A stretch of 15,244 nt of DNA, taken from a virus. Lineage: Duplodnaviria > Heunggongvirae > Uroviricota > Caudoviricetes. Made by a program: the position numbers and the translations under genes. This document shows, piece by piece, positions 1-15,244 of this stretch. Location of the stretch: IMG/VR virus record IMGVR_UViG_2695420523_000022; one strand, written 5' to 3'. Below the pieces are notes generated by a model. It did not search any database and was not told where the DNA came from. It was given only the letters and a program-made list of their open reading frames with translations. Numbering within the stretch: position 1 is the first letter of the stretch; every line of letters starts with the position of its first letter.

Positions 1-165
1 ATGGCAAAGCCGATCATCACGCTCAATGGCCTAAAAATCGTCATTATGTTGGGAATGCTGGTCATTATTCTCTGCGGTATCCGTTTTGCCGCCGAGATCA
101 TCGTGCCGTTTATTCTCGCATTATTTATTGCTGTTATATATAACTTATTTCACATAATACGTTGA
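1..165 (+). pseudogene. tqsA: 5' fragment of a tqsA-like (AI-2 exporter, PerM/YdgG family) membrane protein gene, truncated by insertion of the element
   Basis: ATG at 1; translation [45 protein letters not shown] is a hydrophobic transmembrane N-terminus I recognise from memory as the TqsA/YdgG start. The frame then runs into AT-rich sequence and stops at 163-165 after 54 codons. Confidence 0.55.
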
Positions 166-211
166 TTTAATTAAATAATTTTCACCGCAAAAAGTGCCAA
201 AAATCGCAAAA

Positions 212-233
212 TGACTACACCAGTGACTACACC
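212..233. repeat. Direct repeat TGACTACACC x2 (212-221 and 224-233) close to the insertion junction; candidate integrase arm-type sites
   Basis: Two exact 10-bp copies with 12-bp start-to-start spacing, about 70 bp from the junction. Confidence 0.3.
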
Positions 234-250
234 GTTCGGTGCACTGTATG

Positions 251-280
251 AAACAACGTGGAACAAATAGACACAAGAAA
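251..280 (+). promoter_or_regulatory. Array of 10-bp-phased GAACAA-like pentamers (aAACAAcgtg gAACAAatag acACAAgaaa); candidate binding array
   Basis: The same 15-mer AACAACGTGGAACAA occurs at 7754-7768; unit and cgtg spacer also match the array at 13931-13980 on the other strand. Confidence 0.45.
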
Positions 281-495
281 TATACAGGCGGATCATCTTT
301 CCAGGGGGAAGCGCACCAATTCATGAGGGGCGTTAATGTCGATATGGGGATCCCCACCTACCGGAATTTTTTTCCGGTTAAACGTTAATCAGGCTGGTGG
401 GCTTTACCTGTTCGGTAGGTGTTATGATTATCGTAATACCTTTCCCCCAATGGGGTAAAAGCATCAACCGTAACGAAAGTCGTTATGGTTGCCAC

Positions 496-570
496 TGATA
501 CCCCAAATTTGGGTATCACGAGTAAGACCCAAAATCTGGGTGTTACTCTTACTACCCAAACTACGGGTAG
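496..570. repeat. Three palindromic sites of the form ACCC-N7-GGGT centred at 507, 534 and 561, exactly 27 bp apart
   Basis: TGATACCCCAAATTTGGGTATCA (496-518), ACCCAAAATCTGGGT (527-541), TACCCAAACTACGGGTA (553-569); the second is nested in a 7-bp outer stem AGTAAGA/TCTTACT. Confidence 0.5.
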
Positions 571-589
571 TTTCCGTAGTTTCATGGTC

Positions 590-609
590 GAGTTGCAGAT
601 CTGCAACTC
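590..609. repeat. 20-bp perfect palindrome GAGTTGCAGATCTGCAACTC
   Basis: Exact reverse-complement symmetry; no adjacent T-run on either strand, so not a canonical terminator. Confidence 0.5.
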
Positions 610-901
610 CCCCATTAACCACAGGCGAATTTCCGCCTTCGGTCATTCCTTAATCATCTGCGTAATCATAATGATTATTCAGCAAGCGCAATTTTGCGCT
701 TTGCTTAAAGTTCAGCGAGTTACCGCGCCGACTTCCTCAAATTGAGGTTTCCGAAATATCAGCGGGTTAGCGATTAAGCTGTTCATTAATTAAACTGCGA
801 AAATTTCGTAGTTTGTGACTGTCTTTCAGGCAGCTTGTTAACAGTCCTCAGAAGCGAGGGATGTAGCCACCCATTTTTGGTCCGTCGGGAATATCAACCA
901 G

Positions 902-1183
902 TTACCGCCGCAACCGCTCCGGCTTCTTCCAGTGGTACGTTATTTTCTCCTTCTCCCGATACATCTCCACGCGGCGACGGTAGGCCAGCAACTCAAGAAC
1001 TCTGGTTCGTATGTTGCGCATATCCACGCCATTAAGTTCTATACCATCACGGCGCATCACCTCAGCAACAACACGCGCATAGTTTTCGGCTGTCACGCTG
1101 TCCGGCTGCGTGGCCTGTTCGTCAGCCTGCTGGCTGATTCCGGCAACGCGGCGGATTAATCCCGTTATTTCGGCTTCTGTCAT
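902..1183 (-). CDS. Hypothetical protein (93 aa) co-transcribed downstream of terL
   Basis: ATG at 1183 preceded by GAGGT with 7-nt spacing, 13 nt after the terL stop; charged, non-repetitive translation; no family recognised. Confidence 0.45.
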   Translation of the reverse strand: MTEAEITGLIRRVAGISQQADEQATQPDSVTAENYARVVAEVMRRDGIELNGVDMRNIRTRVLELLAYRRRVEMYREKEKITYHWKKPERLRR

Positions 1184-1196
1184 GCTGCTGACCTCA

Positions 1197-2858
1197 TTAC
1201 ACCCCGCTAAATTCTTCCAGTTTCTGGCGGTGGCTGTCGCTTATATCAAAAGCAAAATCCTCATGCTCTGCCTGGAATGTACCAAACGCCATCAGCGCCG
1301 CCACGCTCGGGTCTATCTTGTTCGGTGATTTTTTCTTGTTCGGCTTGATATTGGCGTTCGCGTCACTCTGCATCACGACGTTACTCATCGACCAGGACAA
1401 CACCGGATCGCCACGATGCACAATCACCCTGCGGTTAACAAAAACTTCGAACGATTTCGCCGCCGGACTGAATCTGAGGTAGGTTTGCGGGAACGGCTCC
1501 ACCTCAAAACCTGCCCCCTGTAATTGCGTTCTGAGATGCGTGGCGTTCCACGTATCAAAGCCCACCAGCCTGATATTAAATTTCTCCGCGTCCTGCATGA
1601 TGTCATCTCTGATCCGGTCGTAATCAATGCAGTCGCCAGGCGTTGTGCGTATCCAGCCTGCTTTAGCCCACTGACGATAGATGGCGCGGTTTTTATTGGC
1701 GGGGTTCTGTAGCTGGAACTCCGGCAGATAATGACGGGAAACCAGCATAATGGTTTTACCGACCGGAAAGGCATAGCACACGCTGGAAATATCGCTTGTG
1801 GATGATAAATCCAGCCCCGCGTAACACTCCTGGCCGTGTAAATCTTCCTCCGTGAACGTTCCGGCACACTCAGCCCATGCGCCGTTACCCATCCACGGGG
1901 TAGTCCCCTGACACCAGATATTAAATCGCTTTGTCATCATCTCCACCCACTGCGACGGAATACCCCGCGCTTTCTGGATGGTTGAGGCCAGTTTTTCACG
2001 ATCCACGGAAACATCAATATTAGGGTTCGCCTTTATCCACATCGCCGGATCATCAACCTCGTTTTCGTCGTCCAGTTCGTAAATCAGTACAAAAATTGAA
2101 TCGTTGACCTCTTCGCCGTCCAGGATCTGGCAGCAATAATCATAGTGCTGCTTACAGGCTGAAACGACGTTACTGCCTGATGTGGTAATAGCAAATAACA
2201 GCCCTTCGGGACGTGCGCCCATCCCCAGCTCAAGCGCGGAATAAACGCCGTTATCGGGGTGCAAGTGGTATTCGTCCACGATGGCAAGACTCGGGTTTGT
2301 ACCTTCAATGGTTGCCGCTTTTGCTGCCAGCGGCTTTAACAGGCTGTTGCTTTTCGGGTGTATCACCTTATGCGCCTGAATATTCACCCGCCTGCGTAAC
2401 GGTCGGGATAAAAGGCACATCTGACGCGCATCATCAAAGACGATCCGCGCCTGGTCACGGCTCACCGCTGCGGTGTAAATATCCTGCTGACCGTTCTCCA
2501 TAATCAGAAACCAGTCAGCCAGAATCGCGGCGGTCGTGGATTTCGCATTTTTGCGCGGCACTTCGATAAAGGCGCTCGTGTATTTGCGCCGTCCGGTGGC
2601 CTTAACCTTAAAGCCGAGGATGCACGCAAAGGCGAACTGCTGCCACGGCTCCAGCTCAATGGGTCTGCCACGCATCGGCCCTTTTACGTGCGGGCACACC
2701 CTTGAAAAGGCAATAAACCGCTCCACAACCTCACGATCGAACGTGTAAAGGGGGCTTTTAAGGTCCGAAAAGTACCGTTTAACAGCCTGTTTTAACCGTT
2801 TACAGGCCGGAATTTTGCCCGTTTTTACGTCTTCTGCGTACTTATTCCAGGCGGTCAA
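1197..2858 (-). CDS. terL: Terminase large subunit (553 aa)
   Basis: Size and translation typical of a phage terminase ATPase/nuclease large subunit; TTG start at 2858 with strong SD (AAGAGGA, 5-nt spacer) and no in-frame ATG nearby; overlaps terS by 17 nt. Confidence 0.85.
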   Translation of the reverse strand: MTAWNKYAEDVKTGKIPACKRLKQAVKRYFSDLKSPLYTFDREVVERFIAFSRVCPHVKGPMRGRPIELEPWQQFAFACILGFKVKATGRRKYTSAFIEVPRKNAKSTTAAILADWFLIMENGQQDIYTAAVSRDQARIVFDDARQMCLLSRPLRRRVNIQAHKVIHPKSNSLLKPLAAKAATIEGTNPSLAIVDEYHLHPDNGVYSALELGMGARPEGLLFAITTSGSNVVSACKQHYDYCCQILDGEEVNDSIFVLIYELDDENEVDDPAMWIKANPNIDVSVDREKLASTIQKARGIPSQWVEMMTKRFNIWCQGTTPWMGNGAWAECAGTFTEEDLHGQECYAGLDLSSTSDISSVCYAFPVGKTIMLVSRHYLPEFQLQNPANKNRAIYRQWAKAGWIRTTPGDCIDYDRIRDDIMQDAEKFNIRLVGFDTWNATHLRTQLQGAGFEVEPFPQTYLRFSPAAKSFEVFVNRRVIVHRGDPVLSWSMSNVVMQSDANANIKPNKKKSPNKIDPSVAALMAFGTFQAEHEDFAFDISDSHRQKLEEFSGV

Positions 2859-3198
2859 GCTCGTCCTCTTCTTCTGTTTCCGGTGGATTTTTACGGCGGC
2901 TTACCGGGTCAAAACCGAGCAAGGAGGCCATTTTTATCATCACTCTTTCAGCGTCGGATTTTGCGCTTAATGCGGGGTTTCTGCTCTCGCCGCCCTGACT
3001 GTTAACAATGCTGAACCCGCGTGCCGCAAGGTCTGCGACGGCTTTCCGGTATATCGAGTAATTGACGCAATACAGTTCCAGATTACTCCAGTCGGCGGGG
3101 GTAAGGTCTCCCCGTTCCGCAAGCTGCCGCGATTTTTCCCGCCACTGCTTCACGGCGATATCATCCAGGTAGGCGGGGGCTTTCGGTGGTCTTGCCAT
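2842..3198 (-). CDS. terS: Terminase small subunit, P27 family (118 aa)
   Basis: N-terminus MARPPKAPAYLDD and overall composition match the P27-family small terminase as I recall it; immediately upstream of terL. Confidence 0.75.
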   Translation of the reverse strand: MARPPKAPAYLDDIAVKQWREKSRQLAERGDLTPADWSNLELYCVNYSIYRKAVADLAARGFSIVNSQGGESRNPALSAKSDAERVMIKMASLLGFDPVSRRKNPPETEEEDELDRLE

Positions 3199-3321
3199 GC
3201 TTATTTTTTCGCCAGATTATTTTTCAAAAAATTCCCGTGCATAAAAATTTGAGGAGGCGTTCGGTGCCCGGCGGGGTCGGGTTTGTCCTGAAAACGCCCC
3301 CCACCCCGTCATACAGCCTCA

Positions 3322-3504
3322 TCAGCGATTGCGGAAACATTCCATAACCTCGCGGTCACGGTCGGTTAATCGCTTCGCTGTGATGCGTTCTGCGCGTCCT
3401 GACGCTTTATCTTTATGCCCTGTTTCCTGTGTCTTCCATGCGTCACGCTGCCTTATAAGTCCACGGATAAGGCGTTTTTGTTCCCGCTCATTCATCAGCG
3501 TCAT
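3322..3504 (-). CDS. Possible small basic protein (60 aa) between HNH and terS; uncertain
   Basis: ATG at 3504 gives MTLMNEREQKRLIRGLIRQRDAWK, overlapping the HNH stop by 17 nt; weak SD; could be a spurious frame. Confidence 0.25.
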   Translation of the reverse strand: MTLMNEREQKRLIRGLIRQRDAWKTQETGHKDKASGRAERITAKRLTDRDREVMECFRNR

Positions 3505-3928
3505 ACATCCAGTTATTGCGGTTAGCGGCCCGTTCTTCCTCTTCACGAAATCCACCTGCGGCACGCTTGCTTTTTGTTGCTGGATCAAGCCACTTCGTTT
3601 TCTGGTTATGACACGCCTGGCACAATGGCTGATGGTTCCATTCGGGCCAGAAGAGAACATCATCACCGCCATTAATCGGGATAATGTGATCCACCACCAC
3701 GGCGGGCGTATATATCCCCTTCTCAAGGCATCGCACGCATAACGGGTTTTTACTCAGATACATGGCGCGGTATTTTTCCCACTGTCTGGAGTACCCACGC
3801 GCGCGGCGGTGTCCTCGTCTGGCATCCTCTGCACGCCATGCCGCCCGCCTGTGCTCCTCACACTTGCCGGACTTAACGCGCCTGTTACAGCCTGGTTCTG
3901 TACATCGTCTTAATGGTTGCCACGGCAT
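3488..3928 (-). CDS. HNH endonuclease (146 aa), packaging-associated
   Basis: Cys pairs (CTEPGC, CEEH, CVRC, CQACH) plus DHIIP and NHQPLC motifs typical of HNH; placed directly before terS/terL as in HK97-like phages; ATG overlaps the connector stop. Confidence 0.8.
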   Translation of the reverse strand: MPWQPLRRCTEPGCNRRVKSGKCEEHRRAAWRAEDARRGHRRARGYSRQWEKYRAMYLSKNPLCVRCLEKGIYTPAVVVDHIIPINGGDDVLFWPEWNHQPLCQACHNQKTKWLDPATKSKRAAGGFREEEERAANRNNWMYDADE

Positions 3929-4224
3929 CAGTACACCCCCACATCACGGTAAGCCGTCCAGAGCGCGCCAATCGTCATGGGTACGCGCGTTTTTGCGTTA
4001 TCCGCTACCAGCTGGCGATTCTCGTACAGGTGAGCGATAAACATCATGCAGCCAATCTTTATGGCTGGCGTGAACTCCAGCCCGTCATCAAAGCGCCTGC
4101 CTATATGTATCTGGCACGCCTCAAGCGATGCGGCAATGTATCCGCTGATTAACTGGTCTTCCTCGTCGCCATCGATGCGGCAATGGAGTTTCACTTCTTC
4201 CAGGGTGATAAGTTCTTCTGTCAT
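3928..4224 (-). CDS. Head-tail connector protein, gp6-like (98 aa)
   Basis: MTEELITLEEVKLHCRIDGDEEDQLISGYIAAS matches the gp6-like connector N-terminal pattern; position between head closure and HNH. Confidence 0.65.
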   Translation of the reverse strand: MTEELITLEEVKLHCRIDGDEEDQLISGYIAASLEACQIHIGRRFDDGLEFTPAIKIGCMMFIAHLYENRQLVADNAKTRVPMTIGALWTAYRDVGVY

Positions 4225-4559
4225 TTTTCCGCGCCCTCACGACAAAGAATTTCAAGGCGTGTCCTGGCGGCATCCGGCAGCGGTTGCCCGATGATATTCA
4301 GTACACGCCCCGCCAGCGGCCCCGTATTGACCTTTATCCGGCTGGTGGCGTTGATGTCCTTCCGGTACCGTATCCAGATCCTTACGGTACCAATCGCCAG
4401 CTCTGCACCCGATGAAATGGCCTCCTTGCTGCTGATCATGTTCACGCTTGCCCAGAGTGTGTGACCGTCCTCCCACGTTTCGAGTATTTCGCCGGTTATA
4501 TCCCTGGTCTGTTTCAGGGTCTGAATCGTTACCCTGTCACGCAGTCGCCCTATGTTCAT
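4221..4559 (-). CDS. Head closure / head-tail adaptor protein (112 aa from ATG at 4559)
   Basis: RDRVTIQ...WASV...IRYRKDI...RI pattern typical of the head-tail joining family; ATG at 4559 overlaps the portal stop; the track ORF extends to 4601 but has no better start. Confidence 0.65.
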   Translation of the reverse strand: MNIGRLRDRVTIQTLKQTRDITGEILETWEDGHTLWASVNMISSKEAISSGAELAIGTVRIWIRYRKDINATSRIKVNTGPLAGRVLNIIGQPLPDAARTRLEILCREGAEK

Positions 4560-5767
4560 TCCGGTTTTTCTCCCTCGCTGATTTTTACTTCCTGTTTCCA
4601 TGCCTGGCTGAACTCATCACCACCATCACGCGGGGACAGCCCTTCACGTTCGCGGGCTTCGTTCGGGCACATAACGCCGGATTTGATGCCGCGTTCATAG
4701 GTGGCAAAGCGTTCGCCAGGTGTGGCCCGTAACAGGTCCGCGCTGTCAAACTCCACCTGATACCGGATACCAGGTACAGGCGAGGCCACCAGCAGGGCGT
4801 TTTTTATCTGCTGCTCAAAGTTCGCCAGCCACGGGCGCATTGTCATGGTGAGAAATGCGCGGCTTGCCTCGCTGAAATTGCTGTAGGTGCTGTTGCTGTA
4901 TTCCTGCAGAAAAATCGGCGAGACGTTGAACATTCGGGCGATGTCTTCAATGGTGAAGCGACGGGAGGCCAGCCATTCAGCATCCTGATTACTCATGCCC
5001 AGCTGCTGATAGCTCATACCCCCTTCAAGAATGGGCGTTTTTCCGGCGTTTCTGGCTCCTTTGTAGCGTTCCAGTGCGGCTAATGCCTGTTTGCCCTTCA
5101 CGCCGTCCAGCCATTCGCCTGACGTGATAACCCCTGCCGCCATCATGCCATCACGCATCACGCTCGCGCCGTGGCGTTGTTGGGCCAGCCCAAGCCCCAG
5201 CGATTCGCGGCAGATGGTTACAGGTGAGCGCCCCATAAAACCGTCATCCGTGGAGTAACGAAGGTGGAGAACCTCCCACGGTAAATAGTTGCGGGTGTTT
5301 CCGGTGTAGGCGTCAGTGATGCAGTAGCGCCAGTTATGCTCACCTGTCTGCTCAACGTTCACCGACTGCGGCGGGTAAGGATGTAAAGCCACCGGAAAAC
5401 CATCACGCCCCCACTGAATCACCGCATAAGCATTACCGTTTAACAGGCAGTGGCGGATCATCATTCGCTTAAACTGGTAGGGAGTCTGCCACGCGTTCGG
5501 GCGCTCGTTGAGGATGTGATCGACCGGATGAGAATCAAGCCACTCGCGGGCCTCCTTCCCCTTCTCATTGCGTACCAGGTACAGGTAACACGGCATGGTA
5601 GCCACCGCCTCAGAGATGACCGTCACGGCGTTCATGACGGCGGGCAGTGATTCCGCTGTCCCCGATGATACGTACTCACCCGCCCCCGTGTTCGATGTGC
5701 CAGCCAGCGCCATAAATTCATCAAGCGTCATGCTGCGCTGCTCTTTTTTTCTTCTGAAAAGCCACAT
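4556..5767 (-). CDS. Portal protein, HK97 family (403 aa)
   Basis: Size, composition and position between prohead protease and head closure; ATG at 5767 is 1 nt after the protease stop. Confidence 0.8.
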   Translation of the reverse strand: MWLFRRKKEQRSMTLDEFMALAGTSNTGAGEYVSSGTAESLPAVMNAVTVISEAVATMPCYLYLVRNEKGKEAREWLDSHPVDHILNERPNAWQTPYQFKRMMIRHCLLNGNAYAVIQWGRDGFPVALHPYPPQSVNVEQTGEHNWRYCITDAYTGNTRNYLPWEVLHLRYSTDDGFMGRSPVTICRESLGLGLAQQRHGASVMRDGMMAAGVITSGEWLDGVKGKQALAALERYKGARNAGKTPILEGGMSYQQLGMSNQDAEWLASRRFTIEDIARMFNVSPIFLQEYSNSTYSNFSEASRAFLTMTMRPWLANFEQQIKNALLVASPVPGIRYQVEFDSADLLRATPGERFATYERGIKSGVMCPNEAREREGLSPRDGGDEFSQAWKQEVKISEGEKPE

Positions 5768-5768
5768 A

Positions 5769-6341
5769 TCACACCCCCGCTAAATCCACCCACCAGCGGC
5801 GATTATCCGCACGCGGCATTTTTTCTGGGTGCTGCTCATACAGGGAACGGCGGGCCAGCTCCACGCCGGAATCGGGGTAAGCCGGTACCGATGTAACGGT
5901 AATTTCGTACAGTTCCGCCACCAGCACGGTGCGCACGCATGGATCTGTTGTGGTATCCCATACATCCTTACGGGAGCGAAAGCCAAAGCTCATCCCCGAG
6001 ATGTCCCCACGCTTAACCAGTTCGATAACGTCGCGCCCTGTACTGGTATCCGGTGGGGTCAGTTCAAAGCGTAACCCTGTTTCGTCCTCTTCCAGTTTCA
6101 GCGTGCCGGAACGGGTACGCCCCAGCAACATGCTGTGGTCATGCTCATACAGGCCGCGAACGTCATTACCCACCGCAAGCCATTCAGTAAACGCTCCCCG
6201 CTGGAATTTTTCGTAAAACTCCCCCCATAGCAGCTCTGAAAGCTTATCCCAGCGAACAACGTAGCCTGTAAGCGTGTTGCTGGCGCTGGTGGTGATTTCC
6301 GATGACCGGATTTCCATACTCTTCATAATTTTTTCACCCAT
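5769..6341 (-). CDS. Prohead maturation protease, HK97 family (about 185-190 aa)
   Basis: Translation typical of the HK97 prohead protease; lies between capsid and portal; start ambiguous among ATGs at 6341, 6326 and 6317. Confidence 0.75.
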   Translation of the reverse strand: MGEKIMKSMEIRSSEITTSASNTLTGYVVRWDKLSELLWGEFYEKFQRGAFTEWLAVGNDVRGLYEHDHSMLLGRTRSGTLKLEEDETGLRFELTPPDTSTGRDVIELVKRGDISGMSFGFRSRKDVWDTTTDPCVRTVLVAELYEITVTSVPAYPDSGVELARRSLYEQHPEKMPRADNRRWWVDLAGV

Positions 6342-6370
6342 AAAACACTAAAGGGGCTTTTAAGCCCCTT
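6342..6370 (-). terminator. GC-rich hairpin plus U-rich tract between the capsid and protease genes; probable partial terminator or attenuator
   Basis: Minus strand reads AAGGGGCTT-AA-AAGCCCCTT followed by TAGTGTTTTATG, 10 nt after the capsid stop. Confidence 0.5.
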
Positions 6371-6380
6371 CTGTATGCTG

Positions 6381-7538
6381 TTAATCGTCGTCCTGTGGCA
6401 GTTCCAGAATCTTGATCGCGTTCGAATCCACCACGCCACCGCCTAAATATTTCTGCGTGAAAATTTTGATGAAGCCCGGCTCTGTGAGGTTGTCCGGTCT
6501 GGTGCGAACACCTGTTTCGTGATCAACAATGTAGTAACCGCGTTTGAAGTCACCCAGGGCAATAACGTTATCAGGCATAAACTCCAGATATTCGACCGGA
6601 AGGCCCAGCAACGTATCAGGATCACCCGCCTGTAAACGGTCGCGCCAGATGTAATCACCGTTCGCGTTCTTCACCTTCTGAAGTTTTGCCGCCGTCGTGG
6701 AGTTAACCACCCAGACCGCGTTTTTGCGGTATTTTTTACGTAATGCAAATTTCAGGTCGATCAGCGGGTCAGCAGATGTCCACGCCAGAGATTCGGAAGG
6801 TTTAATTACCTGTAACGTACCAAAATCACGCTCTTTGTCGTTCTTCTCTGCACGGGGTACGGATAAAAAGCCTTTTGCTTTTTTGTCACCGTCGCCCACA
6901 ACCAGATCGCTTTCTTCGGTTTCCGTGAAGGTGTCGCCAATCTCACCCGTCAGCCATGAAAGGATGTCCACATCGGAAAAATCCACGATTTCCTGTGTGG
7001 TGCGCGGGTACGCATAGACCGGATACAGCTTAATGCTCACCTCGTTAATCTGCGGGGTGCTGGTCTGTTCGCGTGTCTTACCCTCTTCACCGTGGTTAAC
7101 GGTCGCACCGCCAGCGGAAACAAGCTGCTTAAACTCGTTGCTGCTGATTTTCTTCACGGTACAGATGCGGCGCATGGTGGATTCATCCGTCAGCATTCGC
7201 ATGATTTCGGTGTTCAGTTCGGGGATAACGGTATAACCACCATCAGCGGGAACGCCTGTACTTAATGCGCGGGTTTCACCTGTCAGGATGTAGTTGCGGA
7301 GTTCTGCCGGGTCAGTGGTCTGGCTGCTTTTACCTGGCTTGCTGCGCTCTTCGTCTGCAATGGCTTCAAGGCGGGAAATGTCTTTATCGAGGGATTCAGC
7401 TTTAGCGCGTAATTCGTCAAATTTTGCGCCCTCAGCATCGTTAAGACTGCGGTTTTCTTTTTCCGCGTTCTCCAGCATGTCGCGCATCTGATTTTTAATG
7501 GCGGTTTTCTGCTGGCGTAATTCGATTATTCTCGGCAT
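6381..7538 (-). CDS. Major capsid protein, HK97 fold (385 aa) with N-terminal coiled-coil delta/scaffold domain
   Basis: N-terminal 100 aa are charged and helical (ELRQQKTAIKNQMRDMLENAEKENR...), as in HK97-type capsid delta domains; C-terminal part resembles HK97-family capsids; followed by protease and portal. Confidence 0.85.
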   Translation of the reverse strand: MPRIIELRQQKTAIKNQMRDMLENAEKENRSLNDAEGAKFDELRAKAESLDKDISRLEAIADEERSKPGKSSQTTDPAELRNYILTGETRALSTGVPADGGYTVIPELNTEIMRMLTDESTMRRICTVKKISSNEFKQLVSAGGATVNHGEEGKTREQTSTPQINEVSIKLYPVYAYPRTTQEIVDFSDVDILSWLTGEIGDTFTETEESDLVVGDGDKKAKGFLSVPRAEKNDKERDFGTLQVIKPSESLAWTSADPLIDLKFALRKKYRKNAVWVVNSTTAAKLQKVKNANGDYIWRDRLQAGDPDTLLGLPVEYLEFMPDNVIALGDFKRGYYIVDHETGVRTRPDNLTEPGFIKIFTQKYLGGGVVDSNAIKILELPQDDD

Positions 7539-7575
7539 AAAAAAAGTCCTGGGGTTAAGTAAGGAACTCCAGGAC
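7539..7575 (-). promoter_or_regulatory. Terminator-like hairpin with U7 tract directly abutting the capsid ATG; stem contains the only SD-like AGGA
   Basis: Minus strand: GTCCTGGAGTT-CCTTACTT-AACCCCAGGAC-TTTTTTT-ATG (stem 7 bp + mismatch + 3 bp). Confidence 0.5.
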
Positions 7576-7752
7576 GCGGCAAAAACTCAACCGTTTTTCA
7601 TAAGGAAATCAGCAATCGCACCGATCGTTTTCCCGCCTGGTAATGAATATTGGCGAGAACATTAACAGGCGGAAAAGTGGCCCCAGCGTCCTGGCACCAC
7701 GGGCGAGAATAATCATGATTCAGTTCGGGTAAAATATGCCGATCCTGTCAGT

Positions 7753-7782
7753 GAACAACGTGGAACAACCACGAACAAATAA
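7753..7782 (+). promoter_or_regulatory. Three GAACAA pentamers at exact 10-bp phasing (gAACAAcgtg gAACAAccac gAACAAataa), about 215 bp upstream of the capsid start
   Basis: Direct reading; shares the 15-mer AACAACGTGGAACAA with 252-266 and the unit with 13931-13980. Confidence 0.5.
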
Positions 7783-7790
7783 TTTACAAA

Positions 7791-7819
7791 AAATGACAAA
7801 AAGCCGGATTGCTCCGGCT
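7791..7819 (-). terminator. Rho-independent terminator after the 74-aa ORF
   Basis: Minus strand: GCCGGAGCAATCCGGC followed by TTTTTGTCATTTTTT, 11 nt after the stop at 7830. Confidence 0.75.
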
Positions 7820-7829
7820 GTATGCGTGC

Positions 7830-8054
7830 TCAGTCCCTGATCCCTTTCAGAAATTCTATCAATGCATCTATCTGTTCAGGATTTACCGCCAGCATTTCAC
7901 CGGACAGAGCACATCTCACAAAACCATGCTGATCCTTTTCAATCAGTGCGCCCGTCTCCAGGAATGCGCGGTAATCATTGATGCTCATCGTCTCCATGTT
8001 GTCAGCATGGTATTTATCACGCTGTTTTAATATCTCATCAAATTTCATCGGCAT
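7830..8054 (-). CDS. Hypothetical protein (74 aa), moron-like with its own terminator
   Basis: ATG at 8054 (MPMKFDEILKQRDKYHADN...) with SD AGAGGA at 7-nt spacing; flanked by terminators on both sides. Confidence 0.5.
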   Translation of the reverse strand: MPMKFDEILKQRDKYHADNMETMSINDYRAFLETGALIEKDQHGFVRCALSGEMLAVNPEQIDALIEFLKGIRD

Positions 8055-8149
8055 TGTTTTTTCCTCTGTTGTGTCTGTTTGTTTCAGATAGTAACTATGC
8101 CTGACCGTGACGAAAACCCGGTAATGCGCCATACCGTTTCAACTGGTGC

Positions 8150-8173
8150 AAAAAAAGCCGGATTTCTCCGGCT
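8150..8173 (-). terminator. Rho-independent terminator after the PerC-like gene
   Basis: Minus strand: AGCCGGAGAAATCCGGCT followed by TTTTTTT, 5 nt after the stop at 8179; near-identical to the 7791-7819 terminator. Confidence 0.8.
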
Positions 8174-8178
8174 GTTGA

Positions 8179-8451
8179 TTAGCTGTCTGGGTAATTACGC
8201 CATATTTCATCGCTTACACCATCTATACCCATTTCAGCATAAGTGCGATCTACTGCCTTTCTCAGGTCTCCGAAGTTATCCGGCGGCTCCGGTGGCTTCT
8301 GTGCCTTCCTGGAACATTCCAGCCGTCGCATCGTAACCTGATGCCGTTCCTTGTCTGTCTCCACCAGCAGCATGACTTCACCCCATCGCGCCGCCGCCCT
8401 CCGGTAAAAGCCTTTCGCCTCGAGTTCTTCCGCTATGCGGTCATGTACCAT
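8179..8451 (-). CDS. PerC-family-like small transcriptional regulator (90 aa); family assignment tentative
   Basis: ATG at 8451 with SD GAGGGGG at 5-nt spacing; motif AEELEAKGFYRRAAARWGEVM resembles the PerC/Pch motif as I recall it; the track ORF from 8571 lacks a credible start. Confidence 0.45.
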   Translation of the reverse strand: MVHDRIAEELEAKGFYRRAAARWGEVMLLVETDKERHQVTMRRLECSRKAQKPPEPPDNFGDLRKAVDRTYAEMGIDGVSDEIWRNYPDS

Positions 8452-8461
8452 CGCCACCCCC

Positions 8462-8872
8462 TCAGAACGGAATACCGTCACCGTAAGGGTCATCGCCTCC
8501 CGCTGGTGGCTGATTACCCTGTGTGCCTGTGGTTTTGCGTCTGTTCCCGCCAGGACGTGCCGCACGGACACTGATTACGCTGTCTGCAATAACCTGATAA
8601 CCCTGCCGCGTTTCCCCGTTCTGTCCGGTCCACTGGCTGACCTGCATCGTGCCGGATACGCTGGCAACGTCGCCTTTTTGATGTTTAGCCAGGAAGTCGG
8701 CCTGCTTACCAAATGCGATGACCGATAGCCATAACGTCGCCTGCCCATCCTGCGCCTGACTACATGGCAACGATACCGCCATACGCGCCAGCGTCATCGG
8801 TGTGCCCTTACTGGTCTGTTTTACCTGCGGGTCGTCCACCAGCCGCCCGTAAGCCGCTATCTGTGCTGTCAT
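8462..8872 (-). CDS. ssb: Single-stranded DNA-binding protein (136 aa)
   Basis: OB-fold-like N-terminus, Gly/Gln-rich linker and acidic C-terminal tail ending DDPYGDGIPF, the canonical SSB tail type; ATG overlaps the upstream stop. Confidence 0.75.
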   Translation of the reverse strand: MTAQIAAYGRLVDDPQVKQTSKGTPMTLARMAVSLPCSQAQDGQATLWLSVIAFGKQADFLAKHQKGDVASVSGTMQVSQWTGQNGETRQGYQVIADSVISVRAARPGGNRRKTTGTQGNQPPAGGDDPYGDGIPF

Positions 8873-9120
8873 GATTCCACCTCTCCGGTTTTAACGTTGA
8901 TGGTTGTTACCTGTTCTGCTTCTGCGATCTCCCGTTCTGTCAGCGTGGCAAAGTTTGCCGCTGCTGTGGTCATGAATGCGCTTATCAGGTCGGGATGTTC
9001 CTTCGCGTATCCTTCCCGCGTGTGGCGGTCTATCGTTCTGATTGCCACCTTTAAGGTGTGCTCAGTCATGTCTAACGCTTTATATTTTGGCTCTGTTCTG
9101 TCTCTGCGTTTTTGGGTCAT
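8869..9120 (-). CDS. Hypothetical protein (83 aa) between the origin and ssb
   Basis: ATG at 9120 (MTQKRRDRTEPKYK...); stop overlaps the ssb ATG; no family recognised. Confidence 0.4.
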   Translation of the reverse strand: MTQKRRDRTEPKYKALDMTEHTLKVAIRTIDRHTREGYAKEHPDLISAFMTTAAANFATLTEREIAEAEQVTTINVKTGEVES

Positions 9121-9131
9121 TTCTCGCAACC

Positions 9132-9323
9132 TCTCACTTTTTCGCCTCACTTTTTCAAGCGTCTCACTTCGTCGCAGTTGGGATTTTCGGTTTTTCTATG
9201 TGTGTGTTTCATAAGTATTTTTTTACCCCTCACTTTTGAGGATGTATACAGGTCGAAAAGTGAGGGAGAGCGGGCTAATTTTGGCCCTCTTTCTATCCCC
9301 CTCGCTTTTGCTCCTCACTTTTA
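9132..9323. repeat. Iteron-type replication origin: at least 5 direct copies and 1 inverted copy of CCTCACTTTT around an AT-rich tract
   Basis: CTCACTT at 9133, 9146, 9163, 9229, 9314; inverted copy AAAAGTGAGG at 9257-9266; degenerate CTCGCTT at 9301; AT-rich 9181-9228; lies directly 3' of the replication gene. Confidence 0.65.
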
Positions 9324-10721
9324 TAGCGGCGCTACATCATCCCCATCGATACGAATAACCCCATCTTTTTCCAGCTTGTACAGCCAGCGCCGGAAGTTTT
9401 TCATTTCATACCCCAGCTTTTTCATGTCATCACGTAACAGCGGGATCGTGCACTTGTCGCCGTTCTGTGTGCGTGAACGGATGCACCCCCATAGCGCGGT
9501 ATGGTTTTCCGTCTTGTTCCCTGCCTCCTCGATGCGCTCCAGTTCAACAGGAGGGCGCGGATCATCCACCACCACCAGCGACGTGATTAATTCACCGTCA
9601 GCGTCGGTAAAAAGCTCCACCACGCGTAAGTCATATGCGGCTTCTTTGAGTTCCTCCGCGTCCTTCATTTTGGTGCATGAGATAACCAGCGCTTCGCTTC
9701 CTGCGTCCTCCCTGCGTATCCGGTATTCAGCATCCAGCGAAGCACGAAATGCACTGGAACCGCGCGCGCCTTTCGTCTCATCCTTGCCGGAATGGTGAAC
9801 CACCAGCACCGTGGCCCCTGTGCGTCGTTTCAGTTCGTCACAACCACGGATAAACGCCCCCATATCACGGGAATCATTTTCATCATTCCCACCAAAGCAA
9901 CGCGCCAGCGTATCCAGAATAATCATGCGTACAGGTTTACCCGTTTCCCGCTCCACCTGACGGGCAGCGATAACCATTTCATCAACATCAAGCGGGGCAG
10001 CCGGAAAGATGGGGCGGTTTACCAGATACAGATTTTTCACCTGCTCATCGTGCACAACCTCCCAGGCTTTTACACGACGCGGAACACCTATACCGCCTTC
10101 ACCAACCACATAGAGAACCGCACCATGTGCAACCCTGCGGCCTCCCCACTGGCGACCAGTGGCAACATGGCACGCCCACGATCCGGCAAGGAATGATTTA
10201 TAGGACCCGCTAGCCCCGTATATGCTGCATAGCGATACCGCCGGAATAATCCCCTTAACCACGTAATCCAGTTGCGTGTCGTATCCGGTAGATCCAACGC
10301 TCATCGGTAGCGTGGTTTTTCGCTGGTGGTTTTTTTCTTCCACCGGCTCTTTCCCGCGCACCCGTTCCAGGTATTCGCGCCAGTTCTCCCGCATATGGCT
10401 GTGCATCCCTTCGGGGTAATAATTCGCATCAGTTACACCCGCCGCCGCCAGCTTGTGCGCAATGGCATTAATATTTGATGGCCTGATGTGGCCTGCCTTG
10501 TACAGCCGGACACAATAGCGCCCCTCGTCGATGATTCTCAGGTCTGCCAGTTCATCCAGTTGATCATCAGCCAGCACAACGGGAGGCACATTATCGCCAG
10601 CCAGTCGCCCGTCCTGTTCCTGCCACTGTTTCGCATGTGCCCACGCATCACTACCCGCAAAAATGATGACTTCGGTCATCTTGTCGTAAGGCTGTTTTTT
10701 TAAGTTCGGTGCGCTTTTCAT
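9321..10721 (-). CDS. Replication initiator / RepA-like RecA-fold ATPase, the satellite pri-rep equivalent (466 aa)
   Basis: Walker A-like GASGSYKS, downstream hydrophobic strand then D (MIILDTLARCFGG) and VLVVHHSGKD, typical of RepA/AAA_25-type replicative ATPases; iterons immediately downstream. Confidence 0.7.
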   Translation of the reverse strand: MKSAPNLKKQPYDKMTEVIIFAGSDAWAHAKQWQEQDGRLAGDNVPPVVLADDQLDELADLRIIDEGRYCVRLYKAGHIRPSNINAIAHKLAAAGVTDANYYPEGMHSHMRENWREYLERVRGKEPVEEKNHQRKTTLPMSVGSTGYDTQLDYVVKGIIPAVSLCSIYGASGSYKSFLAGSWACHVATGRQWGGRRVAHGAVLYVVGEGGIGVPRRVKAWEVVHDEQVKNLYLVNRPIFPAAPLDVDEMVIAARQVERETGKPVRMIILDTLARCFGGNDENDSRDMGAFIRGCDELKRRTGATVLVVHHSGKDETKGARGSSAFRASLDAEYRIRREDAGSEALVISCTKMKDAEELKEAAYDLRVVELFTDADGELITSLVVVDDPRPPVELERIEEAGNKTENHTALWGCIRSRTQNGDKCTIPLLRDDMKKLGYEMKNFRRWLYKLEKDGVIRIDGDDVAPL

Positions 10722-11017
10722 TTCTTGCCCCTGAATACGTTAAGCATCTTTTTTATTTCCTGAATATTGGCGCGTGCTTTCTCCCTGCTGGTTGGTTTAC
10801 TGCGGGGCGCTGCCTGTACCAGAGAAAAATCACGCCGGAACTGATAAACAGGCATCACGCAGTCATATTCGTAGCCTTCACGGCGGTAGGTAATGCGTCG
10901 CTCTTCTACACCTTTAATCGTTACGGTGCCGCCGTACTGGTCGCGGTAAATATCGCCGCGCGTAAATTTAGGGTGAGTGTTGCCACTGGCAGTTAAGCCA
11001 GAATATTTAAGTTTCAT
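10718..11017 (-). CDS. Hypothetical protein (99 aa), translationally coupled to the replication gene
   Basis: ATG at 11017 with SD GGAGAA; stop overlaps the downstream ATG (ATGA). Confidence 0.5.
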   Translation of the reverse strand: MKLKYSGLTASGNTHPKFTRGDIYRDQYGGTVTIKGVEERRITYRREGYEYDCVMPVYQFRRDFSLVQAAPRSKPTSREKARANIQEIKKMLNVFRGKK

Positions 11018-11022
11018 TATTT

Positions 11023-11256
11023 TTATTCTCCGGTGTGCTGTTCTTTATATCTGTCGTGCAATATATCTATTTCTTGCAGTTCCATTATTACAGGCTCAAG
11101 AAGCGTTATTAATGCCGTGGCAATTCTTGATTTTTGTTTGTCGCGTTCATTGTCGCCAAGTGTTTCAAGCCATATGCGTAATATTTCCAGCATGTTTTCA
11201 CTGTGAGAAAGTGCAAGAAATGCGCGGTCTATTGTTTCAAGGTAAATATCACGCAT
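11023..11256 (-). CDS. Hypothetical protein (77 aa)
   Basis: ATG at 11256, 1 nt after the upstream stop; MRDIYLETIDRAFLALSHSENMLEILRIWLETLGDNERD; no family recognised. Confidence 0.45.
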   Translation of the reverse strand: MRDIYLETIDRAFLALSHSENMLEILRIWLETLGDNERDKQKSRIATALITLLEPVIMELQEIDILHDRYKEQHTGE

Positions 11257-11257
11257 A

Positions 11258-11836
11258 TTAATCCCCGTCCGTCGTTTTTCTTAAAATAACCTCTGTCACG
11301 AAATCAGCATAATCGGCGACGATATTCAGTACATCAAGCCCCGTTGATTTATATTCTCTCGTGGAAAGTAAGAAAAAAGCCGCTCTAATAAGCTCTGGCA
11401 TTGACGAAAGCGCATCAGCCGCATCATCAGGAACGCCGGAAAATTCCTGTTTCAGGGAATTAAAACGATCATCACGCATGTTTACCCCCTGAATGACCTG
11501 ATAACCGCAACTGGTCAACAACTCGATAAATTCCGGCAGTGTGCCGAAACAGCAATCATCACGCAGCCGTTCGCAGGATACCTCGACGCCGTTTTCGTAG
11601 TGACTCACCATACATCCGGTAAAATGCAGATCATCATCGTGATGGCTCGTTGACGGCTTAATCAGTCGCGCACGTTCCGCCAGTTCCAGCAATGCTTCAA
11701 CGCTTCCGGCAATTGCACCATCCGGCAGGTGATAATTACGCACTATGCGCCCGTTCTCCACATTGACCAGCAACTGCCCGGTAAATTTCTCGTCAAACTG
11801 AATGCTGTTAAGGTCAGAAATTGACAGGTTATGCAT
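11258..11836 (-). CDS. Hypothetical protein (192 aa), largest unknown in the accessory operon
   Basis: ATG at 11836 (MHNLSISDL...) with strong SD AGGAGG at 6-nt spacing; the track start at 11854 has no SD; no motif recognised. Confidence 0.55.
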   Translation of the reverse strand: MHNLSISDLNSIQFDEKFTGQLLVNVENGRIVRNYHLPDGAIAGSVEALLELAERARLIKPSTSHHDDDLHFTGCMVSHYENGVEVSCERLRDDCCFGTLPEFIELLTSCGYQVIQGVNMRDDRFNSLKQEFSGVPDDAADALSSMPELIRAAFFLLSTREYKSTGLDVLNIVADYADFVTEVILRKTTDGD

Positions 11837-12053
11837 GGTGCACCTCCTGCACATCAGCCATGATAATTTTTCCGGCCTTATCCAGTGCCTGATCGGCTTT
11901 TAGCTGCACAAATGTTAAATAATGGAAGATGCATTCTGATTCTCTGGCTGCGTGTTTATGCGCCCTGTCAGCAATAACAGAAATATCAATAAGCGCGTGC
12001 ATCAGCGTAGTGAGCGCGGCGGCGGCTGCGTCCGGTGTGGTTTTATTGCACAT
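11829..12053 (-). CDS. Hypothetical protein (74 aa)
   Basis: ATG at 12053 with SD GGAGGGG; overlaps the upstream gene by 11 nt and the downstream start by 8 nt. Confidence 0.45.
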   Translation of the reverse strand: MCNKTTPDAAAAALTTLMHALIDISVIADRAHKHAARESECIFHYLTFVQLKADQALDKAGKIIMADVQEVHHA

Positions 12054-12273
12054 GTACCCCTCCGCATTTTTTTTCGTTAGAAATAAGCGTTCTTCTTTCC
12101 TGTTCATCGCTCAGGAATACGCAGACCTCACCGCTAAGGCGTTTAAGTAAGCCGATGATTGCCCCTGATTCGCTGTCGGTCATCATGCCAGGGTAATCCT
12201 CTGCCAGTGCGCAAATAACTTCGATTTGGTGGGCGCGTTCTGCTGCCTGTTGTAGTGTGATTTCCTGGCTCAT
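12043..12273 (-). CDS. Hypothetical protein (76 aa)
   Basis: ATG at 12273 overlapping the upstream stop (ATGA); SD AGGGGG 8 nt upstream. Confidence 0.45.
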   Translation of the reverse strand: MSQEITLQQAAERAHQIEVICALAEDYPGMMTDSESGAIIGLLKRLSGEVCVFLSDEQERRTLISNEKKCGGVHVQ

Positions 12274-12470
12274 AAGCCTACCCCCTGACGAATACGGGCA
12301 GCAAATACCATCACGCAGCCAGCCGGAGATTGCTGGCGTGCTTCCTGTTCGCTGGTGGCCTCAATGGTAATCACGCGCGGTTGTGCCGTGCTCAGGGCGA
12401 TAAAACGCCAGATGTATTTATTCAGGTTGTGCGAGTCCCGCCCTTGCGGGTGTATGGTATAATTTCTCAT
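12270..12470 (-). CDS. Small protein (66 aa), first gene of the leftward operon; possibly Icd-like (P4-type host cell division inhibitor family), tentative
   Basis: ATG at 12470 with SD GAGG at 5-nt spacing; MRNYTIHPQGRD...IWRFIALSTAQPRVITIEATSEQEARQQSPAGCVMVFAARIRQG resembles Icd-like satellite proteins as I recall them. Confidence 0.4.
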   Translation of the reverse strand: MRNYTIHPQGRDSHNLNKYIWRFIALSTAQPRVITIEATSEQEARQQSPAGCVMVFAARIRQGVGL

Positions 12471-12567
12471 AGCTGCCTCGATACTGTTGCTATCGTTGGT
12501 GGTTAGACGCCCTGCATGTGTTGCGAGCACTGCGGGGCGTTGCTTAATTTGAGTAACAAAACTCAAA

Positions 12568-12648
12568 CTGTGCGCACAGATTAAAATCATGTGTGCGCAC
12601 ATGTCAATACTTAACATCTCATTTTTTTTACTGTATTGTGTGCGCCCA
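12568..12648. promoter_or_regulatory. Divergent promoter region with three TGTGCGCACA-type operators (12569-12578, 12592-12601, imperfect 12639-12648)
   Basis: Leftward promoter: -35 TTGACA (revcomp of 12602-12607), 16-nt spacer, -10 TTTAAT (revcomp of 12580-12585); one operator fills the spacer, one sits at the predicted start site. Rightward promoter: -35 TTAACA 12611-12616, -10 TATTGT 12634-12639, overlapped by the third operator. Confidence 0.6.
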
Positions 12649-12675
12649 TAAAGTCCATTTAAGTGAGGTGCATCA

Positions 12676-12873
12676 ATGTCTAGCGGTAACAAAAACAACA
12701 AATCAGCAAAGAAAAATATTCGATTCCCACATGAGCTTATAGATGGGATTGATGCCAGCGTTGAACAAGAAAAATTAACTAATCCTAGTGCTAATTTTTC
12801 CGCATGGGTCTTAGATGCCTGTGGACGCAAATTAAAATATGAACAGCGCCGGAAGGCCAAAGAATCAGAATAA
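12676..12873 (+). CDS. YlcI/YnfO-family (DUF3950) small protein, likely ribbon-helix-helix DNA binder (65 aa); candidate island repressor
   Basis: NIRFPHELIDGIDASV...NFSAWVLDACGRKL matches the YlcI pattern (NIRFP...NFSAWVIEACRRRL) as I recall it; SD GTGAGGTG 6 nt upstream; divergent from the operator-bearing promoter. Confidence 0.65.
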   Translation: MSSGNKNNKSAKKNIRFPHELIDGIDASVEQEKLTNPSANFSAWVLDACGRKLKYEQRRKAKESE

Positions 12874-12930
12874 TCACTATCAGCGCCGTGGTGTGAGGAA
12901 CTACGGCGCATTTCTTTACAGGAGTAGACA

Positions 12931-13116
12931 ATGAACAACGAAGAATTACGGGAAATCGCATTATCCATACTTGAAAGACAGGTAGAAAAAAAATTAAGAG
13001 AAATGGATGAAATGCCTGACCATGAACAGGAAGCAAGGCCAAAAAGATTTGCCCTTGAGGATTTTCTTAAAAATTGCCCAAGAAAGATGAGATCGTGGCG
13101 TTGTTGTCCGCCCTGA
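12931..13116 (+). CDS. Hypothetical protein (61 aa) downstream of the ylcI-like gene
   Basis: ATG at 12931 with strong SD AGGAG at 6-nt spacing; MNNEELREIALSILERQVEKKLREMDE... Confidence 0.5.
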   Translation: MNNEELREIALSILERQVEKKLREMDEMPDHEQEARPKRFALEDFLKNCPRKMRSWRCCPP

Positions 13117-13288
13117 TGACAGATTTGCCAACCAGCCAAAAATGTGGCATCGTTGTCGATGCATAGTGTAATCAACATGTATATCATATTTTTGCCTGTA
13201 ATCCGGCAATTGTGGCGCTTCTTCACACAGTTGATATAATTCCAATGCTCATATTTATTTTTTGTGCAGCAGGTTAATCGTTCACAAA

Positions 13289-13318
13289 GGCGCTCAGGTA
13301 ACTGGGCGCTTTTTGTTA
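13289..13318 (+). terminator. Rho-independent terminator between the convergent alpA and ylcI-like transcripts (probably bidirectional)
   Basis: GGCGCTCAG-GTAA-CTGGGCGCT (9-bp stem with two G-U pairs) followed by TTTTTGTT; CCTTTGTG on the other strand. Confidence 0.6.
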
Positions 13319-13463
13319 TGCCTGAAAAACCCCAATTTTGTTGTTTTTCAGTTTCACCAGGGCGAACGAATCCCCGCCCACGTTCTGGCGTATATTCAAT
13401 CTTCATGGTTATAGCTCTGTGTTCAGATGATTGATGTGTGGCGGCTGCGTGCCGCCAGCGTGA

Positions 13464-13652
13464 TTAATGAACTGCCTTGCAGCTATCCTTCCAGGCCAGA
13501 ACCTCGGATAAAGACCAGCCAACGGAACGACCGCCAAGTTTACGACGTGATGGGAATTGTCCGGCCTTTTCCAGGCGGTAGCGGCATGAGCGGCTAAGGC
13601 CTGTTAGCTTTTCGCATTCTTTTTCACGTATAAACCGATCAGTGCTTAACAC
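13464..13652 (-). CDS. alpA: AlpA-family phage regulatory protein / excisionase-like wHTH (62 aa)
   Basis: LTGLSRSCRYRLEKAGQFPSRRKLGGRSVGWSLSEVLAW is the AlpA signature; GTG start at 13652 with SD AAGGGGG at 5-nt spacing. Confidence 0.8.
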   Translation of the reverse strand: MLSTDRFIREKECEKLTGLSRSCRYRLEKAGQFPSRRKLGGRSVGWSLSEVLAWKDSCKAVH

Positions 13653-13930
13653 TATTGCCCCCTTTCGTTTCTTAAAGAGTTATTTCGTGTTCTATTGCGT
13701 TGGGATGTGTCTGATTGTGTCAGGATGATTCAGAGTTGGCAAATGTTGAGGCCGCATGGTTTACAGAAAGAGGAATAATCAGGATAAAATCATTTAAATT
13801 CATGTTAATACAAAGGCATAAAATATTGTTTCATGCCTTTTTTCTCGCTATTTAAAGAGTGATTCGCTAGTGTATAAAAAACCAGTAACACATTAAAAAT
13901 CAGCTACTTATAAATCTGTACACTTTTTCG

Positions 13931-13980
13931 CCTCTTGTTCGTAGTTGTTCCGCATTGTTGCTCATTGTTGCACGTTGTAT
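13931..13980 (-). promoter_or_regulatory. Five tandem 10-bp units each containing TTGTT (GAACAA on the minus strand) between int and alpA
   Basis: cctcTTGTTC gtagTTGTTC cgcaTTGTTG ctcaTTGTTG cacgTTGTAT; same unit and cgtg spacer as the arrays at 251-280 and 7753-7782. Confidence 0.55.
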
Positions 13981-13993
13981 CTGTTCGCATATC

Positions 13994-14009
13994 CAGTATG
14001 CGCATACTG
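13994..14009. promoter_or_regulatory. 16-bp perfect palindrome CAGTATGCGCATACTG, 18 bp beyond the int stop; candidate protein-binding site
   Basis: Exact dyad symmetry; no flanking U-tract on the int strand, so not a canonical terminator. Confidence 0.4.
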
Positions 14010-14026
14010 AAAAAATACGAAAAAAA

Positions 14027-15244
14027 TTATTTTCTTCTGGCTACTGGTAGCGTGGTTACGTTTTCATGTGTTCCCGCCAGTATCCCTAACCGCTCCATCC
14101 ACATATCCAGCACATTGCGTTTAGCATCCAGATAACGGGAATGATTATAAACTCGCTGCATTCCTGGCATCTGGTGGCCTGTAAGCTGCTCCACGACATG
14201 CGGATCAACGCCTAAATCGTTCAGCATGGTTGTAAAGGTGCGCCGGATGTCATGCAGTGACCAGTGAGGATGATTAAGCCTCCTGTGCGCTAATCTTCCA
14301 TACTGCGATACGCTGGCCTCCTGTTTCACTTCCCCCAGCAATAAGCCCGTGTGCCTGTTCTGCTCCACCAGCTGCGTGACGAACGGCAGGATCGCTTCCG
14401 GTATGGGCCGGAATATTGCGACCTTCGTTTTGCTGTGCTCCTTCGGAACGGTCCATAGCATTTCCGTAAAATCCCACTCCCCGATCTCCGATAGCCTCAG
14501 TTCTACCGTCCTGGCTCCGAAGACAATCAGGAGGCGGATTAACGCGACGTAGTAAGGGGAAAATATTTTTTTGTCCAGTGCCTGCAATAATTCGCCAAGT
14601 TCTTTGTTACTTAAGACACGTTCGCTTATATCCGGTTTTTTCCCAACGTCCGCCACGTTCAGATCGTCCAGAACGTTGCTGATTGCATAGCGCCGCCTAC
14701 GGCAGAACTTAAGCGCCTGTTTGCACGCCTGTAGCACGAATCCGGCAGTAACAGGCGTTCGCTTTGCCACCAGGTCAAAACAGGCCAGCCAGTGCCGTAG
14801 CTCGCATTTATCCAGCGGCATAGCACCAATCTGCTGTATTACGTGATTATTAAGTCGCCTTTTCAGGGCGATATAATCCACGCGGTTTTCCTTTACGTAA
14901 TACTCAAGCCAATAGGTGAGCGCATCGCCAACCGTTACGGGCTTTAACGCTTCCTGTACGGTGTAATTCATCTCATGACGTGGATTTTTCCCCTCAGCCA
15001 GCCATGTGCGACACTGTGCGGCTTTTTCCCTGGCTGCTTTCAGGCTCAGATCAGGATAACTTCCCAGCTTAATGCGTTCGGGTCGTGTCTCCCTTCCCGT
15101 TCCGGCCCTGTATGTGAAATACCAGGTCAATTTCCCTGATGTTAAATATTTCACGCTCAGGTTTCCGCCATCACTATAAAACGTGTTTTTCTCCGCTGGC
15201 TTACCATGAAGTTTCCTTAGCAAGGTATCGCTCAGTTTGTTCAT
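14027..15244 (-). CDS. int: Tyrosine integrase, P4-type with N-terminal arm-binding domain (405 aa)
   Basis: N-terminus ...FYSDGGNLSVKYLTSGKLTWYFTYR...IKLGSYPDLSLKAAREKA matches the P4-like integrase N-domain; C-terminal HDIRRT...H..Y catalytic region; ATG sits exactly at the window edge, so the true start and promoter are unseen. Confidence 0.85.
   Translation of the reverse strand: MNKLSDTLLRKLHGKPAEKNTFYSDGGNLSVKYLTSGKLTWYFTYRAGTGRETRPERIKLGSYPDLSLKAAREKAAQCRTWLAEGKNPRHEMNYTVQEALKPVTVGDALTYWLEYYVKENRVDYIALKRRLNNHVIQQIGAMPLDKCELRHWLACFDLVAKRTPVTAGFVLQACKQALKFCRRRRYAISNVLDDLNVADVGKKPDISERVLSNKELGELLQALDKKIFSPYYVALIRLLIVFGARTVELRLSEIGEWDFTEMLWTVPKEHSKTKVAIFRPIPEAILPFVTQLVEQNRHTGLLLGEVKQEASVSQYGRLAHRRLNHPHWSLHDIRRTFTTMLNDLGVDPHVVEQLTGHQMPGMQRVYNHSRYLDAKRNVLDMWMERLGILAGTHENVTTLPVARRK

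Follow-up and report, generated by a model that had tools for sequence, protein, structure and literature searches.

The window, which is the whole stretch of DNA analysed (15,244 nt), carries phage head and packaging genes next to an integrase and a replication gene, and the question was whether it represents a satellite that builds its own capsid or the remains of a phage. The island was very probably an intact capsid-forming PICI (cf-PICI) of E. coli, inserted in tqsA and standing as a mosaic sibling of the prototype EcCIEDL933. The cf-PICI family was described and genetically dissected in 2022–23 (Alqurainy et al., bioRxiv 10.1101/2022.09.08.507074), and structural work was reported in 2025 (10.1101/2025.02.11.637232). 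The element is already known and not new, because it is a close sibling of the published, experimentally dissected EcCIEDL933. The prototype was located in EDL933, where roxA and phoQ flank it, and was compared by tblastn. The island differs from the prototype by module shuffling only, outside the capsid operon.

The boundaries of the island were clearly placed in a host gene. Bases 1–137 (plus strand) were identical to K-12 tqsA 1–137, and the sequence diverged from 138. These bases are the 5' fragment of tqsA (AI-2 exporter), a host flank split by the insertion; in NZ_CP116067, which holds a 99.5%-identical copy of the island, this fragment carries the annotation of a partial AI-2 transporter. 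The att core was defined by aligning the window and the NZ_CP116067 copy against the empty tqsA site, which was confirmed in K-12. The int-distal core was the 9-bp TGCTGTTAT at 129–137, the overlap of the two tqsA fragments, and the int-proximal copy, read from NZ_CP116067, was located about 188–196 bp beyond the window end. A site-specific island of 15,303 bp, within the satellite size range of about 10–16 kb, thus lies between the TGCTGTTAT cores; window positions 138–15244 hold nearly the whole element, and the int-proximal 196 bp fall outside. An earlier reading made from the sequence alone had given the span as 136–15244. Its left end was correct to within 2 bp, since identity to K-12 tqsA runs through base 137, and its right end did not hold, the int-proximal core being past 15244. 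In NZ_CP116067, the island is flanked by mdtJ/tqsA' on one side and by 'tqsA/pntB/pntA on the other. No tail module is therefore expected outside the window, because these flanks in the near-identical copy consist of core genes only and tail and lysis genes are absent from the vicinity; this evidence comes from the sibling copy and not from the window's own genome beyond 15244.

The tyrosine integrase (14027–15244, minus strand; Arm-DNA-bind_3 and Phage_integrase) has its ATG at the window end, the RefSeq start lying 12 nt further upstream, and was 90.6% identical to EcCIEDL933 Int. Two tandem copies of RTGACTACACC at 210–233 (plus strand) are likely arm-type binding sites of this integrase. 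The 23-nt repeat was found again beside the int start in NZ_CP116067 (23058–23080), and the unit ACTACACC is duplicated at both EcCIEDL933 ends too.

The genes named in the sequence-only reading (int, alpA, a RepA-like gene and the head and packaging set) were all recovered intact, in the order it gave, on the minus strand (Pfam, PHROGs). The major capsid protein (6381–7538) has an HK97 fold and an N-terminal delta domain (PF05065 Phage_capsid, 2.3e-61). It was 100% identical to its EcCIEDL933 counterpart and aligned along its whole length with the 385-aa PDB chain 9gyi (854 bits); the four chains of 9gyi correspond to the capsid-protein number of a T=4 asymmetric unit (10.1101/2025.02.11.637232). 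The cleavage motif STGVPAD (SxGxxAD) begins at capsid residue 93, which agrees with the published mature N-terminus (10.1101/2025.02.11.637232). The other head genes, likewise on the minus strand, were an HK97-family prohead serine protease (5769–6341; PF04586 Peptidase_S78, 9.4e-48; 98.4% identical to the prototype), the portal (4556–5767; PF04860 Phage_portal, 9.1e-91; 99.3%), the head closure or head completion protein Hc1 (4221–4559; PF05521 Phage_HCP, 4.9e-23; phrog_25; 95.5%) and the gp6-like head–tail adaptor Ad1 (3928–4224; PF05135 Phage_connect_1; phrog_40, 4.7e-36; 99.0%). Each of the five Pfam families scored above its gathering cut-off, and the proteins were full-length relative to the prototype. 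Structural ORFs disrupted by frameshifts had been considered as a possible objection; none was found, and no internal stops occurred in the comparison with EcCIEDL933. Tail, baseplate, tape-measure and lysis families had no Pfam or PHROG match among the scanned ORFs (the called minus-strand genes and the larger of the remaining ORFs on both strands), in agreement with the absence asserted earlier.

The island also has its own packaging set, with HNH, TerS and TerL identified by Pfam. All of these genes lie on the minus strand. The HNH endonuclease (3488–3928; PF01844, 1.8e-8; 98.6% identical to the prototype) is a terminase cofactor of HK97-type cos packaging. TerS (2842–3198) was of the P27/Terminase_4 type (PF05119, 4.1e-24; 99.2%), and TerL (1197–2858) contained TerL_ATPase and TerL_nuclease domains (PF03354 and PF20441; 98.6%). 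A 60-aa ORF, orf60 (3322–3504; phrog_3173), was 98.3% identical to the ORF in the EDL933 HNH–terS interval and was assigned as the homologue of gene 1792 by gene order, counting from capsid = 1786. In EcCIEDL933, the 1792 mutant is severely impaired in transfer (10.1101/2022.09.08.507074), and cohesive ends have been reported for cf-PICI DNA (10.1101/2025.02.11.637232). The G/C-rich interval just upstream of terS, GACGGGGTGGGGGGCG...CCGACCCCGCCGGGC (3199–3321, minus strand), between orf60 and terS, is probably the cos region. In HK97-type genomes, cos is located between HNH/orf60 and terS. Downstream of terL, a 93-aa ORF (902–1183, minus strand; phrog_1561, 2.9e-56) was 87% identical in EcCIEDL933.

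The early region was of the PICI type, with int, AlpA and an AAA_25 RepA (Pfam) and six iterons directly 3' of rep. The AlpA-family regulator (13464–13652, minus strand; PF05930 Phage_AlpA, 5e-18) was 98.4% identical to EcCIEDL933 AlpA, whose mutation abolishes induction and transfer of the prototype (10.1101/2022.09.08.507074). Two small divergent genes on the plus strand (12676–13116) encode a YlcI/YnfO family protein (12676–12873) and a 61-aa product (12931–13116); the evidence was phrog_949 (1.9e-27) and the RefSeq annotation of NZ_CP116067. These are followed on the minus strand by an Icd-like protein (12270–12617; cell-division inhibitor or repressor-like; phrog_6196, 7.2e-55; RefSeq name in NZ_CP116067) and by a variable early region of four small ORFs (11023–12273) at 11023–11256, 11258–11854, 11829–12053 and 12043–12273, which matched phrog_2196, phrog_2512/340/24341, phrog_5146 and phrog_1478. 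The four ORFs had a weak or no EcCIEDL933 match and 93.5–100% identity in a sibling O157 island, where orf198 was matched over the first 123 of its 198 residues only. The PADLOC defence models gave zero matches for the small ORFs. A new accessory gene set, raised as a possibility in the sequence-only reading, was not upheld, the small ORFs all belonging to existing PHROG families. Further minus-strand genes were a DUF4222 protein (10718–11017; PF13973, 3e-24; 91% identical to the prototype), a PerC-family transcriptional regulator (8179–8451; PF06069, 9.1e-45; 100% identical to EcCIEDL933) and a 74-aa ORF (7830–8054; phrog_1957; 100%), which sits between two near-identical terminator-like hairpins at 8173–8156 and 7819–7802.

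The replication module, on the minus strand, comprised a RepA-type replicative helicase/initiator (9321–10721; AAA_25, 2.4e-43; phrog_2850 over the full length), an 83-aa ORF (8869–9120; phrog_1231, 2.7e-53) and an SSB, or single-stranded DNA-binding protein (8462–8872; PF00436, 3.8e-17). The likeness of RepA to the EcCIEDL933 DUF927 protein was confined to the first 122 aa (67%). The replication origin (9132–9320, minus strand) holds six AAAAGTGAGR iterons, five direct and one inverted. The iteron origin predicted earlier was thus recovered, with six AAGTGAGR copies immediately following the stop codon of rep. The motif AAGTGAGR occurred 8 times in the whole window against 1.9 expected, 0 of 200 shuffles reached 8, and six of the copies fell at 9132–9320. 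In the sibling island, the iterons read AAAAGTGGGG at all six positions, with the identical base change in each copy. The iterons and the RepA C-terminus covary between the siblings, a sign that function has been maintained.

At least 80% of the island was recovered in 146 records (147 genomes) of complete E. coli genomes, and the tqsA junction was detected in 246 of 5,426 complete E. coli genomes; recent mobility is therefore implied. A layout of 15.3–15.4 kb was repeated at different attB sites (tqsA, roxA–phoQ) in many lineages with the ORFs intact. These results bear on an improbable alternative, in which the island is a cf-PICI by descent that no longer functions, or cannot be mobilised, in its present host, through lack of a compatible helper or a mismatch of Rep–ori or Int–att after module shuffling. 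The replaced (mosaic) rep and the changed attB relative to the prototype are in line with this possibility, as is the report that none of the 17 resident prophages of EDL933 is an efficient helper (10.1101/2022.09.08.507074). The covariation of iterons and RepA C-terminus, the intactness of every ORF and the spread over these records and tqsA junctions argue against it.

Islands of the cf-PICI type were formerly annotated as cryptic prophages. The genes for head and packaging come from phages, and the island could on that ground be taken for a decaying HK97-like prophage, stripped of its tail and lysis modules by deletion, and for no autonomous satellite. This origin is very unlikely. At either end the island meets an otherwise intact core gene at an exact att junction, which a deletion remnant would not show, and the same layout recurs with every ORF intact at several attB sites in many lineages. 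Moreover, the early module is of the int–alpA–rep type without CI/Cro or phage O/P, and a near-identical module was proven functional in the prototype. Against 50,697 phage records, the nucleotide similarity was weak and patchy, with a maximum of 13% coverage at about 78% identity. A complete or defective HK97-like prophage was separately rejected; tail, lysis and lysogeny-switch genes and ragged remnants were absent from the island and from the flanks seen in NZ_CP116067. A classical (non-capsid-forming) PICI that remodels helper capsids, its capsid genes interfering with the helper instead of building particles of its own, shares int, alpA and PerC genes of this kind but is hardly conceivable and was ruled out by the complete capsid, protease, portal, adaptor, head closure, HNH, TerS and TerL set, and the 95.5–100% identical prototype module builds small capsids from island proteins and leaves helper phage titres unaffected (10.1101/2022.09.08.507074). 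The cf-PICI architecture proposed in the sequence-only reading is thus supported by the gene set and by the direct sequence tie to EcCIEDL933, and nothing in the sequence speaks against it.

A life cycle can be proposed for the cf-PICI. The island would reside in tqsA, splitting the gene, and its tyrosine integrase would recombine at the 9-bp core. A helper phage may switch on alpA, as in the prototype, leading to excision and island gene expression. The RepA-type helicase/initiator would then fire the iteron origin, which lies immediately 3' of rep, with help from the island SSB. The capsid protein would assemble on the portal, and the S78 protease would remove the delta domain at STGVPAD, giving a small T=4 shell with a diameter of about 47 nm and room for about 15 kb. 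TerS, TerL and HNH are predicted to cut the island's own cos, probably in the orf60–terS interval, and to load island DNA alone into the shell. The portal would be sealed by the Ad1 adaptor and Hc1, which would also offer a docking surface, and tails and lysis would be supplied by a helper siphophage, or free tails might be encountered after release. By inference from the prototype, the island would be induced by a helper, form T=4 capsids, package its own DNA exclusively and take over helper tails. Every packaging gene of EcCIEDL933 is required for island transfer and not for phage transfer, and tail mutants of the helper HK106 abolish its transfer (10.1101/2022.09.08.507074). Helper-dependent induction, small island-only capsids and the need for helper tails have been experimentally shown for the prototype and a few others only. 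Inducibility and helper range could differ in the present island because its RepA, attB and several early ORFs differ from those of the tested prototype.

The island was compared with known systems. EcCIEDL933 has the same gene order and size class (15.4 kb, with 15.3 kb here), nine capsid and packaging proteins and the 1792 homologue 95.5–100% identical, full-length and without internal stops, closely related AlpA (98%), PerC (100%), SSB (99%), DUF4222 (91%) and Int (90.6%), and ACTACACC arm-type repeats at both ends. It differs in its roxA–phoQ site, whereas the present island occupies tqsA, in a 710-aa DUF927 primase–helicase in place of the 466-aa RepA/AAA_25 helicase, in an ori region without AAGTGAGR iterons, in alpA–DUF4222 small ORFs that are different or just 27–51% identical, and in the int-distal non-coding end (432–889). 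DETEC-S792 (NZ_CP116067) shares the same attB (tqsA) and, across 97% of the window, is 99.5% identical at the nucleotide level; 19 of the 23 compared proteins were identical and the remaining four were 99.0–99.5% identical, and the difference lies in a non-coding segment of about 460 bp at 432–889. O157:H7 F6321 (NZ_CP038369) has a 94% identical RepA-type rep and most early ORFs but uses the roxA–phoQ attB and carries AAAAGTGGGG in every iteron.

Classical E. coli PICIs (EcCICFT073, EcCIED1a) resemble the island in PICI size, the int–alpA–rep early module and a PerC-like gene, and their induction is alpA-dependent (10.1101/2022.09.08.507074). They lack capsid, portal, protease and TerL and redirect helper proteins, whereas the island brings its own complete head and packaging genes. 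HK97 and HK97-like siphophages (e.g., HK106) share the delta-domain HK97-fold capsid, S78 protease, portal, gp6/gp7-type connectors and HNH-assisted TerS/TerL cos packaging. In contrast to these phages of about 40 kb, the island measures about 15 kb, is without tail, lysis and lysogeny-switch genes, and encodes proteins of low sequence similarity to the phage homologues; the capsid is T=4 in the prototype and T=7 in HK97-like phages (10.1101/2025.02.11.637232).

The window originated from an E. coli chromosome. In megablast comparisons, practically all complete E. coli genomes contained bases 1-137, and 146 records (147 genomes) carried 80% or more of the window. These bases were the 5' end of tqsA, which encodes the AI-2 exporter; identity to the uninterrupted K-12 gene extended up to 137 and was followed by complete divergence, hence the island start placed at 136 by the sequence-only reading was right to within 2 bp. 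A 99.5%-identical sibling copy, L001 (strain DETEC-S792, NZ_CP116067), supplied the opposite end, and tqsA restarted there 188 bp beyond the point equivalent to the window end. Comparison of the window and L001 with K-12 showed that the two tqsA fragments overlapped by 9 bp, TGCTGTTAT, which represents the att core. The island length was therefore 15,303 bp, and the portion missing from the window was its last ~196 bp, upstream of int. The tqsA gene was split after codon 45 (5' part, window 1-137; 3' part, L001 23208-24114), and in-frame stops closely preceded the 3' fragment, which makes inactivation of tqsA by the island probable. The tqsA junction was observed in 246 of 5,426 complete E. 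coli genomes. Earlier papers (PMC3603311, PMC7192596) have described integrative elements that disrupt tqsA, and tqsA was listed among the genes whose integrity is controlled by such elements (PMC7192596). The cf-PICI paper (bioRxiv 10.1101/2022.09.08.507074) refers to six attB sites, and a search of literature text that combined tqsA with PICI gave no match. ARAGORN detected no tRNA in the window, so the attB of the island was not a tRNA, and no known RNA family was found in the window by Rfam at gathering thresholds. Tandem RTGACTACACC repeats at 210-233 were found again next to int in L001 and also, in the form of ACTACACC units, at each end of EcCIEDL933, the prototype capsid-forming island (cf-PICI) of O157:H7 EDL933; they are probably integrase arm-type sites, a putative role.

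The genes were called with Pfam and PHROGs, and all were on the minus strand except two divergent plus-strand genes. From the int end, they comprised a tyrosine integrase (14027-15244), AlpA (13464-13652), the plus-strand YlcI/YnfO-family gene (12676-12873) and 61-aa ORF (12931-13116), an Icd-like protein (12270-12617, phrog_6196), four small ORFs with no assigned function (11023-12273), a DUF4222 protein (10718-11017), a RepA-type AAA_25 helicase (9321-10721), an 83-aa ORF (8869-9120), SSB (8462-8872), a PerC-family regulator (8179-8451) and a 74-aa ORF (7830-8054). These were followed by the HK97-type major capsid protein (6381-7538), S78 prohead protease (5769-6341), portal (4556-5767), head-closure protein Hc1 (4221-4559), head-tail adaptor Ad1 (3928-4224), HNH (3488-3928), a 60-aa ORF (3322-3504), TerS (2842-3198), TerL (1197-2858) and a 93-aa ORF (902-1183). 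All the minus-strand small ORFs belonged to existing PHROG families, and the 61-aa plus-strand ORF had no PHROG match. A 378-aa frame at 12270-13406 (minus strand) was rejected as an accessory gene except for its last 115 codons, which are the Icd-like protein; the rest had no family match, lay antisense to the two plus-strand genes and is probably not translated. Three distinct PHROG families were matched along the 198-aa ORF at 11258-11854, and the corresponding region of F6321, the O157:H7 sibling island of NZ_CP038369, carries two annotated ORFs (73 and 121 aa), which reflects either a fusion in the window or a frameshift in F6321. PADLOC matched no defence model among seven small called ORFs, the 378-aa frame and the two plus-strand genes, so there was no recognisable defence cargo.

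The ORFs scanned with Pfam and PHROGs gave zero matches to tail, baseplate, tape-measure, holin and endolysin families. Tail or lysis genes continuous with the island just outside the window, as in an ordinary prophage, were looked for in L001 and were not found: the flanks were asr, ydgD, mdtI, mdtJ and tqsA' on one side and 'tqsA, pntB, pntA and ydgH on the other, which is the K-12 gene order. Moreover, the structural genes were translated in full with no internal stops and aligned end to end with their counterparts in three other genomes, and the head and packaging set was near-identical to that of EcCIEDL933. The earlier proposal of a tail-less satellite of capsid-forming architecture with undisrupted structural ORFs was thus supported. 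The main residual uncertainty concerns this copy itself, which could be inactive or lack a helper in its host. The possibility that the element is a decayed prophage was contradicted by its clean att junctions, by ORFs that were intact and conserved in size at several attB sites, and by an early module of PICI type; in addition, no phage record shared more than 13% of the sequence. The presence of all head and terminase genes excluded a classical capsid-remodelling PICI. The idea that the island is a deposited phage was also considered and rejected; when it was searched by megablast against 50,697 phage records, there were four weak partial matches with at most 13% coverage and 75-78% identity.

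The capsid protein aligned end to end with the 385-aa chain of PDB 9gyi ('Major head protein', 854 bits). The entry contains four chains, matching the four capsid proteins per asymmetric unit of the T=4, 47.5 nm EcCIEDL933 capsid (10.1101/2025.02.11.637232), and the maturation motif SxGxxAD was located at residue 93, as published. Besides 9gyi, the solved structures most closely related to the capsid protein were those of the capsid proteins from the Rhodobacter capsulatus gene transfer agent (6tb9/6tba, E ~3e-46). Protein identities to EcCIEDL933, obtained by tblastn, were 100% for capsid, 99.3% for portal, 99.2% for TerS, 99.0% for Ad1, 98.6% for both HNH and TerL, 98.4% for protease, 98.3% for the 60-aa ORF and 95.5% for Hc1. 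Counting the gene order from capsid as 1786, the 60-aa ORF between HNH and terS was the counterpart of gene 1792, whose mutation severely impaired the transfer of EcCIEDL933 (10.1101/2022.09.08.507074).

In EcCIEDL933, alpA is needed for helper-dependent induction, each packaging-operon gene is needed for island transfer and dispensable for phage transfer, and the small capsids are made of island proteins, with island DNA as their sole content (10.1101/2022.09.08.507074). Published experiments on EcCIEDL933 also showed that helper tail mutants abolished transfer and that filled tail-less capsids can take up free tails later. Given the 95.5-100% identity of the operon, the best-supported explanation is that the window island works, by analogy, in the same way. 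The integrase would excise the island from tqsA, and RepA would replicate it from the iterons. T=4 procapsids would then assemble and mature through the S78 protease, cos would be cleaved with the help of HNH and the DNA packaged by TerS/TerL, and Ad1 and Hc1 would seal the filled head before a siphophage tail is acquired. By analogy with HK97-type genomes, the putative cos lies in the G/C-rich 3199-3321 between the 60-aa ORF and terS.

The iteron origin proposed from the sequence was real. The motif search located six AAGTGAGR copies at 9132-9320, 3' of rep, the first of them one base past the rep stop codon, and the whole window had 8 copies versus 1.9 expected (none of 200 shuffles reached 8). 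Tandem Repeats Finder missed the iterons because the copies were dispersed. The six iterons occurred at matching positions in F6321 with one shared base change, AAAAGTGAGG in the window and AAAAGTGGGG in the F6321 locus (L002 17117-17320), and in the alignment every copy had GTGAGG in the window versus GTGGGG in F6321. RepA was 94% identical between the two islands, and 12 of the 27 differences were within the last 60 residues. These coordinated changes in iterons and RepA C-terminus look like a joint switch in origin specificity, and we infer that this is the pattern expected if the iterons are functional and recognised by a cognate binding domain. The 466-aa RepA/AAA_25 helicase differed from the EcCIEDL933 rep product, a 710-aa DUF927 primase-helicase (locus L004, 24038-26170), and their relatedness was limited to the first 122 residues (67% identical), which suggests that one N-terminal domain was joined to different replication engines. 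On the basis of this common domain and of iterons switching with the Rep C-terminus, the tqsA-integrated RepA-type island might be a functionally distinct cf-PICI lineage, with a fixed capsid operon and exchanged replication specificity. A second part of this reading is that reversible tqsA disruption would link AI-2 export with excision of the satellite ('regulated gene integrity'). The joint reading is unlikely, and even if true it would leave the kind of element unchanged.

Several non-coding features were also recorded. The ~460 bp at 432-889, at the int-distal end, differed from EcCIEDL933 and was also the sole part that differed from L001; a 123-bp piece (~492-615), rich in ACCCAAA..TTTGGGT palindromes, occurred on its own in many other genomes, and some part of 425-895 was matched in 1,135 of 5,426 genomes. 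Two near-identical terminator-like hairpins at 8173-8156 and 7819-7802 (minus strand), AGCCGGAG(A/C)AATCCGGCT followed by a T-run, flanked the 74-aa ORF directly upstream of the capsid operon, and another strong hairpin was located 3' of the capsid gene (6371-6350). Short tandem repeats between int and alpA (13945-13978, TTGTTGCACA x3.4; 13777-13808, AATCATGTTAA x3) may serve as binding sites for a regulator ahead of alpA. The promoter scan gave fewer consensus promoters than shuffles.

The cf-PICIs, defined by Alqurainy et al. (bioRxiv 10.1101/2022.09.08.507074), are abundant satellites that make their own capsids, take tails alone from phages and can cross species boundaries via 'tail piracy'. 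EcCIEDL933 is 15.4 kb long and carries int, alpA, rep, capsid, protease, portal, head-tail connectors, HNH, TerS and TerL with no tail genes (10.1101/2022.09.08.507074). The window island is an element of this described kind, one more intact copy whose defining operon is nearly that of the prototype itself, and it reveals no new principle. Its practical value is that of a well-delimited example, with an exact att core, putative arm-type repeats, origin iterons and a probable cos region. Outside the operon, identities to EcCIEDL933 were 100% for PerC, 99.3% for SSB, 98.4% for AlpA, 90.9% for DUF4222 and 90.6% for integrase. A passage of PMC11773190 (citing Porter et al. 2005) states that the EcCIEDL933 PerC had no effect on LEE1 promoter fusions and that the PerC-like protein of another PICI represses LEE. 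The attB was tqsA in the window island, whereas EcCIEDL933 occupies the interval between roxA and phoQ in the EDL933 chromosome. Furthermore, the EcCIEDL933 origin region was without the AAGTGAGR repeats of the window island, and the small ORFs from alpA to DUF4222 were not the same. The O157:H7 island at the roxA-phoQ site, in turn, had a RepA-type module and most of the early ORFs of the window. The differences from EcCIEDL933 thus represent module exchange among siblings (rep/ori, int/attB) around a fixed capsid operon rather than new biology; mild novelty is confined to the way iterons and RepA vary in concert and to the swapped rep module.

Follow-up and report, generated by a model that had tools for sequence, protein, structure and literature searches.

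The window analysed here, a stretch of 15,244 nucleotides, very probably comprises attL and nearly the whole body of a 15.3-kb capsid-forming PICI (cf-PICI) of the EcCIEDL933 type, which Int integrated at codons 43-46 of the Escherichia coli gene tqsA, leaving the gene likely off until the element excises. On this reading a phage satellite interrupts, and likely shuts down, a conserved transporter gene of quorum sensing in about 1 in 20 of the E. coli that have been sequenced, many STEC lineages among them.

The left end of the window and the tqsA gene

Positions 1-137 (plus strand) of the window are identical at all 137 nucleotides to tqsA of E. coli K-12 MG1655 (b1601, annotated as 'autoinducer 2 exporter'), the first mismatch being nucleotide 138. 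This 5' fragment covers codons 1-45 and two bases of codon 46, and encodes helix H1 together with the first half of H2. The original prediction, made from the letters of this DNA, held that a 54-codon truncated ORF derives from the 5' coding region of tqsA, and this was borne out. The ORF at 1-165 (plus strand) begins with ATG, its residues 1-46 (ending in LFIAVI) are identical to K-12 TqsA through Ile46, and eight element-encoded residues (YNLFHIIR) and a stop codon follow, in agreement to within one codon with the predicted stretch of about 45 TqsA codons. The frame also enters AT-rich element sequence before it stops, as had been proposed, the GC fraction being 0.32 at 138-240 compared with 0.44 at 1-137 and 0.50 for the whole of tqsA. 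Of 5426 complete E. coli genomes, 5424 matched the 5' part of the query at their tqsA locus, and in relatives the same fragment is labelled by RefSeq as a pseudogene ('pheromone autoinducer 2 transporter, incomplete, missing C-terminus'). Because of this match and this transporter annotation, we take the ORF at 1-165 not to be a chance ORF.

No Rfam family reached its gathering score anywhere in the window and ARAGORN detected no tRNA or tmRNA, which rules out an RNA gene as the integration target. Insertion inside a protein gene had been regarded as unusual; it is indeed less common than insertion at tRNA or 3'-end targets, but it forms an established class (Bobay 2013, Mageeney 2020).

Attachment sites and the predicted attP

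Alignment to the uninterrupted tqsA locus placed the attL core at 129-137 (plus strand). It is a 9-bp identity block, TGCTGTTAT, which is present once in the window and is the only block common to attB, attL and attR, so strand exchange would have to fall within it. The attB site lies in tqsA codons 43-46 and reads ...TTATTTAT-TGCTGTTAT-TCTTAAC.... The right flank was read not from the window but from contigs identical to it over 7.2 kb, the closest complete E. coli genome being 99.5% identical over 97%. Two such contigs (L006 and L008), which are 100% identical to window positions 8027-15244, carry a second copy of the core at 188-196 nt past the window end, within attR (...CACTAAATGATAAAA-TGCTGTTAT-TCTTAACCCGCTGGTG...), and this copy is followed by tqsA from codon 47 onward, pntB and pntA. 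The flank beyond position 15244 therefore holds both the rest of tqsA and the repeated core that had been anticipated there. The remainder of the gene begins about 190 nt past the window end in each examined contig with exactly this integrase, and in all six loci shown that encode it, an AI-2E_transport ORF and then pntB, pntA and ydgH lie directly upstream of int. The element body runs on for a further 187 nt outside the window before it reaches the attR core, giving a unit of 15,303 bp including one copy of the core. When window positions 1-137 are joined to the L006 flank, the result is a 344-codon ORF in agreement with K-12 tqsA at 1034 of its 1035 nt, so precise excision would restore the gene.

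On the element side, the core is followed by 24 bp (138-161, plus strand) that are specific to the tqsA-targeting variant, homology with a sister element at the phoQ-roxA site beginning at position 162. Two direct copies of TGACTACACC occur at 212-233 (plus strand; two matches compared with 0.06 expected), as putative arm-type integrase sites of the P' arm, and the same repeat pair is also present in the int-side arm past the window end; each arm thus has paired GACTACACC repeats. The sister element carries TGACTACACC/TAACTACACC in its left arm and TAACTACACC twice in its right arm, and these repeats co-vary with the integrase N-terminus. Since both the repeats and the arm-binding N-terminus of the integrase have changed in the sister element, the paired repeats fit a role as arm-type sites, to which the integrase would bind. 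In the locus L009 (GCA_903973675.1) a 12-bp deletion has left the int-side arm with a single GACTACACC repeat, although the integrase matches that of the window exactly.

A reconstructed 139-nt attP query gave one full-length chromosomal match in E. coli genomes, in EC444 (L012, NZ_CM128674.1), where two complete copies of the island lie in tandem within tqsA (L012 4670-36230). The cores are at L012 4798, 20061 and 35324, a spacing of 15,263 bp per unit, and the middle junction at 20061 (...AAATGATAAAA-TGCTGTTAT-ATATAACTTATTTC...) corresponds to the predicted attP with a single copy of the core. The tandem could be an assembly artefact arising from reads of a replicating concatemer, and such reads would still show attP; whether tandem or concatemer, the junction shows that both ends of the element join through one core. 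As for a free attP, its exact 27-mer had no match in viral or metagenome contigs, and the 139-nt sequence had none in the phage collection. The arrangement as a whole is that of a tyrosine-recombinase element: int abuts the right end, the core recurs in attL, attR and attB, joining of the flanks rebuilds the target, and in EC444 the two ends meet through a single core.

Gene content of the inserted element

Nearly all genes of the element body (138-15244) are on the minus strand. At its right end lies a tyrosine integrase of the P4 type with an N-terminal arm-binding domain (14027-15244, minus strand; Pfam Arm-DNA-bind_3, E 1.5e-18; Phage_integrase, E 2.7e-16). The window ends at an ATG for this gene (15233-15244, giving 405 aa), and RefSeq relatives begin four codons upstream at a GTG (409 aa), so the true start of the integrase may fall outside the window. 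The element also encodes an AlpA-family regulator or excisionase (13464-13652, minus strand; Phage_AlpA, E 5e-18), a replication helicase of the RepA family (9321-10721, minus strand; AAA_25, E 2.4e-43), which RefSeq names 'helicase RepA family protein' in a relative, and a PerC-family transcriptional activator (8179-8571, minus strand; Pfam E 9e-45). The head and packaging module, all on the minus strand, comprises an HK97-fold major capsid protein (6381-7538; PDB 9gyi_B, E 6.9e-257 over 385/385 residues; Pfam Phage_capsid), a prohead protease (5769-6341; Peptidase_S78, E 9.4e-48), a portal protein (4556-5767; Phage_portal, E 9.1e-91), a head closure protein (4221-4601; Phage_HCP, E 4.9e-23), a gp6-like head-tail connector (3928-4224; Phage_connect_1, E 1.9e-11), an HNH endonuclease (3488-3928; HNH, E 1.8e-08), and the small (TerS, 2842-3198; Terminase_4, E 4.1e-24) and large (TerL, 1197-2858; TerL_ATPase and TerL_nuclease) terminases. 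Besides PerC, Pfam matches above threshold in the element included DUF4222 and SSB.

All eleven cf-PICI core functions are therefore present: int, AlpA, helicase, capsid, protease, portal, two connectors, HNH, TerS and TerL. In the definition used by SatelliteFinder (PMC10085698), a cf-PICI has the components shared by PICIs and those specific to cf-PICIs, and tail and holin/lysis functions are 'forbidden'. The element carries the shared set (integrase, AlpA-type regulator, the AAA_25 helicase as primase/replicase, small terminase and capsid gene, as recognised by Pfam) and the specific set (portal, connector, closure, large terminase, HNH and protease, each passing its Pfam cut-off). Neither tail nor lysis genes were found among the ten remaining ORFs, which match PHROGs of unknown function or nothing, nor in the RefSeq annotation of relatives. 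This absence was assessed with Pfam, PHROGs and RefSeq, and the unit of 15,303 bp is well under the size of a phage genome. By its gene content the element is a capsid-forming PICI resembling EcCIEDL933.

Two further features of the body deserve mention. A 378-codon ORF at 12270-13406 (minus strand) with a high content of Ser, Cys and Leu seems to be spurious, because it overlaps plus-strand genes at 12676-12873 (DUF3950/YlcI-YnfO, phrog_949) and 12931-13116 that match known families or have an annotation in relatives, and only its downstream end corresponds to an Icd-like gene annotated in relatives. Positions 440-640 hold five or six strong hairpins in a chain, in which occur the motifs ACCCCAAATTTGGGT, ACCCAAAATCTGGGT and ACCCAAACTACGGGT (RNA-fold z of -9.7 on the minus and -10.3 on the plus strand), which has no Rfam match. 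The chain is kept in O26:H11 11368 and is replaced by unrelated sequence in DETEC-S792 and in the O157:H7 sister element, for which reason we read it as a variable module between the last ORF of the packaging operon and the attL arm; a terminator or insulator block, a small RNA and a protein-binding array are candidates for what it represents.

Occupancy of tqsA and the sister element at phoQ-roxA

The junction int-attR-tqsA occurs in 247 of the 5426 complete E. coli genomes (4.6%), and the site is intact in about 5170, where a 267-bp probe centred on it is continuous. The left 900 bp of the window was found in 188 genomes, and at least 80% of the whole window in 147. Carriers belong to several serotypes and include O26, O103, O55:H7, some O157:H7, and porcine and human isolates. 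Their cargo differs, with replication genes of the RepA, D5_N/DUF5906 or primase type, and int and the att sites are constant. An identical element adjoins two tqsA haplotypes, one differing from K-12 by 1 nt and the other by 19 nt, which points to independent acquisitions of the island at tqsA. The overall pattern is that of repeated site-specific targeting, as opposed to accident or transposition.

A sister cf-PICI, approximately 94-95% identical over about 90% of the window, occupies the phoQ-roxA intergenic region in O157:H7 F6321 (L003) and others, and this site is occupied in 600 of the 5426 genomes. Its integrase shares 91% identity with the one in the window (37 amino-acid differences), most changes being in the N-terminal arm-binding part. 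The sister core is AATATG(T/C)CC, the attL and attR copies differing at one base (L003 3966-4001 and 19535-19560), and in attP the two halves of a perfect inverted repeat, TGATAAAA...TTTTATCA, lie on either side of it. In the tqsA-type attP the left half-site is kept and the right side is different (window positions 129-161 compared), so that the two attP types differ in only about 33 bp, that is, the core and 24-26 bp to its right. Two integrases of 91% identity with different cores, one for tqsA and one for phoQ-roxA, make a convenient natural system for studying a change in att specificity. Both kinds of cf-PICI are integrated in a single chromosome in O103 RM8385 (NZ_CP028112.1), and a search with the integrase among GTDB species representatives gave one locus, of the phoQ-roxA type, in Shigella flexneri.

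Fate of tqsA after insertion

It had been suggested as a caveat that the element might supply a replacement start at its other end, and it does not. At attR an in-frame TAA ends the tqsA frame one codon ahead of the core, both other frames are closed too, and the first in-frame starts of the 3' part, GTG51 and ATG54, both lie inside tqsA and lack an upstream Shine-Dalgarno sequence. A scan of the 800 bp around attR (L002 17700-18500) revealed no sigma-70-like promoter site on either strand, which is a weak negative given that the scan was a crude consensus match and also missed the int promoter, which must lie in the same interval. No homologue of the AI-2E family was present among the 20 largest or annotated ORFs of the island, which rules out replacement of tqsA by an island-borne homologue in the ORFs tested.

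In the TqsA cryo-EM structure, H1 (Thr7-Phe29) makes the major pentamer contact on the cytoplasmic face and H2 (Ala31-Trp57) is membrane-embedded (PMC9475539). Because the break falls at residue 46, H1 and half of H2 stay with the 54-residue peptide, and a product starting at Met54, from which gene callers predict a 291-aa AI-2E_transport ORF, is without H1 and most of H2. RefSeq marks the 3' remnant as a pseudogene. Since the 3' piece receives no start, RBS or promoter from the element and the Met54 product is without these helices, tqsA is very probably off for as long as the island stays in place, and the published structure makes loss of TqsA function likely. The prediction that AI-2 export would be inactivated goes too far, however, because E. 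coli has three TqsA paralogues, YhhT, YdiK and PerM (PMC9475539). In EC444 the 3' remnant of tqsA is annotated with an internal stop, a sign of decay.

A model for integration and excision, and alternative readings

In the mechanism that we favour, a tyrosine integrase of the P4 type recombined attP, made of the core TGCTGTTAT between arms that each hold a pair of GACTACACC repeats, with attB inside tqsA. The 5' piece of the gene retains its promoter and start codon, runs for eight codons into the element and stops, and the 301-codon 3' piece beyond int is left without a start codon, RBS or recognisable promoter from the element. Precise excision mediated by Int and AlpA would rebuild an intact tqsA; that it would occur on induction by a helper phage is taken from published work on EcCIEDL933. 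In EcCIEDL933 and other Gram-negative PICIs, induction and excision need AlpA, whose expression is triggered by the helper phage (10.1101/2022.09.08.507074).

The most serious alternative is that the insertion is a case of regulated gene integrity ('active lysogeny'), in which tqsA is more than a tolerated landing site: the island is kept there, and its reversible excision and re-integration turn AI-2 export, biofilm and motility on and off as a physiological switch. Mageeney et al. (2020, NAR; PMC7192596) scored tqsA islands as ones that disrupt, and do not restore, the UPF0118/AI-2E domain, and placed tqsA among 19 new candidates for regulated gene integrity on the grounds of repeated, position-identical disruption. 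Our observations agree with both features, the target being disrupted and unrestored and the same position having been hit in multiple independent events, and precise excision would restore the gene. The site is occupied in 247 genomes from several serotypes. Moreover, both tqsA fragments remain open and carry hardly any mutations (302/302 aa for L001, 299/302 for L002 and 1034/1035 nt for the rebuilt gene), and deletion of tqsA alters biofilm, motility and intracellular AI-2 (PMC9475539). Intact fragments are, however, equally predicted by recent acquisition, and the EC444 remnant has decayed. The requirement of cf-PICI induction for helper-triggered AlpA (10.1101/2022.09.08.507074) implies that excision is normally coupled to replication, packaging and lysis and not to survival with a restored gene, and no episomal maintenance functions were identified in the element. 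Furthermore, the sister at the harmless phoQ-roxA site is the commoner one (600 vs 247 genomes), so gene disruption is not needed for the success of the family. The helper-coupled biology of cf-PICIs argues against cue-regulated excision with survival of the cell, and because of this life cycle, the commoner sister site and the decayed EC444 remnant we consider such a switch unlikely.

A related proposal is that residence of the cf-PICI in tqsA is itself adaptive. AI-2 would be held inside the cell, lsr expression, biofilm and motility would rise, as they do together with intracellular AI-2 when tqsA is deleted (PMC9475539, citing Herzberg 2006), and low-level or cue-dependent excision would act as a reversible quorum-sensing switch. 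We regard this proposal as quite unlikely, and a weaker variant of it would have the 54-residue H1-H2 peptide, driven by the tqsA promoter, carry an activity of its own.

It is very unlikely that the 3' remnant is expressed from a promoter in the right arm of the element to give a functional transporter of 291-294 aa, with the insertion phenotypically silent. The 3' part does read through as one open frame, with GTG51 and ATG54 in frame, and gene callers predict a 291-aa protein from it, and the int-side arm must hold at least the int promoter region, divergent promoters being common. Even so, the interval around attR gave no sigma-70-like site, codons 51 and 54 are without a Shine-Dalgarno sequence, the product would be without the H1 pentamer contact and nearly all of H2 (PMC9475539), and the remnant is called a pseudogene by RefSeq.

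Finally, an off-target or non-specific event, in which the 9-bp repeat would be a transposon-like target-site duplication or tqsA a secondary site of the phoQ-roxA integrase, is extremely improbable: some transposases do leave 9-bp direct repeats and a 91% identical integrase does use another site, but 247 genomes share one identical junction although their cargo varies, with replication modules of the RepA, D5_N/DUF5906 and primase types, the element encodes Int and AlpA with no transposase family among its Pfam and PHROGs matches, the internal junction of EC444 has exactly one core copy, as expected of attP, and the tqsA-type core and 24-bp flank differ from the phoQ type and match their own target. 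A Mu-like or transposon insertion was rejected in view of the identical junction, the missing transposase match and the single-core EC444 junction.

Integration of a cf-PICI by its integrase, the reading preferred here, does not overturn current understanding, its mechanism being ordinary tyrosine-recombinase integration. For annotation, it means that the 54-codon and 291-codon ORFs belong together as the halves of a single split gene, and it also bears on comparisons of AI-2, biofilm or motility phenotypes between strains.

Comparison with known systems

Splitting of a coding gene by a recombinase, with excision rebuilding it, is known from the Listeria comK phage, the Stx phage in mlrA/yehV and the skin element in sigK of B. 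subtilis (PMC7192596), and the arrangement in tqsA is the same. Regulated excision and an accompanying phenotype were demonstrated there, whereas the tqsA case is known from its sequence arrangement and its occupant is a helper-dependent satellite.

The target site itself has been reported before. Bobay, Rocha and Touchon (2013; PMC3603311) listed tqsA among 15 additional disrupted protein genes; had it not been disrupted, tqsA would count as part of the core genome. The occupants were treated there as prophages and the sites as poorly populated and possibly secondary, in contrast to the satellite described here, which has its own matching core and is present in 4.6% of genomes. The TIGER islands Eco282.16.tqsA, Eco33.11.tqsA and Eco557.15.tqsA (PMC7192596), of 11-16 kb, lie inside E. 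coli tqsA as does the element of the window, and, compared by description, they almost certainly represent the same integrase and att system. That paper does not call them cf-PICIs, a family that was named later. A literature search on ydgG combined with integration site gave no match.

The closest relative in kind is EcCIEDL933, the prototype cf-PICI of O157:H7 EDL933 (Alqurainy et al., 10.1101/2022.09.08.507074; 10.1101/2025.02.11.637232). It is alike in size (about 15.3-15.4 kb) and, like the element of the window, has int, alpA and rep, a full head and packaging module of the HK97 type, and no tail or lysis genes. The family and its prototype were described in 2022-23, and six attB sites for cf-PICIs are known in E. 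coli (10.1101/2022.09.08.507074). The capsid protein of the window shows near-identity to 9gyi, a solved 385-aa 'Major head protein', which we infer to be that of EcCIEDL933 because the cryo-EM structure of the latter's capsid is described in the 2025 preprint (10.1101/2025.02.11.637232). Induction by a helper, formation of own small capsids and use of helper tails have been shown for EcCIEDL933 and a few others (10.1101/2022.09.08.507074, 10.1101/2025.02.11.637232), and the near-identity of the capsid suggests that the same would apply to the element studied here. The O157:H7 relative L003, which aligns with about 90% of the window at approximately 94.6% identity and which presumably corresponds to EcCIEDL933, differs from the element of the window in lying between phoQ and roxA, where it disrupts no gene.

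The target site and the element family have thus already been published, and the arrangement is known in substance. To it the present analysis adds the exact core and attP, the finding that no replacement start is provided, the EC444 tandem, the occupancy of the site and the 33-bp difference from the phoQ-type attP.

Follow-up and report, generated by a model that had tools for sequence, protein, structure and literature searches.

Arrays of short direct repeats at exact 10-bp phasing are found in a capsid-forming PICI (cf-PICI) of E. coli and are confined to its att arms and to the starts of its transcription units. Judged by sequence comparison between islands, they are probably cooperative head-to-tail putative AlpA sites, with AlpA acting both as an RDF and as a transcription factor. 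The proposal of the earlier note that one island protein, most simply AlpA, links excision with capsid expression has the best comparative support among the readings weighed below; the sites are putative.

The window (the whole stretch of DNA that was analysed; 15,244 nt) corresponds to this cf-PICI, inserted in tqsA. Gene calls are ORFs and the RefSeq annotation of a near-identical locus, L001. Features characteristic of a cf-PICI were found: an int-alpA-rep module; own capsid, protease, portal, adaptor, HNH, TerS and TerL genes; absence of tail and lysis genes; a length of about 15 kb; a specific att site (tqsA). The element agrees with the published description of EcCIEDL933, and the O157:H7 island located at the same tqsA site is 96.5% identical to it across 74% of the element length. 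The chromosomal tqsA match stops at 137, so that the array at 251-280 falls inside the island att arm; a second copy of the 9-mer TGCTGTTAT is found at L001 16708-16716, just before the tqsA sequence resumes. The labels given earlier to the three arrays (element end, capsid upstream region, int-alpA gap) are correct: the tqsA match, the terminator and the gene positions agree with them. The annotated start of int sits 12 nt past the window end. The AlpA of the window is related to a solved AlpA-family protein (8c3t). AlpA is the proposed reader of the ACAA-core arrays (motif 2) and Int that of a distinct 12-bp tandem pair (motif 1), both assignments being made from sequence. The features are given in the table.

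Table. Features of the cf-PICI inserted in tqsA. Positions are those of the window unless L001 is indicated; lower-case letters are the spacers of motif 2 units.
Feature	Position	Strand	Sequence or content
att core copy (attL side)	129..137	+	TGCTGTTAT; tqsA/island junction
Motif 1 tandem 12-bp pair, P' arm	210..233	+	AATGACTACACC AGTGACTACACC
Motif 2 array, P' arm	251..280	+	AAACAAcgtg GAACAAatag ACACAAgaaa
Packaging operon (presumed target of the 7753-7782 array)	1197..7538	-	Major capsid protein (6381-7538), protease, portal, head-tail adaptors, HNH, TerS, TerL
Motif 2 array upstream of the capsid operon	7753..7782	+	GAACAAcgtg GAACAAccac GAACAAataa; three exact GAACAA
Intrinsic terminator	7802..7819	-	AGCCGGAGCAATCCGGCT then T run; ends 20 bp short of the 7753-7782 array
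Two-copy site	8065..8084	-	AAACAAacag ACACAAcaga; just 5' of a 74-aa ORF (start 8054)
alpA	13464..13652	-	62-aa winged-helix protein; AlpA family, Pfam PF05930, E = 5e-18
Degenerate proximal array at the alpA promoter	13682..13721	-	GACACAatca GACACAtccc AACGCAatag AACACGaaat
Predicted alpA promoter	13742-13737 and 13719-13714		TTGCCA, 17-nt spacer, CACAAT
Distal motif 2 array, between int stop (14027) and alpA (13652)	13931..13980	-	Five units: ATACAAcgtg CAACAAtgag CAACAAtgcg GAACAActac GAACAAgagg
int	14027..15244	-	P4-type tyrosine integrase; N-terminal Arm-DNA-bind_3 domain
Motif 2 array, other att arm	L001 16597-16626		Between int and the junction; outside the window

The earlier note had described a 10-bp unit, GAACAA plus four nucleotides (often cgtg), at three loci of the window. 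The positions and the exact 10-bp phasing are borne out at all three, with 3, 3 and 5 head-to-tail units as in RDF-type arrays. The word itself is looser: GAACAA is exact in only 6 of the 11 units and cgtg follows in just 3 of the 11, the invariant core being ACAA and the consensus rAACAA. The 15-mer said to be common to two loci, AACAACGTGGAACAA, is indeed present at 252-266 and 7754-7768. GAACAA alone is not enriched in the window (14 matches; 10.1 expected). The phased word is: RAACAAN4RAACAA with at most one mismatch has 7 matches (0.58 expected), a level reached by 0 of 200 shuffles, and ACAAN6ACAAN6ACAA has 5 matches in the window (0.01 expected), all 5 within the three named loci. The array at 251-280 recurs unchanged in O157 and in classical PICIs located at other integration sites. 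The units at 7753-7782, which read TTGTTC along transcription (minus strand), lie between the capsid gene and a terminator that shields the capsid operon against transcription from upstream. No sigma-70-type promoter was predicted between this array and the capsid start, and no array is found upstream of the replication operon of the window. Other sites had been missed, namely the motif 1 pair, the two-copy site at 8065-8084, a fourth array on the other att arm and a degenerate array overlapping the -10 of the predicted alpA promoter. O157-type islands carry GAACAAtacg ACACAAtaag ACACC at the latter position.

In natural variants the ACAA cores and the 10-bp phase are kept, while the spacers drift. 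Among 18 distinct natural variants of the int-alpA array, 3 of the 44 ACAA-core columns are polymorphic (all rare variants), against 29 of the 66 other columns (Fisher p = 0.014 and 0.0009 in two lineages). Because core columns vary far less than the rest in these 18 variants, purifying selection on the ACAA cores is evident at the sequence level. Relatives carry 5 or 6 units at this locus (6 in EcCICFT073), and one natural variant has gained an exact 10-bp unit with the phase kept. These data bear on the proposal that the arrays lack any protein partner and are duplicated att-arm remnants or merely curved phased DNA. The arm modules are in fact direct duplicates of about 70 bp (motif 1 pair, 17 bp, array), and the 15-mer common to the arm and the capsid region could come from copying. 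Selection on cores rather than spacers, changes in unit number that keep the phase, a register kept under complete word change in other genera and the precise placement of arrays after terminators all argue against this proposal, which is very improbable.

Islands of Rosenbergiella, Citrobacter and Erwinia encode a capsid protein 66-74% identical to that of the window, a different Int and an HTH_17 protein replacing AlpA. Upstream of their capsid gene, (G/T)TACCC is found three times, in the same 10-bp register, in place of TTGTTC. In the Erwinia island, TACYY words are additionally found on each att arm and ahead of the gene for its small HTH protein (5 repeat matches, 0.24 expected, all in the arms or the capsid upstream region). 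Its arrays and those of the window thus have the distribution of a dual-purpose RDF regulon, i.e. att plus the upstream regions of the small regulator gene (alpA in the window) and the capsid operon, with TACYY replacing the array word at all four places. Since the array word is switched before the capsid gene in these islands and at all four places in that of Erwinia, one island-encoded protein would read all sites. The pattern is not clear in a Gilliamella island. In classical PICIs with the same AlpA, the array is absent before the packaging genes, so AlpA control of late genes would not be general.

The reader could instead be a host nucleoid or response-regulator protein, a helper-phage protein (e.g. 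the alpA inducer) or an unrecognised island protein, which is quite unlikely. OmpR/PhoB-type regulators bind direct repeats of 10-11 bp, and the spacing between the distal array and the predicted promoter would be suitable for an upstream element. According to the literature on EcCICFT073, helper phages induce alpA via a factor that works at this region. A conserved host factor fits poorly with an array word that, at the capsid site, differs from island to island although the enterobacterial hosts are close relatives, and that has changed at all four places of the Erwinia island, and the reported induction of cf-PICIs by several lysogenic strains also speaks against an outside reader. Int and the small HTH protein are the sole proteins that go with the arrays in all islands examined, and presence on att arms fits a recombination protein.

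Int is the other candidate to be weighed. Tandem 12-bp GTGACTACACC pairs (motif 1) are restricted to the att arms, where they flank the core, one pair lying beside the int start. Their geometry is that of the annotated 'attP arm sequence repeats' of P4 (12-bp tandem pairs at the int start and across the core), and because of this match they are better candidate Int arm-type sites than the ACAA arrays. The motif 1 word changes with the N-terminal strand of Int: K-Y-L is paired with (A/G)TGACTACACC and R-H-S with ATTAACTACACC, while other Ints accompany GTGTGGTCAG, GTGTATCAC and TGGTCCAAA. Arrays of TGTT(C/T) type persist despite these motif 1 and Int changes where AlpA keeps its helix and the RRKLGGRxVGW wing. 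The arrays have neither the location nor the geometry of the P4 arm repeats: they are also found at 7753-7782, 13931-13980 and 13682-13721, and consist of 3-6 units with a period of 10 bp. On both arms an array is located 17 bp from the motif 1 pair, a location expected of RDF sites; on the int-proximal arm it sits between this pair and the core.

That the arrays are nevertheless arm-type sites of the Int N-terminal domain, Int also being present 3' of its own gene and at the capsid operon as a regulator or reservoir and the GTGACTACACC pairs being bound by something else, is unlikely. It would account for the presence of arrays on either side of the core, an arrangement typical of arm-type sites but unusual for RDF sites. 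The three tandem 10-bp units resemble P'1-P'3 of lambda, Int possesses an Arm-DNA-bind_3 domain, and Int and the array word were switched together in Erwinia-type islands. It is the 12-bp pairs, however, that fit the P4 arm-repeat geometry far better and that follow the changes of the Int N-terminus, which the arrays do not. A 5- or 6-unit array suits an RDF filament, the known regulator of PalpA is AlpA and not Int, and we know of no role of arm-type sites at distant promoters.

The preference for AlpA over Int, which is more probably right than wrong, is based on a correlation in few lineages, both proteins usually changing together. The element encodes a cognate small winged-helix protein, and published genetics is consistent with AlpA. 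The AlpA of EcCICFT073, which differs from that of the window at 3 of 62 residues, activates PalpA and is needed for excision, replication and transfer, Pint being unaffected; mutation of alpA abolishes cf-PICI induction; AlpA of PICMI works as an excision factor. Several observations were counted against AlpA. Just one decent promoter is predicted for alpA, and the distal array sits some 210-260 bp upstream of it, which does not suit simple activation. Relative to transcription, the capsid array points the other way from the alpA arrays. Because the distal array is remote and the proximal one overlaps the -10, the positions of the alpA arrays suggest repression or looping rather than simple activation. 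The lack of an array before the replication operon, and before the packaging genes of classical PICIs, was counted here as well, as was the unclear pattern of the Gilliamella island.

The presence of arrays on both arms was also counted against AlpA, since RDF sites normally occupy a single arm.

Several other candidates were rejected. Other island proteins do not qualify as readers: the arrays persist with three replication proteins, and without PerC or the 74-aa ORF. Replication iterons were likewise dismissed: the same arrays accompany initiators of RepA-helicase, DUF927 and P4-primase types, and the iteron-like Rep repeats are of a different word, AAAAGTGAGG, at 9151-9320. A Q-like antiterminator of P. 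aeruginosa type does not fit a 62-aa protein consisting of an HTH and a wing only.

With AlpA as reader, the following sequence of events is proposed. A helper phage would turn on alpA, as was shown in related islands. AlpA would occupy the arrays 5' of its own gene, giving a positive autoregulation that was shown in EcCICFT073, the arrays being the putative acting site. It would also occupy the arrays located 17 bp from the Int arm-site pairs of both att arms and bend the arm DNA, allowing the constitutively made Int to excise the island; the Int arm-type sites would be the separate GTGACTACACC pairs of the arms. Finally, AlpA on the three-unit array just past the terminator that isolates the capsid operon could recruit RNA polymerase to a capsid promoter devoid of a usable consensus, capsids then being made only after induction.

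Two bolder proposals, which are rather unlikely, are that one AlpA nucleoprotein switch unites all arrays or that the arm-binding domain of Int directly regulates the capsid genes. The single switch may comprise both arm arrays, the two alpA arrays 210 bp apart and the capsid-promoter array. AlpA filaments on both arms of the excised circle may additionally block re-integration, and excision may be physically or kinetically coupled to the firing of an otherwise dead capsid promoter. If so, an RDF would be the late-gene activator of a virus-like element.

The dual RDF/activator design proposed for AlpA is itself a known one, its putative sites being newly mapped in these islands. Apl (phage 186) and Cox (P2/WPhi) are small HTH proteins that bind att cooperatively and head to tail, on 5-7 direct repeats with a spacing of one helix turn; for Apl, Cox and Vis, repeats of the same kind and spacing are reported at att and also at promoters far from it. 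Apl and Cox belong to another sequence family and mainly repress lysogenic and lytic promoters, whereas the island protein is of the PF05930 family; the island arrays are found on both att arms, and one of them precedes the capsid/packaging operon, where activation is expected.

TorI (KplE1/CPS-53, with IntS), an AlpA/Xis-type RDF about as large as the island AlpA, recognises sites that have a GTTCG-type core, occur in blocks that include three sites 2 nt apart (a 10-bp phase) and adjoin Int arm-type sites and the int promoter. In KplE1, the RDF gene is not co-transcribed with int, and its expression is the switch. TorI differs in that its sites are described on attL only and that its transcriptional effect is the repression of intS, whereas the AlpA of EcCICFT073 has no effect on Pint. 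To our knowledge, TorI has no sites at structural-gene promoters.

P4 has an integrase of the same family and, like motif 1, a 12-bp tandem pair by the int start and another across the attP core; the interval from core to arm pair contains phased TCC(G) repeats. Its Vis protein acts negatively on P4 late transcription. Vis is annotated as 'excisionase and transcriptional regulator' and is cited as required for excision; it is only remotely related to PICI AlpA, and P4 lacks capsid genes.

The AlpA of P. aeruginosa resembles the island protein in its name, in having an HTH and in acting positively on lysis/late-type genes, and terminators are found here too. It is much larger (contact residues 128-142, up to H142), binds as one molecule to a single GGGACG element between -35 and -10, and has an N-terminal part that threads into the RNA exit channel. 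Such a part is lacking in the 62-aa island protein, for which the putative sites are arrays of several copies.

Genetic studies of PICI AlpA (EcCICFT073, EcCIEDL933, EcCIMP1, PICMI115) describe a helper-phage-induced positive autoregulator that is needed for excision, replication and transfer. The literature on Gram-negative satellites is split between a transcriptional activator (EcCICFT073) and an excision factor (PICMI); the array map, made of mutable sites, predicts that AlpA performs both jobs. The arrays would also supply the AlpA sites that are absent from the reports considered on these four elements, in which control of the cf-PICI capsid genes is not reported either. The succession of a 12-bp arm-site pair and a 10-bp array is a cheap signature for finding PICI-like att arms and regulatory targets. 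The two-copy site at 8065-8084, located 72 bp beyond another terminator (8156-8173), is possibly a weak site of the motif 2 kind.

The three phased arrays described in the earlier note were found at the positions listed in the table, with exact 10-bp phasing, and the identical 15-mer common to two loci is real. The GAACAA unit holds for the array upstream of the capsid operon (three copies); elsewhere the units vary and only the ACAA core is constant. Single GAACAA words are not enriched in the window. RAACAAN4RAACAA gives 7 matches (0.58 expected) and three in-phase ACAA cores give 5 (0.01 expected), every one of the latter within the three loci. A fourth array lies outside the window, in L001 (near-identical RefSeq locus that extends past the window end). 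At the position of the degenerate array, O157-type islands carry GAACAA, ACACAA and ACACC.

Features of the island and its arms. Positions are those of the window unless L001 is named.
Feature	Position	Strand	Content
E. coli tqsA, 5′ part	1-137		Matches uninterrupted chromosomes up to 137
att core	129-137		TGCTGTTAT; second copy at the resumption of tqsA, 176 bp before the start codon of int (L001)
Tandem 12-bp pair	210-233; L001 16556-16579		(A/G)TGACTACACC; both arms
ACAA array, arm	251-280	+	AAACAA, GAACAA, ACACAA
Capsid/packaging genes		-	Major capsid protein, protease, portal, two adaptors, HNH, TerS, TerL
ACAA array, capsid operon	7753-7782	+	GAACAA x3
Two strong terminators, near-identical	8156-8173; 7802-7819	-
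Two-copy site	8065-8084	-	Directly before the 74-aa ORF
Further genes		-	Icd-like and small ORFs, DUF4222, RepA/AAA_25 helicase, SSB, PerC, 74-100-aa ORF
alpA	13464-13652	-	62 aa; PF05930
Degenerate array	13682-13721	-	GACACA, GACACA, AACGCA, AACACG
Predicted alpA promoter			TTGCCA-17-CACAAT; only reasonable prediction (consensus scan)
ACAA array, int-alpA	13931-13980	-	From 13980 to 13931: TACAA, CAACAA x2, GAACAA x2
int, P4-type integrase	14027-15244	-	Arm-DNA-bind_3, Phage_integrase
Fourth ACAA array	L001 16597-16626		CTACAAcgtg AAACAAgctg GAACAAggaa; between int start and the other core copy

The sequence beyond 137 is the island, whose main genes are all on the minus strand and whose gene content is that of a capsid-forming PICI (cf-PICI). 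An O157:H7 island that is also inserted in tqsA matches 74% of the window with 96.5% identity and agrees with the published description of EcCIEDL933. An Rfam scan of the window gave no match. AAAAGTGAGG occurs four times, in both directions, at 9151-9320, in the interval that separates the RepA-type helicase gene from the gene after it. This region is probably the replication origin of the island, and its iterons are distinct from the ACAA arrays. A terminator-like hairpin (6350-6371, minus strand) separates the major capsid gene from the protease gene and would leave the capsid transcript in excess over the downstream genes.

Within the island, the 12-bp pair is confined to the two arms. On each arm the ACAA array begins exactly 17 bp after the pair, so that the arms are two direct-orientation copies of one module. 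The features annotated in the P4 genome as 'attP arm sequence repeats' form two 12-bp tandem pairs (TGGGGGCAT-type): the first directly precedes the int start, and the second, oriented alike, is on the other side of the core. The GTGACTACACC pairs of the present island share this geometry and the 10-bp arrays do not. In P4, phased TCC(G) words are also present in the interval from the core to the int-proximal pair. The phased repeats had been proposed in the earlier note as sites either for Xis/AlpA-type proteins or for integrase arm domains. The first assignment agrees with the RDF-type geometry (RDF, recombination directionality factor); the second is disfavoured, the P4 arm geometry being carried by the 12-bp pairs.

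The same preference is suggested by covariation. In E. coli islands, the Int N-terminus LSVKYLTSGKL accompanies the (A/G)TGACTACACC pair and LSVRHSTSGLL accompanies an ATT(A/G)ACTACACC pair; AlpA and the ACAA arrays are unchanged across both variants. In more distant islands, AlpA is 55-68% identical and its wing RRKLGGRxVGW is usually kept (RRQLSDNAIGW in the high-GC contig L010). Their pairs (GTGTAGTCAG, GTGTGGTCAG, GTGTATCAC, TGGTCCAAA) differ in step with divergent Int N-termini, and phased TGTT(C/T)-type arrays adjoin the pair in all of them. AlpA is preferred over Int as the putative array reader on this correlative basis. Arrays on both arms are atypical of RDFs. In three other islands (L003, L006, L013), Int is about 90% identical to that of the window and the arm arrays are identical, with different chromosomal sites (tqsA vs phoQ-roxA and others); core-site specificity has thus changed while the arm architecture stayed constant.

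Eighteen distinct versions of the int-alpA array were collected from IMG/VR and RefSeq relatives. They form two lineages, of 5 and 6 units, the second including EcCICFT073 itself. ACAA-core columns are polymorphic in 3 of 44 cases, with no such variant in more than one distinct array version; non-core columns are polymorphic in 29 of 66, and 24 of those variants are common to several arrays (core vs remaining columns, Fisher p = 0.014 and 0.0009 for the two lineages). Extraction demanded AACAA-like units; this biases the unit logo but hardly affects the comparison of columns, which was made within homologous arrays. One island has an int-alpA array longer by a unit of exactly 10 bp. The AlpA protein search yielded 19 clusters, and the IMG/VR scan mostly close relatives. 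The scan of related islands suggested in the earlier note finds the 10-bp phase kept and the ACAA cores conserved more than the remaining columns.

A capsid-protein scan, with one genome per species, identified cf-PICI relatives in Shigella, Rosenbergiella, Citrobacter, Erwinia and Gilliamella. Ahead of the capsid gene, a conserved block, TTTTGTAAATT, is common to the islands of Rosenbergiella, Citrobacter and Erwinia. After this block come three 10-bp units whose alignment columns match those of the E. coli array, with (G/T)TAC(C/T)C replacing TTGTTC. The Citrobacter and Erwinia islands encode a different Int (474-476 aa) and, at the place of AlpA, an HTH_17 protein of 68-73 aa; the Rosenbergiella contig stops short of this region. 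In the Erwinia island, TACYY-N5-TACYY has 5 matches (0.24 expected): the int-proximal arm carries two, the far arm one and the region upstream of the capsid gene two. The repeat restricted to the arms of this island differs as well, consisting of GGTATCC pairs, and its HTH gene is preceded by four AAGTACTTAAC repeats with 21-bp spacing. Neither a host factor nor mere DNA curvature explains this switch of word. A host response regulator, raised by a CpxR-like GTAAA-N5-GTAAA seen by eye in the Erwinia array, was judged unlikely because the array word changes with the island.

Other islands differ further. The Gilliamella island L017 (AlpA 45% identical) has TTTAGTTATACG arm pairs and some phased CAAAC words; a clear shared array was not found in it. 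L005, with unrelated Int and AlpA, carries TGGTT x4 with 10-bp phasing immediately downstream of int (13003-13040), i.e. at the position of the distal array of the window with a different word; TGGTT was not found on the L005 arms. Four 10-bp-phased (T)GTCAC units near the last gene, at the far end of the classical PICIs L005 (4557-4592) and L007 (about 5270-5320), are possibly related to packaging. In the Rosenbergiella island L014, TCTACC iteron-like repeats on both strands (2912-3146), upstream of ssb, are probably its origin; they resemble, without identity, the TTACCC array upstream of its capsid gene.

Other candidate readers were rejected. Rep iterons: the arrays are unchanged with three unrelated initiators (DUF927, P4-primase, RepA), and AAAAGTGAGG iterons lie beside rep. 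PerC or the 74-aa ORF: the arrays are unchanged in islands lacking them. P. aeruginosa-type AlpA antitermination: neither protein size nor site architecture matches. The best-supported reading of the sequences is that one island-encoded protein reads the arrays.

Direct repeats with a spacing of one helix turn are the general binding sites of RDFs, and Apl, Cox and Vis bind such repeats at att and at distant promoters alike. The excision factor TorI, of the AlpA/Xis type, binds cores of the GTTCG type, arranged in blocks that include three sites separated by 2 nt. In close relatives, PalpA is activated by AlpA and Pint is not, and both excision and replication require AlpA. Induction of cf-PICIs requires AlpA, and the AlpA of PICMI behaves as an excision factor. 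No AlpA binding site was reported in the literature found by full-text search. The proposal of the earlier note, AlpA as a single reader coupling excision with late operon activation, is the reading that comparative evidence and the genetics of relatives best support. The dual-purpose RDF architecture is itself familiar; its recognition in PICI/cf-PICI satellites and its extension to the capsid operon are new.

In relatives, alpA is induced by the helper phage, AlpA stimulates the promoter of its own gene, and excision depends on AlpA. AlpA would bind the phased ACAA units cooperatively. On the arms, AlpA, together with Int on the adjacent 12-bp pairs, would drive excision. At the capsid array, AlpA would activate an otherwise silent promoter insulated by the upstream terminator, so that capsid and packaging genes would fire only after induction.

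The 7802-7819 terminator is followed after 20 bp by the capsid array, and the 8156-8173 terminator after 72 bp by the two-copy site. No sigma-70 consensus was found from the capsid array to the capsid start codon. Alignment inspection gives a weak candidate promoter, TTTACC-16-TATTCT, relative to which the three units would fall at about -60 to -90. The capsid array and the alpA arrays have opposite orientations. In classical PICIs with the same AlpA, another control region precedes the packaging genes. No array lies in front of the replication operon. The capsid-operon leader contains a hairpin, GTGGTGCCAG-GACG-CTGGGGCCAC (about 7683-7706, minus strand). At the matching place, a hairpin with a GACG loop and another stem (GTGGCACTCA...TGAGCCGCCAC) is kept in the islands of Rosenbergiella, Citrobacter and Erwinia. 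This may be an RNA structure conserved in the 5′ leader.

The degenerate array overlaps the -10 of the predicted alpA promoter, and the distal array is far from it; alpA may be controlled by looping or by dose-dependent repression. Plus-strand ORFs (12676-12873 and 12931-13116; YlcI/YnfO family and hypothetical) converge on alpA, and a hairpin with a T run upstream of alpA (about 13817-13850) would terminate plus-strand transcripts. Antisense transcription across alpA may help to keep it silent. The word ACTCTTTAA follows the distal and proximal alpA arrays (about 13850-13862 and 13670-13681, minus strand), and different lineages have it conserved. Upstream of vis, P4 carries three 'ori type 2 repeats' of 10 bp that contain CTTTAA. 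The interval from the int stop to the distal array contains a perfect 16-bp palindrome, CAGTATGCGCATACTG (13995-14010). This palindrome is kept in tqsA-type islands, is missing from CFT073-type ones, and might be the operator of a dimeric protein; the helper-phage inducer may have its target there.

Follow-up and report, generated by a model that had tools for sequence, protein, structure and literature searches.

A widespread but dispensable hairpin cassette in the non-coding tail of a capsid-forming PICI, and its possible role as a structured 3' untranslated RNA

The island and its non-coding tail

The stretch of DNA analysed here (the window; 15,244 nucleotides, IMG/VR record IMGVR_UViG_2695420523_000022) is a capsid-forming PICI (cf-PICI) of the EcCIEDL933 type, from E. 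coli, inserted in tqsA. It shares with EcCIEDL933 a gene order that runs from int through regulators, replication, capsid, protease, portal and connectors to HNH, TerS (P27 family) and TerL. All of the island genes lie on one strand, and an SSB is encoded by the island itself. A 99.5%-identical island is found in O26:H11 11368, where tqsA is annotated as split. The replication protein is an AAA_25 helicase in the window, whereas the O26 element with the 99.5%-identical tail and the classical PICI L002 both encode a 605-aa primase. The reference papers on cf-PICIs (Alqurainy et al., preprint 10.1101/2022.09.08.507074; He et al., 10.1101/2025.02.11.637232) contain no account of the non-coding tail and no mapped cos.

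The last island gene (902-1183, minus strand) encodes a 93-aa protein of phrog_1561, almost exclusive to PICIs, which is predicted to form a three-helix structure (pLDDT 74) with no significant fold match. Between this gene and attL lies a palindrome-rich block, which is the non-coding 3' tail of the cf-PICI. The block has three parts, namely an att-proximal arm (140 to about 440), an inserted cassette (494-650) and decayed copies of the gene end (650-900). Homology with the EcCIEDL933 tail covers 140-490 and 650-900, but EcCIEDL933 lacks the segment at 494-650.

A first-pass annotation of the window had singled out this block as palindrome-dense, and the statistics bear this out. The block ranks first of 297 sliding windows, and perfect dyads with stems of 5-8 bp occur in it at 10-30 times the mean density of the window, a count reached in 0 of 300 shuffles. 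The motif ACCC-N7-GGGT occurs four times in the window, three of them in the block, against 0.16 expected (four were reached in 0 of 200 shuffles). The three sites in the block, at 500-514, 527-541 and 554-568, are centred on 507, 534 and 561 and are spaced by exactly 27 bp, as had been described. The block had also been said to hold no credible open reading frame. Frames of 86 aa (plus strand) and of 76 and 60 aa (minus strand) do overlap it, but none has a Pfam match, and synonymous and non-synonymous counts are about equal across the six frames, which argues that there is no coding signal.

The island joins the 5' fragment of tqsA at a 9-bp att core, TGCTGTTAT (129-137), the longest sequence common to the attL and attR junctions of the island in O26:H11 11368. 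Two direct repeats of TGACTACACC (212-233, plus strand), which lie outside the coordinates of the first-pass annotation, are probable integrase arm-type sites. At the opposite end of the island, a similar block recurs beside int (208-266 matches 30713-30771 of L001), and a classical PICI with another core has two copies of TGACCACACA in their place. The att-proximal arm as a whole (140-440), which shows collinear homology to the arm of L002 and to EcCIEDL933/EH41, is common, with rearrangements, to PICIs at other att sites. Direct reading and a script both locate in it the reported dyads GGGGATCCCC (346-355) and CCGGAA-T5-TTCCGG (361-377); the reported long-range inverted repeat CACCTACCG (355-363) / CGGTAGGTG (413-421) is likewise present, as the compound hairpin at 355-421, and the arm also contains a Chi site at 393-400. 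The first of these dyads is the remnant, after a 10-bp deletion, of a 22-bp near-perfect palindrome, CGATATGGGGATCCCCATATCG, found in EH41 and EDL933 with one mismatch each. An 11-bp hairpin, AACCGTAACGA/TCGTTATGGTT, lies at 464-488, with GAUGCUUUUA coming next on the minus strand; it is kept in EcCIEDL933, where the changes stay G-U pairs only on the plus strand.

The right-hand part of the block is built from repeats of the end of the 93-aa gene. Comparison of sequences defines a live unit (868-913) consisting of a small hairpin, ACCCATTTTTGGT, and the gene's 3' end with its stop codon; direct repeats reveal two decayed copies of the hairpin and gene end, at 684-729 and 735-772. The reported dyad AAGCGCAA-TT-TTGCGCTT exists, although at 684-701 rather than 680-697. 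The stems of the small hairpin covary between elements (GCGC/GCGC vs GCTC/GAGC), and the variant hairpin sequences CCTCAAATTGAGG, CGCCGCTGGCG, CAGCCGTTGGCTG and CTGCATTGCAG each stand ahead of an identical TTYCCGAAAATATCA. In EDL933, the region corresponding to 684-772 gives a plus-strand terminator-like call. A further palindrome, AATCATAATGATTATTC (664-680; counterpart TGGTCATTATGACCA in EDL933), may resemble a Fur box.

Structure of the hairpin cassette

The middle part of the block (494-650, minus strand) is a 157-bp segment defined by alignment to EcCIEDL933, in which ...GTGGTTGCC runs straight into TTGATGGTCTGCGTGG..., the counterpart of the window from 651 onward. It consists of the cassette proper, made of three hairpin units and a palindrome that are all assigned to the minus strand, and of a further hairpin, hairpin X. 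Sequence and alignment of copies define unit 1 (496-518), (T)GATACCC-N7-GGGTATC(A), which has a hypervariable loop and a closing pair that covaries (T-A or C-G, with C-A as the intermediate). Unit 2 (520-548), GAGTAA-G-ACCCA-AAATC-TGGGT-G-TTACTC, is defined by the fold and the alignment; its loop is invariant. Of 28 distinct copies, 27 break the 527-541 pair, reading CCCC where the window's lineage has its peculiar ACCC. Unit 3 (551-582) contains two inverted repeats that form mutually exclusive hairpins, ACTACCC-N7-GGGTAGT (551-571) and the alternative AAACTACGG/CCGTAGTTT (558-582). It also contains a direct repeat, GTAGTTTC twice, of which one copy is deleted in the L104/L172 lineage. Neither the loops nor the linkers of units 2 and 3 vary between copies. 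In some copies, 9 bp are deleted from the stretch that separates site 3 from the palindrome.

The 20-bp perfect palindrome GAGTTGCAGATCTGCAACTC is present at 590-609 as reported; its 8-bp arms are invariant in all copies, and its centre is AGATCT or AAATCT. Site 1 is missing from some copies (L127, L015), which start at CCCAAAATCTGGG, so that the minimal conserved core runs from unit 2 to the palindrome (527-609). Mean column identity in the alignment of cassette copies is 95%. Hairpin X, GGCGAATTTCCGCC (624-639), was recognized by comparison with other elements, most of which have it inverted on the opposite side of the cassette, where it forms an 11-bp hairpin that resembles a minus-strand terminator. 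In the window's lineage, cassette and hairpin X thus stand in swapped order, and the U-rich tail of hairpin X is on the plus strand.

The three 27-nt units are identical to one another at 16-19 of 27 positions in pairwise comparison (59-70%; 0 of 2000 shuffles), arguing that the phasing reflects an old tandem triplication. Tandem Repeats Finder makes no call on the units, because they are too degenerate. The regular spacing had been offered as evidence of protein recognition. It is indeed not due to chance, but a degenerate triplication whose phasing is not strictly conserved does not serve as such evidence.

Distribution and conservation

Of 5426 complete E. coli genomes, 664 (about 12%) match a query slightly wider than the core of the cassette (520-612), mostly at 95% identity or more. 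These genomes hold 754 copies, almost all full-length, with a median of one and a maximum of six per genome, whereas the flanks and the adjacent coding gene are far more divergent. At 33 of 33 matching loci in the viral collection, and in all of the genome contexts inspected, the cassette lies 3' of the last gene of about 93 aa in a constant orientation. Its distance from the stop codon is a few tens of nt in most elements (about 40 nt in several), with extra sequence in a few lineages, including that of the window (about 290 nt). The cassette is seen in three PICI architectures and at no fewer than six att sites, and the elements that bear it differ in packaging module and in att site (tqsA, thiM, hpt, tRNA-Ile/mug, clpS) and have unrelated flanks. 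It is an accessory element, since the functional prototype EcCIEDL933 and the Klebsiella and Enterobacter relatives lack it. The conservation of the phased sites in relatives, which the first-pass annotation had named as a check, is accordingly mixed: the core is widespread, but site 1 is lost and the spacing altered in some copies.

No match to the cassette was found among 50,697 phage records, nor were its exact sequences found in the literature. All 64 matches to its architecture pattern in the viral collection belong to the same family, and a scan of genome contigs with a single protein for distant homologues returned one locus; because no divergent version was found, the power to detect covariation is low. 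The 20-bp palindrome also occurs inside a prophage gene, where it encodes ELQICNS. The flanks there are dissimilar, and this was judged a chance match of a 19-base pattern, given the size of the collection; the gene looks like a KilA-N-type antirepressor.

One explanation of this distribution is that the cassette has no present function, being old terminator-like hairpins in a tandem repeat that is now decaying; it would be carried along with the last gene and reshuffled as the mosaic, Chi-rich region recombines. Its dispensability in the prototype cf-PICI and its absence from other genera are consistent with such a relic, as are the neighbouring 650-900 region, which plainly consists of decayed duplicates, the uncompensated breaks in the stems, the Chi sites that lie close to or right at the edges of the cassette, and a low diversity that fits recent spread. 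Against a relic stand the 754 copies, almost all full-length and mostly at 95% identity or better, beside a gene and flanks that diverge much more, as well as stems kept in 94.5% of alignment cells and invariant palindrome arms. A complete lack of function is unlikely, though it deserves to be kept in mind.

The same conservation could instead reflect an array of sites in double-stranded DNA, in which the three dyads and the palindrome bind a dimeric protein, whether encoded by the island, by its helper phage or by the host. The array would then be a platform for regulation, or a decoy by which a helper factor is titrated. The dyad symmetry with its fixed 27-bp spacing would suit this purpose, as would the invariant sequence of spacers and linkers across 528-609. 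We also count in its favour a layout of dyad repeats, moderately AT-rich linker and palindrome that presumably recalls the lambda origin. Several features speak against it. Only (A/C)CCC...GGGT is common to all three sites, and all but one of the 28 distinct copies lack the A in site 2; site 1 is dispensed with in some copies, and the distance from site 3 to the palindrome shifts by 9 bp in one lineage. For all the mosaicism of these elements, the cassette keeps one orientation with respect to the operon. It does not depend on the type of replication protein, and the sites are carried by no phage genome in the records searched. The 93-aa protein was rejected as the binding partner, as it is found without the cassette and shows no DNA-binding fold. 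We consider a protein-binding array doubtful.

Alternatively, the cassette might be an independent accessory gene (a 'moron') for a trans-acting sRNA, such as one processed out of the 3' untranslated region, or for a small minus-strand open reading frame (MKLRKLPVVWVVRVTPRFWGLLAIPK, 585 to 508). It behaves as a discrete insertion or deletion relative to EcCIEDL933, it is conserved at 91-94% compared with 81-87% for the neighbouring gene, a terminator-like hairpin follows it in most elements, and by hand reading the two commonest core polymorphisms (520 and 579) are synonymous in the small frame. However, no promoter-like site is found within or beside the cassette, and the ATG has no preceding Shine-Dalgarno sequence. 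The end of the frame varies (26 aa from an internal ATG in the common type and, by hand reading, longer in the window; the frames listed are of 52 and 76 aa), synonymous and non-synonymous counts are alike in the six frames, Rfam gives no match, and the terminator partner differs between types. An autonomous gene is thus rather improbable.

Packaging, attachment and replication

The first-pass annotation had put forward a terminase recognition array as a candidate for the phased sites, a proposal that several observations leave unsupported. To begin with, the cos of the island most plausibly lies elsewhere. A G-rich element, GACGGGGTGGGGGGCGTTTTCAGGAC..., lies between hnh and terS (3255-3320, minus strand); the record of vB_KppS-Ant, an induced cf-PICI, ends at the counterpart of this element, ...GGGGTGGGGGAGGTTTTCAGGAC, and its first base is 22 nt ahead of terS, and a similar G-run is found near the right end of HK97. 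The cos therefore most probably lies in the hnh-terS gap at about 3255-3320. A lambda-type cos would have a cosN close to the 12-nt cohesive-end sequence of the helper, with cosQ some 30 bp upstream. The local alignment of the lambda cos junction to the cassette is weak and gapped (score 36), and nothing like GGGCGGCGACCT is present, whereas the same alignment clearly recovers cos1 of a classical PICI.

The position of the cassette is also wrong for a packaging site. It lies downstream of terL and the 93-aa gene, neither directly upstream of terS or rpp (the lambda-type position) nor between hnh and terS (the HK97-type position). The cos1 of PICIs is placed upstream of rpp (PMC9026076, PMC6739421), and the cassette also occurs in classical PICIs that have such a lambda-like cos1; in L002, the cassette is downstream of rpp and cos1 upstream. 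One resemblance was pursued: unit 3 (TACGGGTAGTTTCCG) matches the lambda cosQ region at 13 of 15 positions (estimated p about 0.07), with a distance to the symmetric element of 37 nt in the cassette and 38 nt in lambda. This likeness was rejected on position, on the absence of the cassette from phages (no copy of it as a helper cos or pac was found in the 50,697 records) and on dispensability, EcCIEDL933 and vB_KppS-Ant being packaged without it. A suspected 'cos2' of the classical PICI L002 (GGGGCGGG...CCCGCCCC, about 8870-8925) shows no similarity to cos1 and reads as a G+C-rich hairpin followed by U6, a terminator.

An att-proximal recombination site had been suggested as well, and the block does lie near attL, its left edge being att-proximal. 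The phased sites, however, are more than 350 bp from the 9-bp core (355-480 bp for the cassette). An attP arm-type or excisionase site would consist of short direct repeats on both arms, no more than about 200 bp from the core, that change with the integrase. The two TGACTACACC repeats fit this description and the cassette does not, being unchanged where the arm repeats are TGACCACACA; the phased sites are identical across elements with different cores and arm repeats, without co-variation with either. A cos, pac, integrase or excisionase site in the cassette is exceedingly improbable, and this explanation is close to refuted.

A replication signal has somewhat more to recommend it, in the form of single-stranded DNA hairpins that would recruit a primase or primosome and be tied to a second, crr-like copy of the origin. 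In L065, L016, L127 and L158, a second iteron/AT-rich/iteron cluster that resembles the canonical PICI ori adjoins the cassette, and in the first three of these it lies between two cassette copies; the island-encoded SSB would also fit. On the other hand, most elements, including the window, have no iteron cluster near the cassette. The cassette contains no direct iterons, is unlike the genuine iteron clusters, and lies about 8.7 kb from the replication gene (ORF 9321-10721). Its sequence is identical whether the island encodes a replication protein of the AAA_25 type or of the primase type, and it has no similarity to phage sequences, those of single-stranded DNA phages included. The PICI ori is defined as 3' of pri-rep (PMC6092414). 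An origin, like dyad iterons in the style of lambda ori, was rejected on two grounds: the cassette does not go with one type of replication protein, and the definition of the PICI ori puts it at another place. A replication signal of the primosome type is very unlikely.

A possible structured 3' untranslated RNA

A folded RNA was also among the candidates of the first-pass annotation, and is the most defensible of them. Tentatively, we propose as the likeliest of the readings that the cassette serves the late/packaging operon as a structured 3' untranslated RNA. In the common arrangement, the minus strand presents in order the stop codon, the small hairpin, the palindrome, units 3-2-1 and hairpin X, which in these elements is an 11-bp hairpin with 8 GC pairs and a U-rich tail that is called a terminator by the scan. 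The cassette therefore fills the 3' untranslated region, lying between the last stop codon and the operon terminator and co-oriented with the operon. The layout is not universal, because hairpin X is on the other side of the cassette in the window's lineage. In Klebsiella and Enterobacter cf-PICIs, a canonical intrinsic terminator lies directly 3' of the homologous small gene, arguing that this place is the end of the operon.

The cassette folds far more stably than shuffled sequence on both strands (z = -7.6 and -8.3). Across copies, which have very low diversity, the stems are paired in 94.5% of cells, with one compensatory pair and several uncompensated breaks. The cells that depart from Watson-Crick pairing are mostly G-U on the minus strand, where pairing exceeds that on the plus strand in the outer stem of unit 2 (96.4% vs 93.5%), the alternative hairpin (99.2% vs 94.8%) and the extension of the palindrome (90.2% vs 68.8%); the polymorphisms G520A and A545G point to opposite strands. 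No known RNA was recognized. The proposed covariance-model scan matched no family: with Rfam 15, nothing in the whole window reached the gathering threshold, and the best sub-threshold hits (E 2.8-5.1) were to unrelated eukaryotic or viral families. ARAGORN found no tRNA or tmRNA. No promoter-like sites occur within or beside the cassette, and no minus-strand intrinsic terminator is called inside it, unit 2 alone being called, weakly, on the plus strand. No cassette hairpin is a canonical terminator, since none has a U-tract on the minus strand.

According to the proposal of a 3' untranslated RNA, the core (about 494-614; hairpin X extends to 650) would have arisen when a 27-nt hairpin unit was triplicated, with a perfect hairpin of 8-bp stem after it. 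Transcription of the late (capsid/packaging) operon past the stop codon of its last gene would copy the cassette from the minus strand as a 3' untranslated region, and the RNA would fold as four or five stable stem-loops in succession. These hairpins may block 3'-to-5' exonucleases and/or help to end transcription before it reaches attP-int, when the island is an excised circle, or host DNA, when it is integrated, so that late-gene expression would be both raised and insulated. Homologous recombination, possibly helped by the many Chi sites, would have spread the cassette between unrelated PICI lineages. The position, orientation, conservation and dispensability of the cassette are directly shown, as is the case against cos, ori and att; we infer that the cassette is transcribed, that it folds in vivo and that it has a stabilising or insulating effect. 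Several observations count against the proposal. None of the hairpins is a canonical terminator, nearly all copies break the 527-541 pair, the strand signals of G520A and A545G conflict, compensatory change is limited to one pair, and the window's lineage departs from the common layout. A simple exonuclease barrier would not need the invariance of loops and linkers seen in units 2 and 3, and EcCIEDL933 is functional without the cassette. The conservation may in any case mean recent spread and not constraint, because diversity is so low.

A more speculative version, which we regard as quite unlikely, is a satellite-specific regulatory RNA. A processed sRNA derived from the 3' untranslated region, or an RNA decoy, would be made only upon firing of the PICI late operon, act in trans on transcripts or proteins of the helper phage or host, and be traded between unrelated PICIs as a non-coding 'moron' through Chi-stimulated recombination. 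An RNA of the type III toxin-antitoxin kind, in which tandem direct repeats precede an endoribonuclease toxin gene and share its transcript, is not indicated, as the repeats are degenerate and lie downstream of the last gene with no toxin-like open reading frame after them.

PICIs, and cf-PICIs especially, are intensely studied as gene-transfer vehicles. What is new here is a map of the tail, a probable position for cos, and a widespread yet dispensable unannotated element of about 120 bp. If the cassette does tune the late operon or make a trans-acting RNA, it would be a compact accessory trait of a satellite; without any function, it would still mark recombination between PICI lineages. In either case, the palindrome array should not be annotated as cos, ori or att.

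Comparison with known systems

The cosQ-cosN-cosB array of lambda cos and the cos1/cos2 sites of PICIs (PMC6092414, PMC6739421, PMC9026076) resemble the cassette in having repeated sites by a symmetric element, in addition to the short likeness to cosQ. The cassette differs in that it has no cosN-like sequence, is in the wrong position, is absent from phages and is dispensable for packaging. With the PICI ori and P4 ori/crr it shares repeats beside a moderately AT-rich stretch, and the few elements with an iteron cluster alongside recall P4 crr, but the repeats of the cassette are dyads and not iterons.

REP/BIME and ERIC sequences are palindromic stem-loops in the 3' untranslated regions of enterobacterial operons, where they stabilise the upstream mRNA. 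Like the cassette, they are non-coding, imperfect palindromes of about 30-130 nt that follow stop codons and have no U-tract; they are co-transcribed with the upstream gene, as the cassette would be. However, REP and ERIC elements are scattered through the genome, in either orientation, at hundreds of intergenic sites that are unrelated to one another, whereas all of the cassette contexts inspected are PICI tails, in one orientation. The cassette occurs once, rarely twice, per element and has no sequence similarity to REP or ERIC.

The sib/tI site of phage lambda is a site of retroregulation, at which sib acts on int across attP. The cassette likewise would be a structured RNA past the end of a phage operon and near att, and its effect would need read-through transcription. 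The minimum-energy fold of the cassette is three short hairpins and not a long duplex of the RNase III type, but its arms at 499-531 and 537-569 can alternatively pair as one long imperfect duplex. The cassette differs from sib in lying on the operon side of att, and integration therefore does not part it from the operon.

The island and its non-coding tail

The window opens with the first ~135 nt of E. coli tqsA, and the remainder is an integrated island with all of its genes on the minus strand: the integrase (14027-15244), a PerC-like regulator, SSB, an AAA_25 replication helicase, the major capsid protein, protease, portal and head connectors, an HNH endonuclease (3488-3928), a P27-family small terminase (2842-3198), the large terminase (1197-2858) and a final 93-aa gene (902-1183). 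This is the gene order of the capsid-forming PICIs (cf-PICIs) as defined on EcCIEDL933. The left 760 bp is 99.5% identical to the matching island of O26:H11 strain 11368 (L001), where tqsA is annotated as split. The replication genes differ, with a 466-aa AAA_25 helicase (9321-10721) in the window and a 605-aa primase-family protein in L001 (25264-27081), and replication modules appear to be swapped within one island lineage. With this layout and an att core TGCTGTTAT of only 9 bp at 129-137, the palindrome-dense block at 300-720 falls within the ~760 bp of non-coding tail that separates the last gene from attL.

Every dyad listed for this block in the first-pass annotation is present, the last of them at 684-701 rather than 680-697. 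The block has the highest dyad density in the window, a value reached by 0 of 300 shuffles; the array is not a product of chance, as was argued earlier. Three phased ACCC-N7-GGGT sites indeed start at 500, 527 and 554 (0.16 expected). The 27-nt units that contain them (starts 498, 525 and 552) are mutually identical at 16-19 of 27 positions (0 of 2000 shuffles). The exact phasing thus records a tandem triplication, which Tandem Repeats Finder did not report, the units being too degenerate.

Alignment with EcCIEDL933 (adjoining phoQ), EH41 (tqsA), L002 (a classical Rpp-type PICI by thiM) and viral-collection loci splits the tail into three parts. The first, 140-~440, is collinear with the arm of PICIs having other cores. 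Its direct repeats, TGACTACACC x2 (212-233), resemble a block beside int at the other island end (L001 30713-30771); L002 has TGACCACACA x2 in their place, so they are probably integrase arm-type sites. The dyad GGGGATCCCC is all that a 10-bp deletion has left here of CGATATGGGGATCCCCATATCG, a near-perfect palindrome of 22 bp found with one mismatch in each of EH41 and EDL933; CCGGAA-T5-TTCCGG and the long-range stem at 355-421 are common to all three. The second part, 494-650, is a 157-bp segment holding three phased units (496-518, 520-548 and 551-582), the 20-bp palindrome (590-609) and a small hairpin X (624-639). It is missing from EcCIEDL933, where ...GTGGTTGCC runs straight into the counterpart of window position 651.

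The third part, 650-900, consists of decayed copies of one unit, a small hairpin followed by TTYCCG-AAATATCA-NC-AGTTACCGCC, the latter being the 3'-terminal stretch of the 93-aa gene, stop codon included. The hairpin varies in sequence and keeps its self-complementarity: the dyad at 684-701 is one example, its stem covarying across elements (GCGC/GCGC, GCTC/GAGC), and others are GTGC/GCAC, ACCC/GGGC and CAGCC/GGCTG. The sequences AATCATAATGATTATTC and TTATGATTATCGTAATA (664-680; also 421-437) are presumably Fur-box-like, and a possible minus-strand -10, TATGAT, overlaps AATCATAATGATTATTC.

Chi (GCTGGTGG) occurs at 15 sites on both strands of the 15.2-kb window (e.g. 393-400, 1562-1569 and 4341-4348), very over-represented against 0.47 expected from shuffles, and the L002 locus (18 kb) has 10; in the common type of cassette (the hairpin array within 494-650) a Chi site (CCACCAGC) touches the right edge of the palindrome. 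These sites may shield island DNA from RecBCD while it is replicating or once it is packaged, and may drive the mosaicism of the tails.

Packaging, replication and attachment sites

Classical PICIs carry a lambda-like cos1 upstream of rpp (PMC6739421, PMC9026076). Alignment to lambda recovers it in L002, and the same procedure applied to the window's tail finds nothing comparable. With terminases that depend on HNH, cos should fall between hnh and terS, a gap that here holds a G-rich element, GACGGGGTGGGGGGCGTTTTCAGGAC... (3255-3320, minus strand), the probable cos of the cf-PICI. The GenBank record of the induced cf-PICI vB_KppS-Ant, whose TerL is 81% identical, starts 22 nt upstream of terS, and its last bases are precisely the homologous ...GGGGTGGGGGAGGTTTTCAGGAC; a G-run of similar kind stands close to the right end of HK97. 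The position of cos is left unmapped in the cf-PICI papers examined.

The cassette is absent from vB_KppS-Ant, EcCIEDL933, and the Klebsiella and Enterobacter cf-PICIs, and EcCIEDL933 is induced, packaged and transferred despite lacking it. With cos1 elsewhere in L002 and a hnh-terS candidate here, the cassette is rejected as cos, and the earlier proposal of a terminase recognition array falls with it. Nor is it the ori, which in PICIs comprises paired direct-iteron sets flanking an AT-rich stretch 3' of pri-rep: the same cassette accompanies an AAA_25 helicase in the window and a 605-aa primase in O26 and L002. A recombination site, also suggested earlier, and an att arm are both rejected, because the cassette lies 355-480 bp from the core and stays constant while core or arm repeats change. 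The third early candidate, a structured RNA, is probably correct.

Distribution and conservation

Of 5426 complete E. coli genomes, 664 carry the core of the cassette (520-612), at 754 places, nearly all copies being full-length and most at least 95% identical. None of these copies carries an RNA or other non-coding annotation, and a called "hypothetical protein" is listed for a few. Scans of the viral collection with the palindrome, and with bare ACCC-N7-GGGT x3 at 27-bp spacing, returned only the cassette family; no phage genome contained it, no paper on the sequence was found in a literature search, and it matches no known RNA family. A functionless hitch-hiking repeat would fit the dispensability of the cassette and its junk-like surroundings, but the integrity of the copies fits less well.

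All contexts inspected place the cassette downstream of a homologue of the 93-aa gene, and its orientation does not change; the distance is ~40 nt in most contexts, and a few lineages, the window's (~290 nt) among them, have extra intervening sequence. The carriers have different packaging modules (cf-PICI with TerS/TerL/HNH; Rpp/DUF1441; a 180-aa TerS with decoration and capsid genes) and att sites (tqsA, thiM, hpt, tRNA-Ile/mug, clpS). Identity is 91-94% in the cassette versus 81-87% in the neighbouring gene, with no relationship between the flanks. Two lineages are without unit 1, which reduces the minimal shared core to 527-609; in one lineage a single copy of the GTAGTTTC repeat has been lost, bringing unit 3 and the palindrome 9 bp closer together. 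Judged from sequence, the copies form a new family, confined to PICIs and familiar in kind: an accessory structured extragenic element in a putative 3'UTR.

The 20-mer of 590-609 (centre A or G) is also present at many prophage loci (e.g. L007, L011 and L012), inside a gene resembling a KilA-N-type antirepressor, where it encodes ELQICNS; a diverged homologue has a perfect palindrome and different flanks. This is probably chance plus codon constraint, though odd.

Among relatives of the last gene, the database protein P0182 is a fusion in which 46 N-terminal residues of Fis lead, at a shared motif, LNGQD, into the C-terminal half of the short (62-63 aa) homologue; this suggests an island junction or recombination inside fis. 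Related cf-PICIs of other genera have additional genes separating terL from the small last gene (L126 2036-4333; L176 1878-2492), a 765-aa protein annotated as tape measure in vB_KppS-Ant and a 204-aa Lambda_tail_I-like protein in Enterobacter. Tail-type genes are unexpected in elements described as without them.

A proposed structured 3'UTR element in the late operon

In the common arrangement (L002, L173, L174), the minus strand reads from the stop codon through a small hairpin, the palindrome, units 3, 2 and 1 and a ~28-nt spacer to hairpin X, which has 11 pairs (8 G-C) and a tail, UACUUAUUGU, and is called a terminator by scan. Klebsiella and Enterobacter cf-PICIs have a textbook terminator 12-20 nt past the homologous small gene. 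Based on this order and position, the cassette would occupy the 3'UTR of the late operon.

Folding predictions for RNA of both strands give discrete hairpins for unit 1, unit 2, unit 3 (or its alternative) and the palindrome, with z = -7.6 and -8.3. In the 22 to 28 distinct copies compared, stem cells are paired in 94.5% of cases, the palindrome arms are invariant, and the unit 1 loop is hypervariable, with a closing pair that covaries from T-A to C-G. The cells that mismatch mostly show A-C on the plus strand, that is, G-U on the minus strand (520-548 and 561-579 in 11 of 28 copies each, 584-615 in 22 of 28); A545G is the opposite case (6 of 28). This distribution leans weakly to the operon sense strand. 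The cassette is accordingly read, tentatively, as a multi-stem-loop 3'UTR element whose hairpins might shield or insulate the late transcript.

Several features count against this reading: the hairpins have no U-tracts, neither loops nor linkers vary in units 2 and 3, most copies have a broken 527-541 pair, and there is a single compensatory event. In the window lineage, moreover, hairpin X lies across the cassette from its common position with its tail on the plus strand, and the minus-strand hairpin that comes next there is 488-464, with GAUGCUUUUA after it. The low diversity could simply reflect recent spread. Sequence-level invariance is also why an array of binding sites in duplex DNA keeps some weight, but the common half-site is just three or four bases, some copies lack unit 1 or 9 bp of spacing, and the orientation never flips. 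No partner protein emerges; the 93-aa protein, predicted to be three-helix with no fold match, also occurs without the cassette. A processed sRNA or a 26-codon minus-strand ORF may yet reside here, but no promoter, ribosome-binding site or detectable coding signal was found.

Only the few elements in which a second iteron cluster adjoins the cassette hint at a role linked to replication, as distinct from a 3'UTR element. This iteron/AT-rich/iteron cluster (GCGGGTTA x3 ... TAACCCGC x3), like the canonical ori beside pri-rep, occurs in L065 (1190-1350), L016, L127 (two clusters) and L158. In the first three of these loci it is sandwiched by two direct cassette copies ~435 bp apart, an arrangement that recalls the ori plus crr of P4.

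Follow-up and report, generated by a model that had tools for sequence, protein, structure and literature searches.

The window investigated in this study, that is, the whole stretch of 15,244 nucleotides analysed, is an E. coli capsid-forming phage satellite of the cf-PICI-like kind. Its genes follow one another on the minus strand in the order integrase, RepA-type helicase, SSB, capsid, protease, portal, connectors, HNH, TerS and TerL, and those from the capsid onward are listed with their coordinates in Table 1; the remainder of the window holds the tyrosine integrase, the RepA-type AAA_25 helicase, SSB and small ORFs. No tail or lysis gene was recognized by a Pfam match among the scanned ORFs, several of the small ones being without family assignment, and none appears in the PGAP product names on the best genome match either. 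The combination of an integrase, a RepA-like helicase and SSB without tail and lysis genes fits the published description of cf-PICIs (10.1101/2022.09.08.507074), and the gene content of the window also agrees with the one by which cf-PICIs are recognized in a later study (10.1101/2025.02.11.637232). The 501-nt stretch around the site discussed below was observed in 489 of the 5,426 complete E. coli genomes, and it was chromosomal in every case. With regard to the head-completion gene, its longest ORF overlaps the portal gene by 46 nt (4556-4601), while the start adopted by RefSeq gives a shorter product (339-nt CDS in L001), so that the true start probably lies downstream of the longest-ORF start.

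Previous studies have reported that the cf-PICIs EcCIEDL933 and KpCIDSM30104 are induced by helper phages and released in their own small capsids joined to helper tails, and that cf-PICIs use their own HNH, TerS and TerL proteins (10.1101/2022.09.08.507074; 10.1101/2025.02.11.637232). Their DNA is reported to form concatemers via cohesive cos ends, such ends being stated for KpCIDSM30104 (10.1101/2025.02.11.637232). The accessible texts on cf-PICIs, which do mention these cohesive ends, give neither the position nor the sequence of cos. That such satellites exist and rely on HNH, TerS and TerL of their own is already published, and what is new here is the predicted location of cos at the level of bases.

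Table 1. Genes and proposed packaging features of the satellite, in the direction of transcription
Feature	Coordinates	Strand	Basis
Major capsid	6381-7538	minus	Pfam
Prohead protease	5769-6341	minus	Pfam
Portal	4556-5767	minus	Pfam (Phage_portal)
Head completion	4221-4601	minus	Pfam
Head-tail connector	3928-4224	minus	Pfam
HNH endonuclease	3488-3928	minus	Pfam HNH E=1.8e-8; phrog_144 E=9e-45
Conserved small gene, 60 aa, phrog_3173	3322-3504	minus	PGAP/RefSeq, PHROG match, in-frame conservation
True non-coding region, proposed cos	3199-3321 (123 nt)	minus	ORF layout, single profile match, conservation
Box 1, G-run + GTTTTCAGGACAA (GGGGTGGGGGGCGTTTTCAGGACAA)	3283-3307	minus	nearly invariant in 39 representatives
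Variable spacer	3267-3282	minus	least conserved columns of the intergenic region
Box 2, CACCGAACGCCTCCTCAAATTTTT, predicted cleavage region (cosN)	3243-3266	minus	invariant or nearly invariant; P840/PY54 junction aligned here; register
Predicted 10-nt 3' cohesive end, 5'-CGAACGCCTC-3'	3254-3263	minus	predicted by homology
Box 3, ATGCACGGGAATTTTTTGAAAAATAAT, candidate TerS site (cosB-like)	3215-3242	minus	nearly invariant
Small terminase terS, P27 family (Terminase_4)	2842-3198	minus	PF05119 E=4e-24; phrog_83
Large terminase	1197-2858	minus	Pfam TerL_ATPase + TerL_nuclease

The HNH and terS reading frames are separated by 289 nt, in agreement with the interval of about 290 bp that the earlier note had described as the largest gap in the structural module. 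About two thirds of this interval is occupied by a gene, and the description as a gap holds for the non-coding remainder, which at 123 nt is still the largest in the capsid-to-TerL module, the next being 39 nt. The gene in question encodes a protein of 60 aa and overlaps the stop of the HNH gene by 17 nt; it is annotated by PGAP in E. coli O157:H7 (WP_000174068.1), matches phrog_3173 with E=4e-36, and belongs to no Pfam family. It is kept in frame across the relatives in the form of three divergent protein variants, all of which end in ...RDRE(V/L)xECFRNR*, and this C-terminus is retained as far as Pectobacterium. The phrog_3173 protein is basic, and the position of its gene, between HNH and the proposed cos, suggests a packaging accessory. 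The small ORF is lacking in Pasteurella Pmp8 and in ST64B, and no similarity was found between it and the ORF preceding cos in P840.

The GC-rich tract to which the earlier note had drawn attention, GGTGCCCGGCGGGGTCGGGTTTGTCC, is located at 3263-3288 and contains 77% GC. Its surroundings, which had been called AT-rich, are not so as a whole, since the GC content is 51.6% in 3199-3487 and 50.6% in the window; AT richness is confined to the 54 nt next to terS (3199-3252, 28% GC), which are adjoined by a block of 73% GC at 3253-3308. GC richness as a signal in itself was considered and rejected, as the window has 23 runs of 26 nt with at least 77% GC. Composition alone is therefore no evidence, and it is the conservation of the region that exceeds chance.

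For the conservation analysis, TerS-anchored loci were collected from IMG/VR and reduced to 39 representatives below 95% identity, and the stretch compared was 390 nt long, comprising 330 nt upstream of terS and the first 60 nt of terS. Among these representatives, 3215-3266 (CACCGAACGCCTCCTCAAATTTTTATGCACGGGAATTTTTTGAAAAATAAT) was nearly invariant, while 3269-3281, which is the core of the GC tract, and 3202-3214, immediately before the terS start, were variable. The two blocks 3283-3307 and 3215-3266 are at least as conserved as the flanking coding DNA, and they exceed most of the small ORF in conservation. Along the direction of transcription, the order is HNH, the 60-aa gene, the G-run box (box 1), the GC spacer, the predicted GC cleavage box (box 2) followed by AAATTTTT, the A/T-rich box (box 3) and terS. 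The same boxes were also found in elements of Erwinia, Pectobacterium, Kluyvera, Pluralibacter and Klebsiella, as well as in Pasteurella phage Pmp8, which has a TerS of only 67% identity. The likening of the GC tract to cohesive-end sites in the earlier note was near the mark but imprecise: most of the tract is variable spacer, and the predicted cohesive end adjoins it with an overlap of one base.

Two further observations were made on the sequence of these boxes. In codons 4-8 of terS (3175-3188), GGGGGCTTTCGGTG resembles GGAGGCGTTCGGTG of the predicted cleavage box (3253-3266), forming a direct repeat of 86% identity with its two parts 78 nt apart, which could be due to chance or could provide a second, weak contact for the terminase. 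Again, in Shigella flexneri CP182556.1 (L087), a deletion joins CCCCGCC in the GC spacer to CCCCGCC in codons 7-9 of terS. This deletion corresponds to about 3170-3275 of the window and takes out boxes 2 and 3 together with the start of terS, so the element has presumably lost its packaging site.

The records of phages that have a P27-family TerS often start a short distance upstream of terS, and the layout around the non-coding stretch of the window matches that at the physical ends of PY54/P840, YeP1 and HK97. PY54 and P840 possess P27-family TerS genes and have 10-nt 3' protruding ends (PMC10612081); HK97 cleavage likewise leaves 3' overhangs of 10 nt, and the HNH protein stimulates it (PMC11331095; PMC9410871). 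The HK97 record (NC_002167) ends in ...GGGCAGGGGGGGGGATCAAATC...GACCGCCGCCAAA and begins with GTTTGAATTTAACGCTAACCCGATTTTTTT, 49 nt before terS, and HK97 TerS binds at +15..+29, CTAACCCGATTTTTT (PMC11331095).

The 39 satellite sequences were made into an nhmmer profile, which was run against four junctions (P840, ST64B, HK97 and YeP1) placed among 2,000 shuffled decoys, the decoy database amounting to 2 Mb in total with both strands counted. Modest but significant matches were obtained for the end junction of P840 (E=0.006, 15.5 bits) and for the HNH-terS intergenic region of ST64B (E=0.019, 13.8 bits), the best decoy scoring E ~8. The HK97 and YeP1 junctions were not significant in this search, and their register alignment is consequently one made by eye and anchored on a short motif. 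The profile alignment of P840 extends from the G-run across the junction of the record into the T-tract and sets GGTAC/TGCCTGTCCC/GGTAGATTTTTACG of P840 on ggcac/cgcccgcccc/ctcaaatttttacg of the family consensus. In the same register, the left ends read GGTAGATTTTTA in PY54, GTCAGATTTTTA in YeP1, GTTTGAATTTAA in HK97 and CTCAAATTTTTA in the window, where the first base is 3253. The distance from the end of the G-run to the left end is 41-44 nt in PY54, P840, HK97, ST64B, the window and the Klebsiella and Pasteurella elements. The Yersinia phages YeP1-3 have identical ends. YeP1 has a distance of 32, ten less than 42, a difference that can be explained by the loss of a 10-nt 3' overhang, as in a blunt-ended library; relative to PY54, P840 and HK97, the interval from the G-run to the left end lacks 10 nt in the YeP1-3 records.

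Further information came from records assembled from particle DNA. A Nextera XT library of such DNA gave the sequence of vB_KppS-Ant, which matches a part of the genome of K. pneumoniae DSM 30104 at >99% identity (PMC8006926); this strain carries the cf-PICI KpCIDSM30104 (10.1101/2025.02.11.637232). We infer that vB_KppS-Ant and KpCIDSM30104 are the same element, although neither paper states so. The record (LR881103) is a linear assembly of 16,548 nt, with its start 22 nt ahead of terS and its end 37 nt past the small ORF. Its left-end flank is 100% identical to the integrated copy in ATCC 13883, and the 40 nt at each end match exactly; the integrated copy has 69 nt that are absent from the record, equivalent to 3216-3284 of the window and spanning boxes 2 and 3. 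These 69 nt are made up of 21 nt, the predicted overhang CACCCGCCCC and 38 nt; in the integrated copy, on NZ_KN046818.1 in the region 3,123,700-3,123,900, the overhang sequence stands between GGCAC and CTCAAA. Such a gap fits a linear molecule with its ends at the predicted site, whose terminal bases were lost during transposase library preparation, though trimming of the record by its authors is conceivable. As to its naming, the source paper (PMC8006926) calls the record a filamentous ssDNA phage and an induced prophage, while LR881103.1 encodes capsid, portal, HNH, TerS and TerL, being the cf-PICI of K. pneumoniae DSM 30104; the annotation of a 'tail length tape measure protein' (2036-4333) in it looks doubtful.

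In a second particle-derived record, PQ569648, apparently a chimeric assembly, the satellite part also stops in the region upstream of terS. This record (PQ569648.1, Klebsiella phage P12620-1, 106.5 kb) holds a cf-PICI in its last ~16 kb, the start codon of terS being the exact point of fusion with unrelated phage sequence, and the 'complete genome' therefore appears to be chimeric. Among the viral and metagenome contigs scanned, only two truly terminate in the region: L175, a metagenome contig of 15.5 kb, stops at GGCAC, which is the predicted blunt right end, and L152, an E. coli contig, stops at GGCACC, one base later. Both ends fall where variable sequence passes into conserved sequence, a point at which assemblers break, so that they constitute weak evidence and could be breaks in the assembly graph. 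One more apparent contig start, that of L313 at CAAATTTTTAC, was rejected because it is only a storage-chunk boundary.

Taking these data together, we consider that the 123-nt non-coding stretch on the minus strand is the cos site of the satellite, with a probability of roughly 0.85. It lies immediately upstream of terS and downstream of the HNH gene, and the window encodes, by Pfam, the proteins such a site would work with, namely HNH, TerS, a TerL with an HK97-type nuclease and the portal. It resembles an experimentally defined junction, the match to that of P840 being weak and family-specific. The family profile matches the window once (3314-3204, 104.8 bits), and the next best match in the window has E=0.11 and 5.5 bits. 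The suggestion of a satellite-specific cos between HNH and terS is supported by the gene context, the conservation across genera, the similarity to the PY54/P840 junction, the ends of the Ant record and the lack of a second site in the window. The site is very probably the feature that was to be expected there, now placed within about ten bases.

The conserved blocks might instead be a signal for the expression of terS and terL, such as a promoter or operator, an attenuator or terminator, or a translational control element, and not a cleavage site. The stretch does lie directly upstream of terS and has A/T-rich tracts, and the G-run and a C-run could pair to form a stem followed by TCAAATTTTT. 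Against this, promoter-like and terminator-like sites were not above the level of shuffled sequences, with none on the coding strand in the gap, and no relevant Rfam match was obtained. The only pairing that RNAalifold recovered joins the invariant G-run to the C-run, and for it the covariation term was -0.2 and the number of compensatory pairs 0; the similarity to the PY54/P840 ends and the gap in the Ant assembly would also be left unexplained. We regard an expression signal in place of cos as improbable, while noting that the two are compatible and not mutually exclusive. Whether the GC tract holds a conserved hairpin or RNA element was considered separately, and RNAalifold on 26 diverse sequences detected no compensatory change; a stem drawn by hand in the variable spacer had 47% of cells paired, the same as slid controls. 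Conserved structure is rejected on these grounds, and the spacer is just a spacer.

Packaging by the headful mechanism, in which the region would be a pac recognition site without defined cohesive ends, is slightly less probable still. It is true that many phages have small terminases whose pac recognition site lies within or close to the terminase gene itself. Nevertheless, an HNH gene beside a P27-family TerS and an HK97-type TerL is the hallmark of HNH-dependent cos systems (PMC11331095), the DNA of cf-PICIs is reported to concatemerise via cohesive ends (10.1101/2025.02.11.637232), and the Ant assembly is linear and of unit length, has a defined gap and is not circularly permuted. Least probable of all is a cos elsewhere in the island, for instance in the 300-720 block that had been named as an alternative end site, with some other role for the conserved intergenic region, as that block has no cos-like match, the window has no other match to the cos profile (the best hit near 714-743 having E ~1), and both assembly ends of Ant fall in the region upstream of terS.

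With the non-coding stretch taken as cos, the register with PY54/P840, YeP1 and HK97 would place the nicks at 3254/3253 on the minus strand and at 3264/3263 on the plus strand, leaving 10-nt 3' protruding ends, CGAACGCCTC; we put this exact placement at a little under even odds. The predicted left end, from 3253, reads CTCAAATTT.... The predicted overhang depends on the assumption that in the PY54 record the overhang is included at the right end (TGCCTGTCCC); the P840 record cuts the PY54-type junction 5 nt earlier than the PY54 record, and the predicted nick position is therefore uncertain by ~5 nt.

By analogy with HK97, after excision and replication of the satellite its P27-family TerS would bind the A/T-rich box inside the left end (~3215-3242) and position TerL, which, with the help of HNH, would introduce the staggered nicks in the GC-rich box 2. 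Packaging would then proceed through terS, terL, int, the capsid genes, HNH and the small ORF, and end at the next cos of the concatemer. Box 3 sits 12-39 nt inside the predicted left end and is a candidate for the TerS binding site by its position and by its make-up, a GC triplet and a T-tract as in HK97. Homology between the TerS proteins as a ground for transferring the HK97 binding site was rejected (BLASTP E=2.5, no Pfam match); HK97 TerS is not detectably homologous to that of the satellite, and the analogy is thus positional only. The G-run of box 1 ends 41-44 nt upstream of the predicted cut, and we infer that this box serves as an upstream accessory element of cos.

The G-run box is common to the cf-PICIs, PY54/P840, YeP1, ST64B and HK97, and the TerS proteins and the TerS-side sequences differ among them. 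It is a speculative and rather unlikely idea that the G-run box is a general, undescribed upstream element of 3'-overhang cos sites and that box 3, possibly with the phrog_3173 protein, determines the specificity between satellite and helper; the G-run box could, for example, act in docking of the TerL or HNH nuclease or as a termination signal, analogous to lambda cosQ. If this were true, the specificity conferred by box 3, with or without phrog_3173, would make the packaging of satellite and helper mutually exclusive. The cos site itself matters because cf-PICIs spread between species by putting only their own DNA into self-made capsids, for which the cis site ensuring exclusivity is key.

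For a specialist in phage packaging, the finding of cos at this position is no surprise. Its prediction at base level nevertheless makes it testable which box discriminates between satellite and helper, and whether chromosomal DNA beside an integrated island is packaged in the terS-to-terL direction; it may also be used for cos-plasmids or for marking satellites. The signature GGGGTGGGGG, followed by 33 nt and then ACCNNNCNCCNCCTCAAATTTTT, is available for finding related elements, and a cos site accounts for the breaking of particle-derived assemblies at this point.

Compared with the known cf-PICIs EcCIEDL933 and KpCIDSM30104, the satellite of the window displays the same order (int ... capsid-protease-portal-connectors-hnh-terS-terL) and a similar size of ~15 kb, while its replication module is a RepA-type helicase with SSB. 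KpCIDSM30104, identified here with vB_KppS-Ant, has the same three boxes, and it is there that the assembly of its packaged DNA breaks. The Yersinia telomere phages PY54 and P840 share with the window a P27-family TerS directly downstream of cos, a G-run whose end lies 41 nt ahead of the left end, a 10-mer rich in GC before the cut (TGCCTGTCCC, compared with CGAACGCCTC here and CACCCGCCCC in Klebsiella) and a left end reading (N)3-A(G/A)ATTTTTA(C/T)G. They differ in being phages of 46-47 kb and not a 15-kb satellite, in the retrieved stretches upstream of their cos being without HNH annotation, and in a low sequence identity, with GTGCATGTAATAAGATCTTTTTTTTT inside the left end as against GCACGGGAATTTTTTGAAAAATAAT, a difference that is expected from the different specificities of the TerS proteins.

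In HK97, the order of HNH gene, cos and terS is the same, and gp2 belongs to the same two TerL families. The HK97 G-run precedes the end by 42 nt, the terminal bases (GACCGCCGCCAAA) are rich in GC, GTTTGAATTTAA at the left end stands in the same register as the left end of the window, and a GC triplet with a T-tract is found ~15-30 nt inside the left end, where HK97 TerS binds. The Salmonella phage ST64B has a P27-family TerS (36.7% identity) with an HNH gene immediately upstream, and its GGGGCGGG...CTGCCCGCCCCCTCGAATTTTTATAC matches box 2 almost base for base; on the other hand, its record is circular and so without physical ends, its HNH and terS genes have no small ORF between them, and box 3 differs. 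The lambda cos (cosQ-cosN-cosB) differs from the proposed site in its 12-nt 5' overhangs, in needing no HNH protein and in its unrelated small subunit Nu1, but the two would be alike in a tripartite logic of an upstream element, a GC-rich nicking site and a region for binding of the small subunit on the side packaged first, next to the gene of the small terminase.

Follow-up and report, generated by a model that had tools for sequence, protein, structure and literature searches.

A post-capsid hairpin in the packaging operon of an EcCIEDL933-type capsid-forming PICI

When the capsid gene stands at the front of a packaging operon and is followed directly by an RNA hairpin, does the hairpin lower the expression of the portal, connector and terminase genes behind it? 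The question arises from a 15,244-nt viral DNA (IMG/VR record IMGVR_UViG_2695420523_000022; hereafter "the window", meaning the whole stretch that was analyzed). An earlier note on this DNA read the hairpin as an attenuator and as a companion of the reversed head-gene order.

The element and the order of its head genes

The window is an E. coli phage satellite, a capsid-forming PICI (cf-PICI) of the EcCIEDL933 type, which is already well described. Of 5426 complete E. coli genomes, 857 contain related DNA, with a top match of 99.1% identity, and the region of the capsid–protease junction was 99.2% identical to O157:H7 genomes. The capsid protein itself matched an E. coli protein cluster with 1722 members at 99% identity. 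In locus L001, a near-identical island of ≈14 kb is located inside tqsA; it encodes an integrase, a RepA-like helicase, SSB and PerC, but lacks tail genes. The backbone of the window consists of the same genes, with the integrase (PF00589 and PF13356) at 14027–15244 and a RepA-like helicase of the AAA_25 family. No tail genes were found in the window by a survey of open reading frames, Pfam and PHROGs, and no alpA gene was specifically identified in it. The window has the make-up of a cf-PICI, that is, a chromosomal island of ≈15 kb that encodes an integrase and has a replication module but is devoid of tail and lysis genes, and it carries a full head and packaging gene set of its own. The genes for capsid, protease, portal, head–tail connectors, HNH endonuclease, TerS and TerL, eight in all, scored above the Pfam gathering thresholds and were also recovered in PHROGs (Table 1).

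EcCIEDL933, which we infer from the gene names and the description in the paper to be the cryptic prophage CP-933C (O-island 51) of E. coli O157:H7, has the same gene content in the same published order, and shares with the window the integrase, the replication helicase and the lack of tail genes; nothing material sets the two apart. EcCIEDL933 was shown experimentally to form small, T = 4 capsids, to package only itself and to hijack the tails of its helper (Alqurainy et al., bioRxiv 10.1101/2022.09.08.507074). With ≈99% identity between the two, the element in the window would be expected to behave likewise in all three respects.

The Pfam and PHROGs calls confirmed that the capsid gene comes first and the terminase genes last, with all genes on the minus strand. 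The term "inverted" that had been applied to this order is correct in the sense of reversed, but does not extend to an inversion of strand. Compared to HK97, the capsid–protease–portal block and the Hc1–Ad1 pair are each reversed, while HNH–TerS–TerL are arranged as on the circular HK97 map. The comparison of gene order between satellites and HK97-like phages that the earlier note had suggested gave the capsid-first order in 160 of 160 satellite loci, each scored as far as its contig extends, while the 80 related phages all lacked it. (The phages came from an IMG/VR scan with a phage-only capsid alignment; a prior scan with a mixed capsid alignment had returned satellites only.) The published order for Proteobacterial cf-PICIs is "capsid-protease-portal-head connectors ... 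hnh-terS-terL", and the Firmicute groups have other orders (Alqurainy et al., bioRxiv 10.1101/2022.09.08.507074). The capsid-first, terminase-last arrangement is the fixed layout of the Proteobacterial cf-PICI clade and is already in the literature.

The junctions within 3488–7538 touch or overlap (+1 to −4 nt), as previously described, apart from that between the capsid and protease genes, which are 39 nt apart. Protease and portal are separated by 1 nt, portal and Hc1 overlap by 4 nt (using the Hc1 start from the PGAP annotation of L001), Hc1 and Ad1 by 4 nt, and Ad1 and HNH by 1 nt. The capsid–protease gap had been called the only sizeable one, which is true for 3488–7538; however, a larger gap of 123 nt lies just outside, upstream of TerS, and is probably the cos region by analogy with the HNH–cos–TerS layout of HK97. 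The 60-aa ORF, which overlaps HNH by 17 nt, also falls outside 3488–7538, together with TerS and TerL, which overlap each other by 17 nt. The probable start of the protease is the second in-frame ATG, at 6326. This codon, which is preceded by an SD-like GGGUGA, was chosen since it lines up with the GGAG-N-ATG conserved in the relatives; the gap to the capsid gene would then be 54 nt.

Table 1. Genes and RNA features of the packaging operon, in order of position in the window.
Feature	Position	Strand	Evidence and remarks
Large terminase TerL	1197-2858	-	PF03354, PF20441, phrog_9 1.5e-179; final head gene of operon
Small terminase TerS (P27 family)	2842-3198	-	PF05119 4e-24
Non-coding gap with G-rich and C-rich blocks, 123 nt	3199-3321	-	Sequence, junction table; upstream of TerS
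Conserved 60-aa ORF	3322-3504	-	phrog_3173 5e-35; hypothetical in L001
HNH endonuclease (packaging accessory, as HK97 gp74)	3488-3928	-	PF01844, phrog_144 8.6e-45
Head-tail adaptor Ad1 (gp6-like)	3928-4224	-	PF05135, phrog_40
Head closure Hc1 (HK97 gp7-like)	4221-4559	-	PF05521, phrog_25
Portal protein	4556-5767	-	PF04860 9e-91
Prohead serine protease (S78)	5769-6341	-	PF04586 9e-48
Interrupted U-tract UUUAGUGUUUU	6342-6352	-	Sequence; from last G:C pair
Post-capsid RNA hairpin GAAGGGGCU-UAAA-AGCCCCUUU	6350-6371	-	Folding, z -4.7
Major capsid protein (HK97 fold, 385 aa)	6381-7538	-	PF05065 2.3e-61, phrog_10 1.8e-88; first gene of packaging operon
Strong terminator hairpin AGCCGGAGCAAUCCGGCU and U-run	7802-7819	-	z -4.2; upstream boundary insulating packaging operon

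The hairpin and its U-tract

The hairpin begins 9 nt past the capsid stop codon (TAA, 6383–6381), well within the ≈30 nt expected of a GC hairpin in this position in the HK97 lineage, whichever gene follows. Residues 6371–6363 pair with 6358–6350 to form a stem of nine pairs, five of them G:C, closed by the UAAA loop; both stem and loop are of a size found in intrinsic terminators (GC-rich stem of ≈5–14 bp, loop of 3–8 nt). The 41-nt intergenic RNA had a minimum free energy of −17.3 kcal/mol (z = −4.7), and none of 200 shuffled sequences folded as well, although the same hairpin in a 91-nt context gave a z of only −1.85. Among the 27 terminator-like matches in the window it ranked second. The GC hairpin with a U-tract that had been reported between capsid and protease is thus present and is predicted to fold, but its U-tract is neither long nor continuous: of the 11 nt of UUUAGUGUUUU, 8 are U, with a break after three, compared with the uninterrupted U-rich tract of ≈7–9 nt directly 3′ of the stem in an intrinsic terminator. 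In addition, the stem takes up the first three U in pairs with its 5′ AAG/GAA. Such a tract would make a terminator that is leaky at best. The relatives have mostly U3–U5.

Scanned against Rfam 15, the whole window had nothing at E ≤ 1 inside the operon or close to it; the sole match was a chance-level sRNA at 13262–13316. We also considered a bidirectional terminator, which was rejected on account of the plus-strand tail, UUCUGUAUG, and because no plus-strand genes converge there.

The hairpin in phages and satellites

A GC hairpin just past the capsid stop was found in all 80 phage relatives with the normal gene order, with 53 distinct stem sequences, and at the same position in HK97, ST64B, YeP1 and VW-6S. 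The idea that the hairpin accompanies the reversed order is therefore not borne out. In HK97, the GenBank record (NC_002167) itself marks a "putative terminator" at 5192–5213, directly after gp5 and before gp6. This hairpin, GGGGGCGGG-GAAA-CCCGCCC followed by UUUU, is GC-rich and starts a few nucleotides past the capsid stop, and agrees with that of the window in its position and in the fold lineage of the capsid protein that precedes it. Unlike in the window, the connector and tail genes lie downstream of it, and portal and protease upstream. These comparisons indicate that the satellite acquired the hairpin from HK97-like phages along with the capsid gene, and that such a hairpin is standard for HK97-like head modules. 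Apart from the feature in the HK97 record, we found no explicit description of a post-capsid hairpin in the literature on cf-PICIs or HK97, and the word "terminator" did not occur in the cf-PICI literature searched, making the hairpin an unremarked detail. The hairpins begin 1–15 nt after the stop codon, so that a terminating ribosome could delay their folding.

Approximately 90% of 157 satellite loci with complete operons have kept the hairpin. In two sets of 78 and 79 satellite loci, 65 and 74, respectively, have it just past the capsid stop, compared with 0–5% for most of the other head genes. Around 15 of the 157 complete satellites, so the hairpin is dispensable, have none, and in these the capsid and protease genes adjoin or overlap; the Xenorhabdus type is one example of a hairpin-less island. 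Of 83 distinct satellite junctions, 74 have a run of at least three U (T in the DNA) behind the GC core. The GC core and the proximal TTT are at least 90% conserved over a range of 57–100% capsid identity, while loops and spacers vary; in alignment A2, the proximal TTT reached at least 90% conservation with variable 5′ pairing partners. The Proteus loci have a different, longer stem in place of this hairpin, followed by a run of five or six T.

Covariation of the satellite stem was evaluated by building a covariance model from 42 junctions, realigning 73 matches and counting pairs. The result was not significant (among 500 shuffles, 18 equalled the number of pairs changed on both sides, and a shift of the partner by +1 scored equally), owing to a stem that is a near-invariant GGGG/CCCC. 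The case for an RNA structure is based instead on a conserved core amid scrambled flanks, a replaced stem in Proteus and a diversity of stems in the phages; kept by ≈90% of satellite loci, the hairpin is under selection.

The phage hairpins often lack a terminator-like tail. In 34 of 54 distinct phage hairpins at this position, no U directly follows the stem, for which reason the ancestral role may have been protection of the 3′ end rather than termination. T-runs of three or more were present at 89% of distinct satellite junctions compared to 24% of distinct phage junctions, a difference that is confounded by host taxon, since the phage loci include many sequences of an apparently GC-rich, Pseudomonas type.

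Possible roles of the hairpin

On balance, we favor a reading of the locus as a cf-PICI operon in which the phage-inherited hairpin serves as a leaky Rho-independent terminator, yielding more capsid message than downstream message. A fraction of transcripts would stop at the interrupted U-tract, with their 3′ ends shielded by the stem, and the remainder would read through into the protease, portal, connector, HNH and terminase genes, leaving the capsid message in excess. The hairpin would presumably act in the RNA, terminate transcription in part and influence the ratios between the proteins. It is plausible that dosage should fall behind the capsid gene, since a T = 4 capsid comprises 240 capsid subunits, and ≈235–240 of these are needed for each 12-subunit portal (≈20:1). 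Phages T7 and LUZ100 have a terminator immediately 3′ of the major capsid gene (PMC10134795), and inefficient terminators serve to balance expression levels (PMC9163698). As would be the case in the window, T-phi of T7 and the LUZ100 terminator come directly behind the most abundant structural gene, and the genes beyond, those for the terminase included, are served at reduced levels by read-through (PMC10134795; PMC9163698). However, these are unrelated phages with a phage-encoded RNA polymerase and terminators that were mapped experimentally, whereas the polymerase in the window is presumably that of the host and the hairpin is known from sequence. The attenuator reading put forward in the earlier note is only partly supported, because ≈10% of complete satellites do without the hairpin.

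It is possible, though rather unlikely, that the hairpin does not terminate at all, but blocks 3′-to-5′ exonucleases after endonucleolytic processing and thereby produces a long-lived capsid message. Differential mRNA stability within a polycistron is known from papBA, pufBA and the REP of malEFG, in which stem-loops similarly placed after the most-needed gene confer segmental stability. This would agree with the lack of a U-tract in most phage hairpins at this position, with the very stable UUCG loop of many stems, and with a second hairpin, at 7549–7579, just 5′ of the capsid start, by which the capsid cistron is bracketed. Moreover, the Q protein renders late transcription terminator-resistant in lambdoid phages, including HK97, so that termination at the HK97 post-capsid hairpin is doubtful and a role there cannot rely on it. 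Yet the papBA, pufBA and malEFG hairpins act without termination, whereas the conserved proximal U-run in the window suggests some termination; the conservation of this UUU in the satellites in spite of variable 5′ partners points to selection on the U-run itself, and there is no indication of an antiterminated polymerase on the satellite operon. We consider it clearly unlikely that the reversed order and the hairpin co-evolved as a dosage device, in which the capsid gene would have come to the front to let an attenuator keep portal, connectors and terminase low, with the hairpin as the main determinant of stoichiometry. The invariant order in the satellites, their more terminator-like hairpins and the tight or overlapping downstream junctions, which leave room for a single transcriptional step-down, would fit such a device. 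However, the presence of the hairpin in normal-order phages and HK97 makes it older than the rearrangement, some complete satellites manage without it, the T-run contrast is subject to the host-taxon confounding, and cf-PICIs of the Firmicute groups employ other orders. Even more doubtful is the idea that the capsid cistron forms a self-contained dosage cassette, in which the two bracketing hairpins set, and perhaps place under the control of helper infection, the ≈20:1 ratio of capsid to portal. The U-run of the 3′ hairpin might then have been reinforced, compared to its phage ancestors, once the capsid gene had come to lead the operon, and the cassette would add a satellite-specific layer of post-transcriptional control.

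An effect on translation, in which the hairpin breaks the coupling between ribosomes leaving the capsid gene and initiation at the protease start, so that the protease is left to its own weak ribosome-binding site, is very unlikely. The hairpin does lie past the stop codon and ahead of the protease SD (≈10–15 nt upstream of the GGAG in relatives), and the abutting or overlapping genes of the hairpin-less lineages suggest coupling there, but the SD itself is outside the stem and phages carry the same hairpin before unrelated downstream genes. There is scarcely any likelihood that the hairpin merely came along with the capsid gene, as a relic devoid of function or as a module boundary at the level of the DNA. 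Although the non-significant covariation and the loss from some lineages would be consistent with a relic, this would not explain the retention of GC core and TTT next to a scrambled spacer and loop, the independent replacement in Proteus, the many distinct phage stems at one position, or the rarity of hairpins after other head genes.

With the element and its gene order already published, and a post-capsid hairpin ordinary for HK97-like modules, the analysis amounts mainly to a tidying of the annotation. What it adds is comparative, namely that the hairpin traveled with the capsid gene through the rearrangement. Retained in ≈90% of satellites, nearly always with a short U-run, the hairpin would offer a handle on how a minimal capsid-building operon sets its capsid:portal ratio of ≈20:1, which might be of use where cf-PICI particles are engineered for delivery.

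Upstream of the capsid gene, the operon is bounded by a strong terminator (Table 1). In EDL933, the upstream gene Z1846 had 69 RPKM compared to 2 RPKM for the capsid gene, Z1847. A strand-specific transcriptome table for uninduced EDL933 listed 0–4 RPKM for Z1847–Z1854 in all 11 conditions; the operon is silent, and the table is thus uninformative on attenuation. In a ciprofloxacin study, just a few CP-933C/CP-933T genes appeared, which were down-regulated. A stem-count statistic for the 5′ hairpin ahead of the capsid gene was dropped, because its criterion was so permissive that 67% would be expected in shuffles. The window copy of this hairpin folds better than shuffled sequences (z −3.4) and has an SD-like sequence in its 3′ arm, and lineages have the stems TCCTGG/CCAGGA, GGTTTC/GAAACC and CTGCATG/CATGCAG at the same place.

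Gene order of the element

The window is a capsid-forming phage-inducible chromosomal island (cf-PICI) of the type of EcCIEDL933 from E. coli O157:H7. Its head genes are transcribed from one strand in the order listed in the table. Upstream of the head operon lie genes for a tyrosine integrase, a DUF4222 protein, a RepA-like AAA_25 helicase, an SSB and a PerC-family activator; a gene survey of the full window found no tail or lysis genes. Related DNA was present in 857 of 5426 complete E. coli genomes (megablast), and the top match (locus L001) was 99.1% identical, in an island of ≈14 kb inserted at tqsA. O157:H7 strains had 99.2% identity to the window at the capsid–protease junction, and homologues are labelled “prophage CP-933C” proteins in the source annotations.

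Features of the window, with the head genes in order of transcription
Feature	Coordinates	Strand	Basis
Major capsid protein gene	6381–7538	minus	Pfam + PHROGs
S78 prohead protease gene, as listed	5769–6341	minus	Pfam + PHROGs
Portal gene	4556–5767	minus	Pfam + PHROGs
Head closure Hc1 gene	4221–4559	minus	Pfam + PHROGs
Head-tail adaptor Ad1 gene	3928–4224	minus	Pfam + PHROGs
HNH endonuclease gene	3488–3928	minus	Pfam + PHROGs
Conserved 60-aa ORF	3322–3504	minus	Pfam/PHROGs survey
Small terminase (TerS) gene	2842–3198	minus	Pfam + PHROGs
Large terminase (TerL) gene	1197–2858	minus	Pfam + PHROGs
100-aa ORF	7830–8132		phrog_1957
378-aa ORF	12270–13406	minus	
Non-coding gap before TerS	3199–3321		
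Post-capsid hairpin	6371–6350		
Hairpin 5′ of capsid	7549–7579	minus	
Paired terminator hairpins	8156–8173, 7802–7819	minus	
Terminator-like hairpin	12883–12909	plus	

Gene order was compared in two satellite samples and one phage sample. The satellites were 80 loci in GTDB species genomes (capsids 63–98% identical; Shigella, Proteus, Xenorhabdus, Photorhabdus, Serratia, Erwinia, Gilliamella and others) and 80 IMG/VR loci (L087–L166); the phages, also 80 loci, belong to the nearest true phage capsid family (ST64B/YeP1/VW-6S type), whose capsids are 33–37% identical to that of the window. The capsid-first, terminase-last order, which the earlier note had set against that of HK97-like phages, was kept to the limit of each contig in 80/80 GTDB and 80/80 IMG/VR satellite loci and in none of the phage loci, where TerS-TerL-portal-protease-capsid-Ad1-Hc1 was found in 80/80. 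Relative to HK97, capsid, protease and portal are reversed, as are Hc1 and Ad1, with no strand inversion, while HNH-TerS-TerL is the same as in the circular HK97 arrangement. The reversed order is correct and is prior knowledge: both it and the element were already known, and the Proteobacterial cf-PICI layout, ending hnh-terS-terL, has been published (Alqurainy et al., bioRxiv 10.1101/2022.09.08.507074).

Single Xenorhabdus genomes carry several separate loci, four or five apiece in X. anantnagensis, X. innexi and X. mauleonii. Several 15–17 kb “phage” records, among them vB_KppS-Ant and Pasteurella phage Pmp8 (LR881103, OR544139), have capsids 58–65% identical to that of the window, and by size and capsid similarity look like cf-PICIs deposited as phages.

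With PGAP starts, the capsid–protease spacing is +39 nt, and the remaining junctions within 3488–7538 (+1, −4, −4 and −1) are tight or overlapping, as claimed. Farther on, the spacings are −17 (HNH/60-aa ORF), +123 (before TerS) and −17 (TerS/TerL). The capsid–protease gap is therefore the sole sizeable one within 3488–7538, but the gap before TerS, just outside, is larger and the largest of the operon. This gap contains G-rich (GGGGTGGGGGGCG) and C-rich (CCCGACCCCGCCGGGC) blocks and, by analogy with the HNH-cos-TerS layout of HK97, is likely to be the cos site. The listed protease start, ATG 6341, which PGAP also uses in L001, sits within the U-tract of the hairpin. A second in-frame ATG at 6326, five codons on, has GGGUGA ahead of it and lines up with the GGAG-N-ATG that relatives conserve (6324–6341 region); it is probably the true start, which would make the capsid–protease gap 54 nt.

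The hairpin after the capsid gene

The hairpin, GAAGGGGCU-UAAA-AGCCCCUUU, begins 9 nt after the capsid stop codon (TAA, 6383–6381), and the U-rich tail 3′ of its GC core, UUUAGUGUUUU, is broken after three U. The intergenic RNA (41 nt) has a fold of −17.3 kcal/mol (z = −4.7; 0/200 shuffles as stable), although folding within 91 nt of sequence gives a z of only −1.85. The GC hairpin with U-tract is thus present where it had been described, confirming the observation as to both structure and gene order. Rfam contains no family that matches it, and the word “terminator” was not found in the text of the published cf-PICI descriptions searched.

Using a criterion of ΔG ≤ −7 kcal/mol and a start within 30 nt of the stop codon, a post-capsid GC hairpin was found in 65/78 genome loci and 74/79 IMG/VR loci. 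Other head genes were followed by such a hairpin in 0–5% of cases, the sole exception being a weak 5-bp in-frame portal stem in one subclade. This small, conserved stem, TGGCC-(G/T/A)TTT-GGCCG, lies 13 nt inside the portal CDS past the protease stop in 29/77 IMG/VR loci (−7.4 to −8.0 kcal/mol) and may be a mere coding constraint. Once three threshold failures were rescued, ≈15 of 157 satellites truly lacked the post-capsid hairpin; their operons are complete, with the capsid stop 0–20 nt from the protease start or overlapping it.

In satellites, conservation is at least 90% for the GGGGC/GCCCC core and adjoining TTT. The loop (UUCG, UACG, ACAAC, UAAA and others) is variable, as are the spacer and the distal tail; Proteus loci have a different, longer stem followed by five or six consecutive T. 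A formal covariation test did not reach significance, owing to the slippery homopolymer that forms the stem; selection is therefore argued from conservation amid scrambled flanks and from replacement of the stem.

The HK97 GenBank record has a “putative terminator” (5192–5213) directly 3′ of the major head gene gp5, which folds as GGGGGCGGG-GAAA-CCCGCCC followed by UUUU. A GC hairpin also lies within the 40–50 nt downstream of the capsid gene in ST64B, YeP1 and VW-6S, and one is present in 80/80 normal-order phage loci (53 distinct sequences), strong evidence that what persists here is structure rather than sequence. The satellite thus inherited the hairpin along with the capsid gene; rearrangement altered the genes downstream, not the hairpin, which is not tied to the reversed order. 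It is of the same kind as that already annotated in HK97.

Terminator or stabiliser

We lean towards reading the satellite hairpin as a leaky intrinsic terminator that also protects the 3′ ends of its products. Leaky termination would leave capsid message above downstream message, and transcripts ending at the hairpin would be shielded by the stem. A run of at least three T directly follows the GC core in 74/83 distinct satellite junctions (on average 4.7 T per 8 nt), and conservation of these T exceeds that of the 5′ A/G residues able to pair with them; both features argue for termination. That the hairpin is a stabiliser only, with no termination, is less likely. In 34/54 distinct hairpins from phages the stem is not followed by T, pointing to a stabilising role, at least ancestrally; the satellite–phage difference is confounded by host taxon. 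Late transcription of the HK97 type is Q-antiterminated, which counts towards the same ancestral role. For the preferred leaky terminator, the U-tract of the window, broken after three U, predicts no more than weak termination. Since the stem starts 1–15 nt past the stop codon, part of it would be covered by a terminating ribosome, and this would further favour read-through.

Terminator or stabiliser alike would raise capsid over downstream message, matching a T = 4 shell with its 240 subunit positions. T7 and LUZ100 have a terminator immediately 3′ of the major capsid gene (PMC10134795), and inefficient terminators serve to balance phage gene expression (PMC9163698). The proposal that the hairpin sets capsid dosage above that of downstream genes finds partial support. 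A dosage step following capsid is plausible, but the hairpin is generic and inherited, and ≈10% of complete satellites dispense with it.

Upstream hairpins and expression

In strand-specific EDL933 transcriptomes the operon is silent (LB RPKM: Z1847 capsid 2, Z1848 protease 2, Z1849 portal 0), while Z1846, directly upstream of capsid, reaches 69; these values say only that the strong terminator at 7819–7802 insulates the operon. Z1846 probably corresponds to the 100-aa ORF. This ORF lies between two strong, nearly identical terminator hairpins, AGCCGGAG(A/C)AAUCCGGCU followed by a U-run, and from its position is probably RgdR/ECs1581, a type III secretion regulator located on CP-933C (PMC3378721).

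Another hairpin, GUCCUGG-(16 nt)-CCAGGAC, lies just upstream of the capsid ATG (7538), with U8 between it and the start codon. It has a z of −3.4 (a simple enrichment statistic was uninformative), and its 3′ arm holds AGGA, the sole SD-like motif before the capsid gene. Relatives have other stems at the same place, GGTTTC/GAAACC (≈50 distinct sequences), CTGCATG/CATGCAG and GGTGTT/AACACC, with the U-run confined to the E. coli type. Its role could be that of a 5′ stabiliser, of an operator or of a translational control that occludes the SD.

The 378-aa ORF, without a Pfam match, lies in a low-GC stretch (0.41–0.44, against ≈0.53 elsewhere) and is possibly accessory cargo. Within its bounds, but on the opposite strand, is the terminator-like hairpin that ranks first in the window.

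Follow-up and report, generated by a model that had tools for sequence, protein, structure and literature searches.

A predicted two-state RNA leader ahead of the capsid operon in capsid-forming phage satellites

The capsid gene of the satellite analysed here is preceded by a highly structured RNA leader of ~160 nt (7700..7539; z = -3.4), the last element of which is a hairpin that hides the only recognisable ribosome-binding candidate and directly abuts the start codon through a run of seven U. Because an alternative pairing of this hairpin covaries across lineages, the leader looks like a two-state switch, and we consider it rather probable that it controls the capsid/packaging operon of capsid-forming satellites in cis, with the off state being the more stable one. 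The leader RNA is conserved and previously uncatalogued, as we found neither an Rfam family nor a publication that describes it: a comparison with Rfam 15 gave no match at the gathering score and only chance-level matches at E up to 10 (for the window leader and one main-lineage leader), and a literature search returned no published leader, mapped start site or small RNA for Sp7, CP-933C or EcCIEDL933. The literature surveyed on capsid-forming satellites (cf-PICIs) does not address how they hold ~8 kb of structural genes silent when resident and then fire them on time, and no mention of a promoter, terminator or leader for the capsid operon was found in it. The present analysis pins the control region to ~290 bp with a predicted promoter and start site and with an uncatalogued leader that has two covarying, mutually exclusive folds. 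To test the mechanism, a few point mutations and their compensating changes would suffice.

The satellite and the hairpin at its capsid start

Capsid-forming satellites make their own heads and steal only tails. By its gene content, the window, i.e. the whole stretch of 15,244 nt that was analysed and to which all positions refer, is such an element: it is ~15 kb in size, and Pfam and PHROG assignments identified int, alpA and primase/helicase together with its own capsid, protease, portal, connectors, HNH, TerS and TerL, and no tail or lysis genes. It is ~99% identical to EcCIEDL933/Sakai Sp7, which correspond to each other according to the published description. The capsid gene, annotated in Sakai Sp7 as major head protein ECs_1590, heads the packaging operon and is followed by genes for protease, portal, head completion protein, connector, HNH, TerS and TerL, all named in the same Pfam search. 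Its AUG is correctly assigned, as the N-terminus M-[PK]-[RK]-[IL]-[IL]-ELRQQK is kept from residue 1 in all relatives. The features around this start codon are the following.

6381..7538, minus strand: major capsid protein gene, HK97 fold family (Pfam PF05065, E = 2e-61)
7539..7545, minus strand: U7 tract, read directly; U8 in some relatives
7546..7575, minus strand: terminal hairpin that sequesters an SD-like AGGA in its 3' arm (fold, inverted repeat I9, stem-preserving natural variants)
7569..7577, minus strand: GCGUCCUGG, anti-Shine-Dalgarno 5' arm of the last hairpin (inverted repeat I11, duplex search, covariation)

On the minus strand, the region reads 5'-GCG UCCUGG A GUU CCUUACUU AAC C CCAGGA C UUUUUUU AUG-3'. 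An earlier sequence-only reading had described a stable hairpin, seven U and then the capsid AUG, with the AGGA lying inside the stem, and both observations hold: the hairpin (7575..7546) and U7 (7545..7539) directly precede the AUG (7538..7536), and the AGGA (7550..7547), the sole purine-rich motif of the last 20 nt before the AUG, sits within the 3' arm at a distance of 8 nt from it. In the hairpin, the 7-bp stem GUCCUGG/CCAGGAC, which has five G-C pairs, is followed by a single A·C mismatch, three further pairs and a loop of 8 nt. Together with its tail it reaches -14.1 kcal/mol (z = -4.85; 0 of 200 dinucleotide shuffles as good), a stability that matches the two canonical terminator hairpins just upstream (-12.6 kcal/mol each), and it was missed by a simple terminator scan because of the internal mismatch. 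The G+C-rich stem closes onto the tail, and the at least 5-6 U that mark an intrinsic (Rho-independent) terminator follow right after it, so that hairpin and U-tract have the predicted anatomy of such a terminator. At the same time, U7 fills the gap between hairpin and AUG and thus is both terminator-like tail and spacer between the SD-like sequence and the start codon.

Within the window's lineage the hairpin is kept in 21 of 21 distinct leaders, and natural variants preserve or strengthen its stem (CC>UU closing the mismatch in L104, G-C>G·U in L097, and GUCCUGGUG/CAUCAGGAC in L044/L294). An equivalent hairpin of different sequence occupies the same place in ~100 further distinct leaders; altogether, a hairpin that hides an SD-like sequence just before the AUG is kept in >100 distinct relatives, as three unrelated sequence versions. 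The U-tract is distributed differently, being present in all 21 window-type leaders versus none of 100 leaders of the commonest (main) type, which carry ACUCC-like spacers instead. Since the mask is kept while the U-tract is confined to the window's lineage, the conserved function is most likely the masking of translation, and termination is, judging from this distribution, most likely a lineage-specific addition. One lineage would hence have turned a translational mask into a terminator-and-mask by swapping a spacer for a U-tract.

The leader belongs to the satellites and is found together with the capsid gene. The main-lineage equivalent of its 5'-terminal hairpin (HP1, see below) occurs in at least 120 viral contigs, and in 109 of 120 retrieved contigs a long ORF lies within 300 nt of the motif (median 130 nt downstream), overwhelmingly with the capsid N-terminus MKKL[LI]ELRQ. 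The leader was found in 361 of 5426 complete E. coli genomes, O157:H7 included, and was absent from the bona fide phages searched. AT-rich relatives have short, unstructured leaders, and the device is therefore not universal in the family.

One could argue that the hairpin is an ordinary feature without any role in regulation, which would merely end or insulate transcription coming from upstream, or stabilise the mRNA, and which ribosomes would open unaided. Start-codon-adjacent hairpins are indeed common, the fold is modestly unusual in its 81-nt context (z just -2.08), and a U-rich spacer could recruit ribosomal protein S1. From our point of view this explanation is nevertheless hardly credible, as the hairpin lies downstream of a conserved promoter that already has a dedicated terminator upstream, as the masking of an SD-like sequence has been re-created with three unrelated sequences, and as each of these versions is paired with a matching upstream competitor.

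Two mutually exclusive folds of the leader

The competitor lies at the 5' end of the leader, which folds into two further hairpins.

7677..7700, minus strand: HP1, 5'-terminal hairpin GUGGU-G-CCAG-GACG-CUGG-G-GCCAC (-15.6 kcal/mol, z = -3.4)
7629..7676, minus strand: HP2, long hairpin abutting HP1 (-19.7 kcal/mol, z = -5.7)

The apical part of HP1, CCAGGACGC (7694..7686), is a candidate anti-sequestor or antiterminator strand, as it can form a perfect 9-nt pairing with GCGUCCUGG (7577..7569; 100% complementary, I11). The latter has two perfect complements, CCAGGAC within the last hairpin's 3' arm and CCAGGACGC, and an upstream segment can pair with the terminator 5' arm and thereby exclude the terminator. 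Two states can be imagined on this basis. In state A (off), the computed thermodynamic ground state, HP1 would be closed, GCGUCCUGG would pair with CCAGGAC and the AGGA would be buried. In state B (on), which presumably represents the active form, the apical strand and loop of HP1 would capture GCGUCCUGG, so that the terminator stem is blocked and the AGGA is free. HP2 would probably serve as a scaffold holding HP1 close to the target arm, so that CCAGGACGC and GCGUCCUGG are juxtaposed.

Several lines of comparative evidence bear on the two states. The state A pairing is found in 95.9% of alignment cells, versus 35-53% with the partners slid against each other, and six of its pairs have changed on both sides; the corresponding values for state B are 88.9% versus 32-43%. 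HP1 is paired in 99.3% of cells, with compensatory changes in five of nine pairs and a nearly invariant GACG loop. For HP2, the sequence varies and the stem is kept, with 10 of 11 basal pairs changing on both sides and recovery by RNAalifold in 24 relatives; the structure that this program predicts independently contains HP1, HP2 and the last hairpin and includes 12 compensated pairs. Column 15 of the alignment forms pairs with column 10 (A-U 24, C-G 5, G-C 4) as well as with column 38 (U-A 24, G-C 5, C-G 4), without a single unpaired case, and such double covariation is, at the level of the alignment, the signature of competing helices. In the long-range pairing itself, the loop GACG and its flanks pair with CGUC and its flanks, the core being invariant and the flanks covarying.

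The same partners emerge from an unbiased duplex search, which gave HP1 as the best upstream partner of GCGUCCUGG (-21.2 kcal/mol) and which lands on HP1 in all structured leaders. For three sequence-unrelated lineages, the matrix of cognate and non-cognate duplex energies is block-diagonal. The observed CCAGGACGC/GCGUCCUGG energy in the window was reached by 7 of 1000 shuffles, and shuffles as good numbered 7, 17, 2 and 0 of 1000 across the matrix; the covariation rests on few independent lineages (~3-4 sequence types, the commonest being nearly invariant in HP1 and the last hairpin), and these shuffle statistics consequently overstate independence. One of the two options raised in the sequence-only reading, that the head genes are switched on by RNA remodelling, has direct comparative support in the conservation of an upstream segment that complements the masking arm and covaries with it.

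That the capsid start would be masked by default, as likewise claimed before, is borne out by the energies. The off fold is the minimum-energy fold and beats the alternative by 9.5 kcal/mol in the window; over 111 leaders the median gap is 6.6 kcal/mol, with state B being less stable than state A in almost all of them. In L044/L294, the minimum-energy fold of the entire leader is state B. Across the 111 leaders the SD region is paired to 82% in state A versus 44% in state B.

The order in which the leader is synthesised suggests yet another reading, in which state B forms on each nascent transcript and the leader represents a folding programme or timer rather than a regulated switch, with regulation residing wholly at the promoter. 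The masking arm emerges ahead of the SD-like arm, so that young transcripts could escape termination, be translated and later relax to state A. Before the 3' arm is made, the two states are isoenergetic (-48.8 for A vs -50.9 kcal/mol for B), a near-equality upon emergence of the 5' arm that is similar in three relatives, and only afterwards does state A come to lie ahead by ~9 kcal/mol. The stability of state B in L044/L294 and the weak, probably activator-dependent promoter described below would fit as well. We regard this default-on scheme as unlikely, since HP1 (-15.6 kcal/mol) is complete ~100 nt before its competitor and must be invaded, and since translating the most abundant structural protein from young transcripts alone seems counter-productive. 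The nested-path barriers computed with findpath for the A-to-B transition are high (14-19 kcal/mol) but say little, as pseudoknotted branch migration is outside the scope of the method; taken at face value, they would also speak against the two-state switch by forbidding spontaneous refolding, unless branch migration is initiated from the loop.

Promoter, upstream region and candidate regulators

The interval 7539-7830, to which the hairpin had originally been assigned, does contain it, but it also covers a terminator further upstream, a conserved DNA motif accompanied by phased repeats, the promoter and the leader in full. The elements upstream of HP1 are the following.

7797..7819, minus strand: intrinsic-terminator-like hairpin AGCCGGAGCAAUCCGGCU followed by UUUUUGU (terminator scan; -12.6 kcal/mol, z = -4.9)
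7753..7790, minus strand: DNA motif TTTGTAAATTATTTGTTC followed by TTGTTC units (conserved in relatives)
7706..7733, minus strand: predicted sigma-70-type promoter with -35 TTTACC (7733..7728), 16-nt spacer and -10 TATTCT (7711..7706) (geometry conserved)
7704..7714, minus strand: GAUUAUUCUCG, which overlaps the -10 element (I6, an inverted repeat of 11 nt, 100% complementary)

A 96% identical copy of the AGCCGGAGCAAUCCGGCU hairpin is found at 8152-8175 (repeat D1), and homology to E. coli elements whose upstream region differs sets in at this hairpin (~7824). The hairpin is predicted to close the upstream (replication/accessory) transcription unit and to insulate the capsid promoter. Downstream of it, four TTGT(A/T) units start at 7789, 7778, 7768 and 7758, i.e. 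one helical turn apart and at about -90 to -55 relative to the predicted start. TTTGTAAATTATTTGTTC is unique in the window and precedes the promoter in almost every relative, the repeats that follow it differing by lineage; from this arrangement we infer that the array represents putative binding sites of a transcription factor, presumably an activator. The only other site in the window with phased TTGTT[CG] units lies between int and alpA (13935-13970).

Transcription would start near 7700. The underlying geometry is shared by 81 distinct relatives with differing spacers and comprises a -35 TTTACN or TTTTCT, 16 nt, a -10 TATNNT, exactly 5 nt and HP1. A promoter scan called the promoter of L045 at 9/12 and scored that of the window at 8/12, which is under the threshold; weak hexamers together with a conserved upstream array are what is expected of an activator-dependent promoter. 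TTGTTC-16-TATTTT (start near 7724) was rejected as the main promoter, as it is kept only in the window's lineage whereas TTTACC-16-TATTCT is family-wide, and it is possible that it represents a second, upstream promoter. In this context, GAUUAUUCUCG is perfectly complementary to capsid codons 2-5 (CGAGAAUAAUC, 7534..7524). The pairing forms in the 341-nt minimum-energy fold, a length of 11 nt was reached by 5 of 20,000 shuffles, and the full match exists only in the window's lineage, with 10 of 11 positions matching in L044/L294. Only transcripts begun further upstream than the predicted start would contain GAUUAUUCUCG, and in these it would hold the initiation region shut.

Three candidate regulators were considered and rejected. 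PerC (pchE), as a possible operon activator, occurs in just 28 of the 169 upstream contexts; a small upstream ORF (phrog_1957) is found in 123 of the 169, but E. coli SCU-387 lacks it despite an identical leader; and a link to AlpA via shared repeats is striking in the window but not general, as the alpA-proximal arrays of other elements differ and none match the repeats of their own capsid promoter.

A search for the trigger within the element gave only negative results. No conserved leader peptide was found in the leaders, which contain only GTG/TTG ORFs with variable starts whose recurring stop positions follow from sequence conservation. As neither a conserved leader ORF nor, at E up to 10, an Rfam family was detected, the leader has no recognisable sensing device of an attenuator. 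No tRNA or tmRNA was found in the window, a search of the whole element for trans partners of the HP1 5' strand or the masking arm yielded chance-level matches only, and a scan around 7600-7720 revealed no plus-strand promoter or terminator for an antisense RNA against HP1. HP1 may carry a protein site; alternatively, its extreme conservation could reflect a DNA operator at +1..+25 instead of an RNA role.

Another way past the hairpin would be processive antitermination, in which the hairpin and U7 act as a true terminator and polymerase is made resistant by a helper Q-like protein or by the satellite's own AlpA, loaded at or upstream of the promoter. The hairpin has the full anatomy that this requires, the window encodes an AlpA-family protein (ORF 13652..13464, PF05930, E = 5e-18), and alpA is needed for EcCIEDL933 induction according to published work. 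The AlpA of Pseudomonas is Q-like and bypasses a leader terminator just downstream of its target promoters; phased TTGTT[CG] arrays are restricted to the two window sites named above, and further terminators on the same strand (8173..8156 and 7819..7802 in the scan) lie between alpA and the capsid gene. With antitermination alone, however, the SD-like sequence would stay covered and the covarying internal antiterminator would be left unexplained. The main lineage keeps the masking hairpin even though the U-tract is missing from 100 of 100 of its leaders. The -35/-10 spacer (CGAACTGAATCATGAT in the window) varies freely among relatives and therefore holds no conserved Q- or AlpA-type binding element, nor is there anything like the GGGACG-N5-GGTA that constitutes the Pseudomonas AlpA element between -35 and -10; this weakens the AlpA model, even though the E. 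coli AlpA could recognise a different site. Moreover, no -10-like pause signal is present in the first 20 transcribed bases, as the initial transcript GUGGUGCCAGGACG has no TAnnnT-like element of the lambda Q type, and the alpA-proximal repeats of other elements do not match those of their capsid promoters. Taken together with the absence of the leader from phages, these observations do not support the earlier proposal of a hijacked helper regulator, analogous to lambda Q at tR', as the conserved mechanism. We consider protein-mediated antitermination improbable overall, with AlpA-type antitermination being possible in the window's lineage only.

The combination of a sigma-70 promoter with a hairpin and U7 160 nt further on could also mean that the terminated leader is itself the product, i.e. 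a ~160-nt small RNA with a typical Hfq-binding 3' end that is made from the resident satellite and acts in trans. Such an RNA would resemble the pR' transcripts, short and terminated, that lambdoid and Stx phages make, and the high degree of structure of the leader would be in line with this reading. Yet the main lineage, having no terminator, cannot make a discrete small RNA, the conserved single-stranded parts complement the leader itself and nothing else found in the element, and the literature search brought up no description of a small RNA of this kind, all of which makes this explanation very unlikely.

Proposed mechanism and comparison with known systems

From our point of view, the two-state switch accounts best for these data and could operate as follows. 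The operon would be transcribed from a sigma-70-type promoter of its own, which a terminator would shield from the genes further upstream and in front of which the phased TTGT(A/T) array lies. By default the leader would adopt state A, and in the window's lineage the intrinsic terminator formed by hairpin and U7 would then abut the AUG, such that transcripts would presumably stop there in vivo or read through and be poorly translated. After satellite induction, some factor would probably stabilise state B or open HP1; candidates are a protein or an RNA with the nearly invariant HP1 as its binding site, or a pausing of polymerase during synthesis. One could speculate further that the switch senses the helper (the known helpers being HK106 and HK446), with HP1 as receptor for a trans factor, either a protein or an RNA on the HP1 5' strand, that is made only during helper/satellite induction and that releases the anti-sequestor and turns on elongation and translation of the operon. 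We put this forward as a tentative possibility. If true, this late switch would act post-transcriptionally and have no described counterpart in any phage satellite. It would form a second layer over an activator-dependent promoter, the phased upstream sites of which recur in the int-alpA control region.

With regard to known systems, the read-through early transcripts of the T4 genes e (lysozyme) and soc are translationally masked, and their late transcripts start inside the hairpin. Masking by start-site-dependent pairing is also predicted for the window, where the 11-nt clamp would exist only in read-through or upstream-initiated transcripts. The main hairpin, in contrast, lies wholly downstream of the predicted start, and promoter choice can hence not remove it, unlike in T4.

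At pR'/tR' of lambda Q and PalpB/tB of Pseudomonas AlpA, a leader terminator close to a late or lysis promoter is passed only by modified polymerase. A putative terminator lies ~160 nt downstream of the predicted promoter in the window's lineage and is missing in 100 of 100 main-lineage leaders; the satellite encodes an AlpA-family protein as in the Pseudomonas system. Unlike these systems, it has neither a conserved element between -35 and -10 nor a promoter-proximal pause, the terminator is missing in most relatives, the leader has its own RNA antiterminator, and masking of the ribosome-binding site would outlast antitermination.

A closer resemblance exists to the attenuators of trp, pyrBI, bgl/sac and the T-box, with which the satellite shares a promoter-proximal leader that ends in a hairpin and U-tract, a terminator 5' arm that can pair with an upstream segment (here over a perfect, covarying 9 nt), and the retention of this segment in an anti-antiterminator hairpin (here HP1). 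It differs from them in that neither a leader peptide nor an Rfam match was found, nor any motif recognisable as a binding site for a protein, tRNA or ligand, and in that the terminator part is confined to a single satellite lineage. In addition, one helix would gate both transcription and translation, because the 3' arm holds the ribosome-binding site and the tail touches the AUG.

Lastly, the leader can be compared with the repZ/repA pseudoknot of IncI1, IncB/O and IncL/M plasmids, where the ribosome-binding site of the initiator gene likewise lies in a hairpin whose 5' side pairs with the loop of a stem-loop ~100 nt upstream. Asano and Mizobuchi reportedly described in 1998 a pairing of the repZ pseudoknot loop GGCG with CGCC; in the core of the satellite pairing, the loop GACG (GGCG in one lineage) pairs with CGUC. 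The pseudoknot is required for RepZ translation to begin (PMC8053102). In the plasmids, coupled translation of a leader peptide unlocks the pseudoknot and an antisense RNA blocks it, neither of which was found for the satellite leader. Whereas the plasmids use the loop only, the satellite pairing runs into the HP1 stem and therefore competes with HP1, and whereas the plasmid pseudoknot serves replication control, the satellite leader precedes a structural operon.

Genetic setting and the capsid start

The minus strand carries every gene of the window, and neither tail nor lysis genes were found in its gene content. In sequence comparison the region 7400-8200 shares ~99% identity with the E. 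coli O157:H7 Sakai 'prophage Sp7', by description EcCIEDL933, the prototype capsid-forming phage-inducible chromosomal island (cf-PICI). The available cf-PICI literature is silent on any promoter, terminator or leader of the packaging operon.

Gene order, minus strand: integrase, AlpA, primase/helicase, SSB, PerC-family protein (pchE), small ORF, packaging operon
Packaging operon, in order: major capsid protein, prohead protease, portal, head-completion protein, connector, HNH, TerS, TerL
7575..7546, minus strand: final hairpin (7 bp, one A·C mismatch, 3 bp, 8-nt loop)
7550..7547, minus strand: AGGA in the 3' arm (CCAGGAC), the sole Shine-Dalgarno-like motif
7545..7539, minus strand: U7, joining the final hairpin to the capsid AUG (7538)

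At the capsid start the mRNA strand reads GCGUCCUGGAGUUCCUUACUUAACCCCAGGAC-UUUUUUU-AUG, and this AUG is correct: conservation of the protein N-terminus begins at residue 1. The final hairpin has a folding energy of -14.1 kcal/mol (z = -4.85), equal in stability to two textbook terminator hairpins close by. The arrangement described in the sequence-only reading, namely a hairpin, seven U and then the capsid AUG, with the only Shine-Dalgarno-like sequence inside the stem, is real. Two copies of GA(U/G)UUCCUUA also occur in the leader, one upstream of the final hairpin (7601-7610) and one in its loop (7560-7569); their UUCCUUA part resembles the 16S rRNA 3' end and could represent a further anti-Shine-Dalgarno sequence. 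Between the capsid and protease genes (6350-6371, minus strand) lies another terminator-like hairpin (-14.8 kcal/mol, weak U-rich tail), which could lower downstream-gene expression relative to the capsid protein.

About 290 related loci were gathered from genomes, metagenomes and viral contigs, and their upstream regions were aligned. A fixed geometry is present in 81 distinct sequences: a -35-like TTTACN or TTTTCT, 16 nt that are themselves unconserved, a -10-like TATNNT, exactly 5 nt, and a hairpin. The window follows it.

7819..7802, minus strand: terminator hairpin upstream of the capsid promoter
7733..7728, minus strand: -35 element TTTACC, followed by 16 nt
7711..7706, minus strand: -10 element TATTCT, followed by CGCCC
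7700..7677, minus strand: HP1, the first hairpin of the leader

A scan tool recognised the promoter in the related locus L045, and the window's copy scores 8/12, slightly below the tool's threshold. We infer that transcription starts near 7700, which would place HP1 at the extreme 5' end of a leader of ~160 nt. In some relatives the -35 element is the tail of the upstream terminator. Between that terminator and the promoter lies the family-wide motif TTTGTAAATTATTTGTTC, followed by lineage-specific repeats spaced one helical turn apart, and together these look like an activator array. The window's lineage alone keeps a possible second promoter (TTGTTC, 16 nt, TATTTT; 7758..7731). Furthermore, GAUUAUUCUCG (7704-7714, overlapping the -10 element) shows 11 nt of perfect complementarity to capsid codons 2-5 (7524-7534), a match reached by 5 of 20,000 shuffles; such a helix would close off the initiation region, but only in transcripts that read through from upstream or initiate there.

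Conservation of the leader and its competitor helix

RNAalifold, applied to 24 leaders of the commonest (main) lineage, returned HP1, the long hairpin abutting it (HP2) and the final hairpin, with 12 compensated pairs; HP2 keeps its stem while its sequence varies freely. The final hairpin always has its end 3-8 nt upstream of the AUG, and its 3' arm carries a purine-rich Shine-Dalgarno-like motif in 21/21 window-type leaders and encloses it fully in 79 of 100 main-type leaders. Three lineages make this mask from unrelated sequences (GUCCUGG/CCAGGAC, GGUUUC/GAAACC, CUGCAUG/CAUGCAG), whereas the U-tract is confined to the window's lineage (21/21 vs 0/100 main type). Since the mask is common to three lineages and the U-tract to one, the conserved function of the final hairpin is most plausibly translational masking, and the window's lineage gained terminator anatomy when U7-U8 replaced an ACUCC-type spacer. 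The view that this leader is a conserved cis-regulatory element, with a last hairpin that masks the capsid start, can be put forward with high confidence. Most window-type leaders have U7 and several U8 (loci L094, L095, L023, L044, L294), a homopolymer length polymorphism that widens the 8-nt gap between the Shine-Dalgarno-like sequence and the AUG to 9 nt.

In the window a stretch within HP1's apical half, CCAGGACGC, is perfectly complementary to the 5' (masking) arm of the final hairpin, GCGUCCUGG, and in an unbiased duplex search HP1 was the best upstream partner of this arm in all structured leaders. In a 33-sequence alignment the long-range helix is 88.9% paired, compared to 32-43% in slid controls, and its core, loop GACG : CGUC, is essentially invariant. 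Column 15 has two partners: inside HP1 it pairs with column 10 (A-U 24, C-G 5, G-C 4), and in the masking arm with column 38 (U-A 24, G-C 5, C-G 4), both pairs being unbroken in every sequence, with a covariation signal drawn from just 3 or 4 independent lineages. One base covarying with two alternative partners is the signature of mutually exclusive helices. The matrix of cognate and non-cognate energies is block-diagonal across 3 lineages, and the observed duplex energies were matched by 7, 17, 2 and 0 of 1000 shuffles.

The closed state (HP1 and final hairpin formed) is the minimum-energy fold; its margin over the alternative (HP1 apical strand paired with the masking arm) is 9.5 kcal/mol in the window, and across 111 leaders the median margin is 6.6 kcal/mol. 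Pairing of the Shine-Dalgarno region falls from 82% in the closed state to 44% in the alternative. Immediately before the 3' arm is transcribed both states are isoenergetic; the leader would therefore be off at equilibrium and poised during synthesis. Nested-path refolding barriers are high, by a method that cannot represent loop-initiated strand displacement. From our point of view, the full two-state model, with HP1 as anti-sequestor/antiterminator, is somewhat favoured.

The window-type leader occurs in 361 of 5426 complete E. coli genomes, and a divergent subtype, L044/L294, has stem changes and retains hairpin, U8 and competitor. At least 120 viral contigs carry the main-lineage HP1 motif, with a single copy per element; of the 120 retrieved, 109 have a long ORF, overwhelmingly a capsid N-terminus, whose start lies 130 nt downstream (median). 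The leader is absent from genuine phages; among 50,697 phage records the three matches are one 16.5-kb record, one 3.8-kb fragment and one 106-kb record. AT-rich relatives (L122, L123, L127, L129, L131, L133) keep the TTTGTAAAT motif, the upstream terminator and a promoter-like TTATTTTTCATG..TTAAAT, and have unstructured, A/C-rich leaders of ~35-60 nt that carry no Shine-Dalgarno-like motif. The family as a whole therefore does not share the RNA switch.

Candidate triggers

Searches for a conserved leader peptide, an antisense promoter against the leader, a complementary partner elsewhere in the element and a matching Rfam family were negative. HP1 is near-invariant among elements with capsid proteins 63-75% identical to that of the window, which suggests that a factor recognises it; such a factor is one of three candidate triggers.

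TTGTT[CG] units exactly 10 bp apart form just two clusters in the 15-kb window.

7753-7790, minus strand: cluster 1, upstream of the capsid promoter
13935-13970, plus strand, opposite in orientation to cluster 1: cluster 2, in the interval from the integrase stop to the alpA promoter

This suggests that a single DNA-binding protein acts at both control regions. AlpA, acting by Q-like antitermination, remains a candidate trigger in that the window's arrays lie only at these two places, the element encodes the protein, the literature reports it as needed for induction, and a Pseudomonas homologue is described as a Q-like antiterminator working on a leader terminator. However, the two-cluster match was not reproduced in other elements examined, so that the link does not generalise, the promoter spacer offers no conserved element for AlpA, and antitermination leaves the Shine-Dalgarno-like sequence buried in its stem. 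In the ORF downstream of alpA (12270-13406, minus strand), the C-terminal ~50 residues match both phage 'transcriptional repressor' PHROGs and the domain of Icd-like host cell-division inhibitors (NF033153, E = 2e-18).

The product of the small upstream ORF (phrog_1957) likewise remains a candidate. Its confident structure model matched no known folds, and the ORF is dispensable, since E. coli SCU-387 has the same leader without it, even though it is widespread (123/169 contexts). In the window, two terminator hairpins (7797-7821 and 8152-8175, 96% identical) flank the small ORF (8054..7830). In SCU-387 the interval from PerC to the capsid promoter holds one terminator and lacks the ORF, so the ORF together with one terminator resembles a cassette that was inserted or lost. 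In E. coli elements pchE (8179-8571, PerC family) lies immediately upstream of the capsid control region; being present in just 28 of 169 upstream contexts, it is accessory and not a core regulator of the capsid operon. According to the literature, this PerC homologue has no effect on LEE1.

Relation to known systems

The earlier interpretation is supported in part. Its view that the capsid start is masked by default and needs RNA remodelling is borne out by the favoured closed fold and the covarying competitor helix. Its suggestion of a hijack resembling lambda Q at tR' is unsupported as the conserved mechanism. [quoted passage not shown] The leader's logic is that of a terminator/antiterminator/anti-antiterminator attenuator fused to a Shine-Dalgarno sequestor. 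Nearest in topology is the loop-to-RBS-hairpin activator pseudoknot of IncI/IncB plasmid rep genes, although the leader has neither the leader peptide nor the countertranscript of those systems. We rate it as an uncatalogued leader family in phage satellites.

Follow-up and report, generated by a model that had tools for sequence, protein, structure and literature searches.

A probable pchE operon, a 74-residue gene product and twin hairpins at the early/capsid junction of an EcCIEDL933-type satellite

Two small genes, each followed by a nearly identical hairpin, occupy positions 7791–8451 of a 15,244-nt viral sequence (IMG/VR record IMGVR_UViG_2695420523_000022; hereafter, the window) and raise the question of whether they are independent cargo or parts of the operons that surround them. 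An earlier note, made from the letters alone, described a PerC-like regulator and a 74-aa protein, each with its own terminator, as moron-like insertions between the replication and head modules, and its description of the genes and terminators was accurate (ORFs 8451..8179 and 8054..7830; a 24-nt pattern with one difference). A moron, as the term is used by Hendrix and Juhala, is an additional gene that comes with a promoter and a terminator of its own and lies between genes that are adjacent in relatives.

Identity of the element

All genes in the window are on the minus strand. Scans against Pfam, NCBIfam and PHROG identified the gene set of a capsid-forming phage-inducible chromosomal island (cf-PICI), comprising an integrase (15244..14027), AlpA (13652..13464; PF05930), a DUF4222 protein (11017..10718), a 378-aa regulator with an Icd-like C-terminus encoded between AlpA and the DUF4222 gene, a RepA-type helicase (10721..9321), orf93 (8869..9150; phrog_1231), the true start of which is probably near 9120, and an SSB gene (8462..8872; PF00436). 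Downstream of the two small genes, an HK97-type major capsid gene (6381..7538; PF05065, E = 2e-61) opens the packaging operon, which continues with a prohead protease, portal, head closure protein, connector, HNH protein, P27-type TerS and TerL. The same scans of the whole window found no tail or lysis genes, and tRNA and Rfam scans of the window gave no matches. We took a cf-PICI to be an island of ~15 kb with int, alpA, replication genes and a complete HK97-type capsid/packaging operon and with no tail or lysis genes, and this is what the window contains.

By blastn, window positions 890–9122 were 97.7% identical to the phoQ–roxA island of E. coli O157:H7, and the DNA of 7540–8460 was 99.6% identical. 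The homology stops at 9122, and the promoter/ori region of the window (9123–9320) is unlike that of the O157 island. The latter is known as OI-51, CP-933C or Sp7 (PMC3378721) and carries int, xis, a P4 alpha-like gene, AlpA, a ssDNA-binding protein, PchE and structural genes (Flockhart et al., PMC3378721); it is also EcCIEDL933, the experimentally characterised cf-PICI prototype (bioRxiv 10.1101/2022.09.08.507074). EcCIEDL933/OI-51 and the window have the same genes around pchE, with SSB upstream and the 74-aa gene and HK97 capsid gene downstream, but differ in the replication/regulation module, which has a DUF927 primase in O157 and the RepA helicase plus the 378-aa regulator in the window. 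The window is an EcCIEDL933/OI-51/Sp7-type cf-PICI, and 7791–8451 is where its early (replication) genes meet the capsid operon, a position that the earlier note had given correctly. Transfer of EcCIEDL933 is reportedly lowered by mutation of 'hypothetical gene 1792'.

We consider it probable that this junction is built from a pchE operon closed by one hairpin (T2) and an orf74 unit that ends in the other (T1), with the hairpin serving both as terminator and as joint.

The PerC-family gene and its transcription

The gene at 8179..8451 (minus strand) encodes a 90-aa protein that matched PF06069 over residues 1–89 with 152.8 bits, against a cutoff of 22.6 (E = 3e-45), and also matched phrog_994 (E = 3e-46). 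Its ATG is preceded by GAGGGGG and lies 10 nt past the SSB stop codon. The protein was 39% identical over its full length to the canonical PerC of EPEC E2348/69 (plasmid pMAR2), which bears out the PerC assignment, and showed 100% amino acid identity to a protein of the O157:H7 H2495 island, the gene for which lies between phoQ and roxA (ycfD). PchE has been placed on OI-51/Sp7 (PMC3378721), and five pch genes, in three groups, are found in EHEC. By sequence identity and by synteny with the OI-51/Sp7 gene, the perC-family gene of the window is pchE (ECs1588 in O157:H7), a group 3 pch gene. No relative of the protein was found among solved structures, and PADLOC models matched neither this protein nor orf74 nor four other proteins of the island. 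A weak N-terminal resemblance to the ANR family (NF033650, residues 7–51, E = 0.002), a link that the EcCIMP1 authors also raised, scored 17.9 bits, below the 32-bit NCBIfam cutoff, and on this score the protein is not counted as a member.

The PF06069 family is common to the window protein, EPEC PerC (BfpW, on the EAF plasmid pMAR2) and PchA/B/C of O157 lambdoid prophages, although the carrier differs, being a satellite for pchE and a plasmid or prophage for the others. EPEC PerC and PchA/B/C activate LEE1/ler, whereas PchE and the EcCIEDL933 PerC-like protein are reported, as cited in PMC6265319 and PMC11773190, not to do so. As cited there, Iyoda 2004 and Porter 2005 found that PchE did not activate LEE1, and PMC11773190 (citing Porter 2005) states that LEE1-lacZ was unaffected by the PerC-like proteins of EcCIEDL933 and EcCICFT073. 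Thus, the ler or LEE reporter experiment that had been proposed as a check of action on LEE is already in the literature, with a negative outcome for LEE1 as far as these accounts go. The more general suggestion that the satellite may alter host gene expression was right and had been published for PchE (PMC6265319, PMC7369912): over-expression of pchE repressed csgD/curli and biofilm formation, increased motility and altered the expression of eae, lpfA1, ler, stpA and flhDC, these phenotypes coming mostly from plasmid over-expression, with a slight deletion phenotype. PchE thus appears to be an accessory, host-directed small regulator that, when over-expressed, represses csgD/curli and raises flagellar expression.

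PerC alleles on PICIs of Gram-negative bacteria were noted in 2018 (PMC6092414), and a LEE1-silencing PICI PerC-like protein was described in 2025 (PMC11773190). EcCIMP1_025 resembles PchE in being a PerC-family protein borne by an E. coli PICI and treated as accessory (~40% identity to the EcCIEDL933 protein, according to its authors) but silences LEE1-lux in Citrobacter rodentium, an effect not reported for PchE (PMC11773190), and EcCIMP1, unlike the window, has no capsid module. The main point, PchE as a regulator of the host, is already published and the finding is mostly known biology; for virulence biology there is little new in a regulator that is PchE, on a carrier of the prototype cf-PICI lineage, for which the LEE test was already negative.

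The transcription of pchE bears directly on the moron question. In O157 strain PA20, RNA-seq and 5'RACE placed the transcription start site of pchE 675–700 nt upstream of the gene, 10 nt before ECs1586, in a region of the O157 island that corresponds to the dissimilar 9123–9320 of the window, and a polycistronic RNA covers ECs1586, ECs1587 and pchE (PMC7369912, section 4.4 for the start site), which are the homologues of orf93, SSB and the PerC gene in the window. The 10-nt gap between SSB and pchE contains no terminator, and the GC content of pchE (54%) is similar to that of its neighbours. The upstream start site in O157 together with this terminator-free gap indicates that pchE is the last of three genes in an operon closed by T2, rather than an autonomous cassette. 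In the window, the orf93-ssb-pchE transcript would accordingly be expected to end at T2, with a 354-bp unit of spacer, orf74 and second hairpin (T1) following it.

The contrary reading is that both genes are classic morons, i.e. autonomous promoter-gene-terminator cassettes expressed from a quiescent island for lysogenic conversion. Each gene does have a terminator of its own, both are missing from some relatives in which the neighbours adjoin, the orf74 unit stands apart in composition (44% GC, compared to 51–58%), and pchE expression in uninduced O157 is low and steady (PMC6265319). The absences are clear-cut: one relative (L002) lacks exactly 7825–8151, including orf74, and architectures without PerC exist in which SSB or orf93 directly precedes the hairpin, so that the proposed comparison of related islands did reveal presence and absence of both genes. 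We nevertheless regard the moron reading as unlikely, because pchE is transcribed together with two upstream genes from no promoter of its own (PMC7369912), which contradicts the idea of an autonomous PerC moron, no promoter-like site is evident in the 97-bp spacer before orf74, and the orf74 family keeps its position next to capsid genes across genera, which would not be expected of random cargo.

The hairpin as boundary and joint

The pattern AAAAAGCCGGATTKCTCCGGCTGT is present in the window in exactly two copies, at 7798–7821 and 8152–8175, which differ from each other at one base, and was found in 0 of 200 dinucleotide-preserving shuffles of the window. A terminator scan called both hairpins on the minus strand, each with a 7-bp stem that includes five G-C pairs, a 4-nt loop and a T-run. 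T1 (7798..7821; hairpin 7819..7802) has a GCAA loop and a U-run and closes the 74-aa gene, and T2 (8152..8175; hairpin 8173..8156) has a GAAA loop and U7 and closes orf93-ssb-perC. The RNA reads AGCCGGA-[GCAA or GAAA]-UCCGGCU followed by U5–U7, such that the single base difference preserves a GNRA tetraloop. Folding energies over 41-nt segments were -14.4 and -13.2 kcal/mol (z = -4.0 and -3.7), and the distance from stop codon to hairpin was 10 nt for orf74/T1 and 5 nt for perC/T2. No T-run follows either hairpin on the plus strand; thus, T1 and T2 are predicted to terminate minus-strand transcripts only.

Homology between islands breaks at these hairpins. L002, which is otherwise collinear, aligned by blastn to window positions 890–7824 and 8152–9122, with 27 bp of L002 covered by both alignments. 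This island therefore keeps a single hairpin; what is missing is a 354-bp unit made up of the spacer, orf74 and one copy of the hairpin, and the gap between the two aligned parts of the window is exactly 7825–8151. Homology of L003, which carries a lambda-like packaging module, begins exactly at 7798 of the window, and L004, which has a different attachment site and a ClpP-capsid fusion, has only 8151–8455 in common with it (both by blastn), so that the breakpoint at 8151/8152 is seen relative to both L002 and L004. We also sampled 60 evenly spaced matches among 1,358 E. coli genomes that matched 6381–8900, a collection of complete genomes in which O157 is over-represented; 10 had the full arrangement, 6 lacked just the 354-bp unit (~14% of the query) and 14 started exactly at 7798.

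Scanning IMG/VR for the 21-nt hairpin core gave 120 contigs with 158 copies, a sample that is ascertained through the hairpin itself. The gene just upstream of the hairpin encoded PerC in 35 of the 158 copies, SSB in 31, orf74 in 14 and orf93 in 9, and 41 were preceded by a 137-aa gene of the lambda-like packaging module. The architectures observed, with T denoting the hairpin, were orf93>T, orf93>SSB>T, SSB>PerC>T, orf93>PerC>T, SSB>ProQ>PerC>T and PerC>T>orf74>T, each of which precedes one or more of the HK97, lambda-like and ClpP-MCP packaging modules. The hairpin therefore ends the early operon after four different last genes (orf93, SSB, PerC and orf74) and before three unrelated packaging modules. 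It is very improbable that the two hairpins resemble each other by chance, or that they represent some generic repeat (REP-like, MITE or attC-like) and not terminators. The sequence is not confined to PICIs, as ~21 of the 120 contigs with the 21-nt pattern show no PICI genes, but its absence from the shuffles and the placement of the copies 5–10 nt past a stop codon, in the transcribed orientation and with a U-run behind them, argue for terminators. Moreover, the unit spans just 24–27 bp, and there is no recombinase of the integron type. A cassette system like that of integrons was also rejected.

We infer that the hairpin is the end-of-early-operon terminator of this family and, at the same time, a short conserved joint for the exchange of modules. 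With a conserved joint at the end of the operon, every gene that is added appears to come with a hairpin of its own, and where two copies are present the intervening gene can be lost by recombination; recombination between T1 and T2 would remove orf74 and give rise to islands such as L002. The order of events may have been insertion of orf74 with its hairpin, or insertion of PerC with its hairpin followed by deletions. On this evidence, the hairpin would mark the boundary between early and late genes in three or more PICI lineages as a joint at which accessory genes and whole packaging modules are swapped, and it offers a simple way to define the limits of the accessory slot in E. coli satellites. 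This architecture and the synteny of orf74 are small additions beyond known biology.

The distribution of the two genes relative to the packaging modules indicates how far each is accessory. Among the IMG/VR contigs, all found through the hairpin, the HK97 module was accompanied by both PerC and orf74 in 8 cases, by PerC only in 7 and by neither in 1 (L132); the corresponding numbers were 7, 16 and 18 for the lambda-like module and 0, 2 and 22 for the ClpP-MCP fusion module. PerC was thus present in 15 of 16 such contigs with the HK97 module, and all 16 of the complete E. coli genomes sampled with this HK97 capsid gene had both SSB and PerC. A capsid-protein search of genome contigs gave 12 loci, 5 of which were close enough for use. 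The earlier note had named universal conservation in the satellite family as evidence against a cargo role for PerC, and such conservation was not seen: PerC was absent from 4 of 4 cf-PICIs from outside Escherichia/Shigella (Rosenbergiella, Citrobacter amalonaticus, Erwinia psidii and Gilliamella; L006–L009), as well as from L017, L132 and L140–L148. In E. coli, the cf-PICIs of a second lineage, which occupies the allC site, carry a ProQ/FinO-family gene in place of PerC, and in one phoQ–roxA island the packaging module directly follows SSB. orf74 was absent from L002, L008, L132 and 6 of the 16 sampled E. coli genomes with this capsid. Neither gene is therefore present in all members of the cf-PICIs. 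PerC is accessory for PICIs in general and tightly linked to this HK97 capsid block in E. coli; this linkage (16/16 and 15/16) could reflect a function in the satellite rather than linkage within a young block.

orf74 and control of the capsid operon

orf74 (7830..8054, minus strand) encodes a small acidic protein of 74 aa that belongs to phrog_1957, a family of unknown function. Its ATG is preceded by a GAGGAA ribosome-binding site, and the 100-aa reading of some annotations was rejected because the distant homologues all begin at MP(I/M). The 97-bp spacer between T2 and orf74 (8055..8151) is part of the 354-bp unit missing from L002. No sigma-70-like promoter was called in this spacer at the scan threshold, and the best candidate found by eye agreed with the consensus at 7 of 12 positions; orf74 expression would have to rely on a weak promoter or on transcripts that run through T2.

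No family in Pfam, NCBIfam or PADLOC matched orf74, and a word-indexed homologue search returned only near-identical E. coli proteins. The family proved small: exhaustive searching of 1.8 billion representatives gave 21 clusters (50% identity), and one of these, a 1383-aa repeat protein (P0019), was regarded as a compositional artefact; a search with P0029 as query gave no matches. AF2 models were poor from the single sequence (pLDDT 57) and good from an alignment (91.6), and the predicted fold had no match among solved structures. A profile match to residues 83–121 of N.BspD6I (E = 0.002; E = 0.39 for the single stretch) was too weak for use.

Homologues of orf74 with 31–42% identity lie immediately upstream of the HK97-type capsid gene in 3 of 4 cf-PICIs of other genera (L006, L007 and L009, from Rosenbergiella, Citrobacter and Gilliamella), where there is no PerC. 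Closer to the window, a Shigella island (L005) has a copy that is 95% identical, and in the allC-site lineage of E. coli a 40% identical homologue directly follows ProQ, with a different terminator, and in L017 it lies next to the capsid gene on the upstream side, again with no PerC. In nine further IMG/VR contigs (L140–L148), a homologue follows the replication gene and lies upstream of the capsid gene, with no PerC. Among the E. coli architectures collected through the hairpin, orf74 always occurs as PerC>T>orf74>T, with HK97 or lambda-like modules. Since homologues keep their place beside the capsid module in different genera, orf74 is not random cargo. The proposal of modular cargo thus survives in part, in that the hairpins are exact homology breakpoints and orf74 with its hairpin is a unit of presence and absence, and fails in so far as it implied a random insertion. 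orf74 is a genuine gene and looks to be a lineage-typical, dispensable companion of cf-PICI capsid operons; with it, a small family with no known fold relatives regularly accompanies HK97-type satellite capsid operons. With low confidence, we suggest that it is most likely a small, acidic modulator that binds protein and acts in the satellite cycle.

In at least five of the nine contigs (L140–L144, L146), a 1.5-kb insert separates the orf74 homologue from the capsid gene; the inserts of L140 and L143, the two examined, each contain two reverse-strand genes. Such cargo is what would be anticipated if the slot held anti-phage immunity genes, as is expected of the variable regions on either side of the packaging operon in PICIs. 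For the two window genes we consider this improbable, as neither PerC nor orf74 matches a PADLOC model, PerC belongs to a regulator family and orf74 is a single 74-aa protein without an enzymatic motif.

Just downstream of T1, at 7754..7778 on the minus strand, three TTGTTC repeats with 10-bp phasing (TTTGTTC-GTG-GTTGTTC-CAC-GTTGTTC) open the 259-bp stretch before the capsid gene. Approximately 40 bp with these repeats are kept in the diverged allC-site island L017, where another terminator precedes them and the sequence on either side is no longer similar. Similar phased TTGTT clusters are found at 13935–13979, between int and alpA and in the opposite orientation, and at 252–276, towards the other end of the island, and complete islands have them immediately outside int as well. 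Arm sites for Int were rejected as the sole explanation of the repeats, as two of the clusters are far from the att ends. A distribution over att-proximal arms and two internal control regions would fit a Cox/Xis-like binder of dual function such as AlpA, which suggests that the capsid operon would have its own activator-dependent start after T1. In our preferred arrangement, T1 would insulate the capsid operon, and the TTGTTC repeats would lie within its activator-dependent control region.

The same repeats are relevant to the possibility that PerC and/or orf74 serve the satellite itself, in control of the capsid operon or in dialogue with the helper, with the hairpins acting as gates that, when AlpA is induced, are read through or are bypassed from a separate activated promoter. 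Both genes always occupy the early/late junction, almost every E. coli island that has this capsid module also has PerC, members of the orf74 family are retained ahead of the capsid gene in several genera, and the TTGTTC repeats stand directly after T1 as well as between int and alpA. A Pseudomonas protein likewise named AlpA is a processive antiterminator (PMC7969949, PMC9371919), which makes read-through of T2 and T1 on induction possible. However, antitermination by a PICI AlpA is putative, the same packaging modules are found without PerC (L132, L017 and L018; 18 of 41 lambda-like and 22 of 24 ClpP-MCP loci), orf74 is missing beside the same HK97 module in 6 of the 16 genomes sampled and in L008, and the stretch before the packaging operon in cf-PICIs has been described as a variable region (bioRxiv 10.1101/2025.02.11.637232). 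We therefore hold this reading to be doubtful, and the pchE operon closed by T2 and followed by the orf74 unit remains our preferred account. A more specific form, in which the orf74 family is a conserved satellite-cycle factor and the hairpin and TTGTTC repeats together make up an AlpA-gated early/late switch, through antitermination or through activation of the capsid operon, is likewise considered unlikely; if it held, the 'own terminators' of the two genes would be regulatory gates rather than the ends of morons.

Repeat clusters and a recurrent terminator hairpin

Clusters of TTGTT(C) repeats with 10-bp phasing were seen in the window at the island end (252-276, reverse strand), in the interval between terminator hairpin T1 and the capsid gene (7754-7778, reverse strand) and in the int-alpA interval (13935-13979, forward strand). 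They were also found 5' of int and past TerL in four compared islands (L001, L002, L005 and L017), and their placement overall covers both island ends, the int-alpA gap and the T1-capsid gap. We consider these clusters putative sites bound by a single protein, for which an AlpA/Xis-like protein or the Int arm domain are candidates. If this were true, a shared TTGTT(C)-binding protein would couple control of the capsid operon to excision.

A hairpin like T1 and T2, the near-identical terminators behind orf74 and pchE, with 3 mismatches in the 24-nt pattern, followed a 137-aa gene within the lambda-like packaging module, immediately 5' of terS (L003, 6728-6751; L018, 5702-5725; and 41 IMG/VR copies), and the hairpin is therefore reused at another module boundary. 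In the relatives L001 (9556-9671) and L003 (9308-9436), the PGAP/RefSeq annotation covers the T2 region, comprising the terminator and the pchE-orf74 spacer, with a pseudogene called 'frameshifted trigger factor' or with a hypothetical protein of 42 aa; these look like annotation artefacts.

Helicase-orf93 region and neighbouring genes

At least five copies of AAAGTGAGG, in both orientations, are present in the intergenic stretch that separates the helicase gene from orf93 (9132-9321), and this repeat region is probably the replication origin of the island. Homology to the O157 island (the phoQ-roxA island of E. coli O157:H7) stops at 9122, by this region, whose counterpart in O157 contains the promoter for the orf93-ssb-pchE transcript.

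The window's DUF4222 protein (99 aa; 10718-11017, reverse strand) shared 91% identity with the protein that occupies the position of ECs1581 (RgdR) in the O157 island; RgdR, encoded by OI-51, is an activator of type III secretion (PMC3378721). A 378-aa ORF (12270-13406, reverse strand) carries a C-terminal Icd-like cell-division-inhibitor domain (NF033153, residues 331-374). Since separate genes encode the counterpart of its N-terminal part in related islands, this ORF may represent a gene fusion or an incorrectly joined reading frame.

Positions 33-71 of the orf74 family profile gave a weak match (E=0.002) to N.BspD6I, a nicking endonuclease, at its residues 83-121, with the motif G-F-x-x-x-D-x-x-G-[FY]-L-R in common; this match was too weak for a fold assignment.

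Contents of the accessory slot in other islands

In the E. coli cf-PICI L017, which sits at allC, a ProQ/FinO-family RNA-chaperone-like gene (8319-8861; PF04352, E=8.5e-24) takes the slot held by PerC in the window; the order ProQ then PerC was also seen in L073, L114 and L125. In two IMG/VR contigs, an insert of two reverse-strand genes of ~170 and ~255 aa separates the capsid gene from the orf74 homologue (L140, 5917-7247; L143, 3819-5134). This pair, which had no match in Pfam or PADLOC, is candidate cargo, possibly defence genes. PICI PerC genes occupy a second location, 3' rather than 5' of a ClpP-capsid fusion gene, as observed in L041, L042 and L070.

Follow-up and report, generated by a model that had tools for sequence, protein, structure and literature searches.

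A candidate iteron-type replication origin directly downstream of the helicase gene of a capsid-forming PICI-type satellite

We analysed a stretch of viral DNA of 15,244 bp (the window in the following) and assign positions 9121-9320 to the vegetative replication origin of a PICI-type satellite, whose helicase would be its own initiator and would recognise the origin by itself. We give this reading a probability of roughly 85%. The origin is of an already known kind, i.e., the feature is a correct recognition rather than a new type, since the layout of PICI origins has been published (PMC6092414) and the replicon occurs in the published and named PICI EcCI042, whose origin is identical to window positions 9100-9345 at 246 of 246 positions. 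What we add is modest, namely a difference in helicase superfamily, a pairing of recognition helix and iteron, the boundaries of the exchanged cassette and a conserved centre, TGTATACA. That is, the SaPI/PICI origin model is extended to a different helicase superfamily, and current understanding is not overturned.

Pfam, PHROG and RefSeq annotation of the window gives genes for a P4-type integrase, an AlpA-like HTH protein, an Icd-like gene, DUF4222, the helicase, a single-stranded-DNA-binding protein (SSB) and PerC. PerC is followed by a set of packaging genes, i.e., major capsid, prohead protease, portal, head closure/connector, HNH, TerS and TerL. Pfam and RefSeq annotation shows no tail or lysis genes in the window. 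The element interrupts tqsA, such that the traits of PICIs (integrase, AlpA-type regulator, rep, packaging genes, a size of about 10-18 kb and a specific att site) are all found. Capsid-forming PICIs (cf-PICIs) are defined by their own capsid, protease, portal, connectors, HNH, TerS and TerL along with the lack of tail and lysis genes (bioRxiv 10.1101/2022.09.08.507074, 10.1101/2025.02.11.637232). Judged by its genes, the window is a capsid-forming PICI-type satellite in tqsA that matches the published cf-PICI gene content. This is in line with the first-pass annotation, which had taken the element for a phage satellite: integrase, AlpA, helicase and packaging genes, the missing tail genes and the tqsA insertion all agree with it. 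The features of the replication region are, in order of position:

8462-8872, minus strand: single-stranded-DNA-binding protein gene of the replication module (Pfam SSB, E=3.8e-17; phrog_44)
8869-9120, minus strand: gene of an 83-aa protein (phrog_1231; PHROG match and RefSeq CDS), the next gene past the origin, with its ATG at 9120
9132-9171, plus strand: distal iteron set, i.e., TCTCACTTTT (9132-9141), CCTCACTTTT (9145-9154) and the degenerate TCTCACTTCG (9162-9171)
9172-9227, no strand: moderately AT-rich tract, a candidate DNA-unwinding element, T-rich on the plus strand and ending in TTTTTTTA beside the central iteron
9227-9266, no strand: central palindrome of a direct (9228-9237) and an inverted (9256-9265) iteron, with 11-bp arms, an 18-bp spacer and the centre TGTATACA (9243-9250)
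9300-9322, plus strand: gene-proximal iteron pair, i.e., CCTCGCTTTT (9300-9309) and CCTCACTTTT (9313-9322) at 13-bp spacing, the second overlapping the helicase stop codon
9321-10721, minus strand: gene of the RepA-family replication helicase and putative initiator, 466 aa, with Pfam AAA_25 at residues 148-315 and the stop codon at 9321-9323

All genes around the array lie on the minus strand, and the gap between the helicase gene and the next one (9121-9320) measures exactly 200 bp. Here, we place the start of the 83-aa gene at the ATG at 9120, since the PHROG match begins at residue 11 of the GTG-initiated ORF and RefSeq annotates the same start. When both strands of the window are searched for CCTCACTTTT with at most one mismatch, six matches result, all within 9132-9322, compared to a chance expectation of 0.91 for the whole window, i.e., about 0.011 per 191-bp span. 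Five of them are direct copies on the plus strand, which start at 9132 (TCTCACTTTT), 9145 (exact), 9228 (exact), 9300 (CCTCGCTTTT) and 9313 (exact), and one exact copy is inverted (9256-9265). The degenerate seventh copy (9162-9171) retains the CTCACTT core. No second iteron cluster was found elsewhere in the window. The first-pass annotation had reported at least five direct copies and one inverted copy, which is what the search recovers in addition to the degenerate one. It had also placed the last iteron over the stop codon of the replication gene, and the copy at 9313-9322 indeed shares two bases with the helicase's TAA (minus strand, 9321-9323).

In gene orientation, the iteron reads AAAAGTGAGG with a 10-bp core. 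The array then runs from the stop codon over two direct copies, 34 bp, one inverted copy, TGTATACA, one direct copy and the AT tract to three further direct copies, after which the ribosome-binding site and the ATG of the next gene follow. With regard to 9172-9227, four copies are located on the gene side and three on the far side. The sets on both sides are co-oriented and only 9256-9265 is inverted. It pairs with the direct copy at 9228-9237 via perfect 11-bp arms, and the resulting palindrome, taken as single-stranded DNA, forms a computed hairpin of -9.7 kcal/mol (z = -5.1). The AT content is 69% for 9180-9227 and 66% for 9172-9227, compared to 49% for the window; 9180-9227 is thereby at the 97th percentile of 48-nt windows, with more AT-rich stretches present in the window. 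The copies had further been described as surrounding an AT-rich tract. This holds in part, i.e., tract and flanking copies are real, but the AT-richness is modest (69%) and the placement asymmetric.

Neither a DnaA box (up to two mismatches) nor an IHF consensus was found in 9100-9340. A scan of 8800-9700 gave no sigma-70-like promoter on either strand. On the strand of the genes, it gave no terminator-like site either; the sole terminator-like hairpin of the gap (9272-9287) is on the plus strand, i.e., opposite to the genes. The lack of such sites in the scanned ranges is consistent with independence from host initiators. No Rfam family matched anywhere in the window, i.e., no known structured RNA accounts for the repeats.

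To relate the array to its relatives, we used two data sets. The first is an alignment of seven divergent E. coli variants, which are 69-78% identical over the origin region. Iteron positions are kept among them and spacers have diverged. Furthermore, in most variants all copies of an element agree in their core base (CCTCAC or CCCCAC): the core is CCTCACTTTT in the window and in variants L002 and L007, it is CCCCACTTTT (or xCCCACTTTT) in L004, L005, L006 and L008, and both forms are present in L003. The TATACA centre as well as the T-run beside the central iteron are invariant. In L007, the 83-aa gene is replaced by a ProQ/FinO gene and the array is intact.

The second data set comprises 80 loci with helicase relatives (50-70% identity) on contigs from one genome per species, for which a script took as iteron the 9-mer with the highest copy number past each stop codon. 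Across genera, about 75 of 81 Enterobacterales loci show the same array layout behind the homologous helicase, and this in differing gene contexts, e.g., in Xenorhabdus, Pectobacterium, Serratia, Morganella, Citrobacter, Kosakonia and Pantoea. Relative to the stop codon, two to three direct copies are located at -14 to +24 and the inverted copy at +41 to +57. Beyond these, a direct copy at +70 to +86 is followed by a gap of about 60 bp and two to four direct copies at +130 to +190. The core itself differs: GTGAGG is shared by the window and Xenorhabdus; GTGGGGG is used in Pectobacterium, Serratia, Morganella, Pantoea and others; TGCGGC in Citrobacter amalonaticus, Kosakonia, Leclercia, Enterobacter soli, Kluyvera and Rosenbergiella; and ATATGGGGG in Citrobacter sedlakii and Kluyvera ascorbata. 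Averaged over the 81 homologous loci, the AT content reaches its maximum of 0.63-0.72 between +100 and +135 behind the stop codon. In 60 of the 81 loci, TATAC/GTATA is present in the first 230 nt past the stop codon; 39 of them show a stricter form of the core pattern, which for any iteron class is located between the inverted copies, mostly at +56 to +73. On this comparison of sequences, a layout that stays fixed while the core changes marks the repeats as a putative protein-binding array with matched specificity.

Such an array could also be mainly a transcriptional operator, bound by the winged helix of the helicase (see below) or by another regulator of the island, that controls read-through into SSB, PerC and the packaging genes or serves autoregulation. 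The array sits between two co-oriented genes, its copies overlap the upstream gene's stop codon and the downstream gene's ribosome-binding site (9132-9141 covers the likely Shine-Dalgarno sequence GAGAGG), and palindromes like 9227-9266 are typical of operators. In iteron plasmids, Rep iterons are well established to double as autoregulatory operators. This is opposed by the negative promoter scan and by the relatives, in which the array stays with the helicase both when the downstream gene differs (ProQ/FinO in L007) and when the packaging module does; a positionally conserved AT tract with multiple co-oriented flanking copies is, in addition, a feature of origins and not of operators. We thus consider a mainly regulatory role unlikely. 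As an additional role, it is compatible with origin function, i.e., the two are not exclusive.

The assignment of the helicase as initiator relies on the following parts of its gene:

9324-9524, minus strand: predicted C-terminal winged-helix domain, residues ~400-466 (AF2 and Foldseek), with the recognition helix at residues 443-452 (FRRWLYKLEK)
9396-9398, minus strand: codon of the proposed specificity residue N442, directly before helix 3 and variable in an otherwise conserved segment
10347-10721, minus strand: N-terminal domain without Pfam match, about 125 aa long and 62% identical to the N-terminus of the SF3 primase-helicase of EcCICFT073 (BLASTP)

The protein is the sole replication helicase of the element, and the repeats are located immediately 3' of its gene. 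It shows a Pfam AAA_25 match (E=2.4e-43), matches phrog_2850 over its full length, is labelled 'helicase RepA family protein' in RefSeq and has neither primase nor D5 domains according to Pfam. A sequence search against the PDB returned one weak match only, i.e., RSF1010 RepA (1g8y, E=0.0055). We built an AF2 model on a 26-sequence alignment, in which residues 311-394 are poorly modelled. Foldseek relates the model to the RecA-fold proteins RAD51, RadA and T7 gp4; for the full-length model, these are generic RecA-fold or Rossmann-like matches (E>0.001) that are uninformative for the C-terminus, so the C-terminal 72 aa were modelled separately. Residues 400-466 have a pLDDT of 76-92 and a H-H-H-beta-beta topology with a beta hairpin, and the C-terminus modelled alone shows the same topology. 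Its best Foldseek PDB matches are all winged-helix domains, i.e., the MCM8 WH (6l0o, TM 0.62, prob 0.99), DtxR/IdeR, IclR and SelB, with weak E-values (0.06-0.4) as expected for so small a domain. The N-terminal domain is modelled as an alpha/beta fold (pLDDT 61-89 across residues 11-120). It is one of three N-termini that are found on the same combination of helicase, winged helix and origin: none (350-380 aa), the PICI N-domain (~466 aa), or a Zn-ribbon and Toprim primase (~700 aa, gp4-like), the last in homologues from Xenorhabdus and Serratia. The combination is also found with differing packaging modules.

We then compared, for each of the 80 loci, the residues before helix 3 with the iteron core. 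Repeats are clear for 75 loci and unclear or mixed for the other five. Within the clear ones, the pairing is without exception: KN goes with GTGAG (24/24), KH with GTGGG (10/10), KK with GTGGGGG (34/34) and RKS with TGCGGC (7/7). In a neighbour-joining tree of the helicase core, these states are interleaved, e.g., KN and KH in the E. coli clade or KH and RKS in the Kosakonia/Kluyvera group, such that the most parsimonious history has 9 changes of the dipeptide and 11 of the iteron class. Read from this tree, the interleaving indicates several independent co-switches or, alternatively, block exchanges of C-terminus and origin. Helicase C-terminus and iteron core are thus, by this co-variation, functionally linked; phylogeny and a possible block transfer of C-terminus and origin confound this pattern, which speaks for linkage and not for contact. 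Given model and co-variation, we propose that the predicted C-terminal winged helix reads the iterons with matched specificity.

The iterons of the origin could instead be read by another island protein or a host factor, with the helicase recruited secondarily, as RSF1010 RepA is by RepC. RSF1010 RepA needs RepC, and characterised RepA-family helicases, as in IncQ plasmids, pair with a separate initiator; no characterised relative among the RepA/DnaB-type (RecA-fold) helicases is known to recognise a double-stranded origin by itself. Several small upstream ORFs of the island have no known function, and DNA binding by the winged helix is a prediction. These points are met by a comparison with EcCICFT073: its DUF4222 is 80% and its homologue of the 83-aa protein 75% identical to those of the window, the first 125 aa of Rep are 62% identical, but the rest of Rep (core and C-terminus) and the iterons (TGTCTACC, in both orientations) are unrelated to the window's. 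Conserved flanks next to an unrelated helicase core and unrelated iterons imply that specificity travels with the cassette of helicase core, C-terminus and origin. As far as sequences can tell, this shows the three to be co-inherited as one cassette that is exchanged between satellite backbones. Accordingly, both neighbours were rejected as iteron readers, i.e., DUF4222 for its 80% identity despite unrelated iterons, and the 83-aa protein, which is probably not the reader, for its 75% identity and for its absence from L007, where the array is kept. Taken together with the iteron class, which follows the helicase's C-terminal helix in 75 of 75 loci with clear repeats, and with helicase homologues of other genera that keep the array in different gene contexts, a separate reader is very unlikely.

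A packaging role of the repeats, as TerS-binding pac or as cos accessory site, is most improbable, and so is a chance cluster of low complexity or RBS-like sequence: although the reverse complement AAAAGTGAGG looks like a Shine-Dalgarno sequence, one copy may act as such and the island has its own TerS, TerL and HNH, the identical origin is found in EcCI042 and relatives that have a lambda-like capsid module and no terminase genes annotated in the inspected regions, six to seven copies fall into 191 bp where about 0.01 are expected, and ribosome-binding sites in particular are rejected on this copy number, on the architecture kept across genera and on the separate AAGGAGA ribosome-binding site of the next gene in a K. 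pneumoniae relative.

Among known systems, the PICIs are closest to the self-recognising origin favoured here. Fillol-Salom et al. (2018, ISME J) state their origin organisation as common to all PICIs identified (PMC6092414), and list EcCI042 in Table S1 as inserted in tqsA. The window and EcCI042 share this attachment gene, the order rep-ori, small protein, SSB, PerC and, beside the origin, 464 of 466 helicase residues. They differ in type: with its 11 kb and a lambda-like module for capsid and decoration, EcCI042 is a classical PICI, while the window, of ~15 kb, belongs to the capsid-forming type and carries portal, protease, HNH, TerS and TerL. The first-pass annotation had called the region a classic origin arrangement downstream of a satellite initiator. 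Both parts are supported, the former by the match to the published organisation and the 100% identity to the EcCI042 region, the latter by the repeats 3' of the helicase in about 75 of 81 loci and by the co-variation with the recognition helix. In neither the cf-PICI papers nor the EcCIMP1 paper did we find the origin of EcCIEDL933 or of a cf-PICI explicitly described.

The functional test in the literature, made in a temperature-sensitive vector, showed replication for the pri-ori region of EcCICFT073 (PMC6092414), whose helicase core and iterons are, as given above, unrelated to those of the window. Its backbone is syntenic (DUF4222, rep, gap, small protein, SSB, PerC), and short iterons are likewise placed on either side of an AT-rich stretch. 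It differs in the helicase core, which is of the SF3/D5 type (D5_N, DUF5906, Pox_D5) instead of AAA_25, in the iteron and in its gap of 288 bp.

In SaPIs, the helicase Rep loads itself and binds, via its C-terminal winged helix, the iterons directly downstream of its gene; these are short, number 6-12 and lie on either side of an AT-rich centre, Rep/iteron specificity is matched, and at least two iterons per side in opposite directions are the rule (PMC9371898). The window is alike in that its origin is directly 3' of rep with iterons flanking an AT-rich centre, and in that its helicase is predicted to be self-initiating via a C-terminal winged helix. In contrast, SaPI Rep is an AAA+ helicase with 3'-5' polarity that is likened to SF3 and SF6/MCM (PMC9371898), and the window's is RecA-fold. 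Furthermore, the iteron core has 5-6 bp in SaPIs compared to 10 bp here, and the window departs from the orientation rule with its co-oriented flanking sets and one inverted copy. The rule is specific to SaPIs and is not stated for Gram-negative PICIs.

With T7 gp4-like primase-helicases and RSF1010 RepA, the helicase shares the RecA-fold hexameric core (AAA_25). Those enzymes do not have a C-terminal winged helix that is matched to adjacent iterons, and RSF1010 uses the separate RepC. From an IncQ (RSF1010) RepA-RepB-RepC system, the window shows the weak 1g8y match only, and the ORFs scanned gave no homologue of the initiator RepC or of the primase RepB. Iteron plasmids with Rep_3/RepA-WH1-WH2 initiators (pPS10, RK2, F) are characterised by a dimeric Rep, iterons of ~17-22 bp, DnaA boxes and the host's DnaB/DnaC. 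The window differs from them in its 10-bp core and in the lack of DnaA boxes within 9100-9340, and no Rep_3-type protein was found among the ten ORFs scanned with Pfam or the further ORFs compared with PHROG.

P4 alpha is a multifunctional satellite helicase that recognises short repeats through an origin-binding domain at its C-terminus. The window's helicase is similarly satellite-encoded, with a predicted C-terminal domain for short repeats. P4 alpha, however, combines a primase with an SF3 helicase, whereas the window's helicase has AAA_25. P4 also needs a distant second repeat cluster, crr, which has no counterpart in the window, and its iterons are unrelated. A summary of P4 alpha is given in PMC6092414, where crr is written 'ccr'.

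For the self-recognising origin, we suggest the following course of events, most likely along the lines of the SaPI model. Once the island has been induced and excised, its RepA/DnaB-type helicase of 466 aa would act as its own initiator, i.e., its C-terminal winged helix would bind the 10-bp iterons (AAAAGTGAGG in gene orientation) of the proximal, central and distal sets. Given iterons on both sides of the AT tract, including the inverted pair around TGTATACA, helicase subunits may assemble beside the tract. The tract would then melt, the helicase would load onto the single strands, and the island's SSB would cover the opened DNA. Host DnaG presumably primes, as the helicase has no primase domain. 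Binding, melting, self-loading and autonomous replication are what we infer from the analysis as a whole.

A more far-reaching version can be put forward tentatively, with slightly less than even odds in our view. Here, the RecA-fold (RepA/DnaB-type, SF4-like) helicase would be independent of both loader and initiator by virtue of its C-terminal winged helix, and a single residue would set the iteron: at the fourth base of GTGNGG, N442 would read A, and H or K in its place would read G. Such a code could be swapped, may define compatibility groups of PICIs and would be exchanged as a unit with its cassette, and TGTATACA might be a nucleation or melting site that is independent of the iteron class. 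A related prediction is that replicons should fall into specificity groups according to their matched iteron and recognition helix.

The origin would mark the place at which, after induction, the copying of a widespread family of E. coli phage satellites begins, and the region can be used as a landmark when annotating PICIs and cf-PICIs. Matches of the 341-bp origin region were found in 1,059 of 5,426 complete E. coli genomes, with at least 99% identity in 370 of these, including many O157:H7 strains. For the 2-kb replicon region, 1,616 of the 5,426 genomes show matches (554 at a coverage of at least 80%), compared to only 147 genomes of this set for the whole island at the same coverage. That is, the replicon is more common than the island and is shared with other island types. 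In the O145 strain RM8843-C1, the origin is interrupted at 9242-9245 by an IS3 element, and a match in two pieces, likewise with an IS3, was obtained for the O145 strain RM12275-C1. A search of a phage collection returned only distant relatives of the helicase core (<60% identity), which suggests that no phage carries this replicon.

Finally, the K. pneumoniae record pKp_Goe_795-4, a circular sequence of 16,971 bp that was deposited as a plasmid, contains an integrase, capsid, terminase and a helicase that is 61% identical to the window's. Its origin has iterons of the TGCGGC class in the same architecture and with the TGTATACA centre present. By these similarities, it is a related island and gives circumstantial support for an episomal life of such elements.

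The centre of the origin palindrome, between the inverted iterons, carries a short TGTATACA/TATATAC core. It is present in the window (9243-9250) and conserved among the homologous helicase loci L009-L088 from many Enterobacterales genera, including those with completely different iterons. In these loci, the core lies at about +56 to +73 past the helicase stop codon, and its TATAC/GTATA part was found in 60/81 loci. Such a conserved centre could serve as a melting or nucleation site that is independent of the iteron class, or as a site for a host factor.

The same centre is interrupted in E. coli O145 RM8843-C1 (NZ_CP035772.1), where an insertion of the IS3 family, about 1.3 kb long, sits exactly within TGTATACA. 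The insertion point is equivalent to window positions 9242-9245, with flanks that overlap by 4 bp (ATGT), and it leaves the proximal iterons on one side and the AT tract with the distal set on the other. This locus is a natural origin-disruption mutant. In the genome matches, RM12275-C1 likewise gives a two-piece match with an IS3.

Two divergent E. coli loci show further variation. In NZ_CP019560.1 (1840-2090), a single array combines five GTGAGG-type with three to four GTGGGG-type copies, i.e., a hybrid origin, and the recognition helix of its helicase is of the N-type (KNF). This hybrid may represent a transitional state between specificity classes or the product of recombination between them. 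The helicase gene of NZ_CP083497.1 (2064-3480) carries a frameshift and is annotated as a pseudogene, but the iteron array behind it is intact; this is possibly a decaying island.

With regard to the helicase itself, residues 1-125 (window 10347-10721) share 62% identity with the N-terminal part of the SF3 primase-helicase that EcCICFT073 encodes (10242-10616 of the EcCICFT073 locus), and beyond residue 125 the helicase and the EcCICFT073 Rep are unrelated. The rep gene is a chimera. A Pfam search with the N-terminal 125 aa gave no match; AF2 predicts a confident alpha/beta fold for them. The domain may link both helicase types to a conserved partner of the island or the host, e.g., DUF4222.

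A K. pneumoniae record submitted as plasmid (pKp_Goe_795-4, CP018459.1; circular, 16,971 bp) is a cf-PICI-like island that encodes an integrase, capsid, head-tail adaptor, terminases and a RepA-type helicase. At 4867-5080, it has an origin of the same type as the window's, with iterons of the TGCGGC class. The record is probably an excised satellite that was assembled as an episome.

On the distal side of the window's origin (9121-9141), the farthest iteron TCTCACTTTT (9132-9141) overlaps the probable Shine-Dalgarno sequence of the 83-aa gene, a GAGAGG located 9 nt ahead of the ATG at 9120. Given this overlap, the predicted binding of the initiator at TCTCACTTTT could also affect the translation or transcription of downstream genes.

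Within the window, the AT content is highest at 95-219, near the island end past TerL, and at 13752-13939, upstream of the integrase gene, where it reaches 88% and 83%, respectively, in 48-nt windows; both stretches may be att or regulatory regions. The mechanically called 378-aa ORF at 12270-13406 (minus strand) is probably not a single gene, since RefSeq has an annotation, for an Icd-like protein, in its 3' third only (12270-12617), and PHROG finds its 'transcriptional repressor' match at residues 288-376 alone. The top whole-window match, NZ_CP116067.1, starts at record position 892249 and consists of two pieces that cover only 97% of the window.

Follow-up and report, generated by a model that had tools for sequence, protein, structure and literature searches.

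Between the regulatory switch and the replication gene of the 15,244-nt stretch of DNA analysed here (the window) lie five ORFs of 66, 76, 74, 192 and 77 aa. They are carried on the minus strand from 12470 to 11023, as the initial annotation had placed them. The features of the locus are as follows.

14027-15244: int
13464-13652: AlpA (Pfam PF05930, E = 5e-18)
12676..12873, plus strand: divergent YlcI/YnfO-family (DUF3950) gene (NCBIfam NF041551, 59 bits; Pfam DUF3950)
12639-12648: third, imperfect palindrome, TGTGCGCCCA, over the divergent promoter
12580..12607, minus strand: predicted sigma-70 early-operon promoter (-35 TTGACA at 12607-12602, 16-nt spacer, -10 TTTAAT at 12585-12580)
12569-12578 and 12592-12601: two perfect, operator-like palindromes, TGTGCGCACA, after the -10 element and in the promoter spacer, respectively
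12471..12573, minus strand: structured 5' leader (RNA fold -32.9 kcal/mol, z = -3.0, 200 shuffles)
12270..12470, minus strand: gene 1, Icd-like, 66 aa, basic, pI 10.3 (NCBIfam NF033153; phrog_6196; dN/dS 0.33)
12043..12273, minus strand: gene 2 (ORF2), 76 aa, acidic, pI 4.8 (phrog_1478)
11829..12053, minus strand: gene 3 (ORF3), 74 aa (phrog_5146; N-terminal half of phrog_2512; dN/dS 0.45)
11836->11258, minus strand: ORF4, 192 aa
11490..11836, minus strand: N-module of the 192-aa ORF, acidic, pI 4.8; a stand-alone 117-121-aa gene elsewhere
11485..11489, minus strand: poly-G tract, G5 (CCCCC on the plus strand), the Shine-Dalgarno sequence of the C-module gene
11258..11479, minus strand: C-module of the 192-aa ORF, acidic, pI 4.4, helical, with its own ATG at 11479 (phrog_24341)
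11023..11256, minus strand: gene 5 (ORF5), 77 aa, acidic, pI 4.8 (phrog_2196)
10718..11017, minus strand: DUF4222 protein, 99 aa, RgdR (ECs1581) ortholog (Pfam PF13973, 84.8 bits, E = 3e-24)
9321..10721, minus strand: RepA-family helicase (AAA_25), the replication gene, with a 4-nt overlap with the DUF4222 gene

The junctions of the five ORFs are, in order, a 4-nt overlap (ATGA), an 11-nt overlap, an 8-nt overlap and a 1-nt gap. Thus, the overlapping stop and start codons that had been ascribed to all five genes are found at the first three junctions, but not between ORF4 and ORF5, because these are separated by the gap. The good Shine-Dalgarno sequences were confirmed, with GAGG, GGGGG, GGAGGGG, AGGAGG and GGGGA upstream of the five ORFs in order. 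The RefSeq/PGAP annotation agrees on the four downstream genes and gives the first as 115 aa. Coupling extends past 11023: the DUF4222 gene begins 5 nt after ORF5 and is itself overlapped by repA, so that the intergenic distances along this single strand are -4, -11, -8, +1, +5 and -4 nt, and the genes are predicted to be co-transcribed. No convincing terminator was found from 12470 to 9321, where the terminator-like matches were only the operator palindrome and weak stems. A small ORF and SSB lie beyond RepA, across a gap of 200 nt. The genes are therefore translationally coupled, directly behind a repressible promoter and between the switch and the replication gene, as first described. They do not form a self-contained accessory operon and are instead the 5' part of an early operon whose later genes are rgdR/DUF4222, repA and ssb.

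The DUF4222 gene, next in the operon, lies outside the 11023-12470 interval originally delimited. Its product is 82.8% identical to the O157 copy and combines the DUF4222 domain with the RGD motif (...KFTRGDIY...) that was defined at residues 20-22 of RgdR (PMC3378721). In EHEC, RgdR regulates type III secretion and motility (PMC3378721).

The early-operon promoter was read from the sequence and located by script, a consensus scan having missed it by demanding A at position 2 of the -10 element. The palindromes are probably operator-like sites of the switch; the product of the divergent YlcI/YnfO-family gene is the obvious candidate to bind them and may be the switch repressor. The third palindrome is adjoined by a promoter-like site at 12611-12639. 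Breakpoint analysis placed the start of homology to other islands at 12543, inside the 5' leader. An immunity RNA of the C4/IsrK or P4 CI type upstream of icd was considered for this leader and rejected, since no Rfam family matches it. The promoter also bears on the length of the first gene. The 66-aa form is favoured over the 115-aa PGAP form because the PGAP start at 12617 is upstream of the -35 element (12607-12602), and an O157:H7 relative is annotated with a 66-aa Icd-like version. The 66-aa protein belongs to the Icd-like family, with residues 19-62 matching NF033153 at 67.6 bits (cutoff 25).

The window is a capsid-forming PICI (cf-PICI) of the EcCIEDL933/OI-51 type, integrated in tqsA. 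It is 100% identical to sequence in E. coli DETEC-S792 and 95% identical to the O157:H7 island. Its order is int, alpA, early operon, SSB, PerC, capsid, protease, portal, connectors, HNH, TerS and TerL. As in other cf-PICIs, the integrase, AlpA-type regulator and replicase module occupy one end. The island encodes its own major capsid, prohead protease, portal, head-closure/connector, HNH, TerS and TerL proteins (RefSeq, ~1197-7538). It is ~15 kb in size and chromosomally integrated, and the RefSeq annotation shows neither tail nor lysis genes in the ~15 kb that separate the two tqsA fragments.

The prototype cf-PICI, EcCIEDL933/O-island 51 (CP-933C) of O157:H7, has the same gene order from int to TerL; size, content and strain indicate that EcCIEDL933 and OI-51 are probably one island. 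Only for EcCIEDL933 has it been established experimentally that a helper phage induces the island and that particles made of its own small capsids and helper tails transfer it. Across 10700-12542 of the window the DNA of the O157:H7 island is 96.8% identical, and both carry the Icd-like, 76-aa, 74-aa, 77-aa, DUF4222 (RgdR) and RepA genes. In contrast, the regulatory region upstream of 12543 is reduced to patches of 79-87% identity, and EcCIEDL933/OI-51 is integrated next to roxA rather than in tqsA. The two islands also differ in that the 121-aa and 73-aa genes, which are apart in the O157 island (G6), form the 192-aa fusion in the window (G5).

This last difference bears on the 192-aa protein, which had been put forward as the most promising of the five for a new function. 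That proposal was overturned: the ORF is a natural fusion allele of the 121-aa and 73-aa genes, joined by a 1-nt contraction of the poly-G tract. In DNA that is otherwise near-identical to that of O157:H7, the single-base difference from G6 to G5 joins the two genes. Its homologs do not form a single-domain 192-aa family and divide into those of residues 1-117, which are 121-aa proteins, and those of residues 117-192, which are 73-77-aa proteins or other fusions. The distant relatives likewise include stand-alone N-modules and stand-alone C-modules. Within the N-module, a ~55-aa beta-beta-beta-alpha unit is duplicated in tandem. The C-module occurs elsewhere as stand-alone 73-77-aa genes, with relatives 37-51% identical, and a separate 73-aa CDS for it is annotated in O157:H7 and at loci L015-L021. 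The exact fused 192-aa protein is present on 69 contigs. An assembly error at G5 was considered and rejected, given these contigs and the finding of no frameshifted genes in 50 kb of core genome. Among 50,697 phage records the 192-aa protein had no tblastn match. Among 1.84 billion representatives, an HMMER scan found just 43 relatives, none of them annotated, and Pfam PF27490 is precomputed on two 121-aa homologs.

The remaining genes gave a similar picture. ORF2 homologs of 37-41% identity occur in the early-left operon of Fels-1 and of Klebsiella temperate phages, just downstream of the repressor gene; a word-indexed search of a 5.8-billion-protein set yielded only 22 clusters for it, all close unnamed E. 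coli copies. In many islands ORF3 and the C-module form one protein of 144-154 aa (alignment A1). A paralogous relation of ORF3 to the ORF4 N-module, both of which match phrog_2512, was rejected: the two have no BLASTP similarity, and phrog_2512 was built from fusion proteins. The 77-aa ORF5 protein had no tblastn match among the 50,697 phage records. Its near-identical clusters number 523, and a single one is found on 972 contigs. Wherever diverged copies exist, Icd, ORF2, ORF3 and the N-module have dN/dS values of 0.25-0.45, which supports their coding status; the value of ~1 for ORF5 derives from only 5-6 substitutions, too few to judge.

The expectation that no domain would be recognisable apart from the Icd-like first gene was borne out, searches of Pfam, NCBIfam and PADLOC being otherwise empty and the PHROGs matches of the five proteins falling only in families of unknown function. 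Sequence searches of the PDB (A1 profile, ORF1, ORF2, ORF3 and ORF5) gave nothing meaningful. The fold search that had been recommended as a check returned no fold or PDB match, and the predicted structures were weak (pLDDT 56 and 64), so the small proteins may have an unexpected enzymatic or DNA-binding role. Most modules are acidic and of 8-13 kDa, with ORF3 near neutral. Classical DNA mimics differ widely from them in net charge, which here is -2 to -10.

Part of the interval is matched in 1627 of 5426 E. coli genomes, and at least 80% of it in 129. The homology breakpoints coincide with gene boundaries. Eight module combinations were seen; the six commonest are each found alongside either replicase, RepA or D5_N, and five of these six alongside either capsid type. 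Module content is thus not tied to the kind of replicase or capsid. Some islands share identical ORF2 and C-module DNA even though a dS of 0.5-0.6 separates their DUF4222 genes. The slot between alpA/Icd and DUF4222 plus the replicase is filled in lambda-E-type cf-PICIs, HK97-type cf-PICIs and classical PICIs, and the idea that the cassette is specific to cf-PICIs was rejected, as the classical PICI of ABU 83972 has the same kinds of modules. Only ORF2 had relatives among the 50,697 phage records, distant ones in early-left operons; the other modules had none there. A single-protein scan of species-representative genomes found only two loci. The modules are a limited pool of small cassettes, found almost only in enterobacterial PICIs and swapped at gene boundaries. 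Natural fusions join ORF2, ORF3 and the C-module, ORF3 and the C-module, the N-module and the C-module, and the C-module and ORF5, which suggests that the proteins may work together. Both halves remain open in every fusion.

Several known systems resemble this arrangement. The left (PLE) operon of P4 comprises kil, eta, cI RNA, epsilon, orf151 and alpha, and its small genes, among them one with a cell-killing/division-affecting role and one with a helper-derepression role, precede the replicase gene. The likeness to this satellite early operon, with small genes before the replicase, is positional only: no similarity to P4 proteins was found in Pfam, PHROGs or NCBIfam, and no CI- or C4-type immunity RNA in Rfam. 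Like the immI region of P1 (c4, icd, ant), the operon described here is opened by an Icd-type gene, coupled and under immunity control, and the Icd-like match is significant. However, the window has no C4 RNA and no Ant homolog after Icd, and division inhibition here is predicted only. Related classical PICIs do carry AntA-family genes, upstream of Icd. The lambdoid PL-operon genes (kil, gam, ral, cIII, ea) are likewise small, mosaic and early, downstream of a repressor-controlled promoter, but ORF2 alone has phage relatives in that position (Fels-1 and Klebsiella prophages, 37-41%).

Taken together, the interval is probably the promoter-proximal variable section of an EcCIEDL933-type early operon, with a proposed role in host or helper modulation. 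To the organisation, mosaicism, fusion and tract variability observed here, a mechanism can be added by analogy with P4 kil, eta and epsilon and with the lambdoid PL-operon genes. A single transcript would arise from the strong sigma-70 promoter flanked by the TGTGCGCACA operators. It would be translated by coupling in the order Icd-like protein, ORF2, ORF3, N-module/C-module, ORF5, RgdR (DUF4222) and RepA helicase. In the window the poly-G tract, which is the C-module ribosome-binding site, has shrunk to G5 and so brings the 121-aa gene in frame with the 73-aa gene. At induction or upon entry into a new cell, the Icd-like protein would arrest division. The acidic proteins would then bind other proteins and modulate host or helper functions, acting neither as replication enzymes nor as a defence system. 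We hold this early host- or helper-modulating role of the small acidic proteins with low confidence, on analogy.

The position of the genes had also been taken to indicate anti-phage or helper-interference cargo, small proteins that would block helper or competing phages. In part this argument stood: gene content varies between islands, the genes are almost satellite-specific, and the interval between regulator and replication genes is named among the locations of PICI accessory genes (PMC10085698). No defence assignment followed from it, however, because the five proteins matched no defence family in PADLOC-DB 2.0 at E <= 0.1, and the module pool is small and highly conserved in comparison with typical defence hotspots. 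EcCIEDL933, which has the same genes at 97% identity, shows no helper interference, leaving the titres of its helpers HK106 and HK446 unreduced. The interference gene known from Gram-negative PICIs, rppA of EcCICFT073, sits elsewhere, after ori (PMC6739421). We therefore regard a cargo role as unlikely; the positional argument suits P4 epsilon better than PICIs. Replication-accessory proteins, which would load or regulate the island replicase or bind the origin, could be expected in genes that always lie directly upstream of the replicase gene and are coupled to DUF4222 and the replicase. Yet the same modules accompany either the AAA_25 RepA helicase or the D5_N/DUF5906 primase, replicases that are unrelated to each other, single modules are often missing, and Pfam and NCBIfam reveal no DNA-binding or ATPase signature, so that this explanation is also improbable. 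Tight coupling to rgdR and repA would nevertheless be compatible with a replication-control role too. That the ORFs are decaying, non-functional filler is very improbable. The dN/dS of ~1 for ORF5 and the tolerance of frameshift fusions would agree with decay, but lengths and sequences are kept on hundreds to more than a thousand contigs, the other genes have dN/dS values of 0.25-0.45, Shine-Dalgarno sequences and coupling are intact in every gene, and both halves of the fusions are always open.

Another question is whether the poly-G tract, whose length sets whether the upstream gene fuses to the C-module, is a contingency locus, that is, a selected, phase-variable tract that toggles separate and fused early proteins or tunes translation of the downstream C-module, ORF5, RgdR and RepA. 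Across 150+ loci its length ranges from G5 to G11. Among 25 haplotypes with identical +/-200-nt flanks, nine have more than one tract length, as expected of a contingency locus. The tract is retained in two different upstream contexts, and all three reading-frame states are populated. Similar to the contingency loci of Neisseria, Haemophilus and Campylobacter, this poly-G tract of 5-11 outpaces mutation of its flanks and alters reading-frame relations. In contrast to them, it sits at a gene junction and ribosome-binding site and changes the fusion state rather than acting as an on/off switch: it lies upstream of the C-module ATG, so that a change in its length silences no gene. Neutral slippage would produce the near-even use of the three frames seen in the ORF3 context, the tract is perhaps kept merely as a Shine-Dalgarno sequence, and some of the length calls, and so some tract-length differences between assemblies, may reflect homopolymer sequencing errors. 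Selection for phase variation is therefore unlikely.

PICIs and cf-PICIs are present in a large share of Enterobacteriaceae, and we know of no function ever assigned to the PICI genes between regulator and replicase. Since the cassette pool is small and nearly satellite-specific, most of its naturally occurring variety could be covered by a few deletions made in the EcCIEDL933/HK106 system. The composite nature of the 192-aa ORF cautions against pursuing it as a larger new protein. A hypermutable poly-G tract shares an operon with RgdR, the EHEC type III secretion and motility regulator. We think it quite unlikely that the cassette is a shuffled toolkit of small acidic inhibitors, used by enterobacterial PICIs when they are induced or enter a new cell and directed for example against host defences or helper immunity, combined with a poly-G tract that acts as a genuine contingency switch. 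If this were true, slippage would interconvert separate and fused early proteins or retune translation of rgdR and repA. Satellites would then differ heritably in their behaviour and, by way of RgdR, in their effect on virulence regulation in the host.

The E. coli DETEC-S792 chromosome was 100% identical to the window by megablast, and the next-best matches were islands of O157:H7, O103 and O111 strains at 93-95%. In the RefSeq annotation, tqsA is split by an element of ~15 kb, whose gene order starts with an integrase, an AlpA-family regulator and two small, divergent genes, one of the YlcI/YnfO family and one hypothetical. One long minus-strand string follows, comprising an Icd-like gene, four hypotheticals, DUF4222, a RepA-family helicase, a small ORF, SSB and PerC, and then major capsid, prohead protease, portal, head closure, connector, HNH, TerS and TerL; neither tail nor lysis genes are annotated in the element. 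This satellite has the architecture of a capsid-forming PICI (cf-PICI), the prototype of which is EcCIEDL933 (bioRxiv 10.1101/2022.09.08.507074). O-island 51/CP-933C matches the O157:H7 relative of the window in size and content (PMC3378721), and we infer that this relative and EcCIEDL933 are the same element. At ~8095-8210 (L001 10796-10911), RefSeq places a "trigger factor, frameshifted" pseudogene across the end of the PerC-family gene, which is probably an artefact of the annotation; the O157 island has a 42-aa hypothetical CDS at this place. Between alpA and the divergent small genes, the plus strand carries a GC-rich hairpin followed by a T-run (13282-13316), which is probably the terminator of the plus-strand unit and keeps transcription of alpA apart from that of the early operon. 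The hairpin also gave a weak, sub-threshold Rfam match to an unrelated staphylococcal sRNA.

The initial annotation had described a five-ORF accessory operon at 11023-12470, between a switch and the replication gene. All five ORFs are present on the minus strand at exactly those coordinates, and every start has a G-rich Shine-Dalgarno sequence upstream (GAGG, GGGGG, GGAGGGG, AGGAGG, GGGGA). A scripted readout found the proposed stop/start overlaps at the first three junctions but a 1-nt gap between ORF4 and ORF5. The junctions, all on the minus strand, are as follows:

Icd-like/ORF2, minus strand: 4-nt overlap, ATGA
ORF2/ORF3, minus strand: 11-nt overlap
ORF3/ORF4, minus strand: 8-nt overlap
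ORF4/ORF5, minus strand: 1 nt apart
ORF5/DUF4222, minus strand: DUF4222 starts 5 nt past ORF5
DUF4222/RepA, minus strand: 4-nt overlap
83-aa ORF and SSB, minus strand: 4-nt mutual overlap, 200 nt past RepA

Coupling thus carries on through DUF4222 and RepA, and no convincing terminator was found between 12470 and 9321. Since the gene string runs past 11023 in this way, the five ORFs form the leading part of the early/replication operon rather than a self-contained unit.

For the first gene, PGAP called 115 aa from a start at 12617, whereas the initial annotation had 66 aa from a start at 12470. We favor the 66-aa start, because the Icd-like domain lies wholly inside it, the annotated O157 copy has 66 aa, and a near-consensus promoter, located by script, lies downstream of the PGAP start:

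12607-12602 (TTGACA), 16-nt spacer, 12585-12580 (TTTAAT), minus strand: predicted early-operon promoter

The PGAP CDS, which starts upstream of the -35 element, is probably over-extended. Two perfect copies of the palindrome TGTGCGCACA lie within 12569-12648, one in the promoter spacer and one directly after the -10 element, and a third, imperfect palindrome of this type overlaps the divergent promoter of the YlcI/YnfO-family gene (12676-12873). Palindromes on both promoters fit the switch proposed upstream of the operon, and from its sequence 12569-12648 looks like a repressor-operator switch, whose repressor is not yet described. Upstream homology ended at 12543 in every island comparison, indicating that the promoter and operators belong to a module of their own, which is more variable. 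The operon leader (12471-12573, minus strand) is predicted to fold into three hairpins, with -32.9 kcal/mol and z = -3.0; the last one abuts the Shine-Dalgarno sequence of the Icd-like gene, and every related island examined retains the stretch downstream of 12543. A mechanical ORF of 378 aa passes antisense through the YlcI/YnfO genes (12270-13406), and the 402-428-aa "proteins" that gene callers report there in other assemblies (L002 4498-5784, L005 4800-6008) are likely spurious.

The 192-aa product of ORF4 had been put forward as the best candidate for a new function. As one larger protein this did not hold, as its homologs split into two modules: 121-aa homologs cover residues 1-117, and 144-154-aa homologs match just residues 117-192, behind an N-terminal half that resembles ORF3. 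An exhaustive HMMER scan of 1.84 billion representatives yielded just 43 relatives, among them stand-alone N-modules (117-120 aa, 32-42% identity) and C-modules (75-77 aa, 37-51% identity). In O157:H7, the corresponding DNA is annotated as 121-aa and 73-aa genes with an 8-nt overlap. Over 620 bp, it differs from the window at three positions, one of which is a G absent from a G-run (CAGGGGGGTAAACATGCGTGA in O157, CAGGGGGTAAACATG in the window). This run is the Shine-Dalgarno sequence of the 73-aa gene, whose ATG (11479) is retained in the window. These comparisons show that the 192-aa ORF is of fusion origin. An assembly artefact was ruled out by the finding of 0 frameshifted genes in 50 kb of core genome of the same assembly, and also by the exact 192-aa protein on 69 contigs. 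A 196-aa fused variant was found on 131 contigs, and the split form predominates among complete E. coli genomes.

The tract at the junction is hypervariable:

11485-11489, minus strand (CCCCC on the plus strand): poly-G tract, G5, ribosome-binding site of the 73-aa C-module gene

Among the fetched loci (L002-L024 and the window), the G-run before the C-module ATG was G5 (window), G6 (O157), G7, G8 or G9, and two pattern scans of IMG/VR added 137 further copies (L025-L161), extending the range across all islands from G5 to G11. Behind an ORF3-like gene (n=85), the tract was G7 in 23 (fused, giving 150-aa proteins), G8 in 35 (split, with an 8-nt overlap), G9 in 18 (third frame), G10 in 4, G11 in 2 and interrupted in 3; behind the N-module (n=52), it was G6 in 37, G7 in 10, G8 in 3 (fused) and G10 in 2. 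Sequencing errors in the homopolymer may account for some of these lengths, and the IMG/VR contigs are not independent of one another. More than one tract length occurred in 9 of 25 haplotypes (identical +/-200-nt flanks, each seen at least twice), and all-G6 haplotypes were stable. This variation is a signature of length-dependent slippage. Because the tract precedes the C-module ATG, it switches no gene off; as read from the sequence, tract length sets whether the upstream protein terminates, becomes fused or continues in the third frame, and it possibly also alters the efficiency of C-module initiation. A selected contingency switch is, in our view, a less well supported reading of the cassette.

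The cassette is mosaic. Part of the interval was present in 1627 of 5426 complete E. coli genomes, and at least 80% of it in only 129. Homology to related islands was distributed as follows:

12543-11933 and 11479-10700: lambda-E-type cf-PICI
12543-12276 and 11849-11489: classical PICI
12542-10700, unbroken: O157

The commonest arrangement was Icd, ORF2, ORF3-like (73 aa), C-module (73 aa), ORF5, DUF4222 and then the replicase. Classical PICIs had either Icd, N-module and DUF4222, or Icd, ORF3, N-module, two further small ORFs and DUF4222, often with an AntA-family antirepressor upstream. In 122 IMG/VR loci with both flanks, a sample selected for the C-module, each of the six commonest of eight module combinations occurred with both RepA-type and D5_N-type replicases, and five of these six with both HK97-type and lambda-E-type capsid modules; the other two were too rare to judge. 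The full module set of the window was rare (6/122 loci). The DNA of ORF2 (12043-12273) and the C-module (11258-11479) was 100% identical between islands that differ in replicases and capsid modules (L002-L004 versus the window) and have a DUF4222 dS of 0.5-0.6, which argues for very recent cassette exchange. The 192-aa and 77-aa proteins had no tblastn match in 50,697 phage records. ORF2 alone has phage relatives (37-41%), just past the repressor in the early-left operon of Fels-1 and Klebsiella prophages.

The dN/dS values were 0.33 for the Icd-like gene, 0.25 for ORF2 (against phage homologs), 0.45 for ORF3 and 0.30 for the N-module, where diverged copies were available, as compared to 0.15-0.24 for DUF4222 and RepA; the value of about 1 for ORF5 comes from 5-6 substitutions, too few to judge. 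For ORF5, 523 clusters had 92-99% identity, and one of these was represented on 972 contigs. Decaying filler is a less well supported explanation of these genes. As initially noted, no domain was recognizable apart from the tentative Icd-like one: the five proteins had no match in Pfam or PADLOC and no meaningful match in PDB sequence searches, and the Icd-like protein gave the sole NCBIfam match (67.6 bits versus a cutoff of 25). Each protein belongs to a PHROG, all of unknown function except the Icd-type family, labelled "transcriptional repressor". Pfam PF27490 is listed by the protein database on two 121-aa N-module homologs, so the N-module may already be covered by a Pfam entry. The AF2 model of the whole 192-aa protein was poor (pLDDT 56); that of its first 118 residues (pLDDT 64, pTM 0.50) predicted two tandem beta-beta-beta-alpha units, and no known fold was matched. 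The two halves of the N-module (11490-11836) are related (local alignment score 47 versus 19.4 +/- 3.7 for shuffled sequences; 0 of 5000 shuffles reached 47), and the module is a ~55-aa unit duplicated in tandem, the motif of which is FTG-x6-ENG-x2-V...L-x-D...G...EL. Acidic pI values (4.4-4.8) were obtained for ORF2, the N-module, the C-module and ORF5, and ORF3 is near neutral; the flanking Icd-like and DUF4222 proteins are basic (pI about 10).

The DUF4222 gene (10718-11017) is an ortholog of RgdR (ECs1581), with 82.8% identity and the RGD motif retained. In EHEC, this OI-51 regulator activates LEE1 and type III secretion while repressing motility (PMC3378721; PMC10877973), a phenotype mapped to rgdR inside a z1835-z1843 fragment (PMC3378721). 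The ortholog in the window is carried by an E. coli from a rectal swab of hospital staff. Upstream of it, within ORF5, is a promoter-like site (minus strand 11084-11112: TTAATA, 17 nt, AATAAT, extended TG), which could explain RgdR expression from an uninduced island, as the published deletion phenotypes imply.

The initial interpretation therefore stands for the coupling, the switch and the Icd-like gene, and not for a separate operon or a single 192-aa protein. The most economical reading of the small genes, by analogy, is that they encode early host- or helper-modulating proteins. This reading is suggested by the Icd-like first gene and the ORF2 relatives in lambdoid PL-type operons, by a cassette that assorts independently of replicase and capsid modules, and by proteins that are mostly small and acidic and tolerate natural fusions to their neighbors. 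The kil/eta/epsilon genes of P4 and kil/gam/ral of lambda are early-operon genes, and the cassette resembles both sets in position. Replication accessory factors and defence or interference cargo are less well supported. EcCIEDL933 did not interfere with its helpers, and the packaging module alone was mutated in that study (bioRxiv 10.1101/2022.09.08.507074); the interference gene rppA of EcCICFT073 is located after ori (PMC6739421). We found no paper that assigns a function to any of the five ORFs. They are another instance of conserved-hypothetical early genes in a known satellite family, here with a fusion allele and a hypermutable poly-G junction that both appear to be previously undescribed. 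Their interest would rise if the tract were a functional switch, or if the cassette proteins were inhibitors with defined targets.
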